From a virus (Duplodnaviria > Caudoviricetes): a DNA stretch of 52,097 nt. The notes under the pieces were generated by a model, which was given only the letters and a program-made list of their open reading frames with translations, had not been told where the DNA came from and did not search any database. The stretch spans positions 1 to 52,097 of IMG/VR virus record IMGVR_UViG_3300049847_000386. The stretch is one strand, 5' to 3'. How positions within the stretch are numbered: position 1 is the stretch's first letter; each line of letters starts with the position of its first letter. Below, piece by piece: positions 1 through 52,097 of the stretch. Made by a program: the position numbers and the translations under genes.

Positions 1-127
1 TGGACCATCAGCTCGCGGTCCTTGTCGGGTTGCTCGAGGACCTCGAGGCGGGCGGTCTGGTTCTGGAGGATCGCCAGCGCCGGTTCCACGTCGGCCGTGT
101 ATTCGGCCTCGCGCGATCCGGTGTCGA
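1..127. repeat. Terminal direct repeat (copy 1), assembly circularisation overlap
   Basis: Bases 1-127 are identical to 51971-52097; a 127-nt overlap is typical of a k=127 assembly of a circular or permuted genome. Confidence 0.95.
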
Positions 128-203
128 TCCAAATGTTCACGATCTCCTCTTTCACTTCGCGGAGGAGGGCAGCATCGATGTTGCCCAAGGTAGGAGTGCT
201 CAT
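1..203 (-). CDS. Major capsid protein, 5' part (continues at 51970 down to 51142)
   Basis: ATG at 203 gives MSTPTLGNIDAALLREVKEEIVNIWIDTGSREAEYTADVEPALAIL..., in frame with ORF 51142..52059 across the junction (343 aa total). It directly follows the scaffold-like gene. Confidence 0.75.
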   Translation of the reverse strand, partial: MSTPTLGNIDAALLREVKEEIVNIWIDTGSREAEYTADVEPALAILQNQTARLEVLEQPDKDRELMV

Positions 204-224
204 GGCACGTTAGGGGTTAGGGGG

Positions 225-1169
225 TTAAAGGATCCCCGCCTCCTTGGCTGACGCTTTGAGCGCGGCCCACTTCTCGGCGCGGACCTTCAGGTCCTTCTCT
301 TCGCTTTCGATGCGGCCCCACTCACGCACATAGTCAGCCTTGTTGGCGAGCTTGGCTGATGCGCCCCTGTCGCTGTCGCCCCCTTTGACCTTGCCCGGGG
401 CGGTGCCGGCAGATCGGTCCTCGGACTGGTGAAGGTCGAAACGCTCGGTGACCAGTGCTCGGATGTACTCCTTGAACGGGATGGCGTGGCCGTGGTTGTC
501 CTCCAGCCTCTTCTGCCCGTCAGGCGACATCGGCACGATCTCCATCGTTCCGTCCTTCTCGCTGACCTTGAACTTTCCGCTTCGCACCTTCTCCAGGAAG
601 TCGCGCTTCTGATTCGCAGCCACCCGCGCGTCCTTGGACAGCACTGGTCGCAGCTCATCGAAAAGCACCTCGGCCTCGGATGCAACAACGCCTTGGTGGC
701 GCTGCTCTTCGAATACGCCCCTCAGTTCTGCCTCCTTCGCTTGCACGGCCTCCTCGATGGCCTTGGGAAGGTTTGCGACCTGCTGCTCCTTCTCGAGGAA
801 CAGCGGATGCACCTTCACCTTGTCATCGATTGAGCCAGTTGCGGCCTTGAGCTTGTCCGCGATGATCGCGTCAATGAGCTCCTTGCCCTGCTTGGTGGCG
901 TCCTTGTAGCCGTATTCAGTCCTCAAGGTCTTCTCCAGGTCCTCGAGCGCCTTGCGCTTTCCGAACCCGAGATACTCGTCCTTGATCTTCTGCACATCCG
1001 CTGGTTCCCCCTTCAGGGTGGCCACCCTGGTCTGGTCCAGCTTGAGCAGCTCATCAAGAGCTTCGTCCTTGAATGACCCATCCGGTTGTTGAAGTCCGGC
1101 AACTCCCTGTTCGTCCAGTTTGTAGGCACTGGACAGAAGCCCCACGAGAATGTCTTTGGCGTCTGCCAT
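225..1169 (-). CDS. Putative capsid scaffolding protein
   Basis: 314 aa, charged and coiled-coil-like with a Gly-rich linker near the C-terminus; immediately upstream of the MCP. Confidence 0.6.
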   Translation of the reverse strand: MADAKDILVGLLSSAYKLDEQGVAGLQQPDGSFKDEALDELLKLDQTRVATLKGEPADVQKIKDEYLGFGKRKALEDLEKTLRTEYGYKDATKQGKELIDAIIADKLKAATGSIDDKVKVHPLFLEKEQQVANLPKAIEEAVQAKEAELRGVFEEQRHQGVVASEAEVLFDELRPVLSKDARVAANQKRDFLEKVRSGKFKVSEKDGTMEIVPMSPDGQKRLEDNHGHAIPFKEYIRALVTERFDLHQSEDRSAGTAPGKVKGGDSDRGASAKLANKADYVREWGRIESEEKDLKVRAEKWAALKASAKEAGIL

Positions 1170-1172
1170 GGT

Positions 1173-1433
1173 TCACATTTGAGCAGGCTTCGCGCCTGCG
1201 GGTTTGCTCTCCTTGAGGCCGTCAGCGATGGCCTTATCCGCCGCATCCCGAGCGCCCTTGCGGATCTCGTCGGGGATGAACGTCGGCTGCTCCGGGTCGA
1301 TCACCTTGCGGCGGTCGAGGATGCTGTAGCGCGATTCCCAGCCCTGCGCCTTGATCTTGTCCCAGCCCTCGGGGCTGATATCGTAGACCTTGGTGGTCTT
1401 GATGTTCTGGATGCGGATCAGTTCCATGGTCAC
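1173..1433 (-). CDS. Hypothetical protein, partial paralog of 1430..2071
   Basis: 86 aa; shares PTFIP(D/K)EI and a similar N-terminal pattern with the upstream gene; start overlaps the upstream stop. Confidence 0.7.
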   Translation of the reverse strand: MTMELIRIQNIKTTKVYDISPEGWDKIKAQGWESRYSILDRRKVIDPEQPTFIPDEIRKGARDAADKAIADGLKESKPAGAKPAQM

Positions 1434-2071
1434 GCCTTTTTGGCCATCAGTTCATTGGCCGCCTCCTTCCACTTGGGAACGACGGCCTTCTTTGCTCCCA
1501 GACCAGCGGCATCGAGCGCCTTTTCGATCTCCGCAATGGAGGCATCGGCGAGCTTGGCATAGGTGGTGATGCCAATGGAGCGCAGCGCCTCGATGGACTT
1601 CACGCTGGTGTGCGGCACCTTGGTCATGTCGTCGGCCGCCTGGGCGGGCTCATCTTGAGCAGCCACAGGAGCGGCCTGGGCGGGTTGGGCCTTGGCGACG
1701 GGGGCGGGAGGCGCTTCTTGGGCTGGTTCCGGGGCCGCTTCGGGCTTCGATGGCACCGTGAAGCCTTCGTCCTTCAGTACGTCCTCCGTTGTCACGGTGG
1801 CGCCAGCGATCGCGCTTGCTTCCTGCGCCTTCATCTTGGCGGCCTCCTCGATCTCCTTGGGGATGAAGGTAGGGCCTGCTGGGCCTGCCACTTTCACCGC
1901 GCCGGCCTTCGCGGAGGCTTTCGCTTCCCCCGCGGTCATGCTCTTCAAGAAGGTGTAGCCCTTGCGCTTGTTGCCCTGCTCCTTTGAGGACTTCATCAGG
2001 TCCCAGATGCGCTCGGTCACCTCCTTCTGCTGACCCTTAGCGTTCACGATCAGAATTGTGTTCTCGGCCAT
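1430..2071 (-). CDS. Protein with Ala/Pro-rich linker and C-terminal helix-hairpin-helix-like domain
   Basis: Start taken at MAENT (2071), downstream of a TACATTCG promoter-like motif; DDMTKVPHTSVKSIEALRSIGITTYAKLA resembles HhH/DUF4332-type domains. Confidence 0.6.
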   Translation of the reverse strand: MAENTILIVNAKGQQKEVTERIWDLMKSSKEQGNKRKGYTFLKSMTAGEAKASAKAGAVKVAGPAGPTFIPKEIEEAAKMKAQEASAIAGATVTTEDVLKDEGFTVPSKPEAAPEPAQEAPPAPVAKAQPAQAAPVAAQDEPAQAADDMTKVPHTSVKSIEALRSIGITTYAKLADASIAEIEKALDAAGLGAKKAVVPKWKEAANELMAKKA

Positions 2072-2092
2072 GCGTGATGTTTTGGAATGCGG

Positions 2093-2100
2093 CGAATGTA
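2093..2100 (-). promoter_or_regulatory. Promoter-like -7 element variant TACATTCG
   Basis: The same octamer lies in three intergenic gaps (2093, 2896, 5900), each about 20 nt upstream of a start codon; one mismatch to the Bacteroidota TAnnTTTG consensus. Confidence 0.5.
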
Positions 2101-2115
2101 TGAACGAAATGTTCT

Positions 2116-2146
2116 GAAAATGCAAGAGGCCCCACAAGGGGGCCTC
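2116..2146 (-). terminator. Rho-independent terminator
   Basis: Minus strand GAGGCCCC-CTTGT-GGGGCCTC followed by TTGCATTTTC, just after the stop at 2168. Confidence 0.6.
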
Positions 2147-2167
2147 CGCATCGGATGGTCAGATCGC

Positions 2168-2506
2168 TCAGGCGCGAGGCTCGTCCCCGAGCTCGCGGGC
2201 GTCCGCACTCACGGCTTCCGCCGCGTTGTAGACGTCGATGGCCAGCCAGAACACAACCTCCCGGTTTGCGCTCTGCAGCTGGATCTCGCCCTTACCAACC
2301 GCCGTCGCCTTGACGCGCGCAGACAGCCCTGTGGTTGCCTCCCGCACGTCCGTGATGGCATCGCCAATGGTAGACCAGCGCAGCGCCTCGGCGCCTTCCT
2401 CGACTTGCTCCAGAACGATGTCGAAGGTCTGGTCAAGGGCAACGCGCACCTCCTGCGTGCTGCTCTGCACGAAGGCCACGTTGCTGAAGGTGAGCTTCGC
2501 TACCAT
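2168..2506 (-). CDS. Small beta-rich virion-associated (decoration-like) protein
   Basis: Real gene is MVAKLTFSNV... (112 aa), the C-terminal part of the spurious 522-aa ORF; ends AEAVSADARELGDEPRA. Confidence 0.55.
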   Translation of the reverse strand: MVAKLTFSNVAFVQSSTQEVRVALDQTFDIVLEQVEEGAEALRWSTIGDAITDVREATTGLSARVKATAVGKGEIQLQSANREVVFWLAIDVYNAAEAVSADARELGDEPRA

Positions 2507-2508
2507 GG

Positions 2509-2874
2509 TCAGGCGCGGGGTTCGTCGGCGACCTCGCGGGCATCGAACACGATGGCCTCGGCGGGCAGCGTGGTGGTGGTGATCACCAGCTCCAGCTTGT
2601 TCACCTCCTCGCCCACGCGGGTGTCGATGAAGGCGCGCGTGGTGCTCGTGCTGGGCAGGTCCGTTGCACTCGCGTCGGACTTCACCACGATCTGCATGCC
2701 GCTCGGGTCGGCTGCGGTGTCGACGGAAACCTCCGCATTGCCCACCTCGTTCGCGATGCCTTGCACCCCGCCATCCGTTACGGCCGGGTTGCCCAGGCTG
2801 TCGCGGAAGTTCTCGAGCTGAAAGCGTTTCTGGCGGTCCTGACGGACCACGGTATTGATGAAGATCTCTGCCAT
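2509..2874 (-). CDS. Small beta-rich virion-associated (decoration-like) protein
   Basis: 121 aa in the head module; ends AEAIVFDAREVADEPRA. Confidence 0.55.
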   Translation of the reverse strand: MAEIFINTVVRQDRQKRFQLENFRDSLGNPAVTDGGVQGIANEVGNAEVSVDTAADPSGMQIVVKSDASATDLPSTSTTRAFIDTRVGEEVNKLELVITTTTLPAEAIVFDAREVADEPRA

Positions 2875-2895
2875 GTTGTTGGGTTTTATGTGGCG

Positions 2896-2903
2896 CGAAT
2901 GTA
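2896..2903 (-). promoter_or_regulatory. Promoter-like -7 element variant TACATTCG
   Basis: Intergenic, 21 nt upstream of the ATG at 2874. Confidence 0.5.
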
Positions 2904-2916
2904 ACAGCGTCCGCGA

Positions 2917-3849
2917 TCACTCCTTCCGCTTTTCGACGAGGGGCTTCAGGTCCGGCCTCAATGCGAATGCGGTCTGCTCGTCGACGTACATGATCCGGTG
3001 GCGGCAGTTCCAACGGCCCCGGTCCTCCAGCGGGTTGTAGTCGTCGGGCGGACCACCCGCCTCCTTCTCCGACTTGGTGAGCGGGAGAGTGCTGTCCTTG
3101 GGCCAGTCGCGCTTCGCTTCCTCCGTGGTGTAGACCTTGTTGTTGCGCGCCTTGCAGAAGGGCCTGCTGGTTTCGATCAGGCCCCCGCTGTAGATGAAGT
3201 ATCGCAGCCCAAGGCGCTCGGCGAAGGCGTTGTGAATGATGCTGTCCGCGACCTGGTACGTGTCCAGAACGAAGCCCCCGATGTGGCGCTCCAGCACGCC
3301 GCTGGTGTTCTTCGTGCCCTGCACCTTCAGCTTCAACGCGCGCTCGAGCTTGCGCATGGGCACGCCAGCGCTCACGGCCTTGGCCACCATCTTCTTGATC
3401 TCGTCCCGGGCGTTCCGGTTGCGCACCAGGTCGTCGAGGTAGCCTTTGCGCATCACCTTGCCGTCCGGATCGATGCCGAGGCGCTTGCGCATGGCTGCGT
3501 CCGCCGCCGCCTTCAGGGCCCCGATGTCCTTGCCCTTTGCCAGTGGAACGAACTGCTCGGTGGATGCCGCCAGAACGCGCTGCATGTCGGACGCTGTGTT
3601 CTGCACAAACTCCCCCAGGTGCTCGGCCTCGATGGCGTCGAACACCTGGTCGATGGCCTTGGCCAGACTGACAAATCCCTTTCTGCTGGTGATCCGTCCG
3701 CCGTCGCTGGATAGCTCCTCCACCATGCGCACCCACACCTTGTCGAACAGGGCGCGCTCGACGGCGTTCAGCTCCTTCAGGCGCTTCTTCTGCCGGTCAT
3801 CGAGCAGCCTGTCCGCTGCCTTTGCTGCTTTGCGAATCTTGGCGATCAC
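2917..3849 (-). CDS. Minor head / head morphogenesis protein (MuF / minor capsid-like)
   Basis: Follows the portal; C-terminal SRPFC...GRWNCRH motifs are typical of MuF/SPP1 gp7-like proteins. Confidence 0.75.
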   Translation of the reverse strand: MIAKIRKAAKAADRLLDDRQKKRLKELNAVERALFDKVWVRMVEELSSDGGRITSRKGFVSLAKAIDQVFDAIEAEHLGEFVQNTASDMQRVLAASTEQFVPLAKGKDIGALKAAADAAMRKRLGIDPDGKVMRKGYLDDLVRNRNARDEIKKMVAKAVSAGVPMRKLERALKLKVQGTKNTSGVLERHIGGFVLDTYQVADSIIHNAFAERLGLRYFIYSGGLIETSRPFCKARNNKVYTTEEAKRDWPKDSTLPLTKSEKEAGGPPDDYNPLEDRGRWNCRHRIMYVDEQTAFALRPDLKPLVEKRKE

Positions 3850-5879
3850 TGGCCTGATGGGGGATCAGCAGGTGGATCGTTCGGGTTGGGGTCTCCGTTC
3901 CCGGCGCCGCCATTCCCTCCAGCATCCCCGGCAACGCCCAAGGTCGGACGAGCAGCGTTGGCCTCCGCGGCTGCAGCGTCCAGCTCGTCCACGATCTCCG
4001 CAACGATGGCGTCGATGATCTCCTGCTGCTTATCGCGCGTCAGCTCGTAGAAGTCCAGGTTGTCGGCACCCGCCCGCTCTTCGGCCTCCCGGAAGACGTA
4101 GCCCATGTTGGTCCATAACACAGCCAGGTCCTGGGTGGTGCGGTCTTGGCTGATGAGCTGCAAGCACGTGCCCTCCTCCTTGCCCGCGAATGGGTCGAAG
4201 GACAGCATGCACTTGGCCCGCTTCAGCGCGCGCTCGTCGTCCACGTAGAGGTGCTCGATCAGGTCAGAATCCACCTGCATCAGCATGGCCCCGGATAGCC
4301 CAGCCTCCTTCATCGCCTTTCGGAGCGCCACCATGTCGTTGGTGGTTTCGAAGCGCAGGTTGCGGGGGAACTGGTGGGCCAGCTCCAGCTTCTTCGCCTT
4401 GTCGCTTCCGATGCCGAAGGTGGCCGTCAGGCGGTAGACCTTCATGCGGACCATGCTCCACCAATCCACCGCAGGGCGGATGGCATCGTAGACGCTCTGC
4501 ATGTCGATCAGCTCGCCCGTGGCCGTGGACTGCAATTGGTCCTGCCGGAAGCGCTCTGTGTTGTAGACGGCCCGGTAGCACTTGGCCTCGAGCTTGTCCA
4601 CGTACCCGTCCTGCCAATTGAGAACCTCCACGGGTAGCTGGACGTAGTGCACCAAGTTCGCCAGCTCCAGAAACTCCTCCTTCGTGCGCGGGAGGCGCAG
4701 GGTCATGTGGTCCTGGGCGCTGCTGATAACATCCCAGCCCGATCCGCCGCACTGCTGGCACTTGCGCGAGGTGCCCTGCTCAAAGCCGTTGAGGCAGTCC
4801 CACTTCCGGCCATCCACGTCGGTGTGGCCCTTGCATGGGTTGGCATACTGGATCTTCTGCAGGAAGGCATGCAGCGCCGCGGTGATGTCCAGCTCGCTGC
4901 CCGCCTTGATGCCCTTGAGCATGTACGGCAGGGCCGCGTGCCAGAAGTTCACGCAGGTGCGGCCGCTGGTCACGGGATCGGCGATGTATCCGATGCGGAA
5001 CGCCTGCACCTCGCCGCTCTTCTGCTCAAAGAAGCGGACCTCGTACAGCTCCACCTTGCTGACGCGGTAGAAGTACGCCTTCTCCGTGTCGAACTTCACG
5101 CCGCTGGCATCCTCGGGCACGGGCTTGCCCTTGGCATCCACAAGCACGCTCTCCATGCTCGTGGGCGCGTTGGCCGGGTCGGTCTGGATGAACTCCACCT
5201 GGTGGTCACGCAGGTACATGCAGAACCAGTTGCCATCCATCATCACCATTTCCGGGGCCTTGCCCGTTGCCTTGCCGGGAGCCTTCGTCTTCGCATCGGG
5301 CTCCTTGCGGGCATTGTACTTCATCGGGCGGTGCACCAGCAGCCAGCGCAGGTCTCCGTTCACGATCTCGAAGTTCCACGCGTCCGTGCTGGACACTATG
5401 GTCGGGTAGACGGTGGGCTTCTCCGTGCGCGGGTCGAACTTGTCGAAGGTCACCAGGCAGAACGCGTTGGGGTCGATGGCGCCTTGGTCCAGCAGCACCG
5501 AACCGAGGAAGTGGTCCACGCTCTTGCCGTTGTAGAAGTTCTGCACCATGCGGCGCAGCTCCTCGTTGTCGGTCTTCGCCTCGGTGCCGAAGTCCGCGCG
5601 GTCGGTCACTGGCTTCACCGCGGGCAGCTTGCGCAGCGGCCCCATGATGGTGTTGTGGATGGCCGGGGTGATAACCTGCGTGAGCCGAAGGCGCTGCTGG
5701 TACGCCGCATCGTCCTCCCTGCGCGTGAAGCGCTGCAGCAGGTGCCCGATGTCCTTGCCCGTGATCAGCGGCTTGTATAACTTCTGCGAGAGATCGACCA
5801 CGTGGTCGTAGTCCTCGTGCTTGAGCTTGCCGTCGATGTTGCGGAGCGCGATCGTGAGGCCCTTCTGCAGCGTGGTCAT
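3846..5879 (-). CDS. Portal protein with Cys-rich Zn-finger-like insertion
   Basis: 677 aa from MTTLQKG, between TerL and the minor head gene; contains CKGH..DCLNG..CQQCGGSG. The ORF-track extension to 6458 overlaps TerL and is spurious. Confidence 0.75.
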   Translation of the reverse strand: MTTLQKGLTIALRNIDGKLKHEDYDHVVDLSQKLYKPLITGKDIGHLLQRFTRREDDAAYQQRLRLTQVITPAIHNTIMGPLRKLPAVKPVTDRADFGTEAKTDNEELRRMVQNFYNGKSVDHFLGSVLLDQGAIDPNAFCLVTFDKFDPRTEKPTVYPTIVSSTDAWNFEIVNGDLRWLLVHRPMKYNARKEPDAKTKAPGKATGKAPEMVMMDGNWFCMYLRDHQVEFIQTDPANAPTSMESVLVDAKGKPVPEDASGVKFDTEKAYFYRVSKVELYEVRFFEQKSGEVQAFRIGYIADPVTSGRTCVNFWHAALPYMLKGIKAGSELDITAALHAFLQKIQYANPCKGHTDVDGRKWDCLNGFEQGTSRKCQQCGGSGWDVISSAQDHMTLRLPRTKEEFLELANLVHYVQLPVEVLNWQDGYVDKLEAKCYRAVYNTERFRQDQLQSTATGELIDMQSVYDAIRPAVDWWSMVRMKVYRLTATFGIGSDKAKKLELAHQFPRNLRFETTNDMVALRKAMKEAGLSGAMLMQVDSDLIEHLYVDDERALKRAKCMLSFDPFAGKEEGTCLQLISQDRTTQDLAVLWTNMGYVFREAEERAGADNLDFYELTRDKQQEIIDAIVAEIVDELDAAAAEANAARPTLGVAGDAGGNGGAGNGDPNPNDPPADPPSGQ

Positions 5880-5899
5880 TTCATGGAGCGGATGTGGTG

Positions 5900-5907
5900 C
5901 GAATGTA
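5900..5907 (-). promoter_or_regulatory. Promoter-like -7 element variant TACATTCG
   Basis: Lies in the short TerL-portal gap. Confidence 0.5.
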
Positions 5908-5911
5908 TGCG

Positions 5912-7456
5912 CTACCGACGAACGAAGTGCGCGAACTCTTCGGGGAACAGCGCCACGGTCAGGTAGTAGTGCGCCTGCATGCAGTGGCCGTACTTCTCGT
6001 ATCGCACGCCCGTGGCGCGGTCCTTCTCGTACACCTTCAAGATCCCGCCATCGGCTGCCTCCTTCACGTAGACCATGTCCTGCAGCGTGTTGATCATCCC
6101 CGGGTCGAAGGTGACCCAGCACTTGAGCTTCCCGTTCAGGTAGCTGTTGCAGAAGTCGCGCACGATGCCGTGGTTGGGGTTGCGGCGGATCACGCGCATG
6201 GAGTAGTTGTGCAGCCAGGGCGCCAGCTCGCGCTCGATCATGTCGTAGTTGTGGAAGATGCCGTCCACCACCACAGACTGGCGGTTCTTGCCGCTGGCGT
6301 CCCCGTAGACGTAGCATCCGGCAGCGTGCCCGGCGTAGCGCCCATCGCGCAGCTCGTGGGCCAGTGCGCGGCAAACGGCCTCGGGGTGGCTCTCCGGGTG
6401 CTTCAGGCATAGCTCCTGCAGGAAGTGGCAATGCCAGCGCCCGTCCTCCATGGGCCACGCCTGGGCAACGAGGCAGGTGATGTACGGGTGCGCGTTGAAG
6501 TCGAAGGTGAAGTGCAGGGCCAGATCCGGCCGGTACTGGTTGCGCTCCACGTGCTTGTTGGACCGGAAGGCATGCAGGAACTCCTTACCTGTGCGCGGCT
6601 GGATGAGCCAGTCGCCGAACAGCAGGCGGGCCTTCTGGTATTCGTCGTCCAGTAGCTCCAGCTGCCTGCGGTAGCTGGCAACGTGCGCCTTGTCCGGGTT
6701 GTCATCCAGCAGCATCAGCACCTTGCCCATGTGCGGGGGCAGCTCCACCGGGGAGCCGTCCTCGTTGAATACGAACCGGCGCTTCGTCCAGTAATCGCCA
6801 GGGTTGCCTGTGAGCAGGAGCTTCGGCACCAGCCCCTTGGTCCACGTTCCACACTTGTAGCATGACCAGAGCACAGGAAGCCCGGTCTCCTCGTCGATGT
6901 CCACCACGGGGCTCAACTCGGCCATCCGATCGGCCGCGCAGCTGTGGCAGAAGTCGGTCAGGCGATAACGCAGGCGGCTGGCCAGCACGTCCACAGCGAC
7001 CTCCTCCACCTCGTTGGCCTCGTCCACCCCTGCCCGGGTGTATGCCCGACCGCCGAGCCGGGAGTAGTTCGGGTCCCGGGGAAGGTAGGCGAGGTAATCA
7101 AACTGCGTGGTGCTGCCGTTGCACCACGCCACGATGTTCTTGCTCTCGTTGAACGTATAGTGCCGCCCAGGCACCAGCCTCGCCTTGTCGCACACTTCGA
7201 AGAAGGTGACCATGGTGGACTTCCGCAGGTTCTCGGCCGTGGACCTGAACAGCGCCCCAGCCGTGCCCGCAAAGCGCAGCGCCGAGACCACCTCGTAGAG
7301 CACCATGTTGAAGGTCTTTCCCGGGCCGGCCGAACCGCCAGAGAACAGCAGACGGTGCTGCTGGTCGTGCAGGAGGTGCCACAGCTCGGAAGCTCGCTTG
7401 CCGAGGGGCTTGATGCCGTTCTGTGGCCCAACGAAGACCGCCTCCCTATCCGCCAT
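5912..7456 (-). CDS. terL: Terminase large subunit
   Basis: Walker A GGSAGPGKT, Walker B AGVDEANE, coupling motif LLTGNP, RNase H-like nuclease motifs FTFDFN and YGDASG. Confidence 0.93.
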   Translation of the reverse strand: MADREAVFVGPQNGIKPLGKRASELWHLLHDQQHRLLFSGGSAGPGKTFNMVLYEVVSALRFAGTAGALFRSTAENLRKSTMVTFFEVCDKARLVPGRHYTFNESKNIVAWCNGSTTQFDYLAYLPRDPNYSRLGGRAYTRAGVDEANEVEEVAVDVLASRLRYRLTDFCHSCAADRMAELSPVVDIDEETGLPVLWSCYKCGTWTKGLVPKLLLTGNPGDYWTKRRFVFNEDGSPVELPPHMGKVLMLLDDNPDKAHVASYRRQLELLDDEYQKARLLFGDWLIQPRTGKEFLHAFRSNKHVERNQYRPDLALHFTFDFNAHPYITCLVAQAWPMEDGRWHCHFLQELCLKHPESHPEAVCRALAHELRDGRYAGHAAGCYVYGDASGKNRQSVVVDGIFHNYDMIERELAPWLHNYSMRVIRRNPNHGIVRDFCNSYLNGKLKCWVTFDPGMINTLQDMVYVKEAADGGILKVYEKDRATGVRYEKYGHCMQAHYYLTVALFPEEFAHFVRR

Positions 7457-7847
7457 CGGGTGAAGGCGGCATCACCTGCACGATGATCGTCGGCGTATCG
7501 CTGGTCACCGTCGCGGCCATGTCGACCTGCTGCTTCGCCTTGCCGTGCGCCCGGTCCATCATGGTCTGCACCACCTCAAAGCCCTTGGGCGAGAGCATCG
7601 ACTTCCCCACGATGCGAACGCTCATCGGCATGGAGCTGTCGGCCACCAGCTTCTTGACCTCCTCCTCGGGCAGGTTGAGCATCACCTCGAAGGCCTCCAC
7701 CACGGTGAGCCCATCGGCTCGCTCGTAGCCCGCGTTCTTGAGCTCCAGCACCAGTGAGCGGAGGAGCTTCCGAGGACGCCCCTTGGGGTTGCCGGATTGG
7801 CCCTTTTTCCAGGGCGTGCTGCCGGGGATGGGGTTGGGTCTGGTCAT
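7446..7847 (-). CDS. terS: Terminase small subunit (DUF5681-like)
   Basis: WKKGQSGNPKGRP motif; directly upstream of TerL. Confidence 0.75.
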   Translation of the reverse strand: MTRPNPIPGSTPWKKGQSGNPKGRPRKLLRSLVLELKNAGYERADGLTVVEAFEVMLNLPEEEVKKLVADSSMPMSVRIVGKSMLSPKGFEVVQTMMDRAHGKAKQQVDMAATVTSDTPTIIVQVMPPSPDGG

Positions 7848-9112
7848 GGCTGTACTGCGACTGCTTCAACGCGCTCTGCTGCGATTTCCTCAAAGGTCTT
7901 GCCCGTGGCCTCGTGGATGGCCTTCTGGCCCGTGAACTCCTGCCAGCGAAGCACGGCCACGTCAACGTACGGAGGGTTCAGCTCCATGGCGTAGCAGCGT
8001 CGGCCCAGCTGCTCGGCGGCGATGATGGTGGTCCCCGATCCGCTGAAGGGCTCGTAGACCGATTCCCCCGGCTTGGAGTTGTTGGCGATGGGTCGGGACA
8101 TGCACTCCACAGGCTTCTGGGTGCCGTGACCGGTCTCCGATTTGCGGTGACGGTCCATGTCCCAGACCGTCGATTCCTTTCGGCTTCCATTCCAATGGGC
8201 CGTTCCTCCTGCGCGCACAGCGTACCAGCAGGGCTCGTGCTTCCAATGGTAGTTGCCGCGCCCCGGGACGAGAGACGCTTTATTCCAGATGATCTGTGAT
8301 CGGATTGCGAATCCGCAGGCCTCCAGCGAAGATTGCACGTCGGCCGCCTTGATGCCAGCGTGCCACACGTATGCCACCATGCCGGGGAAGAGCGCCCAGG
8401 CCTCGCGCCAATCGCACCTGTCGTCGTTCAGCACCTTGCCTCTGGCTCGCGCGCCGATGCCAATGGCGCCGCGAACAACGCCATCCTCACCAACAACGCC
8501 ATCGCGGAAGGCTGGGTCATACTGCACCCCGTAGGGCGGATCGGTGACCATCAGGTGCGGCTTGGCCTCGCCCAGAAGACGCCCGACCATGTCGGCCCGG
8601 GTGCTGTCGCCGCACATGATGCGGTGGTTCCCAAGCAGCCAGATGTCCTCGAGGGCCGAGACGGGCACGGTAGGCACCTCGGGCACCGCCTCCGGATCGC
8701 CCAAGGCGCGGACCTCCTCGTTGACGGGCATTTCCATTCCCCAATCCACCAGGTCGCCAGCATCCCAGCCAGCCTTCAGCGCCTCGTAGTCCCAATCGCC
8801 GAAGCCCACGTTGTCCTTGATCACGAACTCGCGGCGGCGCTCTGGGGGCCACTCGTCGGCCAGCATCACAGGGACCTCCTTGTACTTCAGGTCCTTCAGC
8901 GCTTTGAGGCGCATGTTGCCGCCGAGCACGATGTACCCGCCCTCCTTCCCGGTGATCACCACCAAGGGGCGCTTCTCCAGCATTTCAGGGAAGTCCTCGA
9001 TGGACTTCTTCAGCGCCGCGAAGCGCTCGTCCCGCAGGGTGCGCGGGTTGTCCGGGTTGGGGCCGACCGACCCGATGGGTACGTAGATGATCTGCGTTGT
9101 GACGACCTTCAT
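7844..9112 (-). CDS. ParB-like domain fused to N6/N4 DNA methyltransferase
   Basis: N-terminal PNPDNPR...GGNMRL ParB motifs; VTDPPYG catalytic motif, HGTQKP, and EPFSGSGTT SAM-binding motif. Confidence 0.92.
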   Translation of the reverse strand: MKVVTTQIIYVPIGSVGPNPDNPRTLRDERFAALKKSIEDFPEMLEKRPLVVITGKEGGYIVLGGNMRLKALKDLKYKEVPVMLADEWPPERRREFVIKDNVGFGDWDYEALKAGWDAGDLVDWGMEMPVNEEVRALGDPEAVPEVPTVPVSALEDIWLLGNHRIMCGDSTRADMVGRLLGEAKPHLMVTDPPYGVQYDPAFRDGVVGEDGVVRGAIGIGARARGKVLNDDRCDWREAWALFPGMVAYVWHAGIKAADVQSSLEACGFAIRSQIIWNKASLVPGRGNYHWKHEPCWYAVRAGGTAHWNGSRKESTVWDMDRHRKSETGHGTQKPVECMSRPIANNSKPGESVYEPFSGSGTTIIAAEQLGRRCYAMELNPPYVDVAVLRWQEFTGQKAIHEATGKTFEEIAAERVEAVAVQP

Positions 9113-9387
9113 TCTGCTGTGCGTTGGTCCTTGTAGAAGTCCTTAACCATGCGGTTGTATCGCGTGATCTGGCTCTTGATGTTGAACTGCTCGGGGGCCA
9201 GCCCCATGTCCCTGGCGAAAGTGACCAAGGCGTCCTCCAGGGTGATCACCTTGGGGGCGCGGGCTGCGCTCACCCCGGGGAGCACCTTCGGAACGCCCGA
9301 TCGCATGCCCATGACGTAGCCGAACATGATCAGGTCGAAGGCGTCACGACGGAGGAACTCCGAGAGGATGGGGGATTCGTGCGGCAT
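9109..9387 (-). CDS. Hypothetical protein
   Basis: 92 aa, stop overlaps the start of the next gene. Confidence 0.65.
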   Translation of the reverse strand: MPHESPILSEFLRRDAFDLIMFGYVMGMRSGVPKVLPGVSAARAPKVITLEDALVTFARDMGLAPEQFNIKSQITRYNRMVKDFYKDQRTAE

Positions 9388-9390
9388 GGC

Positions 9391-9618
9391 TCAGGATGTC
9401 GGCTCCAGCGAGCATCGGTTGGAGTTGGTGATGTTATCGGCCCGCCAGCTTTCCAGCACCTTCAACGCCTGCCGCTCGGTCATCACCTTGGCCTTCTCGG
9501 CGCGGTCAGTCCCGAACAGAAAGTAGTGGAATCCCTTGGGCGACTTGATCACCTCCGTGGCGAATGTAGCACGCCCCCGGGTCTCCTGCCGAACGATAAC
9601 CTTGCGGGCTGCCATCAC
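9391..9618 (-). CDS. Hypothetical protein
   Basis: 75 aa, tightly packed in the minus-strand operon. Confidence 0.55.
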   Translation of the reverse strand: MMAARKVIVRQETRGRATFATEVIKSPKGFHYFLFGTDRAEKAKVMTERQALKVLESWRADNITNSNRCSLEPTS

Positions 9619-9809
9619 CAGTTCTTGCCGACGTATTCCACCTGGTCATTCGGCCAGAGCTCGGCCACCATCTTCTCGGCGTGCTTGCGCTTCTCGTAGG
9701 TCTCGCCAGAGACGGCGATGCGCTGGCCGTTCTTGGCGATCAGGCGCCAGCCGAATTGGCCGTTGCGGCGCGACTGGTAGATCTGGACTTTGCGGTTCTT
9801 CAGTGCCAT
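9615..9809 (-). CDS. YegP/DUF1508-like small protein
   Basis: IYQSRRNGQFGWRLIAKNGQRIAVSGETY matches the DUF1508 pattern. Confidence 0.8.
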   Translation of the reverse strand: MALKNRKVQIYQSRRNGQFGWRLIAKNGQRIAVSGETYEKRKHAEKMVAELWPNDQVEYVGKNW

Positions 9810-9824
9810 GGGTTAGTGCTTGTT

Positions 9825-10070
9825 TTAACGGCGGGTGTTCTGGTGGTTTCGGGTGCGGTGGTCGGGGCGCACCATCTGCTGCTTAACGGCGTTCCGACAT
9901 TGATGTGCAGCCTTCACTTGTGCTGCCTTCTGCTTCTTTGCCCCTTGTTGTTCGCGCTTGACCAAGCGCACATCGGAGGGCTTCCCCCTCGTGGGCATGT
10001 AAAAATGCGCGGGGGTGATGCACAGCACGGATGCCAAGTGGCTCGTGAATGAGTCTTCGTCTCCCGCCAT
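9825..10070 (-). CDS. Hypothetical basic protein
   Basis: 81 aa ORF filling the gap between neighbours. Confidence 0.4.
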   Translation of the reverse strand: MAGDEDSFTSHLASVLCITPAHFYMPTRGKPSDVRLVKREQQGAKKQKAAQVKAAHQCRNAVKQQMVRPDHRTRNHQNTRR

Positions 10071-10075
10071 GGTGA

Positions 10076-10333
10076 TCAGGGGTTGAGTACGTCTTCGGCG
10101 TTGAGGATGTGCTGGGTGGCCTGGTCCAGCTTTGCCTTCATCTCCTTCAGGTGGCTGATGATGCCTTGGTGGAATCCCCGCAGGGCATCGGCCAATTCTT
10201 CGGAGCCAAACTCGTTCACCATCTTCGTGGCGAACTCGCGCCCGCGCATGGTGGACTGTGAATCGGGAGTGCCGGGAGGAGGCGCCGTGCGGGACAGGAT
10301 GGCCTTCGCGCCGTTCTTTGTCTTGTTGCTCAT
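10076..10333 (-). CDS. Hypothetical protein
   Basis: 85 aa ORF in the operon, with a helical C-terminus. Confidence 0.65.
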   Translation of the reverse strand: MSNKTKNGAKAILSRTAPPPGTPDSQSTMRGREFATKMVNEFGSEELADALRGFHQGIISHLKEMKAKLDQATQHILNAEDVLNP

Positions 10334-10347
10334 GTCGGGGGGGGGGG

Positions 10348-10593
10348 TTAGGTTGCCTTCTTTGTGTAGACCTCGGAGCCAGGAAGGGTCACGCGCTTGC
10401 CGCTCTTGAGCTTCACGTGGGCCTTGGCGCCTCCTGGGCCGAGGGTGGTCGCCTGGTACTTCGCCCTGCGCAGGGTGCCGTCGTACATCACCAGCACGTC
10501 TGCGCCCTCCTCGTCGCCATCGTATGGGCGCAGGCCTTCGGGGAGCGGTGCTGGGCTCTTCACGGCAGCAAGTCGTAGATGAACACTCCCCAC
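10348..10593 (-). CDS. Hypothetical protein (start may be GTG at 10563)
   Basis: ORF tiles with its neighbours. Confidence 0.55.
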   Translation of the reverse strand: MGSVHLRLAAVKSPAPLPEGLRPYDGDEEGADVLVMYDGTLRRAKYQATTLGPGGAKAHVKLKSGKRVTLPGSEVYTKKAT

Positions 10594-10682
10594 CGGATCA
10601 GGCAGGCGATGATGGTGGACATGGCCAAGGCCACGCCGATCAGGCGGGCAAAGTCCAGGAGGAGCTTCTTTCGGGTGCTCAT
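10560..10682 (-). CDS. Small single-TM protein
   Basis: MSTRKKLLLDFARLIGVALAMSTIIACLIRWGVFIYDLLP; start overlaps the glycosyltransferase stop. Confidence 0.5.
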   Translation of the reverse strand: MSTRKKLLLDFARLIGVALAMSTIIACLIRWGVFIYDLLP

Positions 10683-11572
10683 ACGCGGAGGGGGTTGGTG
10701 GCGGGGTTCATGGTCTGCAGGACCAGCTCCGTGTGCTTCACCGGGGCGGTCAGGTTGATGGGGCGGCTGTCCTCGTACCACTCCTGGTGCCTGGCGAAGG
10801 CCTGCATGGCCTGGTCCGAGTAGATCACATCCGTCACGTACTGGAGGCGCTTGGCAAATGGGCCTGCTGGGCCTGCGCCACGGTTCTTGCCGTACAGCCC
10901 AGCGTGGTACGCCCGAGGCTTCCAAGGCCACGCAATGGCGCCAGCTTCGCCCGTGGGCGACCACTCCACCCTGCGGATCAGCCCGTCCTGCTCCGCGAAG
11001 GCATCGCCGAACGGGGATCCCTTGAAGTTGCGCCGGCAGTAGTCCACCGGGTTCAGGTAGTAGTCGAAGACCGCATGGGGCAGGACCAGCTCGCGCAGCA
11101 CCTTGGGGCGGAAGGCCACCCCGAGGGAGCAGTAGTCGCCGGTGCTTAGGTAGTAAGCGTTGTCGGGTCCCGTACTGACCATCTTCCGGTTCGGGTTCGC
11201 CACGCCGATCGAGCAGAACAGGCCGGTCTGCTCCGCGTGCACCGCCTCGTGGAATAGGAAGAAGTCGTCGCGCACCATCACGTCCTCCTCCACCATGATC
11301 ACCAGACCATCCGTCTTGGATGCGGCCAGCGCGTACCCGGTGAGCAGGCTGTAGGACTGCTTGCTCAATCGGTACCCGCTGCGGGCCGTGTAGGTGATCT
11401 CGTGGCTGAAGGGGAAGCCTGCCACCACCGTCAGCAGGTCGGGGCTGAAGCCCGTGTCAAAGCGGAAGATGTAGTGGTACTGGTCGGCATCCACAGCACG
11501 CTTGATGTTTGCTAGGCAGTGCCAGAGGAACTCGGCACGCTGCCATGCTGGGATGAGGACGATGCCTTTCAT
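10679..11572 (-). CDS. Glycosyltransferase, GT-A fold
   Basis: N-terminal IVLIPAWQR, MVEEDV acidic motif, EQDG, and PRAYHAG. Confidence 0.75.
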   Translation of the reverse strand: MKGIVLIPAWQRAEFLWHCLANIKRAVDADQYHYIFRFDTGFSPDLLTVVAGFPFSHEITYTARSGYRLSKQSYSLLTGYALAASKTDGLVIMVEEDVMVRDDFFLFHEAVHAEQTGLFCSIGVANPNRKMVSTGPDNAYYLSTGDYCSLGVAFRPKVLRELVLPHAVFDYYLNPVDYCRRNFKGSPFGDAFAEQDGLIRRVEWSPTGEAGAIAWPWKPRAYHAGLYGKNRGAGPAGPFAKRLQYVTDVIYSDQAMQAFARHQEWYEDSRPINLTAPVKHTELVLQTMNPATNPLRV

Positions 11573-11901
11573 GAGATATCCTGTTCGGGTTCATCGAACA
11601 CGTGACGCACTTTCAACCACTCAGGCACCAGCGCTTCCATTGGCGCGTTCACGATGCCGATCAGCGTCCCGTTGTGATACAGGCAGGTCTGGTCCATTTC
11701 ATCCCCCTTAATGCCGCGGCGCTTCATTTCGTTCACCGCCCGAAGGTCGGCGCAGTAGTACAGCCACCCGTCCGTCCTGCGGCTCATCTTGCCGATGGTG
11801 CCCCGGATATCCTCGTCATCCACGTCCACCAGAACGTAGCCCACGAAGGCCCCGTTTTTCACTTCCCAATCCTTCGGTCGCTCTTTCATTTGATGCTCCA
11901 T
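11569..11901 (-). CDS. Hypothetical protein within the glycosyltransferase cluster
   Basis: 110 aa, overlapping both neighbours. Confidence 0.55.
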   Translation of the reverse strand: MEHQMKERPKDWEVKNGAFVGYVLVDVDDEDIRGTIGKMSRRTDGWLYYCADLRAVNEMKRRGIKGDEMDQTCLYHNGTLIGIVNAPMEALVPEWLKVRHVFDEPEQDIS

Positions 11902-12548
11902 TGGTCGAAGAGGTATCCTCGCGTCTGCCCGGAGGAGTGGTCGTTGCCCAGCGTCGAATGCTCCAGTCCCGCGTGGTCCACCAGGCTCGGGACGTGGTGG
12001 TAGGTGGGCCAGCCAAGGCGCTGGAGCGCGTGGAAGATCGTCCCGTCAGGGCTGCGCTCCATCTTATCGGGGTCCTTGGTAAGCACCTCCTTCATGGCCA
12101 TCGCAAGGAGCGGGGCTTGTCGCGCGCGCACCACCACTGCACCGCCCCACGTATTGACCGATGGCTGGATGCTCACAAGGCCCCGGGCTGCGCGGTCGTC
12201 GTGGGCTATGTTCTGCTCAATCGCCCAGAGGGACAGCGCGCTAACGCTAGGCAGTTTGTCCATGGCCACCTGCGCGCGCAGCGTAGCGTCCGGTGCGAAG
12301 ACCAGGTCGTCGTCGAGCACGCATACCAGGTCGTCGTCGAGCACGCATACCAGGTCGTCGTCGTCGGCATTGCCTCGGTCGCTCAAGGCGTAGAGCGTGC
12401 TGATCACCATGCGCGTGGGGCCGTCCTTCAGGTGGTCCCGAAAGATCCCGATGCTATGGGCTCCTGAATCGACAAGGGAGGCCAGCGTCTTGTGCAGGAG
12501 CGGCACGCGATCTTCGGTGGGCAGGTGGATGATGCCGAATCGAATCAT
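11886..12548 (-). CDS. Glycosyltransferase, GT-A fold
   Basis: Start MIRFGIIH; VLDDDL motif and C-terminal PSLVDHAG. The ORF-track upstream extension is spurious. Confidence 0.7.
   Translation of the reverse strand: MIRFGIIHLPTEDRVPLLHKTLASLVDSGAHSIGIFRDHLKDGPTRMVISTLYALSDRGNADDDDLVCVLDDDLVCVLDDDLVFAPDATLRAQVAMDKLPSVSALSLWAIEQNIAHDDRAARGLVSIQPSVNTWGGAVVVRARQAPLLAMAMKEVLTKDPDKMERSPDGTIFHALQRLGWPTYHHVPSLVDHAGLEHSTLGNDHSSGQTRGYLFDQWSIK
12301..12363. repeat. 24-bp tandem repeat, about 2.6 copies
   Basis: ACCAGGTCGTCGTCGAGCACGCAT twice plus a partial copy; encodes DDDLVCVL repeats. Confidence 0.9.
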
Positions 12549-13441
12549 TGCAGCAGGGCTTTCACGCGTTCGTGGAACTGATCGCGGTCGGCAAGGTATG
12601 CGTTCCGTGCGCGACCGCCAAGCACCGACACAACATCGTCCGGTGCGGACCACGCCGCCCGGATGCAATCGGCCAAGCTCTCCACGCTCACGTGCTTGTG
12701 TGTGGCCAGGTTCTGCCGTGACACCTGCGCTGGCTTTGCGCCTATGCCGAAGGATGGATGCACCAGCTCGTTCATGGGTGCTGCTGCCGTGGTGATGATC
12801 AGCGCCCCGCAGGAGCGCGCCTCGTTCAGGTAGTGACCGAATCCCTCGTAGCTCGATGGGCACAGGTGGATGGTGGCCTCGTTCTGCAGCTGCGCGAATT
12901 CCCCGTCCTCCAGTCGGCGCCTGTGCTCCACGTTGCCCGGCAGGTTCAGCCACTCGCGGGCGCTCACCAGCATCAGGTTCAGGTCGGGTAGCAAGCGCAT
13001 GGCATCCATAACCTGGGCTGTTCCCTTGGCGCTGCTGTTGCCAGCCAGATGGACCATGCGCTTCTTGCGGGCCACGCTGCCGTCGAATCGGTCGGGGGAT
13101 GTCCACCCCGTGAACTCCACCCGCTTCGCAAGGGGGCGGAAGATGTCGGCGCAGTCGTCGGTCTTGGCCCACACCTCGCTGCAGGAGTGAAGGTGCCGGG
13201 AGAAGTCGGCCATGAACCACTCCGGGTTCGGGACGGCCACGTTGCGCCCAGCTAATCCGAACAGGTGCCCCGGAAGCAGCTCGAGGAAGAACTGAACGTC
13301 GACCCGGTCGGGTGGGCGCGTCAGCCATTCGGCAAAGGTCACCTCGGCATCCGGCCGCGCCAGCTTGATCGCCTCAGCGAGCACGGCCACGTCCTTGCTC
13401 AGGCCCCAGCCATTGTCGCGAGTTACGATCCGGATCTTCAT
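12545..13441 (-). CDS. Glycosyltransferase family 4 (GT-B)
   Basis: Start MKIRIVTRD; KG motif and PSSYEGFGHYLNEARSCG (EX7E signature). Confidence 0.88.
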   Translation of the reverse strand: MKIRIVTRDNGWGLSKDVAVLAEAIKLARPDAEVTFAEWLTRPPDRVDVQFFLELLPGHLFGLAGRNVAVPNPEWFMADFSRHLHSCSEVWAKTDDCADIFRPLAKRVEFTGWTSPDRFDGSVARKKRMVHLAGNSSAKGTAQVMDAMRLLPDLNLMLVSAREWLNLPGNVEHRRRLEDGEFAQLQNEATIHLCPSSYEGFGHYLNEARSCGALIITTAAAPMNELVHPSFGIGAKPAQVSRQNLATHKHVSVESLADCIRAAWSAPDDVVSVLGGRARNAYLADRDQFHERVKALLQ

Positions 13442-14091
13442 ACATCGTACAGGCGAGGGATGTGATGGACCCGGTAGCCAGCGGCCGAAAGTAATGTCGG
13501 GGCGCCCACCTTGCCCAGCTCGGCCACGAATCCGCGGTCGTCCTGGGCGTACCCGAACGCCGGGAAGCGATACGCCACCTCCGGCCAGTAGGCGATGTCC
13601 GGGTGGTGCACCACGTTCGACGTGCCCGCTACGCGGCGATCGAGAAGGTCGGTCACCATCCTGCGGGACCAAGTGCCCGATGAAGCCTCCCACACCAGGT
13701 CGTCCACGGCGGCCCAAGGAGGAAGCCCAGCGGCCTCCAGCTCCGATGCTACTGCGGCAAGGTATCCGGGGGCATAGCTGTCGTCGCTGTCCAGGTAGAT
13801 CACATACTGGCCCTGCGCCTTCACGATGCCCACGTTACGAGGCACCGGCGACCACATGCGCTGCTTTGGGATCCGAAAGAAGCGAACGCGCGGGTCGGGC
13901 TCGTAGGACTGGCGATCCTCCCACGTCAGGTCGCAGCCGTCCGCGACCACCAGCAGCTCCCAGGATTGGTGCTCCTGGTCAACAACGCTTTGGACCGCGC
14001 GGTGGAACTTGGCGACCCTGTCCGATGCCGATCGACCGAACGTCCCAGCGTATTCGCCCAGGTAGCTCTGCATGATCACAGAGAACAGCAT
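13438..14091 (-). CDS. Glycosyltransferase family 2
   Basis: MLFSVIM..., ELLVVADG, PRNVG, YLDSDD. Confidence 0.9.
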   Translation of the reverse strand: MLFSVIMQSYLGEYAGTFGRSASDRVAKFHRAVQSVVDQEHQSWELLVVADGCDLTWEDRQSYEPDPRVRFFRIPKQRMWSPVPRNVGIVKAQGQYVIYLDSDDSYAPGYLAAVASELEAAGLPPWAAVDDLVWEASSGTWSRRMVTDLLDRRVAGTSNVVHHPDIAYWPEVAYRFPAFGYAQDDRGFVAELGKVGAPTLLSAAGYRVHHIPRLYDV

Positions 14092-14223
14092 GGCGCAATG
14101 ATAAGGCCCAGAACGCAGCAGGCCCCCCGAAGGAGGCCTGGCGATCCGATGGCCGCTGTTGGACGCGTGACTGAACCTACAACCATCCCCGAAGGGATGC
14201 ACCGGATGGGGCCGCCAAAGTAA

Positions 14224-14499
14224 TCATTCCGTTGAACTGGTGAATCCTTCGGCCTTTACTGCGGCGAGGAAAGCGTTAATGATATCCTCGCTATCTCCGT
14301 CATGGATCACTTCCACATCCAAACGTTTCATCCCATCCACCGCCATCTGTATCAACTCCCGATCCTTGGCGCGGACAAGCATATACTCCGAATTGGCCCA
14401 CGACGAGATGCGGCGTGCAACTTCTTCTTTTGAAGAAGATGATTCCACGACACTGGCAAGGATGTTATCGCTCAACAGCGGCTTGTTCTCGGTGATCAT
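14224..14499 (-). CDS. Hypothetical protein
   Basis: Start MITENKP is coupled (ATGA) to an upstream small ORF; alternative start at 14523. Confidence 0.55.
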   Translation of the reverse strand: MITENKPLLSDNILASVVESSSSKEEVARRISSWANSEYMLVRAKDRELIQMAVDGMKRLDVEVIHDGDSEDIINAFLAAVKAEGFTSSTE

Positions 14500-14777
14500 G
14501 GTATGTCGGTTATCAATTTCCATTTTTTCGCATTTTTCCAGCGCACTTGGATTGTTGATCTTTCGTCATCCGGTGAGGTGACAGGGCGAACAGCGACGTA
14601 TCCCATGAACTCGCCGACGACCACGTACTTTATCCTTCGATCGCTCACGAACGAGGCAGGGCCTTCGCGCTTTCGGCGATATGCTTCTTGCTCATGGTCG
14701 TTCAGGTTGTCGTTTGTAAGCGTTTGCTGTCCGGTGATCTTCGCATAGCCATTGTTAGTACCAATGCCACCAGCGAC

Positions 14778-15053
14778 CTAATCATACTCGGTGGAAGCAA
14801 TTATGGCAAAATCTTCACCTACTGACAAATCATATAATGAAATTTGTTCGGGCATATCATCGGGGTTTTCTTCATCAAATTCGGTATTCTTTACCATTAT
14901 GGTTTTTGCTTCTTCATCGGTAATTGATTGTAAGTCCTCAATTTCTTGAAGTGGCAAATCAAAATCCGCATCGTAAGATTTTAGTAGGTGTAATTCATTT
15001 TTGGCAGTACACCAATCAATTCTGCCATCGTCAAAAGTTAGTTTGTAAATCAT
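14778..15053 (-). CDS. Acidic hypothetical protein (cassette 1 cargo)
   Basis: 91 aa, very Asp/Glu-rich, AT-rich codon usage. Confidence 0.8.
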   Translation of the reverse strand: MIYKLTFDDGRIDWCTAKNELHLLKSYDADFDLPLQEIEDLQSITDEEAKTIMVKNTEFDEENPDDMPEQISLYDLSVGEDFAIIASTEYD

Positions 15054-15092
15054 TGTATTATTTGTTTTTCGTTAATATTAAAATTCTCGTAT

Positions 15093-15230
15093 GTGGCACC
15101 GGTACTAACATTGGCTTGCCGTAACTGGCTCGGCTGCTCTTCGTTTGACTTGTCCTGCTTTGTTTGCATGTTCTTTCGTTGTTCGTGTGTCTGTGATGGG
15201 CCAGCTACGTCAAGCCTTGGTCCGTTATGG
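15093..15230 (+). repeat. attC-like hairpin site A
   Basis: TAAC, arm GGCTTGCCGTAACTGGCTC (15113-15131), loop, arm GGGCCAGCTACGTCAAGCC (15198-15216; 16/19 complementary), GTTATGG. Confidence 0.8.
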
Positions 15231-15755
15231 GCAATTGCTACCTGACGTGTTAAAAATGGACTTCATACCCATTAACACTTTGGTTTCGCCCTTATATCCT
15301 CTTTCAAAATGGAAGTTGCCAACCGAAAACCCAAAAGGGTAATCTATCAATTGTCCGCTTCCGTAAATGATTATGCTTTTTATTCCTCCGTATTTGTTAA
15401 TCATTTCCATAATTATTTGCCTTTGAAATATTTTGTTAGTCGGCACTAAGTAGCTTACATTGTCCGCAATCTCAAAGCCTTTTTTTAAGAAGTCCTCAAA
15501 TATGCTGTAGGGTGGGTTTCCAATTACCCAATCTACTTTGCCATCGTATAAAAAAAAGTCTTTGCCCTCTCGTATTTCGCAATATTCTTTATCTTCAGGC
15601 AAATAATTATAAAAAGCTCCATCGCCTTTGCACGGGTCTAAGCATTTCCCTTTTGGGTTTAGCCAACGCACAATGTGTTCACTAACATAAGTCGGTGTAT
15701 AAACTATATCCGCTTCTAAAACGGGCTTCTCCCAAAGTGATGTTTGTATTTCCAT
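15225..15755 (-). CDS. Small amino-DNA methyltransferase (cassette 2 cargo)
   Basis: YTP, LDPCKGDGAF SAM-binding motif and IGNPPY catalytic motif; an in-frame upstream ATG (15809) lies inside hairpin B. Confidence 0.85.
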   Translation of the reverse strand: MEIQTSLWEKPVLEADIVYTPTYVSEHIVRWLNPKGKCLDPCKGDGAFYNYLPEDKEYCEIREGKDFFLYDGKVDWVIGNPPYSIFEDFLKKGFEIADNVSYLVPTNKIFQRQIIMEMINKYGGIKSIIIYGSGQLIDYPFGFSVGNFHFERGYKGETKVLMGMKSIFNTSGSNCP

Positions 15756-15778
15756 TTTTACTTTCTCGTTATTAAACC

Positions 15779-15887
15779 GCAACTGCCCATAACACGGGTT
15801 TTGCGTCATTTTTTGCCTTTAACATTGGTGCTAACTTTGAACATTCGAGTAGGCAAAAAACGAACGCAAAGCCCGAAAACGTTCTGC
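15779..15887 (+). repeat. attC-like hairpin site B
   Basis: TAAC, arm CGGGTTTTGCGTCATTTTTTGCCT (15795-15818), loop, arm AGGCAAAAAACGAACGCAAAGCCCG (15851-15875), AAAACGTT. Confidence 0.8.
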
Positions 15888-15900
15888 TTTCATGGGTTCA

Positions 15901-17088
15901 TCATCGTTTAGGAATTCTAACAGGAGTGCCGAACGGCACGTTGGTCAATACTCGATCGCCAGACCGGATGTGCCAGCCTCCGTCCTGCGACAGCTCAAGG
16001 TCCTCAATCTTGCCGAACTGCGCAAGGTTGCCGCCCAGGTCCACGACCATGGTGCTGGCCTTCTGGGGGTGGGGACGCATGCCCCGGCCGACCACCTGGT
16101 ACCAGAGCGCCAGCGATCGGGTTGGCCGAGCCATCACCACCGCCTCCAGCTCCGGATAGTCGAAGCCCGTGGTCAGGATGCCCACGTTGGCCACGCAGCG
16201 GATCCTGCCCGCCCGGAAGTCGCTGATGATGCGGTCGCGGGTCTTGGCCGGGGTTTCGGCGGTCACCACCGCCGTGCCGGGGATGGTGCGGGCCAGCATT
16301 TCCGCCTCTCGGACGAACCGGGTGAACACGAGAACGTTCCGCCTGGCGACATCCGGGTGGAACAGGCGGTTCACCACCTGCACCAGCTTGGTGTAGAATC
16401 CGCTCTGCTCGTATTGGGCGCGAACGCTCTCGTCGGTGTAATCAGCCCCGGTGCTGTTCACCTGAAGGGCGTCCCGGTTGATTGTCTTGATCTCGTAGTA
16501 GTCCAACTTTGCGAGGTAGCCCGCATCGAACAGCTCCCGGTTCTGGACGTAGTGAATCACGTCCGAGAAGATGCGCGGGTTGGTCCGGGTGAGGAACTTC
16601 AGGATGCTCCTGCTCATCCCGGTCTTGATGTCCGTCTCCCTGCCCAGGCGGTAAGGGGTGGCCGTCAGGCCCAGCACGCGCACCCCCATCTGGTCCAGCA
16701 CTTCTTCGTACATCCCGCCCTTGGAATTCACAAAATGACACTCGTCGACCAGAACGTATTTGAAGCGCTCCAGCAGGTGGGGCTTGCGCACCACGCTACC
16801 CACGGTGGCGAAGGTCACGTCCTGCATCTTCTTCTGGCCGGCCGATGCGGAGTAGATCCCCGCTCGGTATCCGTAGGCGCAGAGCTTTGCGTGGTTCTGG
16901 GCAAGGATCTCCTTGGATGGCTGGAAGACCAGGGTGGGCTCGGCCAGCTCCCGGATGATGCCCGCGATGACGACCGACTTTCCGGATCCCGTGGGCAGGA
17001 CCAGCAGGCCGTTCCGGTTTCCCTTTGAGCGCAGGTAGGCCACCGCCTTGTCGATGGATTCCTGCTGGTATGGGCGCGGGATGATCAT
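15901..17088 (-). CDS. Superfamily 2 DExH helicase (RadD/YejH-like)
   Basis: RPYQ, PTGSGKS, DECH, TATP, TGFDYP, QVVGRGMR. Confidence 0.93.
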   Translation of the reverse strand: MIIPRPYQQESIDKAVAYLRSKGNRNGLLVLPTGSGKSVVIAGIIRELAEPTLVFQPSKEILAQNHAKLCAYGYRAGIYSASAGQKKMQDVTFATVGSVVRKPHLLERFKYVLVDECHFVNSKGGMYEEVLDQMGVRVLGLTATPYRLGRETDIKTGMSRSILKFLTRTNPRIFSDVIHYVQNRELFDAGYLAKLDYYEIKTINRDALQVNSTGADYTDESVRAQYEQSGFYTKLVQVVNRLFHPDVARRNVLVFTRFVREAEMLARTIPGTAVVTAETPAKTRDRIISDFRAGRIRCVANVGILTTGFDYPELEAVVMARPTRSLALWYQVVGRGMRPHPQKASTMVVDLGGNLAQFGKIEDLELSQDGGWHIRSGDRVLTNVPFGTPVRIPKR

Positions 17089-17279
17089 AGCCCAGGGTCG
17101 GCGTCACTGGTTACTTCACGCCCGTCGAAGGCACCGCCGTAGTCCGGGTCTGGCTCGTCGGCGCGGTCGTCGTCGTCCAGGTGGTAGAAGTGCCCGCAGT
17201 GGGGGCAGCGTGTCTTCATGGCGGCGATGTCCACCTCGTGGGATCGGCCGCAGATGATGCAGGTCGTTACGATGATCAT
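17085..17279 (-). CDS. Small Zn-ribbon protein with acidic tail
   Basis: CIIC...CPHC. Confidence 0.65.
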   Translation of the reverse strand: MIIVTTCIICGRSHEVDIAAMKTRCPHCGHFYHLDDDDRADEPDPDYGGAFDGREVTSDADPGL

Positions 17280-18817
17280 GGCTTCATTAGTTCGCGGGTT
17301 TCACGAACACAATCAAAGGCGTGGGCGCAGATAATGACCAGTTTCGCTCCACCCAGAGGCCCCAGCGCCGCGCATGCCTTGTTCGCCTCGTCCAGCAGGG
17401 CCAGCGCGCAGGCGTGAAGCTCCTGTAGGTCGTAATCCGAGGCGGCTTCGTCTTCGGGGGTCAGCAACGCGTGAAGTTGCTCCCGCGTTGGGTGGTCCGC
17501 AATGGCCGATGAAAGGTCAGCGCCGCCTTCCTGCAAGGGCTGGGAATGCCTGCGCTCCATTGCTTCTTTGGCGGCGGCCTCATCGGCTAACGCTTCGAAT
17601 TCCTCCAAGATGCGGCGGTTCACCTTCTGGTTGGTCTCCTCCCGGGTCGCGTTGATGGCATCAATAGAAGCAGCAGTCGCCTTCCGGACATTCTCGTATT
17701 CGGCAATGCGATCCCGGAGGGGGCGGTCAACGGCGTTGATGGCATCGGACAGCGCCTGCACCCGCTCCTTGTCGGCCAAGAACTCCTCGGTCTCCTGCAC
17801 CAGCACCTCGTCGGGGCTGTCGGATAGGCCGCTCGACATGGCCATGGCTGTGGATGCGGCCTCCTCCTCTTTGGCGGCAAGGTCCGCGATGTAGGTCTGG
17901 CGAAGGGCCTCCTGACGAGCTGCGCCCTCCTTGGCATAGGACCAGTCTTCGTCGCTCAATCCCGCTAAGTCGCTCACGCATTGGAACAGGTCGATCATTG
18001 GGTCCAGCGGGTTGGGGATGAGGTAGTGGCCCTTGTTGGGGTGCTGGTGGGCGCCCAGCGCCAGCAGCTGCTCGTGGCGGAAGGCCTGCTTCTCCTTCTG
18101 CATCGCCTCGCGCTCATTGGCCAGCCGTTCGGCCTCGGCCTTCTGGCGCTCCGCTTCCGCCTTGGCCCGCTCCTTCGCTTCGGCCTCCTCGCGGACCTTC
18201 CGGTCGGCCTCCTCCTTCATCTTGGCAAGGCGCGGATCCACCTGCTCGGCGAGGAACCGAGCCCAGGAGGCCTCGTCGAGGTTGCGCAGGTCCGTGGGCC
18301 ACAGGATCAGGTCCGGCAGCATGTAGTACTGGCCATTCCAAGACATGCCCTTGCTGATCACCAGCGCCTCGCGGGCCTTGTTGCGCTCATCGATGATGCG
18401 GATGGCCTCCTGCCGCTTCAGCTCCTCGGCGTTCTTGTAGGCGGCAAGACGCTCCCGGATAGGCCGCTCGATCGCGCTGACCTGCTCCTGAAGGCCCGAA
18501 TCCGCCCCGGTGCCCAGATACCCGTCCACGCGCTCCTTCAGGCGTTTCAGGGGCTCAAACATGGCCTTGCGCCACTTGTCGATGTCGGTGCGGACTTTCA
18601 CCAGCGCCGTGAGGGCCTTCTGGTTCTGCTCCTCGGTCGCCTTGTCGGTGACCGCTGGCAGGCCCTGCGCCCTGCGGGCGATCTCGGCCAGCTTCGCCCC
18701 GTGGAGCTTCTGGTAGGTGGAAACGTCCGCATCGGACGGTACTGCGCCCGGAATGGGCATTTCAAGCAGGGCGGTGTCAATGGCCTGCTCGAGGTTGGTC
18801 GTGGTGACTTGGGTCAT
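17276..18817 (-). CDS. Long coiled-coil protein of unknown function
   Basis: 513 aa from MTQVTTT, with Glu/Ala/Arg/Lys-rich helical stretches. Confidence 0.7.
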   Translation of the reverse strand: MTQVTTTNLEQAIDTALLEMPIPGAVPSDADVSTYQKLHGAKLAEIARRAQGLPAVTDKATEEQNQKALTALVKVRTDIDKWRKAMFEPLKRLKERVDGYLGTGADSGLQEQVSAIERPIRERLAAYKNAEELKRQEAIRIIDERNKAREALVISKGMSWNGQYYMLPDLILWPTDLRNLDEASWARFLAEQVDPRLAKMKEEADRKVREEAEAKERAKAEAERQKAEAERLANEREAMQKEKQAFRHEQLLALGAHQHPNKGHYLIPNPLDPMIDLFQCVSDLAGLSDEDWSYAKEGAARQEALRQTYIADLAAKEEEAASTAMAMSSGLSDSPDEVLVQETEEFLADKERVQALSDAINAVDRPLRDRIAEYENVRKATAASIDAINATREETNQKVNRRILEEFEALADEAAAKEAMERRHSQPLQEGGADLSSAIADHPTREQLHALLTPEDEAASDYDLQELHACALALLDEANKACAALGPLGGAKLVIICAHAFDCVRETRELMKP

Positions 18818-18831
18818 GGTTCGATTGAGGT

Positions 18832-18951
18832 TCAGTCGTCGTTGTCGGCGTTGTGGTCTTCGATGCAGCGGCGGCAGATGCGTCCGTTGCGCGTGGGCGC
18901 CCCGCAGTCGGGGCAGCCGTCGTCCTCCGGTGGGCTGATGGGCTGCTCCAT
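18832..18951 (-). CDS. Tiny Zn-finger protein
   Basis: MEQPISPPEDDGCPDC...CRRC; start overlaps the upstream stop. Confidence 0.5.
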   Translation of the reverse strand: MEQPISPPEDDGCPDCGAPTRNGRICRRCIEDHNADNDD

Positions 18952-19217
18952 CACTTGGCGGGGTTGATGCCCAGCAGGTCCAGCTCGGTGTCCAGCGTGG
19001 CGTTGGGGCCGTTCTCCCATGCAAGCTCAACGATGCGGCCTTGCAGGGCGATCAGGCCCTCCATCGCCGCGTGGAGCTTGTCCACGGCCTCTTGGTATTG
19101 GTTGCGGGTCACCTCCTGAAGCGCCTCGCTCTCCGGGCGGGCCATCGGGATGCTGCGCTCCATCCAGCGGTGCGCACGATTGATGTTCTGGGCGGTTTCG
19201 ATGTCGATGCAGATCAT
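18951..19217 (-). CDS. Hypothetical protein, first gene after the repeated promoter
   Basis: 88 aa from MICIDIE. Confidence 0.6.
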   Translation of the reverse strand: MICIDIETAQNINRAHRWMERSIPMARPESEALQEVTRNQYQEAVDKLHAAMEGLIALQGRIVELAWENGPNATLDTELDLLGINPAK

Positions 19218-19234
19218 GGTGGCAGTTGTTTTTA

Positions 19235-19306
19235 GGTTCAATCACGGCCCAAACGTAATACTTTTCTTTCACCCCGGCGAAAGAAAAGGAAGAATGTGAC
19301 GAACGG
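19235..19306 (-). promoter_or_regulatory. Early promoter/operator block, copy 2
   Basis: Near-identical to 31671-31743; TACGTTTG (-7 consensus) at 19250-19257 and imperfect palindrome CTTTCACCCCGGCGAAAG at 19266-19283. Confidence 0.75.
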
Positions 19307-19454
19307 GGACGGCAAAGCACAAGCCCCACCTTTCGATAGGGCCTTGCTGAGTGGATGACCGCCCGACTTTCACGGGCCACCTTTAGCTGCCTCCCTCGCC
19401 GCTCTCAGGAGCTTGGGCCGGGTCACCGCCTTAAATGTGTTCGTGGCTAACTTA

Positions 19455-21143
19455 CTACTTCACCGTCACCTCGGATATGCCCCACCAGTTCCCGTTGGCG
19501 GTCGTACAGGTGATTCGCACCCAGCCTGCTTGAACCGGGGTGAAGGTGGCGGTCGATATGGCCAAACCCGTGAACGAGCCACGGGAGGTGAAGGTGCTCC
19601 CGTTGGTGGAGGTTGATACGGTGAACGTCCGGGGGTAGCTGTTGTCGTAGGTCGGCGGTATGGTGAACGTCACCGTAGAGACGCTGGCGGCTGCTGGCAG
19701 CTTGAGCGTGACCGTCTGGGAGGTGGTGGTCATGGACACTCCGCTCATCCAGTACGTTGCGGGGTTGCCATCGACGGCCATGCTCGCCGGGTTCGTTGAC
19801 GTGGAGGCGAACGCGGTCGCGGTCAATCCAGAAGCCGGGGGGGTGACGGGCCCGGGGTCAACTGGGGGTGTCACCACCCCGCCCGTGGACAGGACCATGT
19901 TCGATCGGCTCTTCAGGTACAGGCCCACTTCGTTGTTCAGCCCGAAGGTGTTTCCCCGCGATGCCCGACCACCCGTAAGGCGAACGCCGGTTGATGCGCA
20001 ATAGAACAGGCTCCCCACGTTCGAGGAGATTTGCACGCCGGTGACGTTCACTTCGTATTCGCCCTGGTCCACGTGTATCAGTTCGTCGCACGTGACCCCG
20101 TTGTAGTCCGCCGTCCCGCCGATGATGTTCAACGTGAGCTGGCCCAATGGACCCTCCACCGATACCATGCGCTGCATCACCCCCCTGCTTTCGCTCTTGG
20201 TGCTGATGAATGTGAATGTTCCGCCGCCAACGCTCTGAGCGTTCATGGGCCGGATGCGGATCAGCCCGCCCCGGTTATTGTCACCACTCAGGGTGCGCCC
20301 GGTCATGTTCGTCAGTCCGTTGTTCCCGAGGAAGTCGAAGCCTGGCCCGCAGTTGTAGAACGCAGAGCACACCTCGACCACGCCGGGGGTGCCGCCGATG
20401 ATCGCGTATCCCGCGTTGTTGAATCCCTCGGCCATGCAGAACGCAACCACGCTGTTCTCACCTGGGTGCGACATGGTAAGGCCGTTGCTTACAAATGTCG
20501 GGTCGTTGGTCATTTCGTTGCGCCCACCAACGAATCGGAAGCCTTCGACCTGCACCCCTTCGGAATAGGCCATGCCGCCGATCACCCCGTAATCCATCCC
20601 CCAGCAGGAAGCGTACATGCAGTTGCGGTCGGGCTGTCGTTTGCTCCATCCAAAGTGGTCGATGCGGATGGACGTGCCCGGGGTGCTTCCGATGTTCGTC
20701 CCGGTCTTCTCGGCGTACACGTTCGGGTGCCGGCCGATGTAGTGGCCCAGGCCCGTCATGCACCCGTAGCGCACGTAGTAGTCGCCATCGGGAGCGATGA
20801 TCGTTCCCCTACTCTGTGTGATGAAGTTGGGGCGGATGTAGATGCCCACGTCCAAGTACGTGTCCGTGTGCCAGACCCAATCGTTCCAAGCGCACTCGAA
20901 CAGATACAGGTCCAGCAGTTCGGCGGTCGGCCAGCCCCGAGCCTGCCAGTACGCGGCGAACGCCGGGAAGCTGTCCTTGGCCATCGCCTCGGTGTACTTC
21001 AGGCCGCGCAAAGTGGCGTCCTTCGACTTGTCCACATGGTAGACCTTCTCCATGTCGCACGTTCCACTCTTGGGATAGATGCGCGGCGCGGAGTGAGCGG
21101 TGAGCGCCACGAACAGCAGCGCCAGTGTGAGGATGTTCTTCAT
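19455..21143 (-). CDS. Secreted protein: signal peptide, probable beta-helix, C-terminal F5/8 type C (discoidin/CBM32) domain
   Basis: MKNILTLALLFVALTAHSA signal; Gly/Asn-rich beta-helix-like core; Pro/Thr linker; ASMAVDGNPATYW...YPRTF...WVRI...ISEV discoidin motifs. Confidence 0.75.
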   Translation of the reverse strand: MKNILTLALLFVALTAHSAPRIYPKSGTCDMEKVYHVDKSKDATLRGLKYTEAMAKDSFPAFAAYWQARGWPTAELLDLYLFECAWNDWVWHTDTYLDVGIYIRPNFITQSRGTIIAPDGDYYVRYGCMTGLGHYIGRHPNVYAEKTGTNIGSTPGTSIRIDHFGWSKRQPDRNCMYASCWGMDYGVIGGMAYSEGVQVEGFRFVGGRNEMTNDPTFVSNGLTMSHPGENSVVAFCMAEGFNNAGYAIIGGTPGVVEVCSAFYNCGPGFDFLGNNGLTNMTGRTLSGDNNRGGLIRIRPMNAQSVGGGTFTFISTKSESRGVMQRMVSVEGPLGQLTLNIIGGTADYNGVTCDELIHVDQGEYEVNVTGVQISSNVGSLFYCASTGVRLTGGRASRGNTFGLNNEVGLYLKSRSNMVLSTGGVVTPPVDPGPVTPPASGLTATAFASTSTNPASMAVDGNPATYWMSGVSMTTTSQTVTLKLPAAASVSTVTFTIPPTYDNSYPRTFTVSTSTNGSTFTSRGSFTGLAISTATFTPVQAGWVRITCTTANGNWWGISEVTVK

Positions 21144-21640
21144 GAGTTGGAGATTAGGAGAATGAACGACACCAGGCCAATGGCGGCCTCGAAGATTACT
21201 GCGGTCCAATAGGGGCTGAAGCCCGTGCGAGCATAGACCGTACGTAGCTCCTCGTGCGTGATGTAGACGCGCTCGACCTTCCGGGTCAGCGACCACCAGA
21301 GGCCATCGTACCAGCTGTCCTTGCGACCGCGGATCGATGGCCCGATGTAGTCGTAGCGAACAGGTGGCGATTTCCGTGTGCAATTAAGCACGTGCCTGTC
21401 GGTGATCGTGAACACCGCGTAGGCCTCGGTGGCCATGAGCAGAAGCCGCCAGGAGACGCTGCCGAATGCGTAGTTGGCCAGCACCATCATTGCGAGGATC
21501 AGCCCAGCGATGATCAACACAACGCGTGCGCGATGTGCGTGGTCGATATCCAGCCCCTCATCAATGTCGCGCGCATCGATCTGGCCCATGACAACGCCCA
21601 TCACCCAGAAGATCAGCAGGACGGCGAACGCGCTCCACAT
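21140..21640 (-). CDS. Multi-pass membrane protein
   Basis: Several hydrophobic segments; coupled to both neighbours. Confidence 0.7.
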   Translation of the reverse strand: MWSAFAVLLIFWVMGVVMGQIDARDIDEGLDIDHAHRARVVLIIAGLILAMMVLANYAFGSVSWRLLLMATEAYAVFTITDRHVLNCTRKSPPVRYDYIGPSIRGRKDSWYDGLWWSLTRKVERVYITHEELRTVYARTGFSPYWTAVIFEAAIGLVSFILLISNS

Positions 21641-22053
21641 CAGACCCAGCGTTTGGTGAAATTCTCATAGGTGCCCCACCAGAATAGCGCAATGATGCCC
21701 ATGCCTATCGAGTGGCCGATAACAGCAACGGGCCAGCCACCGCCAGCGGTGGATGCCGCGGCAATGGCGACAGCGGCCGCATGGATGATCGCAACCATGA
21801 ACGCGGGCGTTCGCCCAACCATCCGCTGTCCGCTTTCGGGGTGCTTCATCCAGCGGAACTCCCGCCAAGTCATGGGCCGCAGCTCGCTTTCAAAGAATAC
21901 GTCGAACTTCTCCTTGCACCAGCACCAATACAGAACGCCGACATCTTTTTGCCCGCCGCTGGGGTGGTCGATCAGCATGGGATGTCCAGTGACGGCGTGG
22001 GCAACGTTATCGCCTCGGCGATACTTTGGGATGGCGCTTTGATTCTCGGACAT
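21640..22053 (-). CDS. Hypothetical protein with two C-terminal TM segments
   Basis: Start MSENQSA; small soluble N-domain followed by two hydrophobic helices. Confidence 0.6.
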   Translation of the reverse strand: MSENQSAIPKYRRGDNVAHAVTGHPMLIDHPSGGQKDVGVLYWCWCKEKFDVFFESELRPMTWREFRWMKHPESGQRMVGRTPAFMVAIIHAAAVAIAAASTAGGGWPVAVIGHSIGMGIIALFWWGTYENFTKRWV

Positions 22054-22069
22054 GCCGCCAATGTATGGA

Positions 22070-22576
22070 TCAGACGAACGCGAGCTGCTTGTTCGCCTCC
22101 GGGATGTCAAACTGCTTGTCCACATCCACCACAGGATTGCCGTCCGCGTCCACGTTGTGCGCGTTGAAGTGTTCAATTGCCCAGGCCATGACCTGCGTGA
22201 TGTAGTCGGCCATTTCCCCGACCGTGAGCTCGCTGGTGGACTTCACCAGATCGATGCACTCCCCGGTCTCGAAGTCGATGCACACCGAGAACCGCAGGAA
22301 CTTGCAGGCCATCAGCTCGTGCACCTCCTGGTCGGTGATGGGGCCACCCATCCGGCCGGTGACCCCATCACTCCGCATCCGCTCCCCGATCAAGAAGATT
22401 ACCACGCCCCAATAGTACCCTCGCTGGGGCTGCGTGGTGTAGTAGCGCTTCGCCCGGATGCAGACCTCCACCTGCTTGCCCTCGTACTGGCGCATGAGCT
22501 GGTTGACGGCCCGCGTGACGAAACGGCCCTGCTCGATGCGCTCGGGGTAGAACGCCTCTCGCTTCTTGGCGCTCAT
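22070..22576 (-). CDS. NinB/Orf-like recombination protein
   Basis: TQPQRGYYWG...KSTSELTVGEMADYI pattern. Confidence 0.7.
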   Translation of the reverse strand: MSAKKREAFYPERIEQGRFVTRAVNQLMRQYEGKQVEVCIRAKRYYTTQPQRGYYWGVVIFLIGERMRSDGVTGRMGGPITDQEVHELMACKFLRFSVCIDFETGECIDLVKSTSELTVGEMADYITQVMAWAIEHFNAHNVDADGNPVVDVDKQFDIPEANKQLAFV

Positions 22577-23220
22577 TCGTCGTTGTCTTCGTCGTTGACC
22601 ACGGCCATGCTGGACGTGCCGATCAGGTTCACCTCCGGGCTTTCGCCGGCGTCAGCAGCCTCGGGGTCGAAGGCAAGCGCGGTCTGGGCGGGAGGCGCCT
22701 GCTTGCCCTCTAGGTAGGCCCACGCTTCGGCCTCCAGCGCCTGCAGGTGCTCGTCCACGTGCGTGGCGAACTTGTACTTCTCGTTGGGGGAGCCGAGCTT
22801 GATGCCCGGGCTGCAGTAGTTCTTCACCCTGCCGCAGCGCAGGCGGTAGGTGCCTTGGATGTGTACGCCCACGGGAGCGGGCTCCTCGTCGCTCTCGAAC
22901 TCCGGCATCCCGCCGCTGAGGGTGACGCTGGTGATGCTGGCGCGCTCGAGGTTCTTCAGCGTCCCGTCGAATGGGTAGCTGGCCTTGGGCTCGCCCACCT
23001 CCTCGCCGAAGATGAGCCAGTGCTCACCAAAGGGCTTCATCGCCGCCCGAAAGTCGTCGTGGATCAGCGCATCGCTGCTGCGCTCCTCGTTGGTCCGAAC
23101 GTAGGACTGCGATTCCGGGTTGAAGAAGAAGTCCGCCCAGGCCACGGTCGCGCCGCCGCCGTTGTTGAATTTGACCTTGCGCAGTACGCGCGCCTTGTGT
23201 TGGAGTTGTCCGTTGCTCAT
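22573..23220 (-). CDS. Hypothetical protein
   Basis: 215 aa, coupled to both neighbours, acidic tail. Confidence 0.7.
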   Translation of the reverse strand: MSNGQLQHKARVLRKVKFNNGGGATVAWADFFFNPESQSYVRTNEERSSDALIHDDFRAAMKPFGEHWLIFGEEVGEPKASYPFDGTLKNLERASITSVTLSGGMPEFESDEEPAPVGVHIQGTYRLRCGRVKNYCSPGIKLGSPNEKYKFATHVDEHLQALEAEAWAYLEGKQAPPAQTALAFDPEAADAGESPEVNLIGTSSMAVVNDEDNDE

Positions 23221-23423
23221 TTGAATCGTGATTTAAGCCCTTTCGGGCGTTGGTTTCCTTTCATCAGTGGCCTGCGTTTGTGGGCTAGGTGCCAGTGCTT
23301 GCAGCTGGTGCACTTGTAGGCCATCATGTTCCCCATCCTGCCCGCAATCCGCCCGGCCTCGGTTCGGCCCAAGCACATCTTGTCCTTGACCGCGCAGTAC
23401 TTCCCGTCGTGCTCCGTGCTCAT
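23217..23423 (-). CDS. Small Zn-binding protein
   Basis: AYKCTSCKHWHL motif. Confidence 0.65.
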   Translation of the reverse strand: MSTEHDGKYCAVKDKMCLGRTEAGRIAGRMGNMMAYKCTSCKHWHLAHKRRPLMKGNQRPKGLKSRFK

Positions 23424-23426
23424 CGG

Positions 23427-25016
23427 CTACATCACTGCTTTGATGAACGCGGACGCGACTTCCGAGACGATGCCGTTGCCGTAGGCCCGCAGTCGCACCG
23501 TCCTGTTCGCTCCAATGCGCGCTTCGGTCATCCACTCTGCTTCTCTCCCGCAGCTTTCGCAGCACGAAGCCTCACGTGCTCCTTCGCATGGCAGCCCGAA
23601 CACAGAATAGCAATGTTCTCCTGGGCGTTGTTCATTGGGTTCTCGTCCTTGTGGTGTCGATGTAAATAAGGCCCCTCCTTCCCGCAATCGCGACACTCCT
23701 TCGCCTCGAACATCCTCTGGGCTTGGTACCGCCCCGCCTCCTTGGTGGCGGGCTGCTTCGTGTACGCTTTTGCCATGCACTCCTTGTTGCAGTACTTCCG
23801 TCTCCAAACACCCGCCAATCGGGCAAGTGACTTCCCACACTGCGCGCAGCATTTCGTCGTCCTTGTCTTGCGCATTAGCCTCAACGCAGTGGGCGCACAC
23901 GTATCCCATTCGGCCGGTAGCCCCATCAACCAGCGGGAATGTGCCGGGTTCAACTGGCCTCCACTTATTGTCCCGGCACCAGAGCCAGTCTGCAGCTCCC
24001 CATCGGCCGTTAACCGGGCCGGGCCGACCAGATGGGTTGCCACCGCCGTCAGCGTGTCGAATGTTCCCCTGCTCCATCGCGCTCCGCTGCTCTCCCCGTC
24101 CTCCGTCCTCGGGGTTGGCCACCCGCTCAGTTGCGCATCGGTCTGAAGGTCGGCCCCCTTCTTGGGGTCCCGTCCCTCCCACGTCCCTGTGCTGTTCTGC
24201 TTTTTGGGCGTAGGCCAGCCAGCAGCCTGGGCCGCGAACTGCAGCGTCATCGACCGGCCGCTCCCGTTCTGCCCCTGCTCCTTCACCCGAGCGCGCCTCG
24301 CGTCCATGTTCGCCTTCTGCGTCTCGTATGGCGTCCCGTCCGCTACGTTCGCCGTGTCCGGGGTCGGCCAGCCCGCCAGCTGCGCCTGCCTGGGCAATTG
24401 GTCCAGCCTCGTCCGCTCCGATCCGTCCGGGTTCGTCGCCGTTGTCGCCATCCCTGCGCTGTCCTTCCAATCCCTGCTGGCTGGCGTCACCCTGGGTGAC
24501 GCCAGCTCGTGCTGCGTGGAAGAAGAGGCGCTGGCGGATGTGCGGAGCACCGACGCCCGCAGCGCATAGATCGACCGCCCGGAAGGCATATCCCGCACCT
24601 TCCATGTCAGCCTGTACAAGGTCGAGCCAAGTGAGGCCGTCGCCGTTTGCAACCTGCTCACCAAAGACCGGTACATCTGGAGGCTTTCCGTGCTGTAGCA
24701 GATGGAACCACGCGGGCCAAAGGTGCCGCTCGTCAGCAACGCCTGCGCCTTTGCCTGCCGTGCTGAAAGGCTGGCAAGGGCAGGATCCGGTCCAGACCGG
24801 TCGGTCGTCAGGCCACCCGGCTTGGCGCAAGGAGTAGCTCCAGATCCCAATGCCGGCGAAGAAGTGGCACTGGCTGTATCCCATAAGGTCGGCTGGTAGG
24901 ACATCTTCGATTGAGCGTTCATCGACATCGCCGGGAGCAATGTGCCCGGCCGTGATCAGGTTCCGCAGCCATTGCGCTGCGTTGGGGTCGATCTCGTTGT
25001 AGTAGGCGCGCACCAT
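23427..25016 (-). CDS. C5-cytosine DNA methyltransferase, catalytic (alpha-like) frame
   Basis: [34 protein letters not shown] and terminal [10 protein letters not shown] (motif X). Confidence 0.88.
23528..24940 (-). CDS. Overlapping alternative-frame MTase subunit (beta-like) fused to an HNH domain; true start uncertain
   Basis: Three GWPTP repeats, [17 protein letters not shown] (motif IX-like), then [40 protein letters not shown]. Confidence 0.75.
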
Positions 25017-25300
25017 CAGCCCAGACGGATAACGCGCCCCTTGGGGCTGATGCGATCTGCGTGCTCCAGGATGAGGCTCCAGAGCCCAATGCTGGTGTTC
25101 GGATTCATCGGCTGCACGTCGAAGGTGAAGTGCTCCACCCGCTTGTCCTCCTGATTCGCTGGGGTGAATTGGAAGGTGACCAGGTTGCGCGGGTCGCCAA
25201 GGTCCCGCGTAGCGACACCGATGTGGATGTGGATGGCTCGATCCCGGGCCAGCAGGGCAAGGCTCTCGATCAGGGGTGGTGACTTCTTTCCGATGGACAT
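25016..25300 (-). CDS. Hypothetical protein
   Basis: 94 aa, coupled to the methyltransferase start. Confidence 0.6.
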   Translation of the reverse strand: MSIGKKSPPLIESLALLARDRAIHIHIGVATRDLGDPRNLVTFQFTPANQEDKRVEHFTFDVQPMNPNTSIGLWSLILEHADRISPKGRVIRLG

Positions 25301-25303
25301 GGT

Positions 25304-25531
25304 TCAGATTCGTTGTTCACGCAGTTGGTGGATCATTGCTGCAGCCTGCGCGCGCTGCTTCGCATCCTCAAGGTCCCTCCCGATCACTTGGTCCCCGCTG
25401 GAGACGATGGTCTTATTTCCAGCCTTCACAGACCACTCGCCCTCGAAGGATGCCCAGAGCGTGAGCAGTCGCCAAGAGGCCGTCGCATACGGATTCGGGC
25501 CGCGGTGGTAATTCCAATTGAACGCGCTCAT
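25304..25531 (-). CDS. Hypothetical protein
   Basis: 75 aa, tiles the operon. Confidence 0.55.
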   Translation of the reverse strand: MSAFNWNYHRGPNPYATASWRLLTLWASFEGEWSVKAGNKTIVSSGDQVIGRDLEDAKQRAQAAAMIHQLREQRI

Positions 25532-26112
25532 GGGATCGGCGTGAATTTGCCCGGGCTGGCGATGGCGATGTGGGCGATCAGGCCCCGGAACTCCTGAGCG
25601 ATGCGGTGGTAGTCGTCCACCGTCCGCTTGCAGGCTTGCACCGCCTTGATCTTCAGCAGCGCAGCGGTCCCATCCCCGTGGATGCGGTCAACGGCCAGCT
25701 CGTGCTCCAGCATCTTGCCGCCCTGCCACCTGTTGCACCCGCCGCACTGCGCGTGGATGTTCTTCGGGTCGAACAGCGTGGCCTCCTTCGCCCGGGTGAT
25801 GAAGTGCCCCGCGTCCATCGCCTTCCAATGGGCAGGCCGCCCGCAGGTGACGCAGGCGCACATGCCCTTCTCGTCTGCGTCCCGCAGGCGGATGTACTTG
25901 CTGCACTCCACCCAGGCCTTCGCCTTGGCCTTCGCCCGGTCCTCGTTCTTCGCCGTGGCCGTTCCGCCGTAGATGGCATCCCGGATCCGCTGGGTCTGCT
26001 TGTCCTGCTTCGCGCGCAGCTCCTCGGCGCTGATCTTCAGTGTGCCGTTCGGATTGCGCTTGCCCGCCTGGATCTCGGCGATGCGCTTCTTGCTCATTGG
26101 GGGAAGGCTCAT
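25528..26112 (-). CDS. ninG: NinG/Rap-family nuclease
   Basis: YIRLRD, CVTCG, DAGHF, NIHAQCGGCN. Confidence 0.85.
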   Translation of the reverse strand: MSLPPMSKKRIAEIQAGKRNPNGTLKISAEELRAKQDKQTQRIRDAIYGGTATAKNEDRAKAKAKAWVECSKYIRLRDADEKGMCACVTCGRPAHWKAMDAGHFITRAKEATLFDPKNIHAQCGGCNRWQGGKMLEHELAVDRIHGDGTAALLKIKAVQACKRTVDDYHRIAQEFRGLIAHIAIASPGKFTPIP

Positions 26113-26843
26113 GGCTGGGTGGCGGGTTTGTCTTCGATTGCCTTCTGCTGCGCCTGTTTGATCAGGCCCCTGCGTCCAGCTTCGCGCAAGATAACCGAAC
26201 GCTCGGCTGCGCTGCCATGGACCGCGTAGGCTTCGCGCAGCTGCTCGTCGGTCATGCTGCCCACGTGCCGGGTGAGGCGTTCAACGCGGGCACTCAGCTC
26301 CTCGGCAGCGCGGCGCTCCTTCGCCTCGATGCTTGCCGCCTTCGCAGCCTCCAGAAGCCCCGGGGTGTTCCCCAGCGATTGCATCATGGCCTGCTCCTGC
26401 TCGTGCGATTCGCGCTCGGCCAGCTGCTCCCGCTCGGCGACCTTCCGATCCATGTACCGGCGCCACCAGGCCATCACCCGGGGCAGGTCCACACTTGCGA
26501 AATACTCCCCGCCATCCAGCTCTCCCCCAGCGGCCTGCCGCATGAACACCGCCACGTCGGCAAGGCTCTCGTGCGGATAGTCCTGCAGGATGCGCTCGGC
26601 AAAGACGGTCACCTGCGGGCCGTTCAGGCGGCGCCCCGGGGCGAACAGCTCCATGCCCAAGGTCACCACCGCGGTGATCGCCACCCCGATCTGGGCTTGG
26701 CCGTTGGCCCTGGTGAGCTGGCGGATGGTTGGCGCGGCCAGCGCATCGCTGATCGTTCGGCAGGCCAGCGCTTGAGGCTGGGCCGCCTCAATTGCCAAAG
26801 CGGGCACGTGCGGCCTCGAGGACTGAAGCGCGGTATTGCTCAT
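26109..26843 (-). CDS. Replication-associated hypothetical protein (possible helicase loader)
   Basis: Start MSNTALQ; directly downstream of the initiator. Function is inferred from position only. Confidence 0.55.
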   Translation of the reverse strand: MSNTALQSSRPHVPALAIEAAQPQALACRTISDALAAPTIRQLTRANGQAQIGVAITAVVTLGMELFAPGRRLNGPQVTVFAERILQDYPHESLADVAVFMRQAAGGELDGGEYFASVDLPRVMAWWRRYMDRKVAEREQLAERESHEQEQAMMQSLGNTPGLLEAAKAASIEAKERRAAEELSARVERLTRHVGSMTDEQLREAYAVHGSAAERSVILREAGRRGLIKQAQQKAIEDKPATQP

Positions 26844-27648
26844 CGGATTGGGTTTTGGGGTTCGTGGTTCTCTTGGCCATGGCATCGGCGCGGATTTTAG
26901 CAACCCAGCGCAGCAGGTAGCCTACGTTCGTTGAGTTGCGGCCGTGGAATTCATCGGCGGTGGCAAAGTCAATCAGGGCCTTGGCGCTCTCCAGCGGGTC
27001 GAAGGTCGGGCGTTCCTTCGCCAGCTTACGCAGCAGGTTGTGGGCATCGTAGCGGTTCTGCTTCTGGCTCCCGTCGAGGCTCTTGGCGATGTCACGCTCC
27101 ACCAGTCGGGCGGTCAGATGATCGATTACGGCCTGCACGTTCGGGTCGCGCCGGTCGCTTGGGGGCGGGGTCTTCCCAGCCGGAAGGTCAAGGGGGAGCT
27201 CGGCCACTGGCCGTTCACCTTCAGGTGAACTTTCATTCTTCCCTTCTTTCTTTCTTTCCTTCTTTAAGTGCTGTTGCTGGCCTGTTGATCGTCTGTTGCT
27301 GGCCTGTTGATCGTCTGTTGCTGGCCTGTTACCAGCGCCCTGCCAATCGCGCCACTTTACCACTGTTATCAAGCGGTACGCGTTGGTCGAGGTGTCTGTT
27401 ATTTCGCCTGTTGATGAGAGCTTCTTTAGCGCGGTCCTCGTCTGTTGCATGCTAAGTCCCGCGCCAGCGCTAAGATTTGGCAGGGATGTGGGTAGCTGGC
27501 CCGGTTGCAAGTCCACCCCTTGCCACCGCCCGGACTGGTACCTGCAGTTGAGCAGGATGTGGATGAACAATACGCGGACGGCAAGGTCGCCGTACCATTC
27601 CCACGAAAGTATCGCGCGGTTCAGTTTGATGTAATCGCCATCAGCCAT
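26788..27648 (-). CDS. Replication initiator / replisome organizer
   Basis: YIKLNRAILSWEWY N-terminal winged-helix pattern; internal iterons followed by a KKERKKE linker. Confidence 0.8.
   Translation of the reverse strand: MADGDYIKLNRAILSWEWYGDLAVRVLFIHILLNCRYQSGRWQGVDLQPGQLPTSLPNLSAGAGLSMQQTRTALKKLSSTGEITDTSTNAYRLITVVKWRDWQGAGNRPATDDQQASNRRSTGQQQHLKKERKKEGKNESSPEGERPVAELPLDLPAGKTPPPSDRRDPNVQAVIDHLTARLVERDIAKSLDGSQKQNRYDAHNLLRKLAKERPTFDPLESAKALIDFATADEFHGRNSTNVGYLLRWVAKIRADAMAKRTTNPKTQSDEQYRASVLEAARARFGN
27230..27330. other. Putative replication origin (iterons plus pyrimidine/AT-rich tract)
   Basis: CTGTTGCTGGCCTGTTGATCGT about 2.7 times at 27271-27330 (11-bp CTGTT periodicity) next to a CT-rich tract, inside the initiator gene as in lambdoid phages. 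Confidence 0.7.
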
Positions 27649-28192
27649 TGTACCTCGCTCCTTTGGCCATGTTGCAGGGTGCACACATGGGCTGAAGATT
27701 GTCTCGATGGTTGCCGCCTCCCCGCGAGACCGGCCGGATGTGATCCACTTGCAGGCGTTCGGCCGAACCACAGGCAGCGCACCGGCCTCCATTGGATTCA
27801 AGTACATCTCGCCTAAGCGCAGATGGTATTGGGCGCCTATTGGACCGCCGTTCCTCGCCTACGCGTTCAGCGATGTCGCTGACGACCATTTGGAATGGAA
27901 CCGGGCACGACTTGAAGTAGGCCGGGACGACGATTTCACGAAGCGCATCGTGGCTGATGTGAACGCCATTGATACAGACGTGCGGCCATGATTCATGGAT
28001 CAGCGCTCCAGTGATATCGCAATTATACCACTGATCAACCACAATTGCGTCGCCGTTCATGACCTCGACAGAATGGCTGTAGCTCATCGTTTCAAAAAAG
28101 GACACCCCGGAGCAACCCAACTCGGCAACAGCCAGTGTCCGCTGGCTATGCTCGGGCGTTGGGCGCCCCGGGGTGGTGGGTTGTGTGGACAT
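27641..28192 (-). CDS. HNH endonuclease-domain protein (alternative start 28087)
   Basis: CAACG...LQVDHIRPVSRGGGNHRDNLQPMCAPCN. Confidence 0.88.
   Translation of the reverse strand: MSTQPTTPGRPTPEHSQRTLAVAELGCSGVSFFETMSYSHSVEVMNGDAIVVDQWYNCDITGALIHESWPHVCINGVHISHDALREIVVPAYFKSCPVPFQMVVSDIAERVGEERRSNRRPIPSALRRDVLESNGGRCAACGSAERLQVDHIRPVSRGGGNHRDNLQPMCAPCNMAKGARYNG
28103..28175. repeat. Long imperfect hairpin with AAC...GTT cores (attC-like site C)
   Basis: CACCCCGG..CCCAAC / GTTGGG..CCGGGGTG outer arms and AGCCAG / CTGGCT inner arms. Confidence 0.5.
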
Positions 28193-28220
28193 GATCGCAG
28201 TCGGACACCTGCGGGGCGTT

Positions 28221-28970
28221 TCAGCCTTCTGGTTGCAATAGTACGTCTTCGGCGGCAGACTTTACCTCCTCGACCTGTTCGGGGCTCGCAGTGGCCAAGA
28301 ACGCGCGGATTTCGGCCAGCTTCTCCGCGAGCTGGTTGGAGAACTGCGTGACCTTGGAGGATAGCAGCTGCAGGTACTCCTCGTCGCGGTGGACCCGGAT
28401 CACCACCACTCGCATCGCGGCGGGGAAGCGCGGGTCGTAGCTCACGAAGTCGCACCATGCTCGGCCTGCGACCCACATCTGGCCGTGGACCTGCTCCACG
28501 TATTCCTCGGGGAGCTGGTGCGAAAGCCATGTCTTCAGGTGGGTCTTGGATTCCGGGCACTTCACCTCCAGCAGGCCGGGGCCTTCCTCGTCCTCCTCGA
28601 TGAAGCCGTCCGGGGTCGCAGCGACCAGGTCGTGGTCCCGGAGCAGGAGGCGCCCAGGCTCAACGATGCAGAACTTGGTGGAGGCGTACGCATCGATGGC
28701 GTCAGCCTCCAAGTCCACGCCGCGGTCCATGGCCGCGCTCTTTCCGCCTACGCGGACCTCACCGGTGATTGCCGAGGCCAGCGTCTCGAGCATGTACCCA
28801 AGCGCGGTCTCGCTCAATAGGCCAGCCTCCTTGGCGGCCTTCGACCTTGGCTCGGACATGATGTCGCCGAAGCGCGAGGCCGTCACTCTGCCCACTCGGG
28901 CCTTCTTCCACGTGTCGGTCCCGTAGCCCGGGCCCTCGGTGGTGAACGGGGGGATGTAGATGGTGCTCAT
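28221..28970 (-). CDS. YqaJ / lambda-exonuclease family
   Basis: WKKARVGRVTAS, ATPDG, EVKCP, QVHGQM, CDFVSYDPR. Confidence 0.92.
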   Translation of the reverse strand: MSTIYIPPFTTEGPGYGTDTWKKARVGRVTASRFGDIMSEPRSKAAKEAGLLSETALGYMLETLASAITGEVRVGGKSAAMDRGVDLEADAIDAYASTKFCIVEPGRLLLRDHDLVAATPDGFIEEDEEGPGLLEVKCPESKTHLKTWLSHQLPEEYVEQVHGQMWVAGRAWCDFVSYDPRFPAAMRVVVIRVHRDEEYLQLLSSKVTQFSNQLAEKLAEIRAFLATASPEQVEEVKSAAEDVLLQPEG

Positions 28971-29101
28971 TTGAACAGGGGTTTGATGTGGTAAATCGCT
29001 CCACAGACCGCTCCGTAGACCGCGTTAGCCAGCACGACCATCCAGAAGCCTGGGGAGGTGTAAAGGCAGAATCGGCGAATGGCGCGGTGCTGGTCGCTCA
29101 T
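28967..29101 (-). CDS. Small hydrophobic protein (44 aa, not in the ORF track)
   Basis: MSDQHRAIRRFCLYTSPGFWMVVLANAVYGAVCGAIYHIKPLFK; start and stop overlap RecT and the exonuclease. Confidence 0.45.
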   Translation of the reverse strand: MSDQHRAIRRFCLYTSPGFWMVVLANAVYGAVCGAIYHIKPLFK

Positions 29102-30087
29102 CATGCCGGCTCGGATTGGCCCTCCATCATCAAGATCAGATCCTCCCAGAACTCCACGTTCTGGCGCCCGCTCATGGCCTCGTCCGCTGCCTTCTTACGC
29201 AGCGTAGCCTTGTCGGTTCCTTTGTAGGTGCCGAACAGCTCGCGCGCCCGGGCCTTGAGCATTTCCACCTGCTGCTCCACATCGTTCAACCCGGTCGCCG
29301 CAGGGGCCAGCTCGTAGCCCTTGTTATCCAGGTCCACGGCCTCGTAGAACTGCTGGGCCTTCTCCGTGCGGGGCACGTACTTCTGCAGGCGCTTCACGAG
29401 GCTCTTGCGGGCCATTTCGCCGGCCCAATCGGAATACACCGACCCAGCCTTGTTATCGCTCTTGCTCTGGATCTTCGCCAGCTCGTCCGCCCCCATGTGC
29501 TCGGGGATGCGGGTGCCATCCGCGAGGACCGCGAAGCCGTATACCCCGATCAGCTTTCCCCGCTGGCGGCCAAGGGTCCAGTAAGGTCGGTGCACCGTTG
29601 GGGCCTTCTGCACCAGGTCGAAGACGAACTCGTCACCCTGGTACACCTCGTGGACCTCGAAGTTGCGCACCGCGCCGCTGTCGGTGGCCAGCTTCATCAG
29701 CCCCATGTAGCTGGGCTCCACCATGGCCCGCTTCTCCCATGCGTCCCCGGTCTTGGTCTTGACCTTCACGTTGCGCGGGATCACGTAGCACAGCTTCAGG
29801 ACCGGGTTCAGGCTCAGGCCCGTGCTGGCGACGGATAACAGCACACCGTTTATGCTGTTCGGGGTGCATTCCTGCAGGGCCGGGACGTTGTGCGCCATGG
29901 CCAGCAGGTGGGTCGCCTCCTCGATGAAGCGCTCCTCGCTGCCAAAGAGCTTCACGCATCGCTCGCGCGCCTGCTCAAAGCGGTCCAGCGGGCTGGGCGC
30001 TGCTGGTGCCGAAGGGGCCGCCTTCGGGGTCGCGGCCACCTCAGAGGCCGGGTTGGTGCCCTGTTCGGGCTTCGTTGTTTGAGCCAT
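29101..30087 (-). CDS. recT: RecT-family single-strand annealing protein
   Basis: GLSLNP..CYVIP, SYMGLMKLA, VYQGDEF, EMARKSLVKRLQKYVP; adjacent to the exonuclease. Confidence 0.9.
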   Translation of the reverse strand: MAQTTKPEQGTNPASEVAATPKAAPSAPAAPSPLDRFEQARERCVKLFGSEERFIEEATHLLAMAHNVPALQECTPNSINGVLLSVASTGLSLNPVLKLCYVIPRNVKVKTKTGDAWEKRAMVEPSYMGLMKLATDSGAVRNFEVHEVYQGDEFVFDLVQKAPTVHRPYWTLGRQRGKLIGVYGFAVLADGTRIPEHMGADELAKIQSKSDNKAGSVYSDWAGEMARKSLVKRLQKYVPRTEKAQQFYEAVDLDNKGYELAPAATGLNDVEQQVEMLKARARELFGTYKGTDKATLRKKAADEAMSGRQNVEFWEDLILMMEGQSEPA

Positions 30088-30325
30088 TGCTCGTGTTGGG
30101 ATTATTGCCGTCCACATTGGCCGGACGGCGTGGCCTCGAATCGATTACTTGACAAGGTACGTCCAGTGTTGCGCCCGTTATCCTCCTCTGCATCGCGTTG
30201 AATATGCGAACCCTTTGAGGCCTGCCGCTGGGCAGCAGACCCTGGGCGATAGCCCAGCTTCGCAGGTAGTAGTTCCGGTCCTTCGCCCCGGGGCGCTCGG
30301 TCCAGTCGTAGTAGTAGCCGGTCAT
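30041..30325 (-). CDS. Hypothetical protein
   Basis: 94 aa, start coupled to the HTH gene stop. Confidence 0.45.
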   Translation of the reverse strand: MTGYYYDWTERPGAKDRNYYLRSWAIAQGLLPSGRPQRVRIFNAMQRRITGATLDVPCQVIDSRPRRPANVDGNNPNTSNGSNNEARTGHQPGL

Positions 30326-30570
30326 CCCGCCAGCAGCTCATCGGAGGAAACCGCAAGCACCGCAGCCAGCCGAAGCAGGCGCCCGGGCGTGATCTGCCCG
30401 AAGGCGTGGCCGTTGTCCCATCGGGAGAGCAGCGCCTCCTTTCGGCTCTTGGAGAGCAGGGCGCCGCGCTCGTCGGCGAAGACGGCGTCAGCGATCTCCA
30501 CGTTGGTGATCCTGACGCCGCGCTTCGCCTCCAGTGCTTCACGCGCCTCGGTTATCCGTAGGCGCTCCAT
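30322..30570 (-). CDS. XRE/Cro-like HTH regulator
   Basis: Start MERLRIT; TNVEIADAV...LSRWDNG...LLRLAAVLAVSSDELL. Confidence 0.75.
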   Translation of the reverse strand: MERLRITEAREALEAKRGVRITNVEIADAVFADERGALLSKSRKEALLSRWDNGHAFGQITPGRLLRLAAVLAVSSDELLAG

Positions 30571-31106
30571 CACTTCGCGCTCGCGGCGTTGAAGCTGAAC
30601 AGGGCGCCGTCCTTCACGAACCGGGAGGCGGTGCCCTTCTTCTTGTACTCGGTCATCATGGCCGAGTACAGGGTCGCGTCCGGGGTCTTGCCCTTGAGGC
30701 TCGTGCCCAGACCGCGCTTGGCGATGGCGGCCACGATGTCCTTGGCCTTCATAGGCTCCTTGGCCTCGCGCAGGACCAGCGCGGCGGCGGACAGGCCCGA
30801 CAATGCACCTTCGCTGGCGGTGGCCTTCTTCGCGGCCTTGTCCTCCCGGATGAAGCGGGCTACTTTGGTGCCGATGTCCTCGGCCTTCTTCGTGGTCTTC
30901 TTCTTCGACATGGTGTTGGGGGTTGTGGCCACTCCCGTGGCCGGGTTTGCGTTGGAATCTTCTCGCAGGAAGAACGCCCTGCATGCGATGTGCGCGTGGG
31001 TCGGTGCGATCCCAAACAGGACTGCGACCTTCTGGTAGGCTTCGTGCTCGCTGGGGGCCTTCACCACCGTGCGGCTGTTCTTGTAGTAGACGGCGTAGCG
31101 GTTCAT
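30570..31106 (-). CDS. HARE-HTH winged-helix protein (alternative start 30911)
   Basis: AAALVLREAKEPMKAKDI...GKTPDATLYS...SRFVK..F signature. Confidence 0.75.
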   Translation of the reverse strand: MNRYAVYYKNSRTVVKAPSEHEAYQKVAVLFGIAPTHAHIACRAFFLREDSNANPATGVATTPNTMSKKKTTKKAEDIGTKVARFIREDKAAKKATASEGALSGLSAAALVLREAKEPMKAKDIVAAIAKRGLGTSLKGKTPDATLYSAMMTEYKKKGTASRFVKDGALFSFNAASAK

Positions 31107-31109
31107 GGC

Positions 31110-31301
31110 TCAGATGGCGTATTTCGTGATCAAAGCCTGAAGCTCCTTGGTGAAGCTGTCTACGTCCGCCCCGCTGATCCAGCAGAGCGTTGTTGGATCG
31201 CAGATGCGAACCTCGGTGTCGAAGCCCCCGTCCGGGGAGGCAAACTCGATCTCGGTGGCGAGCCCTTGGGTGCCGACCGTCTTGTACTTGTAGCGTCCCA
31301 T
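31110..31301 (-). CDS. Hypothetical protein
   Basis: 63 aa from MGRYKY. Confidence 0.55.
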   Translation of the reverse strand: MGRYKYKTVGTQGLATEIEFASPDGGFDTEVRICDPTTLCWISGADVDSFTKELQALITKYAI

Positions 31302-31306
31302 GGCGA

Positions 31307-31654
31307 TCAGGCGTTTGCGCAGGCTTCGATGATATCCACATCCATCCCCTCGTACTCCCCCGCCATGCGCCGATCGGCGCAGTAGGGGTCGCCATCGGCA
31401 ATCCCGAGAAAGCGCTCCACCTCCTGCCAATTCTCCTCGTCCGATGCGCCACCGGCATCCAGCAGCTCAAGCACGTGGTCGCTGTTCATCTGGGCCAGCT
31501 CCAGCACTCGCTTGGCAGTGCGTTCGCCCACAGCGATGCGGATGTCGCGGCACATCGTGCAGTTTGGGTGCGCCTCGATGTGGAGCGGGTCGCCCCAGCC
31601 GTGGCCCCGCATGGCCGCCATCAGCAGGCCTTCGTTGATTTCAGTCGCAGTCAT
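31307..31654 (-). CDS. Hypothetical acidic protein, first gene after the repeated promoter
   Basis: 115 aa from MTATEIN. Confidence 0.6.
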   Translation of the reverse strand: MTATEINEGLLMAAMRGHGWGDPLHIEAHPNCTMCRDIRIAVGERTAKRVLELAQMNSDHVLELLDAGGASDEENWQEVERFLGIADGDPYCADRRMAGEYEGMDVDIIEACANA

Positions 31655-31670
31655 GGTCGCGTTGTTTTTG

Positions 31671-31743
31671 GGTTCAATCACGGCCCAAACGTAATCCATT
31701 GTCTTTCACCCCGGCGAAAGAAATGCAGAAATGTGACGAACGG
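31671..31743 (-). promoter_or_regulatory. Early promoter/operator block, copy 1
   Basis: TACGTTTG at 31686-31693 and palindrome at 31703-31720; lies at the boundary between the lysis and early modules. Confidence 0.75.
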
Positions 31744-31747
31744 AGGG

Positions 31748-32128
31748 CTACCGGGAGCCAAGCAGGACGCCCAGCACGAAGGCGCCCACGGCTATCCACG
31801 GCCCTTTGCGGGCCTTTCTGCGGTCAGCGGCGTATAGGTCGCCGTACTGGCCCCGAAGGGCCTGAAGGTCTCCTTTGCAGCCGTCCCAGCCCGTCTGCTG
31901 CTCCTGTATGGTGACAAGCCTGGATGCCGCAAGGCGGGCGCAGGAATCGGCCTCCTCTCGCTTCACTGCCCACAGCACCCCGTAGTCCTTGGCCACCTCC
32001 TCGGTGACCAGCTTCACGGTGTGCCAGTGGTTCAGCGTGTCAACGGGCAGCAGCAGTGTCGAAACGGACTGCGACCACGCCCATGTAGCGCCACTTGTCA
32101 GAAACAGGAAGATGGCGAGACGCTTCAC
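31748..32128 (-). CDS. Spanin-like protein (signal peptide, coiled coil, C-terminal TM)
   Basis: Last gene of the lysis block, overlapping the upstream spanin-like gene; no lipobox Cys. Confidence 0.5.
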   Translation of the reverse strand: MKRLAIFLFLTSGATWAWSQSVSTLLLPVDTLNHWHTVKLVTEEVAKDYGVLWAVKREEADSCARLAASRLVTIQEQQTGWDGCKGDLQALRGQYGDLYAADRRKARKGPWIAVGAFVLGVLLGSR

Positions 32129-32393
32129 GGAGCCGAATGTAAGGGTCCTCGCGCATCAGAATGTCGGCCAGCACGCTGTCGTGGTACTGGCGCATGCTGT
32201 CGATGGCGTCCTCGGTCCTGCGGTCCACCACCTGTAGCCGATGGTCGATCACAGCCCGGAGGCTATCCGCGCGGCGATCCGCCCGAGCCCATCCGTCCTG
32301 CGCGTCCACCCGCGTGCGGCGCTCGGATAGCAGGAGCATGATCGCGGCGACCAGCAGCACGATTAGCGCCCTCGATACCCATGGGCTGGTCAT
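32040..32393 (-). CDS. Inner-membrane spanin-like protein
   Basis: N-terminal TM followed by a helical region; downstream of the endolysin. Confidence 0.55.
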   Translation of the reverse strand: MTSPWVSRALIVLLVAAIMLLLSERRTRVDAQDGWARADRRADSLRAVIDHRLQVVDRRTEDAIDSMRQYHDSVLADILMREDPYIRLREASRHLPVSDKWRYMGVVAVRFDTAAAR

Positions 32394-32397
32394 GGGT

Positions 32398-32676
32398 TCA
32401 TCGAATGTTGTTTGCTGATCGGACTTCTTTCAACTCGGAAATTGACAGCTGCAGACTTTTGATCGAGGCATTCAGATCAAGGCCCACTTGGCGCACCGGA
32501 CCAGTGGCATCTTGTGGCAAGCCACTGCTCAATTGAAGCCAATCGGCTTGAGCCCTCTGCAGGTCGCCGAGTGCCTTTTGCATGTTTGCAACCTGAGTGT
32601 TCATCCACCGATCAAGCCGCATACCGTTTGGCCCTTCGGTGATCATCGCCTTGCCGCCTTTGAATTGAAGTGCCAT
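32398..32676 (-). CDS. Small helical protein, MALxFxGGxA family
   Basis: Begins MALQFKGGKA; inserted between the endolysin and spanin-like genes. Confidence 0.75.
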   Translation of the reverse strand: MALQFKGGKAMITEGPNGMRLDRWMNTQVANMQKALGDLQRAQADWLQLSSGLPQDATGPVRQVGLDLNASIKSLQLSISELKEVRSANNIR

Positions 32677-32679
32677 GGG

Positions 32680-33123
32680 TTATTCGATTTCGAAGTGAGG
32701 AAGGTCTTGGAACGTGCCCTGCTCGAGGAGGATGCCGTCGCGGTCGAAGTCGCCACCCCAGCGAACTTGCAGGCCCCGCGCCTGGGCAATTGCCCGAACA
32801 ACGCCAGCAAGGTAACACAGGCTCGGGACATGGTAGGGCTCCGAGCCCACCAGCGCAATGTCCAGCGCTCGGCTCTTGGGCATGCCTGGTCCGGTGATGT
32901 GCTTGGCGGCCTTGTACAGCTCGTCCAGCCTGCCCGTGTACGCGTCCGGGTTCACCCGGCTGTTCCCCGCCCGGAAATACTCCCGCTGCTGGGCGATGGT
33001 GCGGTCGGTCTGTACCACCCGCCAGTCGAACGGGGTCGCCTTCGCGGCCTCGCGCATGACATCCGCCAGCCGGTCGTCCAGCCGGGTCATCAGCTCGAGG
33101 CTCTTGGGGTCAAGGCTGGTCAT
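32680..33123 (-). CDS. Endolysin, M15 (L-Ala-D-Glu type) peptidase
   Basis: RTIAQQ, H...ALDI, WGGDF, DLPHFE. Confidence 0.88.
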   Translation of the reverse strand: MTSLDPKSLELMTRLDDRLADVMREAAKATPFDWRVVQTDRTIAQQREYFRAGNSRVNPDAYTGRLDELYKAAKHITGPGMPKSRALDIALVGSEPYHVPSLCYLAGVVRAIAQARGLQVRWGGDFDRDGILLEQGTFQDLPHFEIE

Positions 33124-33511
33124 TCGGGTCGGGCTTCTTCTTGAAGTAGGTCACCACCTTGTCGATCACCGGGCCGATGATGGGCAGGTTCGATAGCATA
33201 GGCAGCAGGTCCAGTGCGATGGATCCTCCGGTGAAGCCCACAAGCCCGCCGCATAGCACGGTGATCTTCTCCATAAGGTGCGGATACTTCACCGCGAATG
33301 AGGCGACAGCGGCCACCTCATTCGCAGCAACCACCGCATCCGGGATCACGTAGGCCAGCGCAGCAACCACCCAGACGGAATTGATCACCCCTGATAGTTC
33401 AGCGTGGATGAACTGGCGAACGCTCCACCCATCGTGTGCGAGGTACTTTTTGGCGAGGTATGAAAGCAGGCCCAGCACCACGGCCCAATAGAAGATGGCA
33501 GGGGCGATCAT
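33110..33511 (-). CDS. Holin-like membrane protein
   Basis: About three TM segments, directly upstream of the endolysin. Confidence 0.55.
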   Translation of the reverse strand: MIAPAIFYWAVVLGLLSYLAKKYLAHDGWSVRQFIHAELSGVINSVWVVAALAYVIPDAVVAANEVAAVASFAVKYPHLMEKITVLCGGLVGFTGGSIALDLLPMLSNLPIIGPVIDKVVTYFKKKPDPNDQP

Positions 33512-33780
33512 CGGGCGACGGGAAATAGGTTTTTGATGGCCTCGCCACCTGCAAGGCCGAAGGCCAGGGCCGCGGCGTTGGCATTCACACCAAGCTGTTC
33601 AGGCAGGAAGAACAGCACACAGGCCGCGGTCAGGCCAAGGCTCAACAGGGCATAACCGTAGTGCGCCTTGAACCATTGCCAAGCAGATGGACGTGCGGCC
33701 TCGGCCTTGCCCATGGTGGACCAGTGGAACACAAGCCCGCCAAGTGCGCAAGCGAAGTAGATATACAGCTGCAGGTTCAT
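33508..33780 (-). CDS. Holin-like membrane protein
   Basis: 90 aa with about three hydrophobic segments. Confidence 0.55.
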   Translation of the reverse strand: MNLQLYIYFACALGGLVFHWSTMGKAEAARPSAWQWFKAHYGYALLSLGLTAACVLFFLPEQLGVNANAAALAFGLAGGEAIKNLFPVAR

Positions 33781-34007
33781 GCTTTCTTGGGGGTTGGGTG
33801 TTTTGCCGGAATATGACCATCATCATCGTCGTCGATCTCCAGTAGCATCGAAACCCGCTGCCGGAACAGCAGGAATGATTGCCGGATGCCGGCAACGTCG
33901 GTTTCGAGGGCGTCGAACTTGGTGACCATGCGCGAAAGGAAGTAAGCGCAAACGCTCATCAGCACGGCGATCACCGAGAGGAGGATTGTGTTCAATTCGG
34001 GTTCCAT
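33777..34007 (-). CDS. Single-TM plus coiled-coil protein (holin/antiholin-like)
   Basis: MEPELNTILLSVIAVLMSVCAYFL followed by a short coiled coil. Confidence 0.55.
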   Translation of the reverse strand: MEPELNTILLSVIAVLMSVCAYFLSRMVTKFDALETDVAGIRQSFLLFRQRVSMLLEIDDDDDGHIPAKHPTPKKA

Positions 34008-34008
34008 T

Positions 34009-34866
34009 TCAGTCGTTGGTGGCGATTGCGTAAATCCCACAAGATCCGACAGGCGAGATGGATGCGGTCACGATGTCTCGTCCGCTGATTCCGCTGTTTT
34101 CACAGGACATCACCGACGAACCTCCACGATAAAATGCCAAGATGTAGCTGTCGGTCCCGTCCGTAACGATGCATGCCCGAAGACGCTGTTCTGCCGTGGA
34201 CATGTCATTGCAGGAGGCGCAATCAGGGCTGGCATCGGTGATCATCGCCACCCGCCACACCACCGCACCACCATCCCCGCAGGTTGTGGGCGTGCTGGTG
34301 GGCACAGGCAAGGCCCCGTCGTTCTGATTCCATGGGCCGGCTGGGGAGCCCGATGGGTTGAAGTAGGTGTACAAGTATCCCGGGGTCGCCGAGCTGGTGA
34401 TCACCCAATCACCTCCAGGGGCATTGAGCATGATGCTGTCAAGCAGGCGCGTGCCGCCCACCTTCGTCCAGACCGAAGCTCCGTTCTCTTCACCATCCAA
34501 GCAGTAGGTGCCGTTCACCGCAGCGGTTCCTGCCCCGCTCACCACCCATGCCGATGTCCCGTCGACGATGGTAGCACATTCCAGCAGCGCTTCTTCCAGC
34601 GTAAGGGGTGCGGCGCATGAGACGCGCGGGGCGTAAGTGGAGCACAGCTCCGCTGATAGAACGCTGGTCACATCGCACCGGATAGCGCCAGCATTCACAT
34701 CCAGAGAAGCAAGCAGCATCCCGAGCAGCCCAGCTGCCGAATTGCAGTCCAGCGGTTCGCCCGCGTCAGCCTGGGTGATTAGCAGCCGAGCGCAGCCGTC
34801 CGCGTCCACAAGCCCGACATGCCGGACAAGTGAATCGACGCTGGCGATCGTGTTGCTGCAGTCCAT
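34009..34866 (-). CDS. Cys-rich putative virion protein with inserted beta module
   Basis: Start MDCSNT; repeated Cys-led units and a VSGAG..VNGTY module. Confidence 0.6.
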   Translation of the reverse strand: MDCSNTIASVDSLVRHVGLVDADGCARLLITQADAGEPLDCNSAAGLLGMLLASLDVNAGAIRCDVTSVLSAELCSTYAPRVSCAAPLTLEEALLECATIVDGTSAWVVSGAGTAAVNGTYCLDGEENGASVWTKVGGTRLLDSIMLNAPGGDWVITSSATPGYLYTYFNPSGSPAGPWNQNDGALPVPTSTPTTCGDGGAVVWRVAMITDASPDCASCNDMSTAEQRLRACIVTDGTDSYILAFYRGGSSVMSCENSGISGRDIVTASISPVGSCGIYAIATND

Positions 34867-34925
34867 TTTCGGGTTGGGTATGCAAAGGGCCGCTCGTCGC
34901 GGCCCTTTCACGTGGGGTGGGTCGC

Positions 34926-35165
34926 TTAGGTCTCCTCGATGAGGATGATGGCAGGCTTGCCGTCGTCGCTCACGCCGATCACGTATCGGGCGATCTGCTC
35001 CAGCGTGAGGTTGTTGCCCTCGCACTGCCGAACGCTCTCGATGTTGGCTGCGGCAGCCGATACGCGCACCGTGCGCAGGCCGTAGTTGCCAGCGATGTCC
35101 TTGACAAGGAGGCTGTTGAGCAGCTCCTCGATGCTGATGCTGATGTTGTCGCAGTTCACTGCCAT
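34926..35165 (-). CDS. Small putative virion protein with two Cys-led repeats
   Basis: CDNISISIEELL and CEGNNLTLEQIA. Confidence 0.65.
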   Translation of the reverse strand: MAVNCDNISISIEELLNSLLVKDIAGNYGLRTVRVSAAAANIESVRQCEGNNLTLEQIARYVIGVSDDGKPAIILIEET

Positions 35166-35196
35166 CGTCGTAGGTGTTGAAGGTTACCCTGGGCGC

Positions 35197-35751
35197 TTAG
35201 GCCATCGGGTTATCGATGCGGAGGGGCGCGAACTGGCTCTTCCACTTCATTTCCAGCTTCAGGATGGCGTAGTCGTCATCGCTCTCGGCGATCTCCTCCC
35301 ATCCGCGCCAGTTGACCAGGATGCCTGCGTTGCCGCCGTAGAGCTTGCCGCCCAGCGTGCCGTACCACATGCGGTACTGGCGGTTGCAGCCGGTCGCCCG
35401 GGCCGCCTCGTAGTTGGTATCGCTGTTGTCGTCCACCGTGGCAGCGAGGGTGAACTCCTGGGGGGAGTAGACCCGGCGCTGGCCGCTGATCTTCTTCTCG
35501 GTCTGCGAAGGAGCGGCGATGCTGCCAATCACCGTGAGCTCACGGATCGCGTTGGCGTTGCTGCCGCTGGCGCTGATGCGCGAGGCCCATTCGGCGGGGT
35601 CGGTCCAGTCGGTCAGCGGGTAACCGTCGTTGGACAGGTAGATAACGCTCACCTGGGCCTGAAGCAGGGCCGGGGCGCACTGGCTGAAGCTGACGGTGGG
35701 GAGGATGGCCGTGCAGTCCGCAGGGCAAACGATGGTTTCGATGGAGGCCAT
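35197..35751 (-). CDS. Putative major tail tube protein
   Basis: 184 aa, beta-rich, with its own consensus promoter; size and location fit a siphovirus tube protein. Confidence 0.6.
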   Translation of the reverse strand: MASIETIVCPADCTAILPTVSFSQCAPALLQAQVSVIYLSNDGYPLTDWTDPAEWASRISASGSNANAIRELTVIGSIAAPSQTEKKISGQRRVYSPQEFTLAATVDDNSDTNYEAARATGCNRQYRMWYGTLGGKLYGGNAGILVNWRGWEEIAESDDDYAILKLEMKWKSQFAPLRIDNPMA

Positions 35752-35773
35752 GTTGATGGTCGTGTTGTGGATG

Positions 35774-35781
35774 CAAACCTA
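35774..35781 (-). promoter_or_regulatory. Bacteroidota -7 promoter element TAGGTTTG
   Basis: Perfect TAnnTTTG in the gap, 22 nt upstream of the ATG at 35751. Confidence 0.6.
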
Positions 35782-35831
35782 TGCGGGCGAATGTGCCGGA
35801 CAACGCGTCGGGCATCATTGTAACGATTCGT

Positions 35832-37832
35832 TCACGGGCAGTTGAAGAATACCTTTGAGCCGTAGCCGATGATGCACTCGCCCACCATCACCTTGATGCG
35901 GTAGTATTCATTCGTGGCGTTGGGGCGCGTAATATCCACGCCCACCAGCCAATCGTCCGCCGACAATTCGATGTCGGTGTCCTCCCACGTGGTGCCGTCG
36001 CTGCTTCGCTGAAGCACCCCAACATGCCCAGGCATGACCACCGCGGCCACGGACTGCACGCAGTCGCCATCCACCTCTTCGGTCGGTGCTTCGTATGCGA
36101 TCAGCGCCACGCTCGACCAGCCCAGCGTGTTCAGGTCGAAGTAGACGTGGTACGGCGATCCTTCACCCCGAACAATTTGGGCCAATCCACTTTCGCATGT
36201 GGTGTAGGGCTGGAACGCATCGCCAGTGTAATAGGCGAATCGCGGCTGATTGCGGAACAGGTAGTAGTCGTCGTTCGCTAATGTCCCGTCATCGAATCCG
36301 GCCGCACTCACACAGGATTCACGGCAAGGTGGATCGAAGTCATCGCAGCAGGCCACCGTTGCGCTTTCCAATTGAAAGGTGATTGTGACCTCGGCCAAGC
36401 ACTCGCCGAAGTCCTCCTGCCAATCCACCGCCACCCGCACGTTGGTCATCACGTCGGGGGAAAGGCCCACTGCGGTCAGACGCACGGTATCGTACAGCGG
36501 CAGGTCCGAAAGAGCGTCCGCGATGTACCACGGCCGCAGGCCCAGCTTCAGCGTCCACGTGGTTTCCTTTCGCTTGGATACATCGATGCGCGAACCGTCC
36601 GCCTTGGTCTTCTGCTCGATCACCGTATTCACCTCGGGCACGATCGGGTAGATGGACTGTTCGAGGAACATCGCCTGCACGAATCCACCGGCCGCGTAGG
36701 TGTTGCCCACGTTGCCGCAGTTGGACCAGTCCAGCTTGTAGAAACACTCGTTCACCGTGGCTGCGCATCCGATGGTGAGCCCGGTCAGGCACCCATCGAA
36801 CCCACCAGAAGGGAACACGGTCAGCAGCGTGTCCGCGCCCACGAAGAAGGTGAACGTGGTCGTTCCGTCCTCTTCGATGATGGCCATGACGCTCTGAAAT
36901 CCCAGCTCGCCAACATGCACGTTCAGCTCGCCGGTTGTCCTGCCCGTGACCGTAAGCGTGAACTGCATCACCGATTCGCTGCACGCCGAAATGTGGTCCT
37001 GCGGCGTGAAGTTCATTCGCCGGAACTCCGGTGTCTGGCCAGTTCCGGTGAAGCACATGCCATCGCCGTCCACGGTCATTGGATCTGTTGCAAGGCCCTG
37101 CCAGGCACCAGCATTGAACCGGTACCAGTTGCCGCTCTTCGAATCGTACCAGCTCGTTGATGTTCCGGGCGTGGAGGATGCCCAGCTTCCGCCCGAATAG
37201 GTGTAAAGCAGGTTGTCGCCGAAGTTGGCCACCAGCGCACCTTCAACGGCAAATGCAGGATCGGTCGGGGTGCCCGCCACCAGCGTGGAGCCAATCAGCG
37301 TTCGACCATCCCCGAACTGAACATGCCACAACCCGGAAGGATTGGCCTGTGAACTGTACAGGCCAGCGGCGAACGGATCCACGGTAAGGCTGTTGGGCAG
37401 GTACGTGCGACATACAACGGTCACGGGCTCGCTGTAGTAGGTCACCCCGCCGCTCACGATCCGAGCCCAATACCGGCCGCTGTCAATGGCGCTGTCGCCG
37501 AAGACCTGCTCGTTGTAGGTGATGTAATCCACCCCGGACGCTTGGAAGTAGGTCAGGTTGATGATCTGGTCCGCAAGGTCCAGCACCATCGCGGCATCAT
37601 CCCCGGGGCCGTCGTACAGCTTCCAGCTCGTCACCAGGTCCATGGACGAAGGCCGCACGAACTGGAACGGGGGCAGGCTGTCACCGGGCCAGATCAGCGC
37701 GAACGAACAACTGTCCCAATCCCACAGATCGGCGCACTGCCGCTGGTTCCCGTTCAGCCAGGCCGCCGAATCGTACCAGCGCCATGGCGTCTTGATCTGG
37801 CCATTGAAGTTGGGGATTGACGGGCTGGGCAT
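35832..37832 (-). CDS. Minor tail / baseplate-type structural protein
   Basis: 666 aa, beta- and Cys-rich, downstream of the tape measure gene. Confidence 0.6.
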   Translation of the reverse strand: MPSPSIPNFNGQIKTPWRWYDSAAWLNGNQRQCADLWDWDSCSFALIWPGDSLPPFQFVRPSSMDLVTSWKLYDGPGDDAAMVLDLADQIINLTYFQASGVDYITYNEQVFGDSAIDSGRYWARIVSGGVTYYSEPVTVVCRTYLPNSLTVDPFAAGLYSSQANPSGLWHVQFGDGRTLIGSTLVAGTPTDPAFAVEGALVANFGDNLLYTYSGGSWASSTPGTSTSWYDSKSGNWYRFNAGAWQGLATDPMTVDGDGMCFTGTGQTPEFRRMNFTPQDHISACSESVMQFTLTVTGRTTGELNVHVGELGFQSVMAIIEEDGTTTFTFFVGADTLLTVFPSGGFDGCLTGLTIGCAATVNECFYKLDWSNCGNVGNTYAAGGFVQAMFLEQSIYPIVPEVNTVIEQKTKADGSRIDVSKRKETTWTLKLGLRPWYIADALSDLPLYDTVRLTAVGLSPDVMTNVRVAVDWQEDFGECLAEVTITFQLESATVACCDDFDPPCRESCVSAAGFDDGTLANDDYYLFRNQPRFAYYTGDAFQPYTTCESGLAQIVRGEGSPYHVYFDLNTLGWSSVALIAYEAPTEEVDGDCVQSVAAVVMPGHVGVLQRSSDGTTWEDTDIELSADDWLVGVDITRPNATNEYYRIKVMVGECIIGYGSKVFFNCP

Positions 37833-37838
37833 GGGTGA

Positions 37839-38243
37839 TTACCAATTTGCGATGTAGTGGATTCCGGCGCCGTCCAACTCGGTGGGTGGAAGCGTTATCG
37901 GCAAGGGCTCCAGAGACGGAGATCCAGTTAGCGACAGGACAATATTCATCGTGTCTCCGCTGACGTTGAAGAAGAACAGCGTGTCCTTCCTGTAGATGTT
38001 CGCCTCACTTCCCCCGAGCGTGTACAGCAGCCCCGGGCTATCCGCATTGCACACCAGACGGTAGGGGTGGAACAGCTGCGTTGCCCGAGATACAAATACG
38101 CTCACTGAATCACAGGGGCCATCGGACACCAGGATGTGCGCTTGTCGGAAGATGGGGTATTCAGGACCGGCCATGTCGTCGTGCGACTTGTCGCAAGAGA
38201 TCAACAGCGTCAATGCGACCAATGCCAATGTTGCAGCTTTCAT
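37839..38243 (-). CDS. Lipoprotein
   Basis: MKAATLALVALTLLIS-C lipobox followed by DKSHDD, resembling the Bacteroidota lipoprotein export signal. Confidence 0.75.
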   Translation of the reverse strand: MKAATLALVALTLLISCDKSHDDMAGPEYPIFRQAHILVSDGPCDSVSVFVSRATQLFHPYRLVCNADSPGLLYTLGGSEANIYRKDTLFFFNVSGDTMNIVLSLTGSPSLEPLPITLPPTELDGAGIHYIANW

Positions 38244-38265
38244 CGTTGTTCGGATTTTGGGAAAG

Positions 38266-40476
38266 CTACCAAGAATAGGTCAATGACAGTGTCAATACGC
38301 CCTTGTCGTCATACTCTGCGGACACCACGCGGGCCTTCCGGTTCAGCAGCGCACCGAGCTTTGTGATCAGCGGAAGCCGTGGGTCAAAGTCGAAGATGGA
38401 GCAGCACAGCTTCACGATGAATTGGGCTTGCTTGATCGTCGGCTCGTACCCTTTGAAATCCACGTCGGCATCATTCAGCCGGCCGGATGGAAGGTATCGG
38501 TTCCATAGCCAGTAGTTTGCCATGATGCTGGCTGTGCTCAAGGGCTCATTCGTGACCAGCCCGCCCGTCAGCTTGCCGGTTGCGATGATTACGTTATGCC
38601 CGGAAACTCCATCGGTGCACGCCAGAAAGGTCCACCCGTTCTTGTCCACTGCGCCATCGTTCAGCGTCCCGCTCGATTGAACCAGAGCGATGTCGGTGAT
38701 CACCTCGCGCAGCTCCTTTGTTTTGACGACCAGGCTTTCGCGCCCACCAACGCAGGAACCGGAATACACGATGTCCCTGCCGATGAAGTCCTCGCCCGAA
38801 GACGCCATCCATTCAATGCGCTCAAGCGACGGGATCTCGGCACTGAGCGATTCGTACTCAAGCGCCTCCGCATTCTCGAACGACCGGACATCAATGCCGT
38901 CCTGCTCGCTCCAGTAGATCCAGTGCTCAAGAACAAGCCGCCCTTCGTCGTCGATGTCCCAGAACACTTGGAACACGGACAGCATACGGAGCATGCCGCT
39001 AACCGTCCACTCCCCGATCCTTCCTGGGTTGGTGGCCGTTGGAAGTAGCGCATCGTCGTTGTGGATGAGGAACAGGTCGGTCAGGTCGTTGGTCACATAC
39101 GAATCCCCGTTGGCGACCAGCACGTAATTCTCTGTGCTTACCACGTCCGGGTTCCATTGGAAGAAGTCGCTCTTTACCGATCGCACAGAGCATCCCAGCT
39201 TCTCCAGCCCCCACGTTAGGCAGTCGATCAATTTCCTGGCCCGCGTGTATTCTATTGGGGTGCCGTTGTTCAGGCAGATGTACCAATGCCCAAGGTCAAA
39301 GCGATTCACTATCCGCGTCTTCTCCTCAAGGTCGGTGTTCCCAGATTCAAATGGATCCAGGTGGTACATCACCATTGCATAGGAACCATCGCAAGGAGAA
39401 TCATACGGCGGTGTCGTAGCCTGCAGCGGGGTCCCGAACGTGTATGCGATGGTTGGGTGCCTTGTCCAGAATGAACGACCGAACGGAATGGGCGGCGAAT
39501 AGGCCCCAGAACAGCTATTTGCCCTCAGCACCCAACCACTGCCGGGTGGTGAGACGGCCACACCATTGACGCACTCCGTTACGGCCACCTCGCGCCAATA
39601 CAGGTTCCTGCCGTCGAAGTCCAGGCCAGTATCAGCATAGCCCATCAGCCCCATGGTGCCCGCCTCCCCAAGACTGCCATACGATCCGGTGACTGAGAAC
39701 TGAATTCCCTGCGGGATCACAATGGCGGATACTGTTTCCGGCGGCACCGCAAGAAGGTTCATCTTGCGGTCGACCCGGTCGAGGATGCACGAGTATCGGT
39801 CCAGCACCGTGGGCCGAATGCTGAACTGGCAGCTATCGTAGTTGAAGCCTCCTGCACCAACGCTGAAGACCCCGGTCCACAAAGTGCGCCACCTGCCGCT
39901 GCACTTCTCCTGGTATCGAATGAACACGTCCTCGCACCTGCGGCCGCTGTCCATGTTCATCGCGTTGAAGCGCGTATAATCTGCACCAACGAAAACCAGC
40001 GTTGTTGACAGCTTGCGGCGGAAGAATATCTGCCCGTCGTTCAGGTTCCTCTCATCGGTAAACTTCGCCGGGTTCAGCGGGTGAACATCGATGAAGAACT
40101 CAGGGGTTGCTGGCAATACTTCAGCGGATGGGCGCGGCAATATGCCGCTTCCGGGCGGACTGTAGGACCCGTCGTACACAAGCCACAGGTTCGCATCCGC
40201 AAGGTTGCTGCTTGCCCGAGCGTACTTGATGTTCAACGAGGATGTCGAAGCAAGGCCGCCGCTGGTTAAAAACCATACGCCCAACCCTGCCGAATAGTAG
40301 AACGTGTCCTCGCCCAATACGCCTCCCAGCTTGGTCCATGATTCAGCATCGCCGAAGGGTGCGGCATCCTTGCAATATCGGCCGTTCACCGAACCTGATC
40401 CGGCCAGAGACAGAATGAATCCGCCTGCCGGACACAACCGATACGGGTCCGCAATAAGTTGCCAGCGCTTGTCCAT
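38266..40476 (-). CDS. Tail tip / hub-type structural protein
   Basis: 736 aa directly after the tape measure gene. Confidence 0.6.
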   Translation of the reverse strand: MDKRWQLIADPYRLCPAGGFILSLAGSGSVNGRYCKDAAPFGDAESWTKLGGVLGEDTFYYSAGLGVWFLTSGGLASTSSLNIKYARASSNLADANLWLVYDGSYSPPGSGILPRPSAEVLPATPEFFIDVHPLNPAKFTDERNLNDGQIFFRRKLSTTLVFVGADYTRFNAMNMDSGRRCEDVFIRYQEKCSGRWRTLWTGVFSVGAGGFNYDSCQFSIRPTVLDRYSCILDRVDRKMNLLAVPPETVSAIVIPQGIQFSVTGSYGSLGEAGTMGLMGYADTGLDFDGRNLYWREVAVTECVNGVAVSPPGSGWVLRANSCSGAYSPPIPFGRSFWTRHPTIAYTFGTPLQATTPPYDSPCDGSYAMVMYHLDPFESGNTDLEEKTRIVNRFDLGHWYICLNNGTPIEYTRARKLIDCLTWGLEKLGCSVRSVKSDFFQWNPDVVSTENYVLVANGDSYVTNDLTDLFLIHNDDALLPTATNPGRIGEWTVSGMLRMLSVFQVFWDIDDEGRLVLEHWIYWSEQDGIDVRSFENAEALEYESLSAEIPSLERIEWMASSGEDFIGRDIVYSGSCVGGRESLVVKTKELREVITDIALVQSSGTLNDGAVDKNGWTFLACTDGVSGHNVIIATGKLTGGLVTNEPLSTASIMANYWLWNRYLPSGRLNDADVDFKGYEPTIKQAQFIVKLCCSIFDFDPRLPLITKLGALLNRKARVVSAEYDDKGVLTLSLTYSW

Positions 40477-43400
40477 TACGGGCGGGTGATGATGGTTTCG
40501 CCTGGGCGCCGCGTGATGCGCGTGCCGTTGGGCAGCGTCTCGGTCTGCGTGCGGTTCTTGGCATCCTTGCGGAGCGAAACGACCTCCTCGGTGAGCCGGT
40601 CAATCCGGGCTTCCAATCCGCGCACGTCCATGGCTGGGGCGGCGGCGGATCGCTCCTGCGTCTGGATGTCCTCGCGCACGGCCTTCTCCGAGACCTTCAC
40701 GCCAGTGCCGCGAAGCATGTCGGACAAGTCGATGGAATCCAACAGGGGCCGAAGCACGTGGGGCGGCAGCTTGCTGAAGTCGTCATCGACGATTGCGCCA
40801 ACGATGTGCTTGTACTTCCGGTTGTTGCGTGCGGAGATCACAGCCTCCCCTTCGTCCAGCATCGCCGGAATAGTGTCCCGGCCCTTCGGTGATCCGTTCA
40901 GCTGCACGCTCTTCGTTCCACGGTAGAGGCCTTGTGGTTGCGATGCCGCGGCAATCTTGGCCTTGAATCCGGCGAAGAAGGAATACGTCTGCGCAATCAG
41001 TGCGAAGGCCGTGAGCAGCCCAATCCCGAACGGTAGGCCGCTCAAACCTTGGATCGTCTGGGCCGCGCTTGTGGCCAAGGCGCTGGCCTGCGAAATGCTA
41101 TCAAGGACCACCTGTTGGCGGGCGAGCTTCTGCTTTTCAGCCTGAATGCGCTTCTTCTCCGCAAGGGCCTTCTCTTCCGCCGCCTTGTTCGCAGCGATCG
41201 CGGCCAGCGTCCCGTTCAGATTATTGGCCAGGCCCAGCTTGTTCGCTTCCTCATCCTTGGCAAGCTGCGCCTGAAGTTCATCCCCGCGCCTGCGGTAGTC
41301 CTCGATCAGCGCATCCGTGGCGCTGATCTGTTGGTCGAGCTGCTGCTGCTGCGCTGCGTTCGCCTGCTTGGCAATGTCGAATGCTGCGGTGATGAAGTCG
41401 CCGGCCGCCTTGTTGAAGACGTCGGCATCGGCACCCTCCAGGTTGAACAGGTCGGACAGCTTGAAGGGCTTGATCTGCGACTTCATATCGCCCAGCTCCT
41501 TCTTCAGTTTGCTGATGACGTTCTTCGCTGCTGCGATTTCCGCATTCGCCCTGTCGGAACCATCGCTGACGATCAAGGCCAGCGCTGCATTGGCCCCCTT
41601 GATCTTCACCTTCAGCAGTTCGATCTGTAGGGCCTTCTCCTGCGCTACGCTTAGGTTGCCGCCGTTCAGTTGCGCCTCCAGGATGTCCACCTGCGTCTGC
41701 GTCTCCACCGCGATCCGGTCACCCCCCAGCCTCTTCTGTACGGCTGCCGTCTGGATCTGTGCGTCCGCCTCAATCTCCGCTTCTGTGGCACCCGCATCCT
41801 TGAGCTTCTTGGCACGCTCGGCGAGCAGCTTGTCAAGTTCCGCCAGCTGCTTCACATCGGAATCGCCAGACGCATCAGCCAGCGTCTGGTCGAACTCGGC
41901 CTGCAATGCCGCCCGGTCTTCGTAATGGGCCATCCAAACGAGCAGCCGGGCGGAAGCCAGCGCCTCGTCCTGCTTGGTGCTGAGTTGGCCACCTCCGTCG
42001 TCGATGATGGCGTCCGCGCGGGCCTGTTTCTGGCGCTCTGTGAGCTTGTCGAAGGCTTCGTCGCCCACCTTGGCCCGGAGCTCGCCCAGGGCGATCTCGC
42101 GGCGCAGGTTGCGCTCCAGCACCCGGATCTCCTCGTCCGAGGCGGCCTTGCGCAGGCGAACCTGCTCCATTGGGTCGGCCTTGTCCAGCTCCAGGGCCTT
42201 GATCTTCTCGGCCAGATCCTTCTCGATGGCCTCGATGTTCGCAGCCAGCTGCTCTCGGATGCGAAGGCGAAGCTCGGCCGCGGCCTTCTCCTTGTCCAGT
42301 TGCTCCTGCAGCTTATCGGCGGCCTTGGCAGCGTCCTGCTCACGCTTTGCCGCCAGCTCGGCCTGTCCCTGTAGTTCAGCCTCGCGGAACTGAGCCTTCT
42401 TGTCGTAGTAGGCCTTTTCCACATCCACAAGCTTGGCGCTCTCGTCCAGCCCCAGCTTAAGCCGAAGCGTGGCGAATGCGGCGGCATCGGCCACCTCCTT
42501 CTCACCGGTTCGCTCGTTCTCCTTGATGGCCCGGCGCTTCGTCTCCTGAAGGCTCTGGAATGCCACTCGTTGCACATCAATAGAATCCAGTGCCGATCCG
42601 CGCAGCTTCTGGTCGACCAGCCGTTGCCGCTCGGCGTCCTTGGCCAGTTCTGCCGAGGTGCGCTCGATGCTGGAGCGTCGGCCAGCCTGGAAGTCCTCGA
42701 TGCGCTTCAGTCGCTCAGCCTCCAGCTTTGCCAGCAGCTCGGCCTGGTCCAGCTCACCCTCCAGCTGCCTGCGCTTCACCGGGCGCTGTAACCGCTCCAG
42801 CAGGTCGTCATACGTCTCCACGGCCTGCTCCGTGTTGTTGGCGAAGAGGAACATTGCGCCCGCCAAGGCCAGAAGGATGGCAACCGCAGCAGTAAGCGGG
42901 TTGGCCAGCAGCGCAGCCGTGAAGGCGCGAACCCCACCAGCTGCGCCAGTGGATGCTACTCCAACAGCCTCGGTTGCCACAGCCTCCTCGCCCTTGGAGA
43001 TTGCATCAGCCTCAGAGGCCAGCGCTGCCGCTTCGGAAGCCTCGGCCGTAAGCCCCAGAACGGCCCGGACGTTTTCAAAGGCGTCCTTGAAGTCGCGGAT
43101 GAATCCCTGTGCGCCTTGGATGGCGAACAGGAACGATTGGAACTTGTAGATGGTCTCTTGGATGGCCTGATTGCCGTTCGAGAAGGTGACGAAGAAGCCC
43201 CCCACGGCCTGGGCGCCGGACGCGATGGCGTTGCCGAACTGCGAGAACGCAGCCAGCTTGTCGCCCGGGTTCAATGCCTTAATCCGGTCGCCAACGTCGG
43301 AGATCTCCTTTCGAAGAAGCGCTGCTGCCCGCGTGGCATCCAAGAACTCGTCGCTGTTTTTTCCGAACTCCTGACCGATGCGCTGTGCCTCCCGGACAGC

Positions 43401-43973
43401 TTCTCGGTATTGCTGCGCGAGCGTTTTCGTGGATTCGACCGAATCATCGATAGCGGCCGGCAATTCGCTGGTTGCATGAATAGCCTCCCGCATGGTGTCC
43501 ACCACCTCGGTCACCTCCACGAGGAGCTTGCCTTCCTCGGCGGTCACCTTCTTGGCCTCCACCAGCGCCTCAATCCGGGCACGCTTCTCGGCCGTAATGC
43601 TCCGCACCACGATTCCCTGCGTCTGAGCGATTGAACGCAGAGCTGCGTTGACGTTGGTCAGGTTCGTCTTGTCTGTTGCGGCAAGCCCAGACTGCGCCTG
43701 CTCGGTCAGGTCGGCGACCTCCTGCAGGTTGCGGGCCAGAGATTGCAGTCCTTGGCCAGAGCTCTTGGCCAGCGCTACAACGAGCTGGCTTGCGGCCGAT
43801 ACGTTGGCCCCGAACTTTCGGGCGCCCTCCGAGGACTGGCTCAGGTCCTCTTGGATGCCAGCGTGGACCTTCTTGTGCGCGTCACCCAGCCCGTTCACTT
43901 CCGCCTGCATCACCTGCAGGTCCTTGAACAGACTTCCGCCTGCCCTGAACTCCAGATCTACCGGGTTTGCCAT
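40476..43973 (-). CDS. Tail tape measure protein
   Basis: 1165 aa, Ala/Glu/Gln-rich helical protein with hydrophobic patches; preceded by the chaperone pair. Confidence 0.88.
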   Translation of the reverse strand: MANPVDLEFRAGGSLFKDLQVMQAEVNGLGDAHKKVHAGIQEDLSQSSEGARKFGANVSAASQLVVALAKSSGQGLQSLARNLQEVADLTEQAQSGLAATDKTNLTNVNAALRSIAQTQGIVVRSITAEKRARIEALVEAKKVTAEEGKLLVEVTEVVDTMREAIHATSELPAAIDDSVESTKTLAQQYREAVREAQRIGQEFGKNSDEFLDATRAAALLRKEISDVGDRIKALNPGDKLAAFSQFGNAIASGAQAVGGFFVTFSNGNQAIQETIYKFQSFLFAIQGAQGFIRDFKDAFENVRAVLGLTAEASEAAALASEADAISKGEEAVATEAVGVASTGAAGGVRAFTAALLANPLTAAVAILLALAGAMFLFANNTEQAVETYDDLLERLQRPVKRRQLEGELDQAELLAKLEAERLKRIEDFQAGRRSSIERTSAELAKDAERQRLVDQKLRGSALDSIDVQRVAFQSLQETKRRAIKENERTGEKEVADAAAFATLRLKLGLDESAKLVDVEKAYYDKKAQFREAELQGQAELAAKREQDAAKAADKLQEQLDKEKAAAELRLRIREQLAANIEAIEKDLAEKIKALELDKADPMEQVRLRKAASDEEIRVLERNLRREIALGELRAKVGDEAFDKLTERQKQARADAIIDDGGGQLSTKQDEALASARLLVWMAHYEDRAALQAEFDQTLADASGDSDVKQLAELDKLLAERAKKLKDAGATEAEIEADAQIQTAAVQKRLGGDRIAVETQTQVDILEAQLNGGNLSVAQEKALQIELLKVKIKGANAALALIVSDGSDRANAEIAAAKNVISKLKKELGDMKSQIKPFKLSDLFNLEGADADVFNKAAGDFITAAFDIAKQANAAQQQQLDQQISATDALIEDYRRRGDELQAQLAKDEEANKLGLANNLNGTLAAIAANKAAEEKALAEKKRIQAEKQKLARQQVVLDSISQASALATSAAQTIQGLSGLPFGIGLLTAFALIAQTYSFFAGFKAKIAAASQPQGLYRGTKSVQLNGSPKGRDTIPAMLDEGEAVISARNNRKYKHIVGAIVDDDFSKLPPHVLRPLLDSIDLSDMLRGTGVKVSEKAVREDIQTQERSAAAPAMDVRGLEARIDRLTEEVVSLRKDAKNRTQTETLPNGTRITRRPGETIITRP

Positions 43974-44267
43974 GGCTTACAGCGGAGTTTTTCGCGCGCT
44001 CGCGCAGTTTTTCGAAGTGGATGTCCAGCGCATCGTAGAAGTCGTACACGTCCATGCTGCGCCATGCCTGGGCCTCGCTGGCGACACCACCGGATAGGAC
44101 GTAGAGCAGTTCATGATTCCTCCGCTTAATGGTCTGCAGCCTTACTTCGAAGTGTTGTCGCCCTGCGCCTTCTTCTCGGGTTCGATCGGCTTCGAAGTAT
44201 CGCGGGAAGCGACCTTGTAAGCCTCGAAGAAGCCGGGAATGGAACGCAGGGCAAAGCCGAAAAAAAA
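43882..44267 (-). CDS. Tail assembly chaperone, -1 frameshift extension (gpGT-like)
   Basis: Open -1 frame from the slippery site; ends with a MDVYDFYDAL-type segment just before the tape measure gene. Confidence 0.55.
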
Positions 44268-44699
44268 CTGCATGTCTATGCCCTCCTCGCGCCAGTCGTC
44301 GAGCTTCTTCTGGATGATCCCGTCGTCGATGAATCGAACGTCCTCGCCCTCGTAGTTGATGAACAGCGCGGCCATCTTCAGCACCGCAGGCTGCTGCTTC
44401 TCGCCCACCAGAGTGGAGCCGATGAGCATGTCGCGGAGCAGCACGGCAAGGTCGGCGAACACTGGCTTCCCTGCTGCCACCTGATTGCACATGTCGTAGG
44501 CCTCGCGCAGGCCCTCCATGAACTGGTTGAAGGATCGCGCCATGCCGATCTCCACCGAGAGCAGCTCGTAGGCCTCCCAGCGGTCCATGCTTACGCTCCT
44601 GCTTACGCGGTAGCGCGTGCCGTTCGCCGTGAAGGCTTGAACATCGGGGGCGAGCTCCTTGAGCTGGCGCCCGGGTTTCAGATTCGGTTCTTCAGCCAT
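44142..44699 (-). CDS. Tail assembly chaperone (gpG-like)
   Basis: 185 aa upstream of the tape measure gene; contains CAG TTT TTT TTC. Confidence 0.65.
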   Translation of the reverse strand: MAEEPNLKPGRQLKELAPDVQAFTANGTRYRVSRSVSMDRWEAYELLSVEIGMARSFNQFMEGLREAYDMCNQVAAGKPVFADLAVLLRDMLIGSTLVGEKQQPAVLKMAALFINYEGEDVRFIDDGIIQKKLDDWREEGIDMQFFFGFALRSIPGFFEAYKVASRDTSKPIEPEKKAQGDNTSK

Positions 44700-45007
44700 T
44701 TGTATGCGCCGTTAATGGCGACGGCGAAAAGTACAGCGGAACATCCAGCGAGGATGTGCAGGAGGAAGATGCCATGCACATAGGCGAAGTGCGACCACAG
44801 GGCCAGCTGCCCCGAGGTGCACAGAACGCACCCGCCGATGGGGGATGTGATCCACGACCTCCATCCACCGCGCTCCTGCCATTCGGATGCCCAGCGGAAA
44901 TACCACCGTAGCGGGCTGTCGTCCGGGCCGAAGACCGATACCAAGGCCACCCCGATAATGGCGCAGCAGAAGCCCCAGAACAGGGCAAGGATCAGGCTGG
45001 CGATCAT
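44678..45007 (-). CDS. Small membrane protein with CxxC (DUF1360-like)
   Basis: Hydrophobic segments around PIGGCVLCTSG. Confidence 0.6.
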   Translation of the reverse strand: MIASLILALFWGFCCAIIGVALVSVFGPDDSPLRWYFRWASEWQERGGWRSWITSPIGGCVLCTSGQLALWSHFAYVHGIFLLHILAGCSAVLFAVAINGAYKWLKNRI

Positions 45008-47109
45008 GGGATCGGGGTCGCAATGATGGTGGCGCTCAGAATGGTGACGGTGGCCGATGTCCCGCCGCGGGCTACCCTGAGCTGAAGTGTGCTGGTGCTT
45101 CCAGATGTGAGCACATTGCCCTCCAGCATCGCGAACAGTTCGGTCGTGCCCGTGCTACCTGTTGCAATGGACCCGGCATCATCCGTTGGGATCTGTGCTA
45201 CTACTGTTCCCGTCGATGCCACTGGTTGTGCCCGGTTGAAGTTGCGGGCCGTTGGCGATCCCGTCATGGTCACCGACAAACCAATGCCGGTGGCTGAGGT
45301 TGGGCACGTGTATGTGACAATGGCCTTCACCTGGTATGTGGTGCTGGCGTCCAGCGTCACCGCCGCGCCGGTCAGGTTGGTGTAGGTCGCGCTGTTGAAC
45401 GTGAAGTTAGACACCTTGGCCTGCTTCGCGATTGCCATATACCGAGCATCAGCCTGTGCGATGGTGGGTACGTTCGAGGATCCGGTTCCCGTGCTCACGT
45501 AGGCCGCCGTTCCGAAGGTGCCGCCCGCTGCCGATGTCAGGCTGGATGCCGTCACACCGGAGGCCAGGGCGCTCCCAGTGAGCGTGCCGGCCGGTGCAAC
45601 CACGGCATTCGTGCTTGCCGCCGTTATCAGCCCCTTGCCGTTAACGGTGAAGGACGGGATGGCCGTAGAGGAACCGAAGCTGCCGGTGGTGCTGTTGACC
45701 GTCGCAAGGGTGGCCGCAAAGCTGCCGGTGCCCGACCCGGTAACATCGCCGGTGAGCGTGATGGTCTGGTTGCCCGTGTTCGTACCGGATAGGTTGCTGC
45801 CCGTGACCGTGCCAGTAGCAGCAACGGAAGTCGGCGTGATGGCCCCGAGGGAAAGGGTGATGGCCGGCGTGGTGGTGGCATTATCCACGGTGCCGGATAC
45901 TCCGTTCGCGGTGTTCACCGATACGCTGGTCACCGTTCCCGTATTCGTTGCACTCAGGGTGGCGCCGGACATGGACAACCCGATGCCAAGAGTGATCTCC
46001 TGAGCAGCCCCGGCACCCGCCGCGGAACCGCGACCGATCAATCGGCTTGCGGTCGTGCTGGTGTATTGATCTCCGGTGTTGGTACCGGAGCTGGTGCCAC
46101 TGAATGTGCCGCTCTGCGTGGCCAGGGTTCCCAGGCCTGTGATATCAGTCGTTGGGTGCGTGTGGGCGCTGGGTGCGAAGGTGGACGGAATGCCTGTGAG
46201 CGAAGAATAGGCATGCGTGTGCCCGAGCAAACTCCATCGCGCATCCCCGAGCGAATTGAAATCCGTGATGCCGTACCCTCCAACCGTGGTCGGCTTGCTC
46301 GTGAGTGAGGCGAACGTGTGCGTGTGCGCGGCGGTGGCGTAATCGGTGGATGCAGTGGTTGCCGCGCTGCCAAGGCCAAGATTCGTCCGCGTAGTAGCCG
46401 CCCCGGACCCGAACCATTGCAGGGCACCGCTGTTTGTCACGTTCAGCACAGGTCCAGAACCGTTCTCAAAGGCGCACACATTGCCGGTGCCAGCGATGAA
46501 CTTGCCTGCCGGGTCAATGTCGCCTGCCGCTGCCACCAATGCGATGCCGGGGCCGCTGTAAGCCTGTATTGCGATCCCAGCATCTGATTGGGCATTTATT
46601 GCCACGGTTCCGGGCGTGTCCGAGTAAGCGCTAAGGCCTCCGGCTGCGTTGAACTTGACCACCTTTCCGCCATCGGTTGTGCCATTGCCACCTGTGCTTC
46701 CATCCGTAATGTTTGCGCTCACGTGCGTGTGCCCGAGAAGGCTCCACCTGGCATCGCCAAGCGAATTGAAGTCGGTGATTCCGTAACCAGCCACCGTGGT
46801 GGGCCTGCTGGTCAGACTTGCGAACGTGTGCACGTGGCCGAGCAAGGACCACCGCGCATCGCCAACGGTATTGAAGTCCGTGATGGCGCTGGCCGTGTGC
46901 ACGTGCGATGCGTTGGCGAAGTTGCTCTGTGCAAGCAGCGTGAAGACCCCGGAGCCGTTGATCGAATACAGGCTGCTGTTCACCTTCGTCACGTAGCTCT
47001 TCGAATCCAGAAGGCCGCTCCCTTTGAAGAACAGGGCAGGGTCGCCCGGGGATTGCGATCGGGCGATGAAGGACAGGCCAATCAGAAGGATGGGGAGTAA
47101 GCGTTTCAT
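45004..47109 (-). CDS. Tail fibre-like protein with N-terminal signal peptide
   Basis: HxH fibre repeats (HTHTFASLTSKPTT..GYGITD), Thr/Gly/Ser-rich shaft, MKRLLPILLIGLSFIARSQ leader. Confidence 0.7.
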   Translation of the reverse strand: MKRLLPILLIGLSFIARSQSPGDPALFFKGSGLLDSKSYVTKVNSSLYSINGSGVFTLLAQSNFANASHVHTASAITDFNTVGDARWSLLGHVHTFASLTSRPTTVAGYGITDFNSLGDARWSLLGHTHVSANITDGSTGGNGTTDGGKVVKFNAAGGLSAYSDTPGTVAINAQSDAGIAIQAYSGPGIALVAAAGDIDPAGKFIAGTGNVCAFENGSGPVLNVTNSGALQWFGSGAATTRTNLGLGSAATTASTDYATAAHTHTFASLTSKPTTVGGYGITDFNSLGDARWSLLGHTHAYSSLTGIPSTFAPSAHTHPTTDITGLGTLATQSGTFSGTSSGTNTGDQYTSTTASRLIGRGSAAGAGAAQEITLGIGLSMSGATLSATNTGTVTSVSVNTANGVSGTVDNATTTPAITLSLGAITPTSVAATGTVTGSNLSGTNTGNQTITLTGDVTGSGTGSFAATLATVNSTTGSFGSSTAIPSFTVNGKGLITAASTNAVVAPAGTLTGSALASGVTASSLTSAAGGTFGTAAYVSTGTGSSNVPTIAQADARYMAIAKQAKVSNFTFNSATYTNLTGAAVTLDASTTYQVKAIVTYTCPTSATGIGLSVTMTGSPTARNFNRAQPVASTGTVVAQIPTDDAGSIATGSTGTTELFAMLEGNVLTSGSTSTLQLRVARGGTSATVTILSATIIATPIP

Positions 47110-48413
47110 TCGTTGATCTGGATTTTAGCAAGGGTGCCGTCTTCGAGCGTGGTGGTCAGCACACCGTCCATGTTGTCCCGCACTGGCAACAGGAAGATGC
47201 GCCCGGTGTCCACAATTTTGTCCACCGTTTCCCCGGTGCCAGGGTACATGCGGCCACTGTCGAGGATGTGCACCATCTGCTGCGTGTTGGCAATGGTCGT
47301 GCTATCCGCAAGGGCTGCGGCGCGGTCTGTGTAGGGAAGGATGGTCGGCATGATGGTGTAGGAATCGCCGTCGTTTACATGGGCCAGGAGCGTGGTGCCG
47401 TCGAAGTCGAATATGTCCACCCCCACGCATGGAGGCGGGCATAACGTGGCCACGAACGGCGTCATTGCAGGAAGCGTCAATGTGGAACCGTCACTATCCG
47501 TGTGGTCCACGTCGGGGAGGTTCAGCGTGCCGCCCGAAAGCACGTACTGGTCATACGTTGAATCGCTGTTCAGTACGTGCCCTGCCAAGCACTCGGGGCA
47601 TTCTGGGCAGATGGGGCAATCGCTGGGAACATCGATGGTGCCCCCGCTGGCCACCGTGCCGTATGGAAGGCCGTCGCGCAGCACATTGGCATCCGCGCAG
47701 GGCCCTCCGGGATCGCAGTCCAGGCAGTCCAGCTTCTGCTGAAGGGTGAGGCCGTTCGTGGGATCGTTCAGCTCCTCGCAGGAGAACTCCCGTGGGTGGC
47801 GACGGCGGTAGGTGCTGGGTGGGGTCCAGCAGGTCACGTCCGATCCGCTCACCACAGGCTCGCAGCCGGGCCGGATACGGAACTCGGTGGCGATATCGAT
47901 GGCGAAGGCGTCGAAGGGCCACAGGAGGTACTGGCGGGCCGCGTCGGGGAAGGTGTAGGCCGCGAAGATGCTCGGTCCCTTGCTGGCCACCCCGGACAGG
48001 CGGTGGCGGATCCCGATGAAGGGGTCGAGGTTGTAGGGGCCGGAATTCAGCACGCCCAGGAACTGCTGCAACACCGCGTCGGCCGCATTGGCATCCCCGC
48101 CCAGCTTCGCCGTGTTCACCCAGCAGACCAAGCGTAGGTTGCTGGTCCAAGACTGCCCCCGTGTCCGGCTCACCACCGGCACCAGGCCCCGGTCCTCGAA
48201 GAAGACGATGCACTTGTAGCGCTCGTCGGGCACCAGGTCCAGCAGCTCGTTGTCGCCGCACTGGAGCGGGTCCTCCACGCCGCTGCCGACCGGGATAGTG
48301 ATCCGACCACCCTGCCGCTCAAAGCTGACCGCGCGAACAATCCCGCCCAACTTCTCCACGTAGGAGAACTGTTGGATCCGGAGCTTCAGTAGTTCGGCGA
48401 TCGATGCGTTCAT
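47106..48413 (-). CDS. Tail terminator/completion-like protein with Cys/Pro-rich C-terminal extension
   Basis: Position after the neck gene; extension contains CPICPECPEC and a repeated SGGT(I/L) motif. Confidence 0.5.
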   Translation of the reverse strand: MNASIAELLKLRIQQFSYVEKLGGIVRAVSFERQGGRITIPVGSGVEDPLQCGDNELLDLVPDERYKCIVFFEDRGLVPVVSRTRGQSWTSNLRLVCWVNTAKLGGDANAADAVLQQFLGVLNSGPYNLDPFIGIRHRLSGVASKGPSIFAAYTFPDAARQYLLWPFDAFAIDIATEFRIRPGCEPVVSGSDVTCWTPPSTYRRRHPREFSCEELNDPTNGLTLQQKLDCLDCDPGGPCADANVLRDGLPYGTVASGGTIDVPSDCPICPECPECLAGHVLNSDSTYDQYVLSGGTLNLPDVDHTDSDGSTLTLPAMTPFVATLCPPPCVGVDIFDFDGTTLLAHVNDGDSYTIMPTILPYTDRAAALADSTTIANTQQMVHILDSGRMYPGTGETVDKIVDTGRIFLLPVRDNMDGVLTTTLEDGTLAKIQINE

Positions 48414-48417
48414 TGGG

Positions 48418-48954
48418 TTAAGACTGAAGCTCTTTCTGCGCCCAATCGGTCATGCGCTCCTTGAGGCCTTTGGCGAGCGTGTCCTTCTCCTCCTTCGAAA
48501 GCCGGGTCCAGCCGGGGCGGTATTCGGCGTTGCCCGCCATCTTGTCCCGAGTCTCCTGGTCCCGACCGCCCACCCGGACAACGTAGGCGTTGCCCTTGAA
48601 GCCAGCCTCCACGATGCCGATGGAATTGAGCATCTGGCCAGACAGGGTGAAGTCCACGATGCCCCGGTAGCGGCCCACCGGAGCCCCGGGGCTGGCCGCC
48701 TTGGTCTTGCGCTCGGCCTTCTTCTTGGCCCCCTCCTTCTTCGCCTTCTGGCCGATGGCGCCCCGCTTGAAGCGCTCGTAGATCGGCGTGTACGGGGTGA
48801 ACGCCCTGCCGTCCGCATCCTTCCCCGTCTCGCTCACCCGGCGCTGCACAAGGGAGTATCCCGTGGTGGCAACCGTCTCCATTTCGGAGGCGATCTTCAC
48901 CCGGGCACCCTCGGCCAGCTTGCCGATGCGCGTGGAAAGGTCGTCGAGGTTCAT
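48418..48954 (-). CDS. Neck / tail completion (virion morphogenesis-like) protein
   Basis: Basic protein with FTPYTPIY...VDFTLSGQMLNSI. Confidence 0.65.
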   Translation of the reverse strand: MNLDDLSTRIGKLAEGARVKIASEMETVATTGYSLVQRRVSETGKDADGRAFTPYTPIYERFKRGAIGQKAKKEGAKKKAERKTKAASPGAPVGRYRGIVDFTLSGQMLNSIGIVEAGFKGNAYVVRVGGRDQETRDKMAGNAEYRPGWTRLSKEEKDTLAKGLKERMTDWAQKELQS

Positions 48955-48988
48955 CTTAGCGGGTGGACGTGGTGCTCATGGGGATGCC

Positions 48989-49222
48989 TTAAGCGGTCAG
49001 ATTGCCGCTTGCAATACGGGCGACATACACTGCCTCGTTGATGGCTTGGTCGATGGTGTTCAGCTTGCGCTGGATGGTTGCGCCCTCTTCGCCGCCAAGT
49101 TTTCGCGCTTGGTCGTAGAGGGTCATCTTCGCATTGCGAAGGCGCTCAAGTCCAGCATCGATATCGTTTGCCAGTCGAGCCCTTGGGTCGACCGCCTTCC
49201 CTCCTGTGAATTTAAGTGCCAT
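48989..49222 (-). CDS. Small helical protein, MALxFxGGxA family
   Basis: Begins MALKFTGGKA. Confidence 0.75.
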   Translation of the reverse strand: MALKFTGGKAVDPRARLANDIDAGLERLRNAKMTLYDQARKLGGEEGATIQRKLNTIDQAINEAVYVARIASGNLTA

Positions 49223-49223
49223 G

Positions 49224-50372
49224 TTATCCTCGGATTGTGCCCGTGCTCAGCCCCCAAGTGTCCTTGCACATGAGGCAGTCGCCGTAGCGGTTTATGTTCT
49301 CGGGAAGCGCCAGCGTGGGGCACAGGTAGTCCACCACGCGAGCCTGGTATTCCTTTTCGAAGTCCGCCACCATCTTCTCCAGCACATCGCCGGCCGTCAT
49401 GGTGTAGCGGTTGATGTTCGTGCTGGCCAGCAGGCTCCGCAGCAGGTTCGCACCCGCCTTGAAGCGCACCGCGTGGGCCATCACCTTCTGCACGTTGTCC
49501 GTGGTGTAGTTCGGAACGTCCGGGCAGAACGTGGTGGTCTGGTCGCAGTCGAATTCCACGTGCAGCAGGATGCCGTCCGTGGTGTTCTTGGTGGCCCAGC
49601 TGTCCCGGGTCTCCAAGGTGGTGCCCTGCGTTCCCGCAGCCATGGCCCACTCGGTCCAGACCTTGCCGCCCTTCTGCTGGTGGCTCATGTACTGCGGACG
49701 TTCAAGGCTCCAGTACGGGGCGATCCCGCCGCACCCGCAGTCGATCAGGGTGTTCATGGCCCGCAGCCCGTCCGTGGGTGCGAAGACGAACCAGTAGCGC
49801 GGGTTCTCCGTGCCCAGGTGCTCCATGGACAGCTCGATCGCCTCGGGCAGGATGGTCCAGTTCGGGCGGTTGGCCTCGTGGGTCAGCACCGTCCCGTAGA
49901 TGGGGTCCGTGCCGTATCGGTCGTACACCTGAAGCGTGATGTTGCCAGCGGTCTTGAAGGCCGTGCCGATGCCCTTCACCCGGCAGATGCCTCCGCGGAT
50001 CTTCGCCAGCTGCACGGTGATTCCGTGGTAGGGCTTGCGCAGGGTGGTGCTGTCTGCAGTGGACTTCTTGTCGTCGCCGATGTAGGCCTGCCCGGACTGG
50101 CGGCGCACCGAGGCCTTGTCGCCCAGACAGCCCATCAGGTCGGCCTTCAGGTCCTCCACCGCGTTCTCCCGGGCGCGCTCGAGCATCGTCCACAGGCTCC
50201 CCTCCCCGCAGTCCCGCTTGGCATCCGCCATGCGCAGGGTCAGCCCCGGAAGCTCGTCCAGATAGATCCCGCTGGCGGAAGTCCCGGCGTCAACGGGGCG
50301 GTCCTCAACGCACTCGCAGTCGGTGCGCGAAAGGCCGACGATGTTCTCGAAGCAGGTGGAGGTGGTGCTCAT
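49224..50372 (-). CDS. Putative head-tail adaptor with large insertion domain
   Basis: 382 aa, Cys-rich; first large gene after the MCP. Confidence 0.55.
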   Translation of the reverse strand: MSTTSTCFENIVGLSRTDCECVEDRPVDAGTSASGIYLDELPGLTLRMADAKRDCGEGSLWTMLERARENAVEDLKADLMGCLGDKASVRRQSGQAYIGDDKKSTADSTTLRKPYHGITVQLAKIRGGICRVKGIGTAFKTAGNITLQVYDRYGTDPIYGTVLTHEANRPNWTILPEAIELSMEHLGTENPRYWFVFAPTDGLRAMNTLIDCGCGGIAPYWSLERPQYMSHQQKGGKVWTEWAMAAGTQGTTLETRDSWATKNTTDGILLHVEFDCDQTTTFCPDVPNYTTDNVQKVMAHAVRFKAGANLLRSLLASTNINRYTMTAGDVLEKMVADFEKEYQARVVDYLCPTLALPENINRYGDCLMCKDTWGLSTGTIRG

Positions 50373-50381
50373 GGGTCTGCC

Positions 50382-50687
50382 TTAGTATGAATCCCAGACG
50401 TACTTCTGGCTCAACTTATCATTGAAGACCTTATAAGCAGTCTTGAGCTGGTTGAATGCCGCCTTCACGTCTGGCGAGAGTGCAGCAACGTTGTCCTCGG
50501 CTCCGTAGACCTTGTCGCCCAATTCCAAGATGGCGTGGCGCAGATCTCCCGCGCTGTCAGGTACCGGAATGCGGCCGCGGATCTTGCTCTTGGCCCAATC
50601 GGGAACCTCGGCCCATTGGGCAGCCGTCCAGCCCGTGGGCGGTCCTCCGACAGTTGCAGCCTTCCCTCCTGTGAATTTTAGTGCCAT
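50382..50687 (-). CDS. Small protein, MALxFxGGxA family
   Basis: Begins MALKFTGGKA. Confidence 0.75.
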   Translation of the reverse strand: MALKFTGGKAATVGGPPTGWTAAQWAEVPDWAKSKIRGRIPVPDSAGDLRHAILELGDKVYGAEDNVAALSPDVKAAFNQLKTAYKVFNDKLSQKYVWDSY

Positions 50688-50702
50688 GGTTCAGTTGTGG
50701 TG

Positions 50703-50987
50703 TTATTGCTTAACGATGTTGCCAGAGTATTGGGCGCGGTTCAGCGCTTGCCGAGCATCCTGAATGGCCTTCTGCACAGCCTCGGCCTTCGTGGGATTGT
50801 ACTCGCCCGGCTTGGCAGATTGCATCAGCTCAGAGAGTGCTTGAGAGGCGCCTTCCAAGTCGCCCGAATCAAGCGCAGCCTTCAGCCGCGCCTCGCGCTG
50901 GCGCAGCCATTGTAAGCGTGCAACGGTGTCCTTAGCGAGTGGCTGCATCCGTGGGAATGCGCTTCCGCCTTTGAATGTAAGTGCCAT
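50703..50987 (-). CDS. Small helical protein, MALxFxGGxA family
   Basis: Begins MALTFKGGSA. Confidence 0.75.
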   Translation of the reverse strand: MALTFKGGSAFPRMQPLAKDTVARLQWLRQREARLKAALDSGDLEGASQALSELMQSAKPGEYNPTKAEAVQKAIQDARQALNRAQYSGNIVKQ

Positions 50988-51057
50988 GGTTTCTGGGGTG
51001 CTTGTTCGGGGGCTAAGGACGATGGTTAATCGTCAACATGCAAGTGACGCCCGGAGC

Positions 51058-51065
51058 CAAATGTA
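51058..51065 (-). promoter_or_regulatory. Bacteroidota -7 promoter element TACATTTG
   Basis: Perfect TAnnTTTG just past the MCP terminator and upstream of the MALxF genes. Confidence 0.6.
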
Positions 51066-51072
51066 ACGGCCC

Positions 51073-51109
51073 CGAACGAAGAGGGGCCAGGCGTAATGCC
51101 CAGCCCCTC
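51073..51109 (-). terminator. Terminator hairpin after the MCP gene
   Basis: GAGGGGCTGGGC-ATTAC-GCCTGGCCCCTC followed by TTCGTTCG. Confidence 0.6.
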
Positions 51110-51141
51110 CACCTTGTAACGATTCGTTCAGCACAGATCCC

Positions 51142-52097
51142 TTACGGGGCGATGCCGCAGACGAACTGCAGCACGCCCGTCAGGTCGTCGTCGCAGCCGG
51201 TCGGGTTCTGGAAGATCCCGCCGCGCGAAGCGATGGCGTAGCTGTGCTTGATGTCGTTGGCGATGCACTGCTCCTGCACGTACAGGTCGTACACCACGCC
51301 CGGCAGGTTCCGGCTCTCGATGGTGCTCAACAGCAGGCCGTTCTTCTTGATCTCGCGGCCCTCGGGACCGTAGATGCTGTGGCGCGCCTTGGTCGCCATG
51401 GCCAGCGTGTTCACGTTGAACAGGAACGCCGACTTGTTGCCCAGGGTCGCGTCCATCTTCCGGTAGAAGTACGGAACGCCGAACGCCGTCATCTTGGCCA
51501 CCTCGGCCTCGCCGCTCGGGTTCGTCGTCTCCATGCCCACCTTCCACATGTGCTGCTTCAGCAGGGTGCCGCTGATCATGCGCGACATGCCCAGCTTGTT
51601 CATCCACAGCGCCGTGTCGAAGTACCCGAACACATCGCTGTTCCACGCGGGTGCGGGGATGTAGGTCTTGTTGCCCACCACGGTGTACTGGCCGGCGTAC
51701 TTGTTCACGCCAGCGGCGAGCTGCATGGCCGTCAGGGCCTTCGCGGCCCAGAACTCGTCCATCAGCTTCAGCTTCTTCAGCATGATGGTCGCCACGTACT
51801 TCTCATACGTCAGGCTGCTGGTGCGGAACTTCTCCTCGGTCACCGAGAAGCGCTTGTCGAAGCACTCGGTCAGGGCGTAGTGCGCGGCCAGCGTTCCGGC
51901 CTCGGGGCCGTCGATGTCGCACAGGTCGCCGCAGTCCGTGGGCTCCTCGTCGTCGCAGTCCTCCACCCAATGGACCATCAGCTCGCGGTCCTTGTCGGGT
52001 TGCTCGAGGACCTCGAGGCGGGCGGTCTGGTTCTGGAGGATCGCCAGCGCCGGTTCCACGTCGGCCGTGTATTCGGCCTCGCGCGATCCGGTGTCGA
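51142..52097 (-). CDS. Major capsid protein, 3' part (start at 203 across the circular junction)
   Basis: 343 aa in total, strong codon bias, after the scaffold gene and before a terminator. Confidence 0.75.
   Translation of the reverse strand, partial: DTGSREAEYTADVEPALAILQNQTARLEVLEQPDKDRELMVHWVEDCDDEEPTDCGDLCDIDGPEAGTLAAHYALTECFDKRFSVTEEKFRTSSLTYEKYVATIMLKKLKLMDEFWAAKALTAMQLAAGVNKYAGQYTVVGNKTYIPAPAWNSDVFGYFDTALWMNKLGMSRMISGTLLKQHMWKVGMETTNPSGEAEVAKMTAFGVPYFYRKMDATLGNKSAFLFNVNTLAMATKARHSIYGPEGREIKKNGLLLSTIESRNLPGVVYDLYVQEQCIANDIKHSYAIASRGGIFQNPTGCDDDLTGVLQFVCGIAP
51971..52097. repeat. Terminal direct repeat (copy 2)
   Basis: Identical to 1-127. Confidence 0.95.

Follow-up and report, generated by a model that had tools for sequence, protein, structure and literature searches.

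The window, by which we mean the whole stretch of 52,097 nucleotides analyzed here, is a complete phage genome of 52 kb from an uncultivated clade whose hosts are probably Bacteroidota; a related cultured phage was looked for and none was found. All features described below lie on the minus strand. A 314-aa scaffold-like gene precedes a capsid-protein-like gene (343 aa, 51142..52097) whose ORF is read across the terminal repeat: the record is cut within the gene at a 127-bp terminal repeat, and the first 25 codons are located at 128-203. This gene has the highest GC3 in the genome (0.96); its product matched nothing in Pfam or PHROGs, and the nearest named ESM-Atlas cluster is Phage_capsid_4, a label carried by 45% of cluster members and taken here as a lead only. 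Also in the late region are a gene for a 382-aa protein of unassigned role (49224..50372), conserved in all relatives and predicted to have a beta-sandwich core, for which structural comparison of the model gave no named match; a conserved gene for a 178-aa protein (48418..48954); and an endolysin gene (32680..33123; PHROG 465, E 2e-23).

Four small ORFs of 77-101 aa beginning MALxFxGGxA had been reported by a first-pass annotation, and all four are present where it placed them, slotted between late genes. Specifically, i) tag94 (94 aa, MALTFKGGSA, MALTFKGGSAFP..., 50703..50987) immediately follows the capsid gene; ii) tag101 (101 aa, MALKFTGGKA, 50382..50687) begins 15 nt after tag94 and directly precedes the 382-aa gene; iii) tag77 (77 aa, MALKFTGGKA, 48989..49222) begins 1 nt past the stop of the 382-aa gene, which thus has tag genes on both sides, and precedes the 178-aa gene, after which tag genes are also found in relatives; and iv) tag92 (92 aa, MALQFKGGKA, 32398..32676) begins 3 nt past the stop of the endolysin gene, the marker of the fourth slot, and precedes a gene encoding a protein with an N-terminal membrane segment. 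GC3 is 0.64 for tag94, 0.67 for tag101, 0.60 for tag77, and 0.56 for tag92, the lowest among 54 genes; the tag genes hold 4 of the 5 lowest values in this set, which argues against high abundance and has no bearing on packaging. The tag94 body family also occurs in relatives at the same position (orthologues 53-93% identical), and in the AF2 model of tag94 residues 1-15 (pLDDT <50) are followed by three helices; homologues of the tag101 body bear other tag variants (MALKFSQGKA, MAVKFKGGKAVP); tag77 has a weak positional orthologue in relative G002 (31% over 42 aa); and relative L040 carries a different tag gene in the tag92 slot, after an endolysin 52% identical to that of the window.

The annotation had also given each of the two post-capsid genes its own TACATTTG, which is wrong: the window contains one copy (51058..51065). 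It precedes the ATG at 50987 by 71 nt and occupies the loop of hairpin two in the spacer separating the capsid gene from tag94; the second gene has none of its own. For the looser motif TAnnTTTG the window has 6 copies where 5.6 are expected, the level of chance, and TAC[AG]TTTG lies <=40 nt upstream of only 6 of 35 tag genes. After the capsid gene, where a terminator had been proposed, there is a strong hairpin, but a terminator scan did not list it.

Tag genes recur in this clade. Of 9 related IMG/VR records or fragments, 7 have tag ORFs (21 in total), and so have 9 of 10 metagenome loci (14 ORFs); these ORFs are 53-131 aa long (the 53-aa ORF is cut by a contig end), all lie on the late-gene strand, and number from 1 to 7 per record. 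Three complete genomes have 4, 5, and 1 tag genes, in late placement only. The proteins are accessory, since one distant relative shares the head module but lacks tag genes in these slots. A HMMER search of 1.84 billion representatives (E<=0.001) gave 75 matches, 69 of them small proteins aligned from the N-terminus; among these 69, 64 have the whole tag from the first Met, 4 were called from Met3, and 1 starts MPV. Carriers of the tag are thus many more than the annotation had reported, with diverse bodies in late-gene slots. The motif was never found inside a longer ORF, nor was any long protein seen to bear it; the latter is weak evidence, and the tag has thus not been seen on enzyme-sized cargo.

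The first 12 codons of the four genes (50952..50987; 50652-50687; 49187-49222; 32641-32676) constitute repeat family D3, and a degenerate DNA pattern for the tag has 4 matches in the window but 0 in each of 100 dinucleotide-preserving shuffles. Conservation in the window extends from 2-3 nt 5′ of the ATG to about codon 10-12. The consensus is MAVKFQGGKAVP among relatives and MAL-x-F-x-GG-x-A in the window phage, followed by a variable Gly/Pro/Ser/Asn-rich linker (A/G/S/N-rich from positions 13-14 onward); in the model the tag is disordered, and the linker behind it is flexible. One might ask whether only the DNA or RNA is conserved, as a translation-initiation or recombination cassette encoding a peptide without a role: two of the window tags (49194-49222 and 50659-50687) do, as claimed, differ by 1 mismatch in 29 bases (97% over 30 nt), the first codons are A-rich though the genome is GC-rich, and in relatives the repeated unit reaches 15-60 nt upstream of the ATG. 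Third positions nonetheless vary freely while residues are kept. Gly7 is retained in 49 of 51 tags and Gly8 in 50 of 51, yet Gly7 is encoded by GGC 16, GGA 11, GGG 7, and GGT 1 times, and Gly8 by all four codons; substitutions in the tag are conservative (V/M/L, K/R, F/Y/V); and genes throughout the genome share an A/C-rich leader that lacks a Shine-Dalgarno sequence, a loose SD-like 4-mer being found upstream of just 10 of 54 genes. As synonymous sites vary while residues are retained, it is the peptide that is under selection, and we regard conservation at the nucleic acid level alone as very improbable.

Tag variants sort by phage rather than by protein. Leu3 is found in 6 of 6 tags of the window lineage against 1 of 45 elsewhere (Fisher p 4e-7), and Gln6 is absent from 6 of 6 against 2 of 45 (Fisher p 2e-6), while a single body family carries MAVRFQGG, MAMKVQGG, and MAVKFQGG. 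It is the phage lineage, not the body, that the tag tracks, which fits either a shared partner or gene conversion.

The bodies behind the tag are another matter. Within the window they show no clear similarity, as had been noted (best blastp E-values 0.16 and 0.41), and 117 distinct tag proteins fall into 54 body clusters without detectable mutual homology. Against Pfam, none of 63 tag proteins matched at E<=0.001 and 32 others, of 95 in all, gave sub-threshold coiled-coil matches only. Could the bodies nevertheless be one old paralogous family of helical hairpins, diverged past recognition, whose N-terminus happens to be under the strongest constraint, for example as an oligomerization or fold element? 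The tag proteins are mostly helical and about 66-138 aa long; the usual layout (tag, linker, helix, Gly-containing loop, helix) is loosely common to most bodies, with lengths alike; weak full-length blastp alignments exist (E 0.003-0.4); and profile comparison, and that alone, joins one cluster pair (44.9% probability over 82 columns). This pair is, however, the only one of 325 among the first 26 clusters to beat reversed controls, the other 324 scoring at control level. Moreover, at least one body is non-helical by sequence (the 84-aa protein of L044 and P0026), the tag lies outside the fold as modelled, and near-identical phages have different bodies in one slot, which is replacement and not divergence in place. 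We consider common paralogy quite improbable. Orthologous bodies have dN/dS values of 0.12-0.37 with dS saturated, and pI is 8.9-11.5 in all 117 tag proteins, whereas 8.9 is reached by 11 of the 22 other small proteins of the window phage. The sequence comparisons support the view that one peptide, acting as a peptide-level signal, sits on unrelated bodies.

Tag genes occupy slots after the genes for the capsid protein, the 382-aa protein, the 178-aa protein, or the endolysin, although L044 has none beside the capsid gene, and most begin 1-15 nt past the preceding stop. A comparison of relatives G002 and G003, which are 97-98% identical, reveals replaced cassettes as well as an insertion: homology breaks off 18-40 nt inside the tag ORF and picks up again with the next gene, and G003 has two additional genes enclosed by a direct repeat of about 100 nt. 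The window itself bears a scar, a dead 7-codon ORF after tag77 (48958..48991; repeat D16, 88% over 34 nt against 50351-50384), which repeats the 3′ flanking sequence of the tag101 cassette, made up of the stop, the spacer, and the first 7 codons of the 382-aa gene. The suggestion that conserved 5′ DNA serves as a recombination handle fits both the G002/G003 events and this duplicated flank, and the sequences support gain, loss, and replacement of cassettes bounded by the tag at late-operon junctions, each bordered 5′ by leader and tag and 3′ by the start of the next conserved gene, although homology ending in the tag would equally follow from whole-cassette exchange by other means. A YqaJ-type exonuclease (28221-28970; Pfam PF09588, 5.6e-21) and a RecT annealase (29101-30117; Pfam PF03837, 8e-29) together (28221..30117) equip the phage for short-homology recombination of its own and are candidate drivers of the exchange.

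The PeSL cassettes of T4-like phages, as one report describes them (PMC2839356), combine promoter and stem-loop repeats that permit modular shuffling of the flanked ORFs, and near-identical phages there differ by insertion, deletion, and replacement of such ORFs. The G002/G003 differences are likewise bounded by a repeated element next to variable ORFs. PeSLs, however, are intergenic promoter-terminator units of early regions, whereas the tag cassettes are promoter-less inserts in late operons (no PeSL-type promoter and terminator was found in the repeated element, TAnnTTTG being at chance in the window), and what is repeated here, a leader together with the first 12 codons, also encodes protein and is selected as a peptide.

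What might the tag be for? We tentatively favor, as a possibility that falls somewhat short of probable, that it is an address label by which small basic late proteins are taken into the virion and then delivered along with the DNA. On this analysis a single conserved partner, most probably a part of the head during assembly, would read the peptide; whichever small basic proteins the phage carries would be loaded and delivered; and every cassette would have to keep the label, so that leader-plus-tag DNA would double as a homology patch for exchanging bodies, possibly via the RecT/YqaJ system. As the bodies match no known family, effector activity is a conjecture.

The closest precedent is phage T4, whose internal proteins are diverse and share only a capsid-targeting sequence (CTS) that sends them into the scaffolding core, exit with the DNA, and in the case of IPI* block a restriction enzyme (PMC3012670). 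As with IPI, IPII, and IPIII, a short N-terminal peptide is all that is common to diverse, fast-changing, small late proteins; as at the T-even internal-protein loci, gene content is hypervariable while a targeting-like peptide is retained (G002 against G003; 1-7 genes per record). The head protease of T4 cleaves the CTS off, whereas Pfam and PHROGs scans of 39 window proteins, which include many head-module proteins belonging to no family at all, found no prohead protease family, leaving a T4-style cleavage and release step without a candidate enzyme. The head module is also of a different, much smaller scaffold-plus-capsid type for which packaging would have to be presumed, and to our knowledge the tag bears no resemblance to the T4 CTS.

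Two further systems resemble parts of the arrangement. Encapsulin cargo has a short terminal peptide and flexible linker that dock unrelated cargo inside an HK97-fold shell, through a pocket that is mostly hydrophobic with one or two ionic contacts (PMC8802124). The tag is similarly short, predicted to be disordered, made up of hydrophobic and basic residues, and followed by a linker; the shell here, unlike an encapsulin, is a phage capsid that must also hold a 52-kb genome, and capsid binding is hypothetical. In encapsulins the cargo peptide is usually at the C-terminus, with a different consensus. The MuF polymorphic toxins of temperate phages, encoded by head-module genes, pair a conserved head-associated N-terminus with variable C-terminal payloads, as two reports describe (PMC5576092, PMC12226406). 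A constant N-terminal part with variable payload is found here too, but the MuF part is a whole domain joined to recognizable toxin domains with immunity genes, and the tag is a 12-residue peptide; MuF toxin identity was rejected on size (66-138 aa) and on the want of any Pfam family above threshold (95 proteins scanned).

If the tag is read at the head, it could instead act from outside, its N-terminal strand anchoring an external decoration or cement protein whose exposed helical body would for that reason evolve fast. Decoration proteins such as lambda gpD anchor via an N-terminal strand, tag positions 3-6 are strand-like in their alternation of hydrophobic and polar residues, and many tag genes immediately follow the capsid gene. 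Decoration proteins are nevertheless built on one lattice-fitting fold, whereas tag bodies are unrelated and vary in number, and a lambda gpD- or T4 Soc-type identity was rejected (54 clusters, 1-7 genes per record); tag genes rank lowest in the genome for codon adaptation, unlike the capsid gene; L044 has no tag gene at the capsid gene; and one slot lies in the lysis cassette. External decoration seems to us improbable.

The lysis-cassette slot, found in two lineages, is not predicted by a purely head-related role, and it favors a host or phage factor unrelated to the particle (a protease or adaptor for timed degradation, a chaperone, or a nucleic acid machine) that would bind the tag of proteins working late in the infected cell, for instance in lysis timing, superinfection exclusion, or DNA handling. 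An N-terminal tag predicted to be disordered would suit such a partner, uniformly basic bodies equally suit nucleic acid binding in the cell, and neither a protease nor any other head-specific reader has been identified. Most slots adjoin the capsid gene and its neighbors, however; early functions would hardly call for a variable arsenal whose expression is confined to late infection, unless it is carried to the next cell; and the genomes searched yielded no host protein with such a label (0 of 401 sampled genomes from the phylum of one MAG with a related capsid gene, where a reversed control pattern matched 1). We judge this explanation unlikely, though less so than external decoration.

We wish to stress that the virion-loading reading can be pressed further, to a version we think doubtful: that the tag is a new, protease-independent virion-loading signal and the late slots are integron-like, so that any small basic protein provided with leader and tag might be inserted by short-homology recombination, packaged, and delivered as a first strike on the next host, with more than 50 interchangeable effector families. 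Whatever the function, this is an unusually clean natural case of exchanged cassettes whose recombination linker also codes for protein and is under selection. Should the tag prove to be a packaging label, the T4 internal-protein strategy would have a second, independent instance, one that uses a small scaffold-type head lacking a recognizable protease and belongs to phages of a poorly studied host group; the portable 12-residue label would offer an easy means of loading capsids with foreign proteins; and at least 54 unknown families of small proteins would become candidates for injected counter-defense or takeover factors.

Four ORFs on the minus strand of the window (tag94 at 50703-50987, tag101 at 50382-50687, tag77 at 48989-49222, and tag92 at 32398-32676) open with MALxFxGGxA as the first-pass annotation described, and a degenerate DNA pattern for this N-terminal tag matches four times in the window and not once in any of 100 shuffles. 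The near-identity of two of the DNA copies (28/29 bases) and the dissimilarity of the bodies behind the tags were likewise borne out, the best mutual blastp E-values between bodies being 0.16 and 0.41; DNA similarity among the tags sets in 2 to 3 nt ahead of the start codon and is lost gradually past codons 10 to 12. The claim that two of the genes each stand behind their own TACATTTG did not survive: the window holds just one TACATTTG, which lies at 51058-51065 and thus 71 nt upstream of tag94, while TAnnTTTG occurs in the window at chance frequency (6 found, 5.6 expected). The spacer between the capsid gene and tag94 contains strong hairpins (z = -3.46) and was not listed by a simple terminator scan. 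A 64-aa ORF at 9615-9809 begins MALKNRKVQIY and lacks the tag, so the first four residues alone are unspecific. Among contigs assembled from four runs, one of 705 nt (run X2) joins the capsid gene to a tag matching 50659-50691 and stops 33 nt into it, the remaining contig joints being short-sided (20 to 28 nt); loss of tag94 cannot be read from the 705-nt contig because the tag is a repeat, nor do we count as evidence the tag77 and tag94 bodies left uncovered by contigs of the four runs.

The tag is not confined to the window. A search of IMG/VR with the capsid protein returned 8 related contigs at 57 to 79% identity, and with a relaxed motif the five larger records and three fragments gave 21 tag ORFs, the four of the window included, all 72 to 105 aa long and all on the late-gene strand: five and one in two other complete records (G002 and G004), two in G001, seven in G003, one in G005, and one in the fragment L006, with none in L005 and L012, two fragments ending before the region past the capsid gene. 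No occurrence was found inside longer ORFs in the records scanned, and occurrence at N-termini only rules out the motif as an internal cleavage site. Neither the strict tag DNA pattern, run over all of IMG/VR, nor a scan of IMG/VR with the capsid alignment reached contigs beyond the known relatives. A metagenome scan yielded 10 loci, nine of which carry 14 more tag ORFs (53 to 131 aa), the tenth being a chance match within a long frame. A profile of 32 tag proteins retrieved 24 proteins from a word-indexed database, all 54 to 95 aa and unnamed, and the absence of the tag from long proteins among 8000 scored candidates is weak evidence; with the same profile, an HMMER search of 1.84 billion representatives gave 75 matches at E<=0.001, 69 of them proteins of 66 to 138 aa aligned from the N-terminus, with the whole tag from the first Met in 64, a call from Met3 in 4, and an MPV start in 1. 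The other six are long repetitive proteins aligned over several stretches and lacking the tag. Nor was there any match to the capsid protein or tag94 by tblastn against 50,697 phage records, or to the tag in 401 sampled genomes (0/401; reversed control, 1) of the phylum to which the one MAG contig carrying a related capsid gene belongs. The motif was found in no curated family (Pfam, PHROGs) and in no cultured phage record searched. Some relatives carry MAMKVQGGRMVP-type tags (as at L035 10427-10657) with Met at positions 3 and 10, and public gene calls often begin at such Mets, giving 68-aa forms from Met10 as well as Met3 forms; P0019, P0021-P0025, P0046, and P0064 are database proteins called from an internal tag Met.

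Counted over 51 tags, the consensus is M at position 1, A at 2 (51), V/M/L at 3 (28/16/7), K/R at 4 (35/13), F/V/Y at 5 (30/16/5), Q at 6 (43), G at 7 (49), G at 8 (50), R/K at 9 (26/20), A/M at 10 (29/19), V at 11 (38), and P at 12 (41). Gly7 is encoded by GGC in 16 of 35 tags, GGA in 11, GGG in 7, and GGT in 1, the frequency of GGC ruling out CAAGGAGG as an internal Shine-Dalgarno sequence, and Gly8 uses all four codons. Because third codon positions vary, residues are kept with conservative replacements, and the A/C-rich leader without a Shine-Dalgarno is a genome-wide trait (of 54 genes, just 10 show a 4-mer that is even loosely SD-like), selection acts on the tag peptide; purely nucleic-acid conservation, which the 28/29-base match would suit and this codon usage would not, seems to us very improbable. 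Scaffold mimicry was rejected as well, the 'KVKGG' near the C-terminus of the window scaffold-like protein lying in an unconserved Gly-rich linker.

By blastp of post-tag residues, the 58 distinct proteins first collected form 26 clusters, and the 117 distinct proteins available after the HMMER search form 54. Local hhalign over the 325 pairs of the first 26 clusters left one pair above reversed-sequence controls, the tag101 family with G003_7331 (44.9% probability over 82 columns); the second-best real pair reached 6.5% and the top control 10.0%. Because the hhalign profiles are shallow, the clusters are best called not detectably homologous rather than unrelated. The usual body plan is linker, helix, Gly-containing loop, helix, and an AF2 model of tag94 places helices at residues 19-41, 44-57, and 65-93 behind a disordered N-terminus (residues 1-15 with pLDDT <50; mean pLDDT 65.8; 5-sequence alignment); at least one family (the 84-aa protein of related locus L044, and P0026) seems non-helical from its sequence. 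No member scanned has an above-threshold match in Pfam or PHROGs, since the 32 alignment members yielded just coiled-coil noise below threshold and another 63 had no family at E<=0.001, and a fold search of BFVD with tag94 found nothing at E<=0.001. All 117 proteins have a pI of 8.9 to 11.5; for bodies only the median is 9.5, with values below 7 in 9/117, and pI reaches 8.9 in 11 of 22 other small proteins of the window phage. The dN/dS of orthologous bodies (0.12 to 0.37) resembles that of neighboring structural genes, these ratios being rough with dS saturated. A single family of diverged paralogs might leave just such a recurrent body plan and one marginal profile match; with the other 324 pairs no better than the controls, we hold it to be decidedly unlikely.

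Comparison of G002 and G003, whose late genes share 97 to 98% DNA identity, reveals the turnover of tag genes as cassettes. Specifically, i) two tag genes in G003 are absent from G002 and are bounded by a direct repeat of ~100 nt comprising the preceding gene's 3′ end, the leader, and the opening 40 nt of the tag ORF; ii) the slot ahead of the 175-aa gene holds an 81-aa body in place of a 77-aa body, and the slot following it a 105-aa body in place of a 78-aa body, with near-perfect alignment through the leader and 18 to 29 nt of the tag ORF, random-level alignment beyond, and similarity resuming at the stop codon or where the next conserved gene begins; iii) G002 retains scars between cassettes, where the opening of the 175-aa gene recurs as a dead 'ATGACCCTCTAA' copy along with pieces of that gene's 3′ end; and iv) a 62-aa ORF without a tag, flanked by two tag genes (L008 7945-8133 in G002, also in G003) and surrounded by fragments of the start and end of the 175-aa gene, has a fully tagged homolog elsewhere (P0076) and looks like a cassette after tag loss. 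Within the window, tag101 and tag77 have in common not only the 5′ tag but a 34-nt 3′ flank (88%; 48958-48991 and 50351-50384) made up of the stop, a spacer, and the first codons of the 382-aa gene (49224-50372), which after tag77 form a decayed, dead 7-codon ORF; the two flanks enclose unrelated bodies, and the 34-nt copy is the footprint of a cassette that moved with its 3′ flank. The earlier suggestion of a recombination handle is thus supported in a weak sense, in that the borders of cassettes fall at the tag; this does not prove crossovers within the tag. RecT and a YqaJ exonuclease, both encoded in the replication region of the window, are a plausible engine of exchange.

Tag genes are found in four types of junction, following the capsid, 382-aa, 178-aa (48418-48954), and endolysin (32680-33123) genes, the last slot being filled in the window and, by another body, in related locus L040 (endolysin 52% identical). 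L044 has no tag gene beside its capsid gene, and a distant low-GC relative with the same order of capsid, 367-aa, and next gene (28% identity for the 382-aa homolog) has no small ORFs in these junctions. The tag proteins are therefore accessory to the virion module, not core parts of it.

The tag tracks the phage and not the body behind it. Within the 77-aa 'LKRDG' body family the tags read MAVRFQGG, MAMKVQGG, MAVKFQGG, and MAVRYQGA, and within the tag101 family MALKFTGGKA, MALKFSQGKA, and MAVKFKGGKAVP. Leu3 is present in 6/6 window-lineage tags (the four of the window and two close homologs) versus 1/45 elsewhere (Fisher p 4e-7), and Gln6 is absent from 6/6 versus 2/45 (Fisher p 2e-6). The tag94 family has MALTFKGG-SAFP-RMQPL in the window lineage and MAMKVQGG-RMVPL in relatives, as if one tag form had been grafted ahead of the remnant of another. 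A common reader protein and gene conversion among tags would fit this pattern alike.

The window is a complete IMG/VR virus record (completeness rating 100%) with direct terminal repeats of 127 bp, no tRNA genes found, and nearly all genes on the minus strand; against a GC of ~62%, a low-GC island at 14000-16000 (GC 0.45) adjoins two glycosyltransferase genes, GT1-like (12545-13717) and GT2-like (13438-14202). In the direction of transcription, the genes encode a ParB-domain DNA methylase, a DUF5681 small protein, the large terminase, the portal, 310-, 121-, 235-, and 86-aa proteins, a 314-aa scaffold-like protein, a 343-aa capsid-like protein (its gene cut by the record ends), tag94, tag101, the 382-aa protein, tag77, 178- and 435-aa proteins, a 701-aa repeat-bearing fiber-like protein, a 1165-aa tape-measure-like protein, further tail proteins, three small membrane proteins, the endolysin, tag92, and two membrane or secreted proteins. 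The methylase, directly upstream of the terminase genes, is one 422-aa protein (7844-9112) in which a ParB domain at the N-terminus is joined to an N6/N4 DNA methylase (PHROG 498, E 1.6e-112). Position, GC3 (0.96, the genome maximum), conservation in relatives, and an ESM-Atlas lead (Phage_capsid_4, on 45% of members of one neighboring cluster) make the 343-aa protein a candidate capsid protein. The 382-aa protein has no match in Pfam or PHROGs and only unnamed viral clusters in the ESM Atlas; Foldseek with its AF2 model (pLDDT 60) found no PDB match at E<=0.001, and otherwise unnamed viral matches only. The fiber-like protein (45004-47109) contains internal direct repeats spaced about 105 to 510 nt (families D1 and D2) and has a weak match, short of the family cut-off, to PF12789, a family of phage tail repeats (E 5e-5). 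Away from the tail genes, midway through the replication-side region, 19455-21383 encodes a 642-aa protein whose C-terminal domain is of the carbohydrate-binding F5/8 type C (discoidin) kind. In place of the window 310-aa protein (2917-3849) the distant low-GC relative has a 301-aa protein (L059 472-1377) with a C-terminal motif that we take to be typical of MuF/SPP1 gp7-like minor head proteins, a family not called by Pfam for the 310-aa protein. TAC[AG]TTTG lies 20 to 30 nt upstream of 6/35 tag genes in relatives; both TAnnTTTG and initiation without an SD are characteristic of Bacteroidota, and the leader, TAC[AG]TTTG, and the MAG label suggest a Bacteroidota host.

The comparative pattern is solid. 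To be explained are i) a selected peptide at the extreme N-terminus, disordered and followed by a linker; ii) many uniformly small and basic bodies of no detectable common origin, variable gene number, and cassette turnover; and iii) expression that, judging from gene order, would be late only, together with lineage-wide co-variation of the tag. The likeliest explanation, and one that covers most of these facts, is an address label that a single conserved partner would read late in infection. As far as the sources describe them, the closest analog in function is the T4 system, in which the capsid-targeting sequence is the sole feature common to the internal proteins, one of them an anti-restriction protein (PMC3012670), while encapsulins, where a short terminal peptide docks cargo inside an HK97-type shell without proteolysis (PMC8802124), may be nearer in docking mechanism; modular shuffling mediated by PeSL, promoter plus stem-loop repeats (PMC2839356), is alike in genome dynamics but differs in that the linker of the tag system is coding. 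Nor, on such accounts, is the tag system a MuF-type polymorphic toxin.

We wish to stress that loading into the virion has points against it: no prohead protease family among 39 window proteins scanned, a slot in the lysis cassette, and low codon adaptation (GC3 of the four window tag genes is 0.56 to 0.67, four of the five lowest values in 54 genes). The first two would sit more easily with a late function outside the virion, with a host or phage reader, which we consider possible; external decoration of the particle, for which the slots beside the capsid gene would be apt and the lysis slot less so, is rather unlikely. A co-fold of the capsid protein and a 91-aa tag protein of G002, a pair from a relative chosen since the window capsid gene is split by the record ends, scored 0.00 and speaks neither for nor against binding. 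Loading into the virion is nevertheless our tentative first choice, because a variable arsenal made only late in infection would be most useful if it traveled with the particle, and because T4 and the encapsulins offer precedents.
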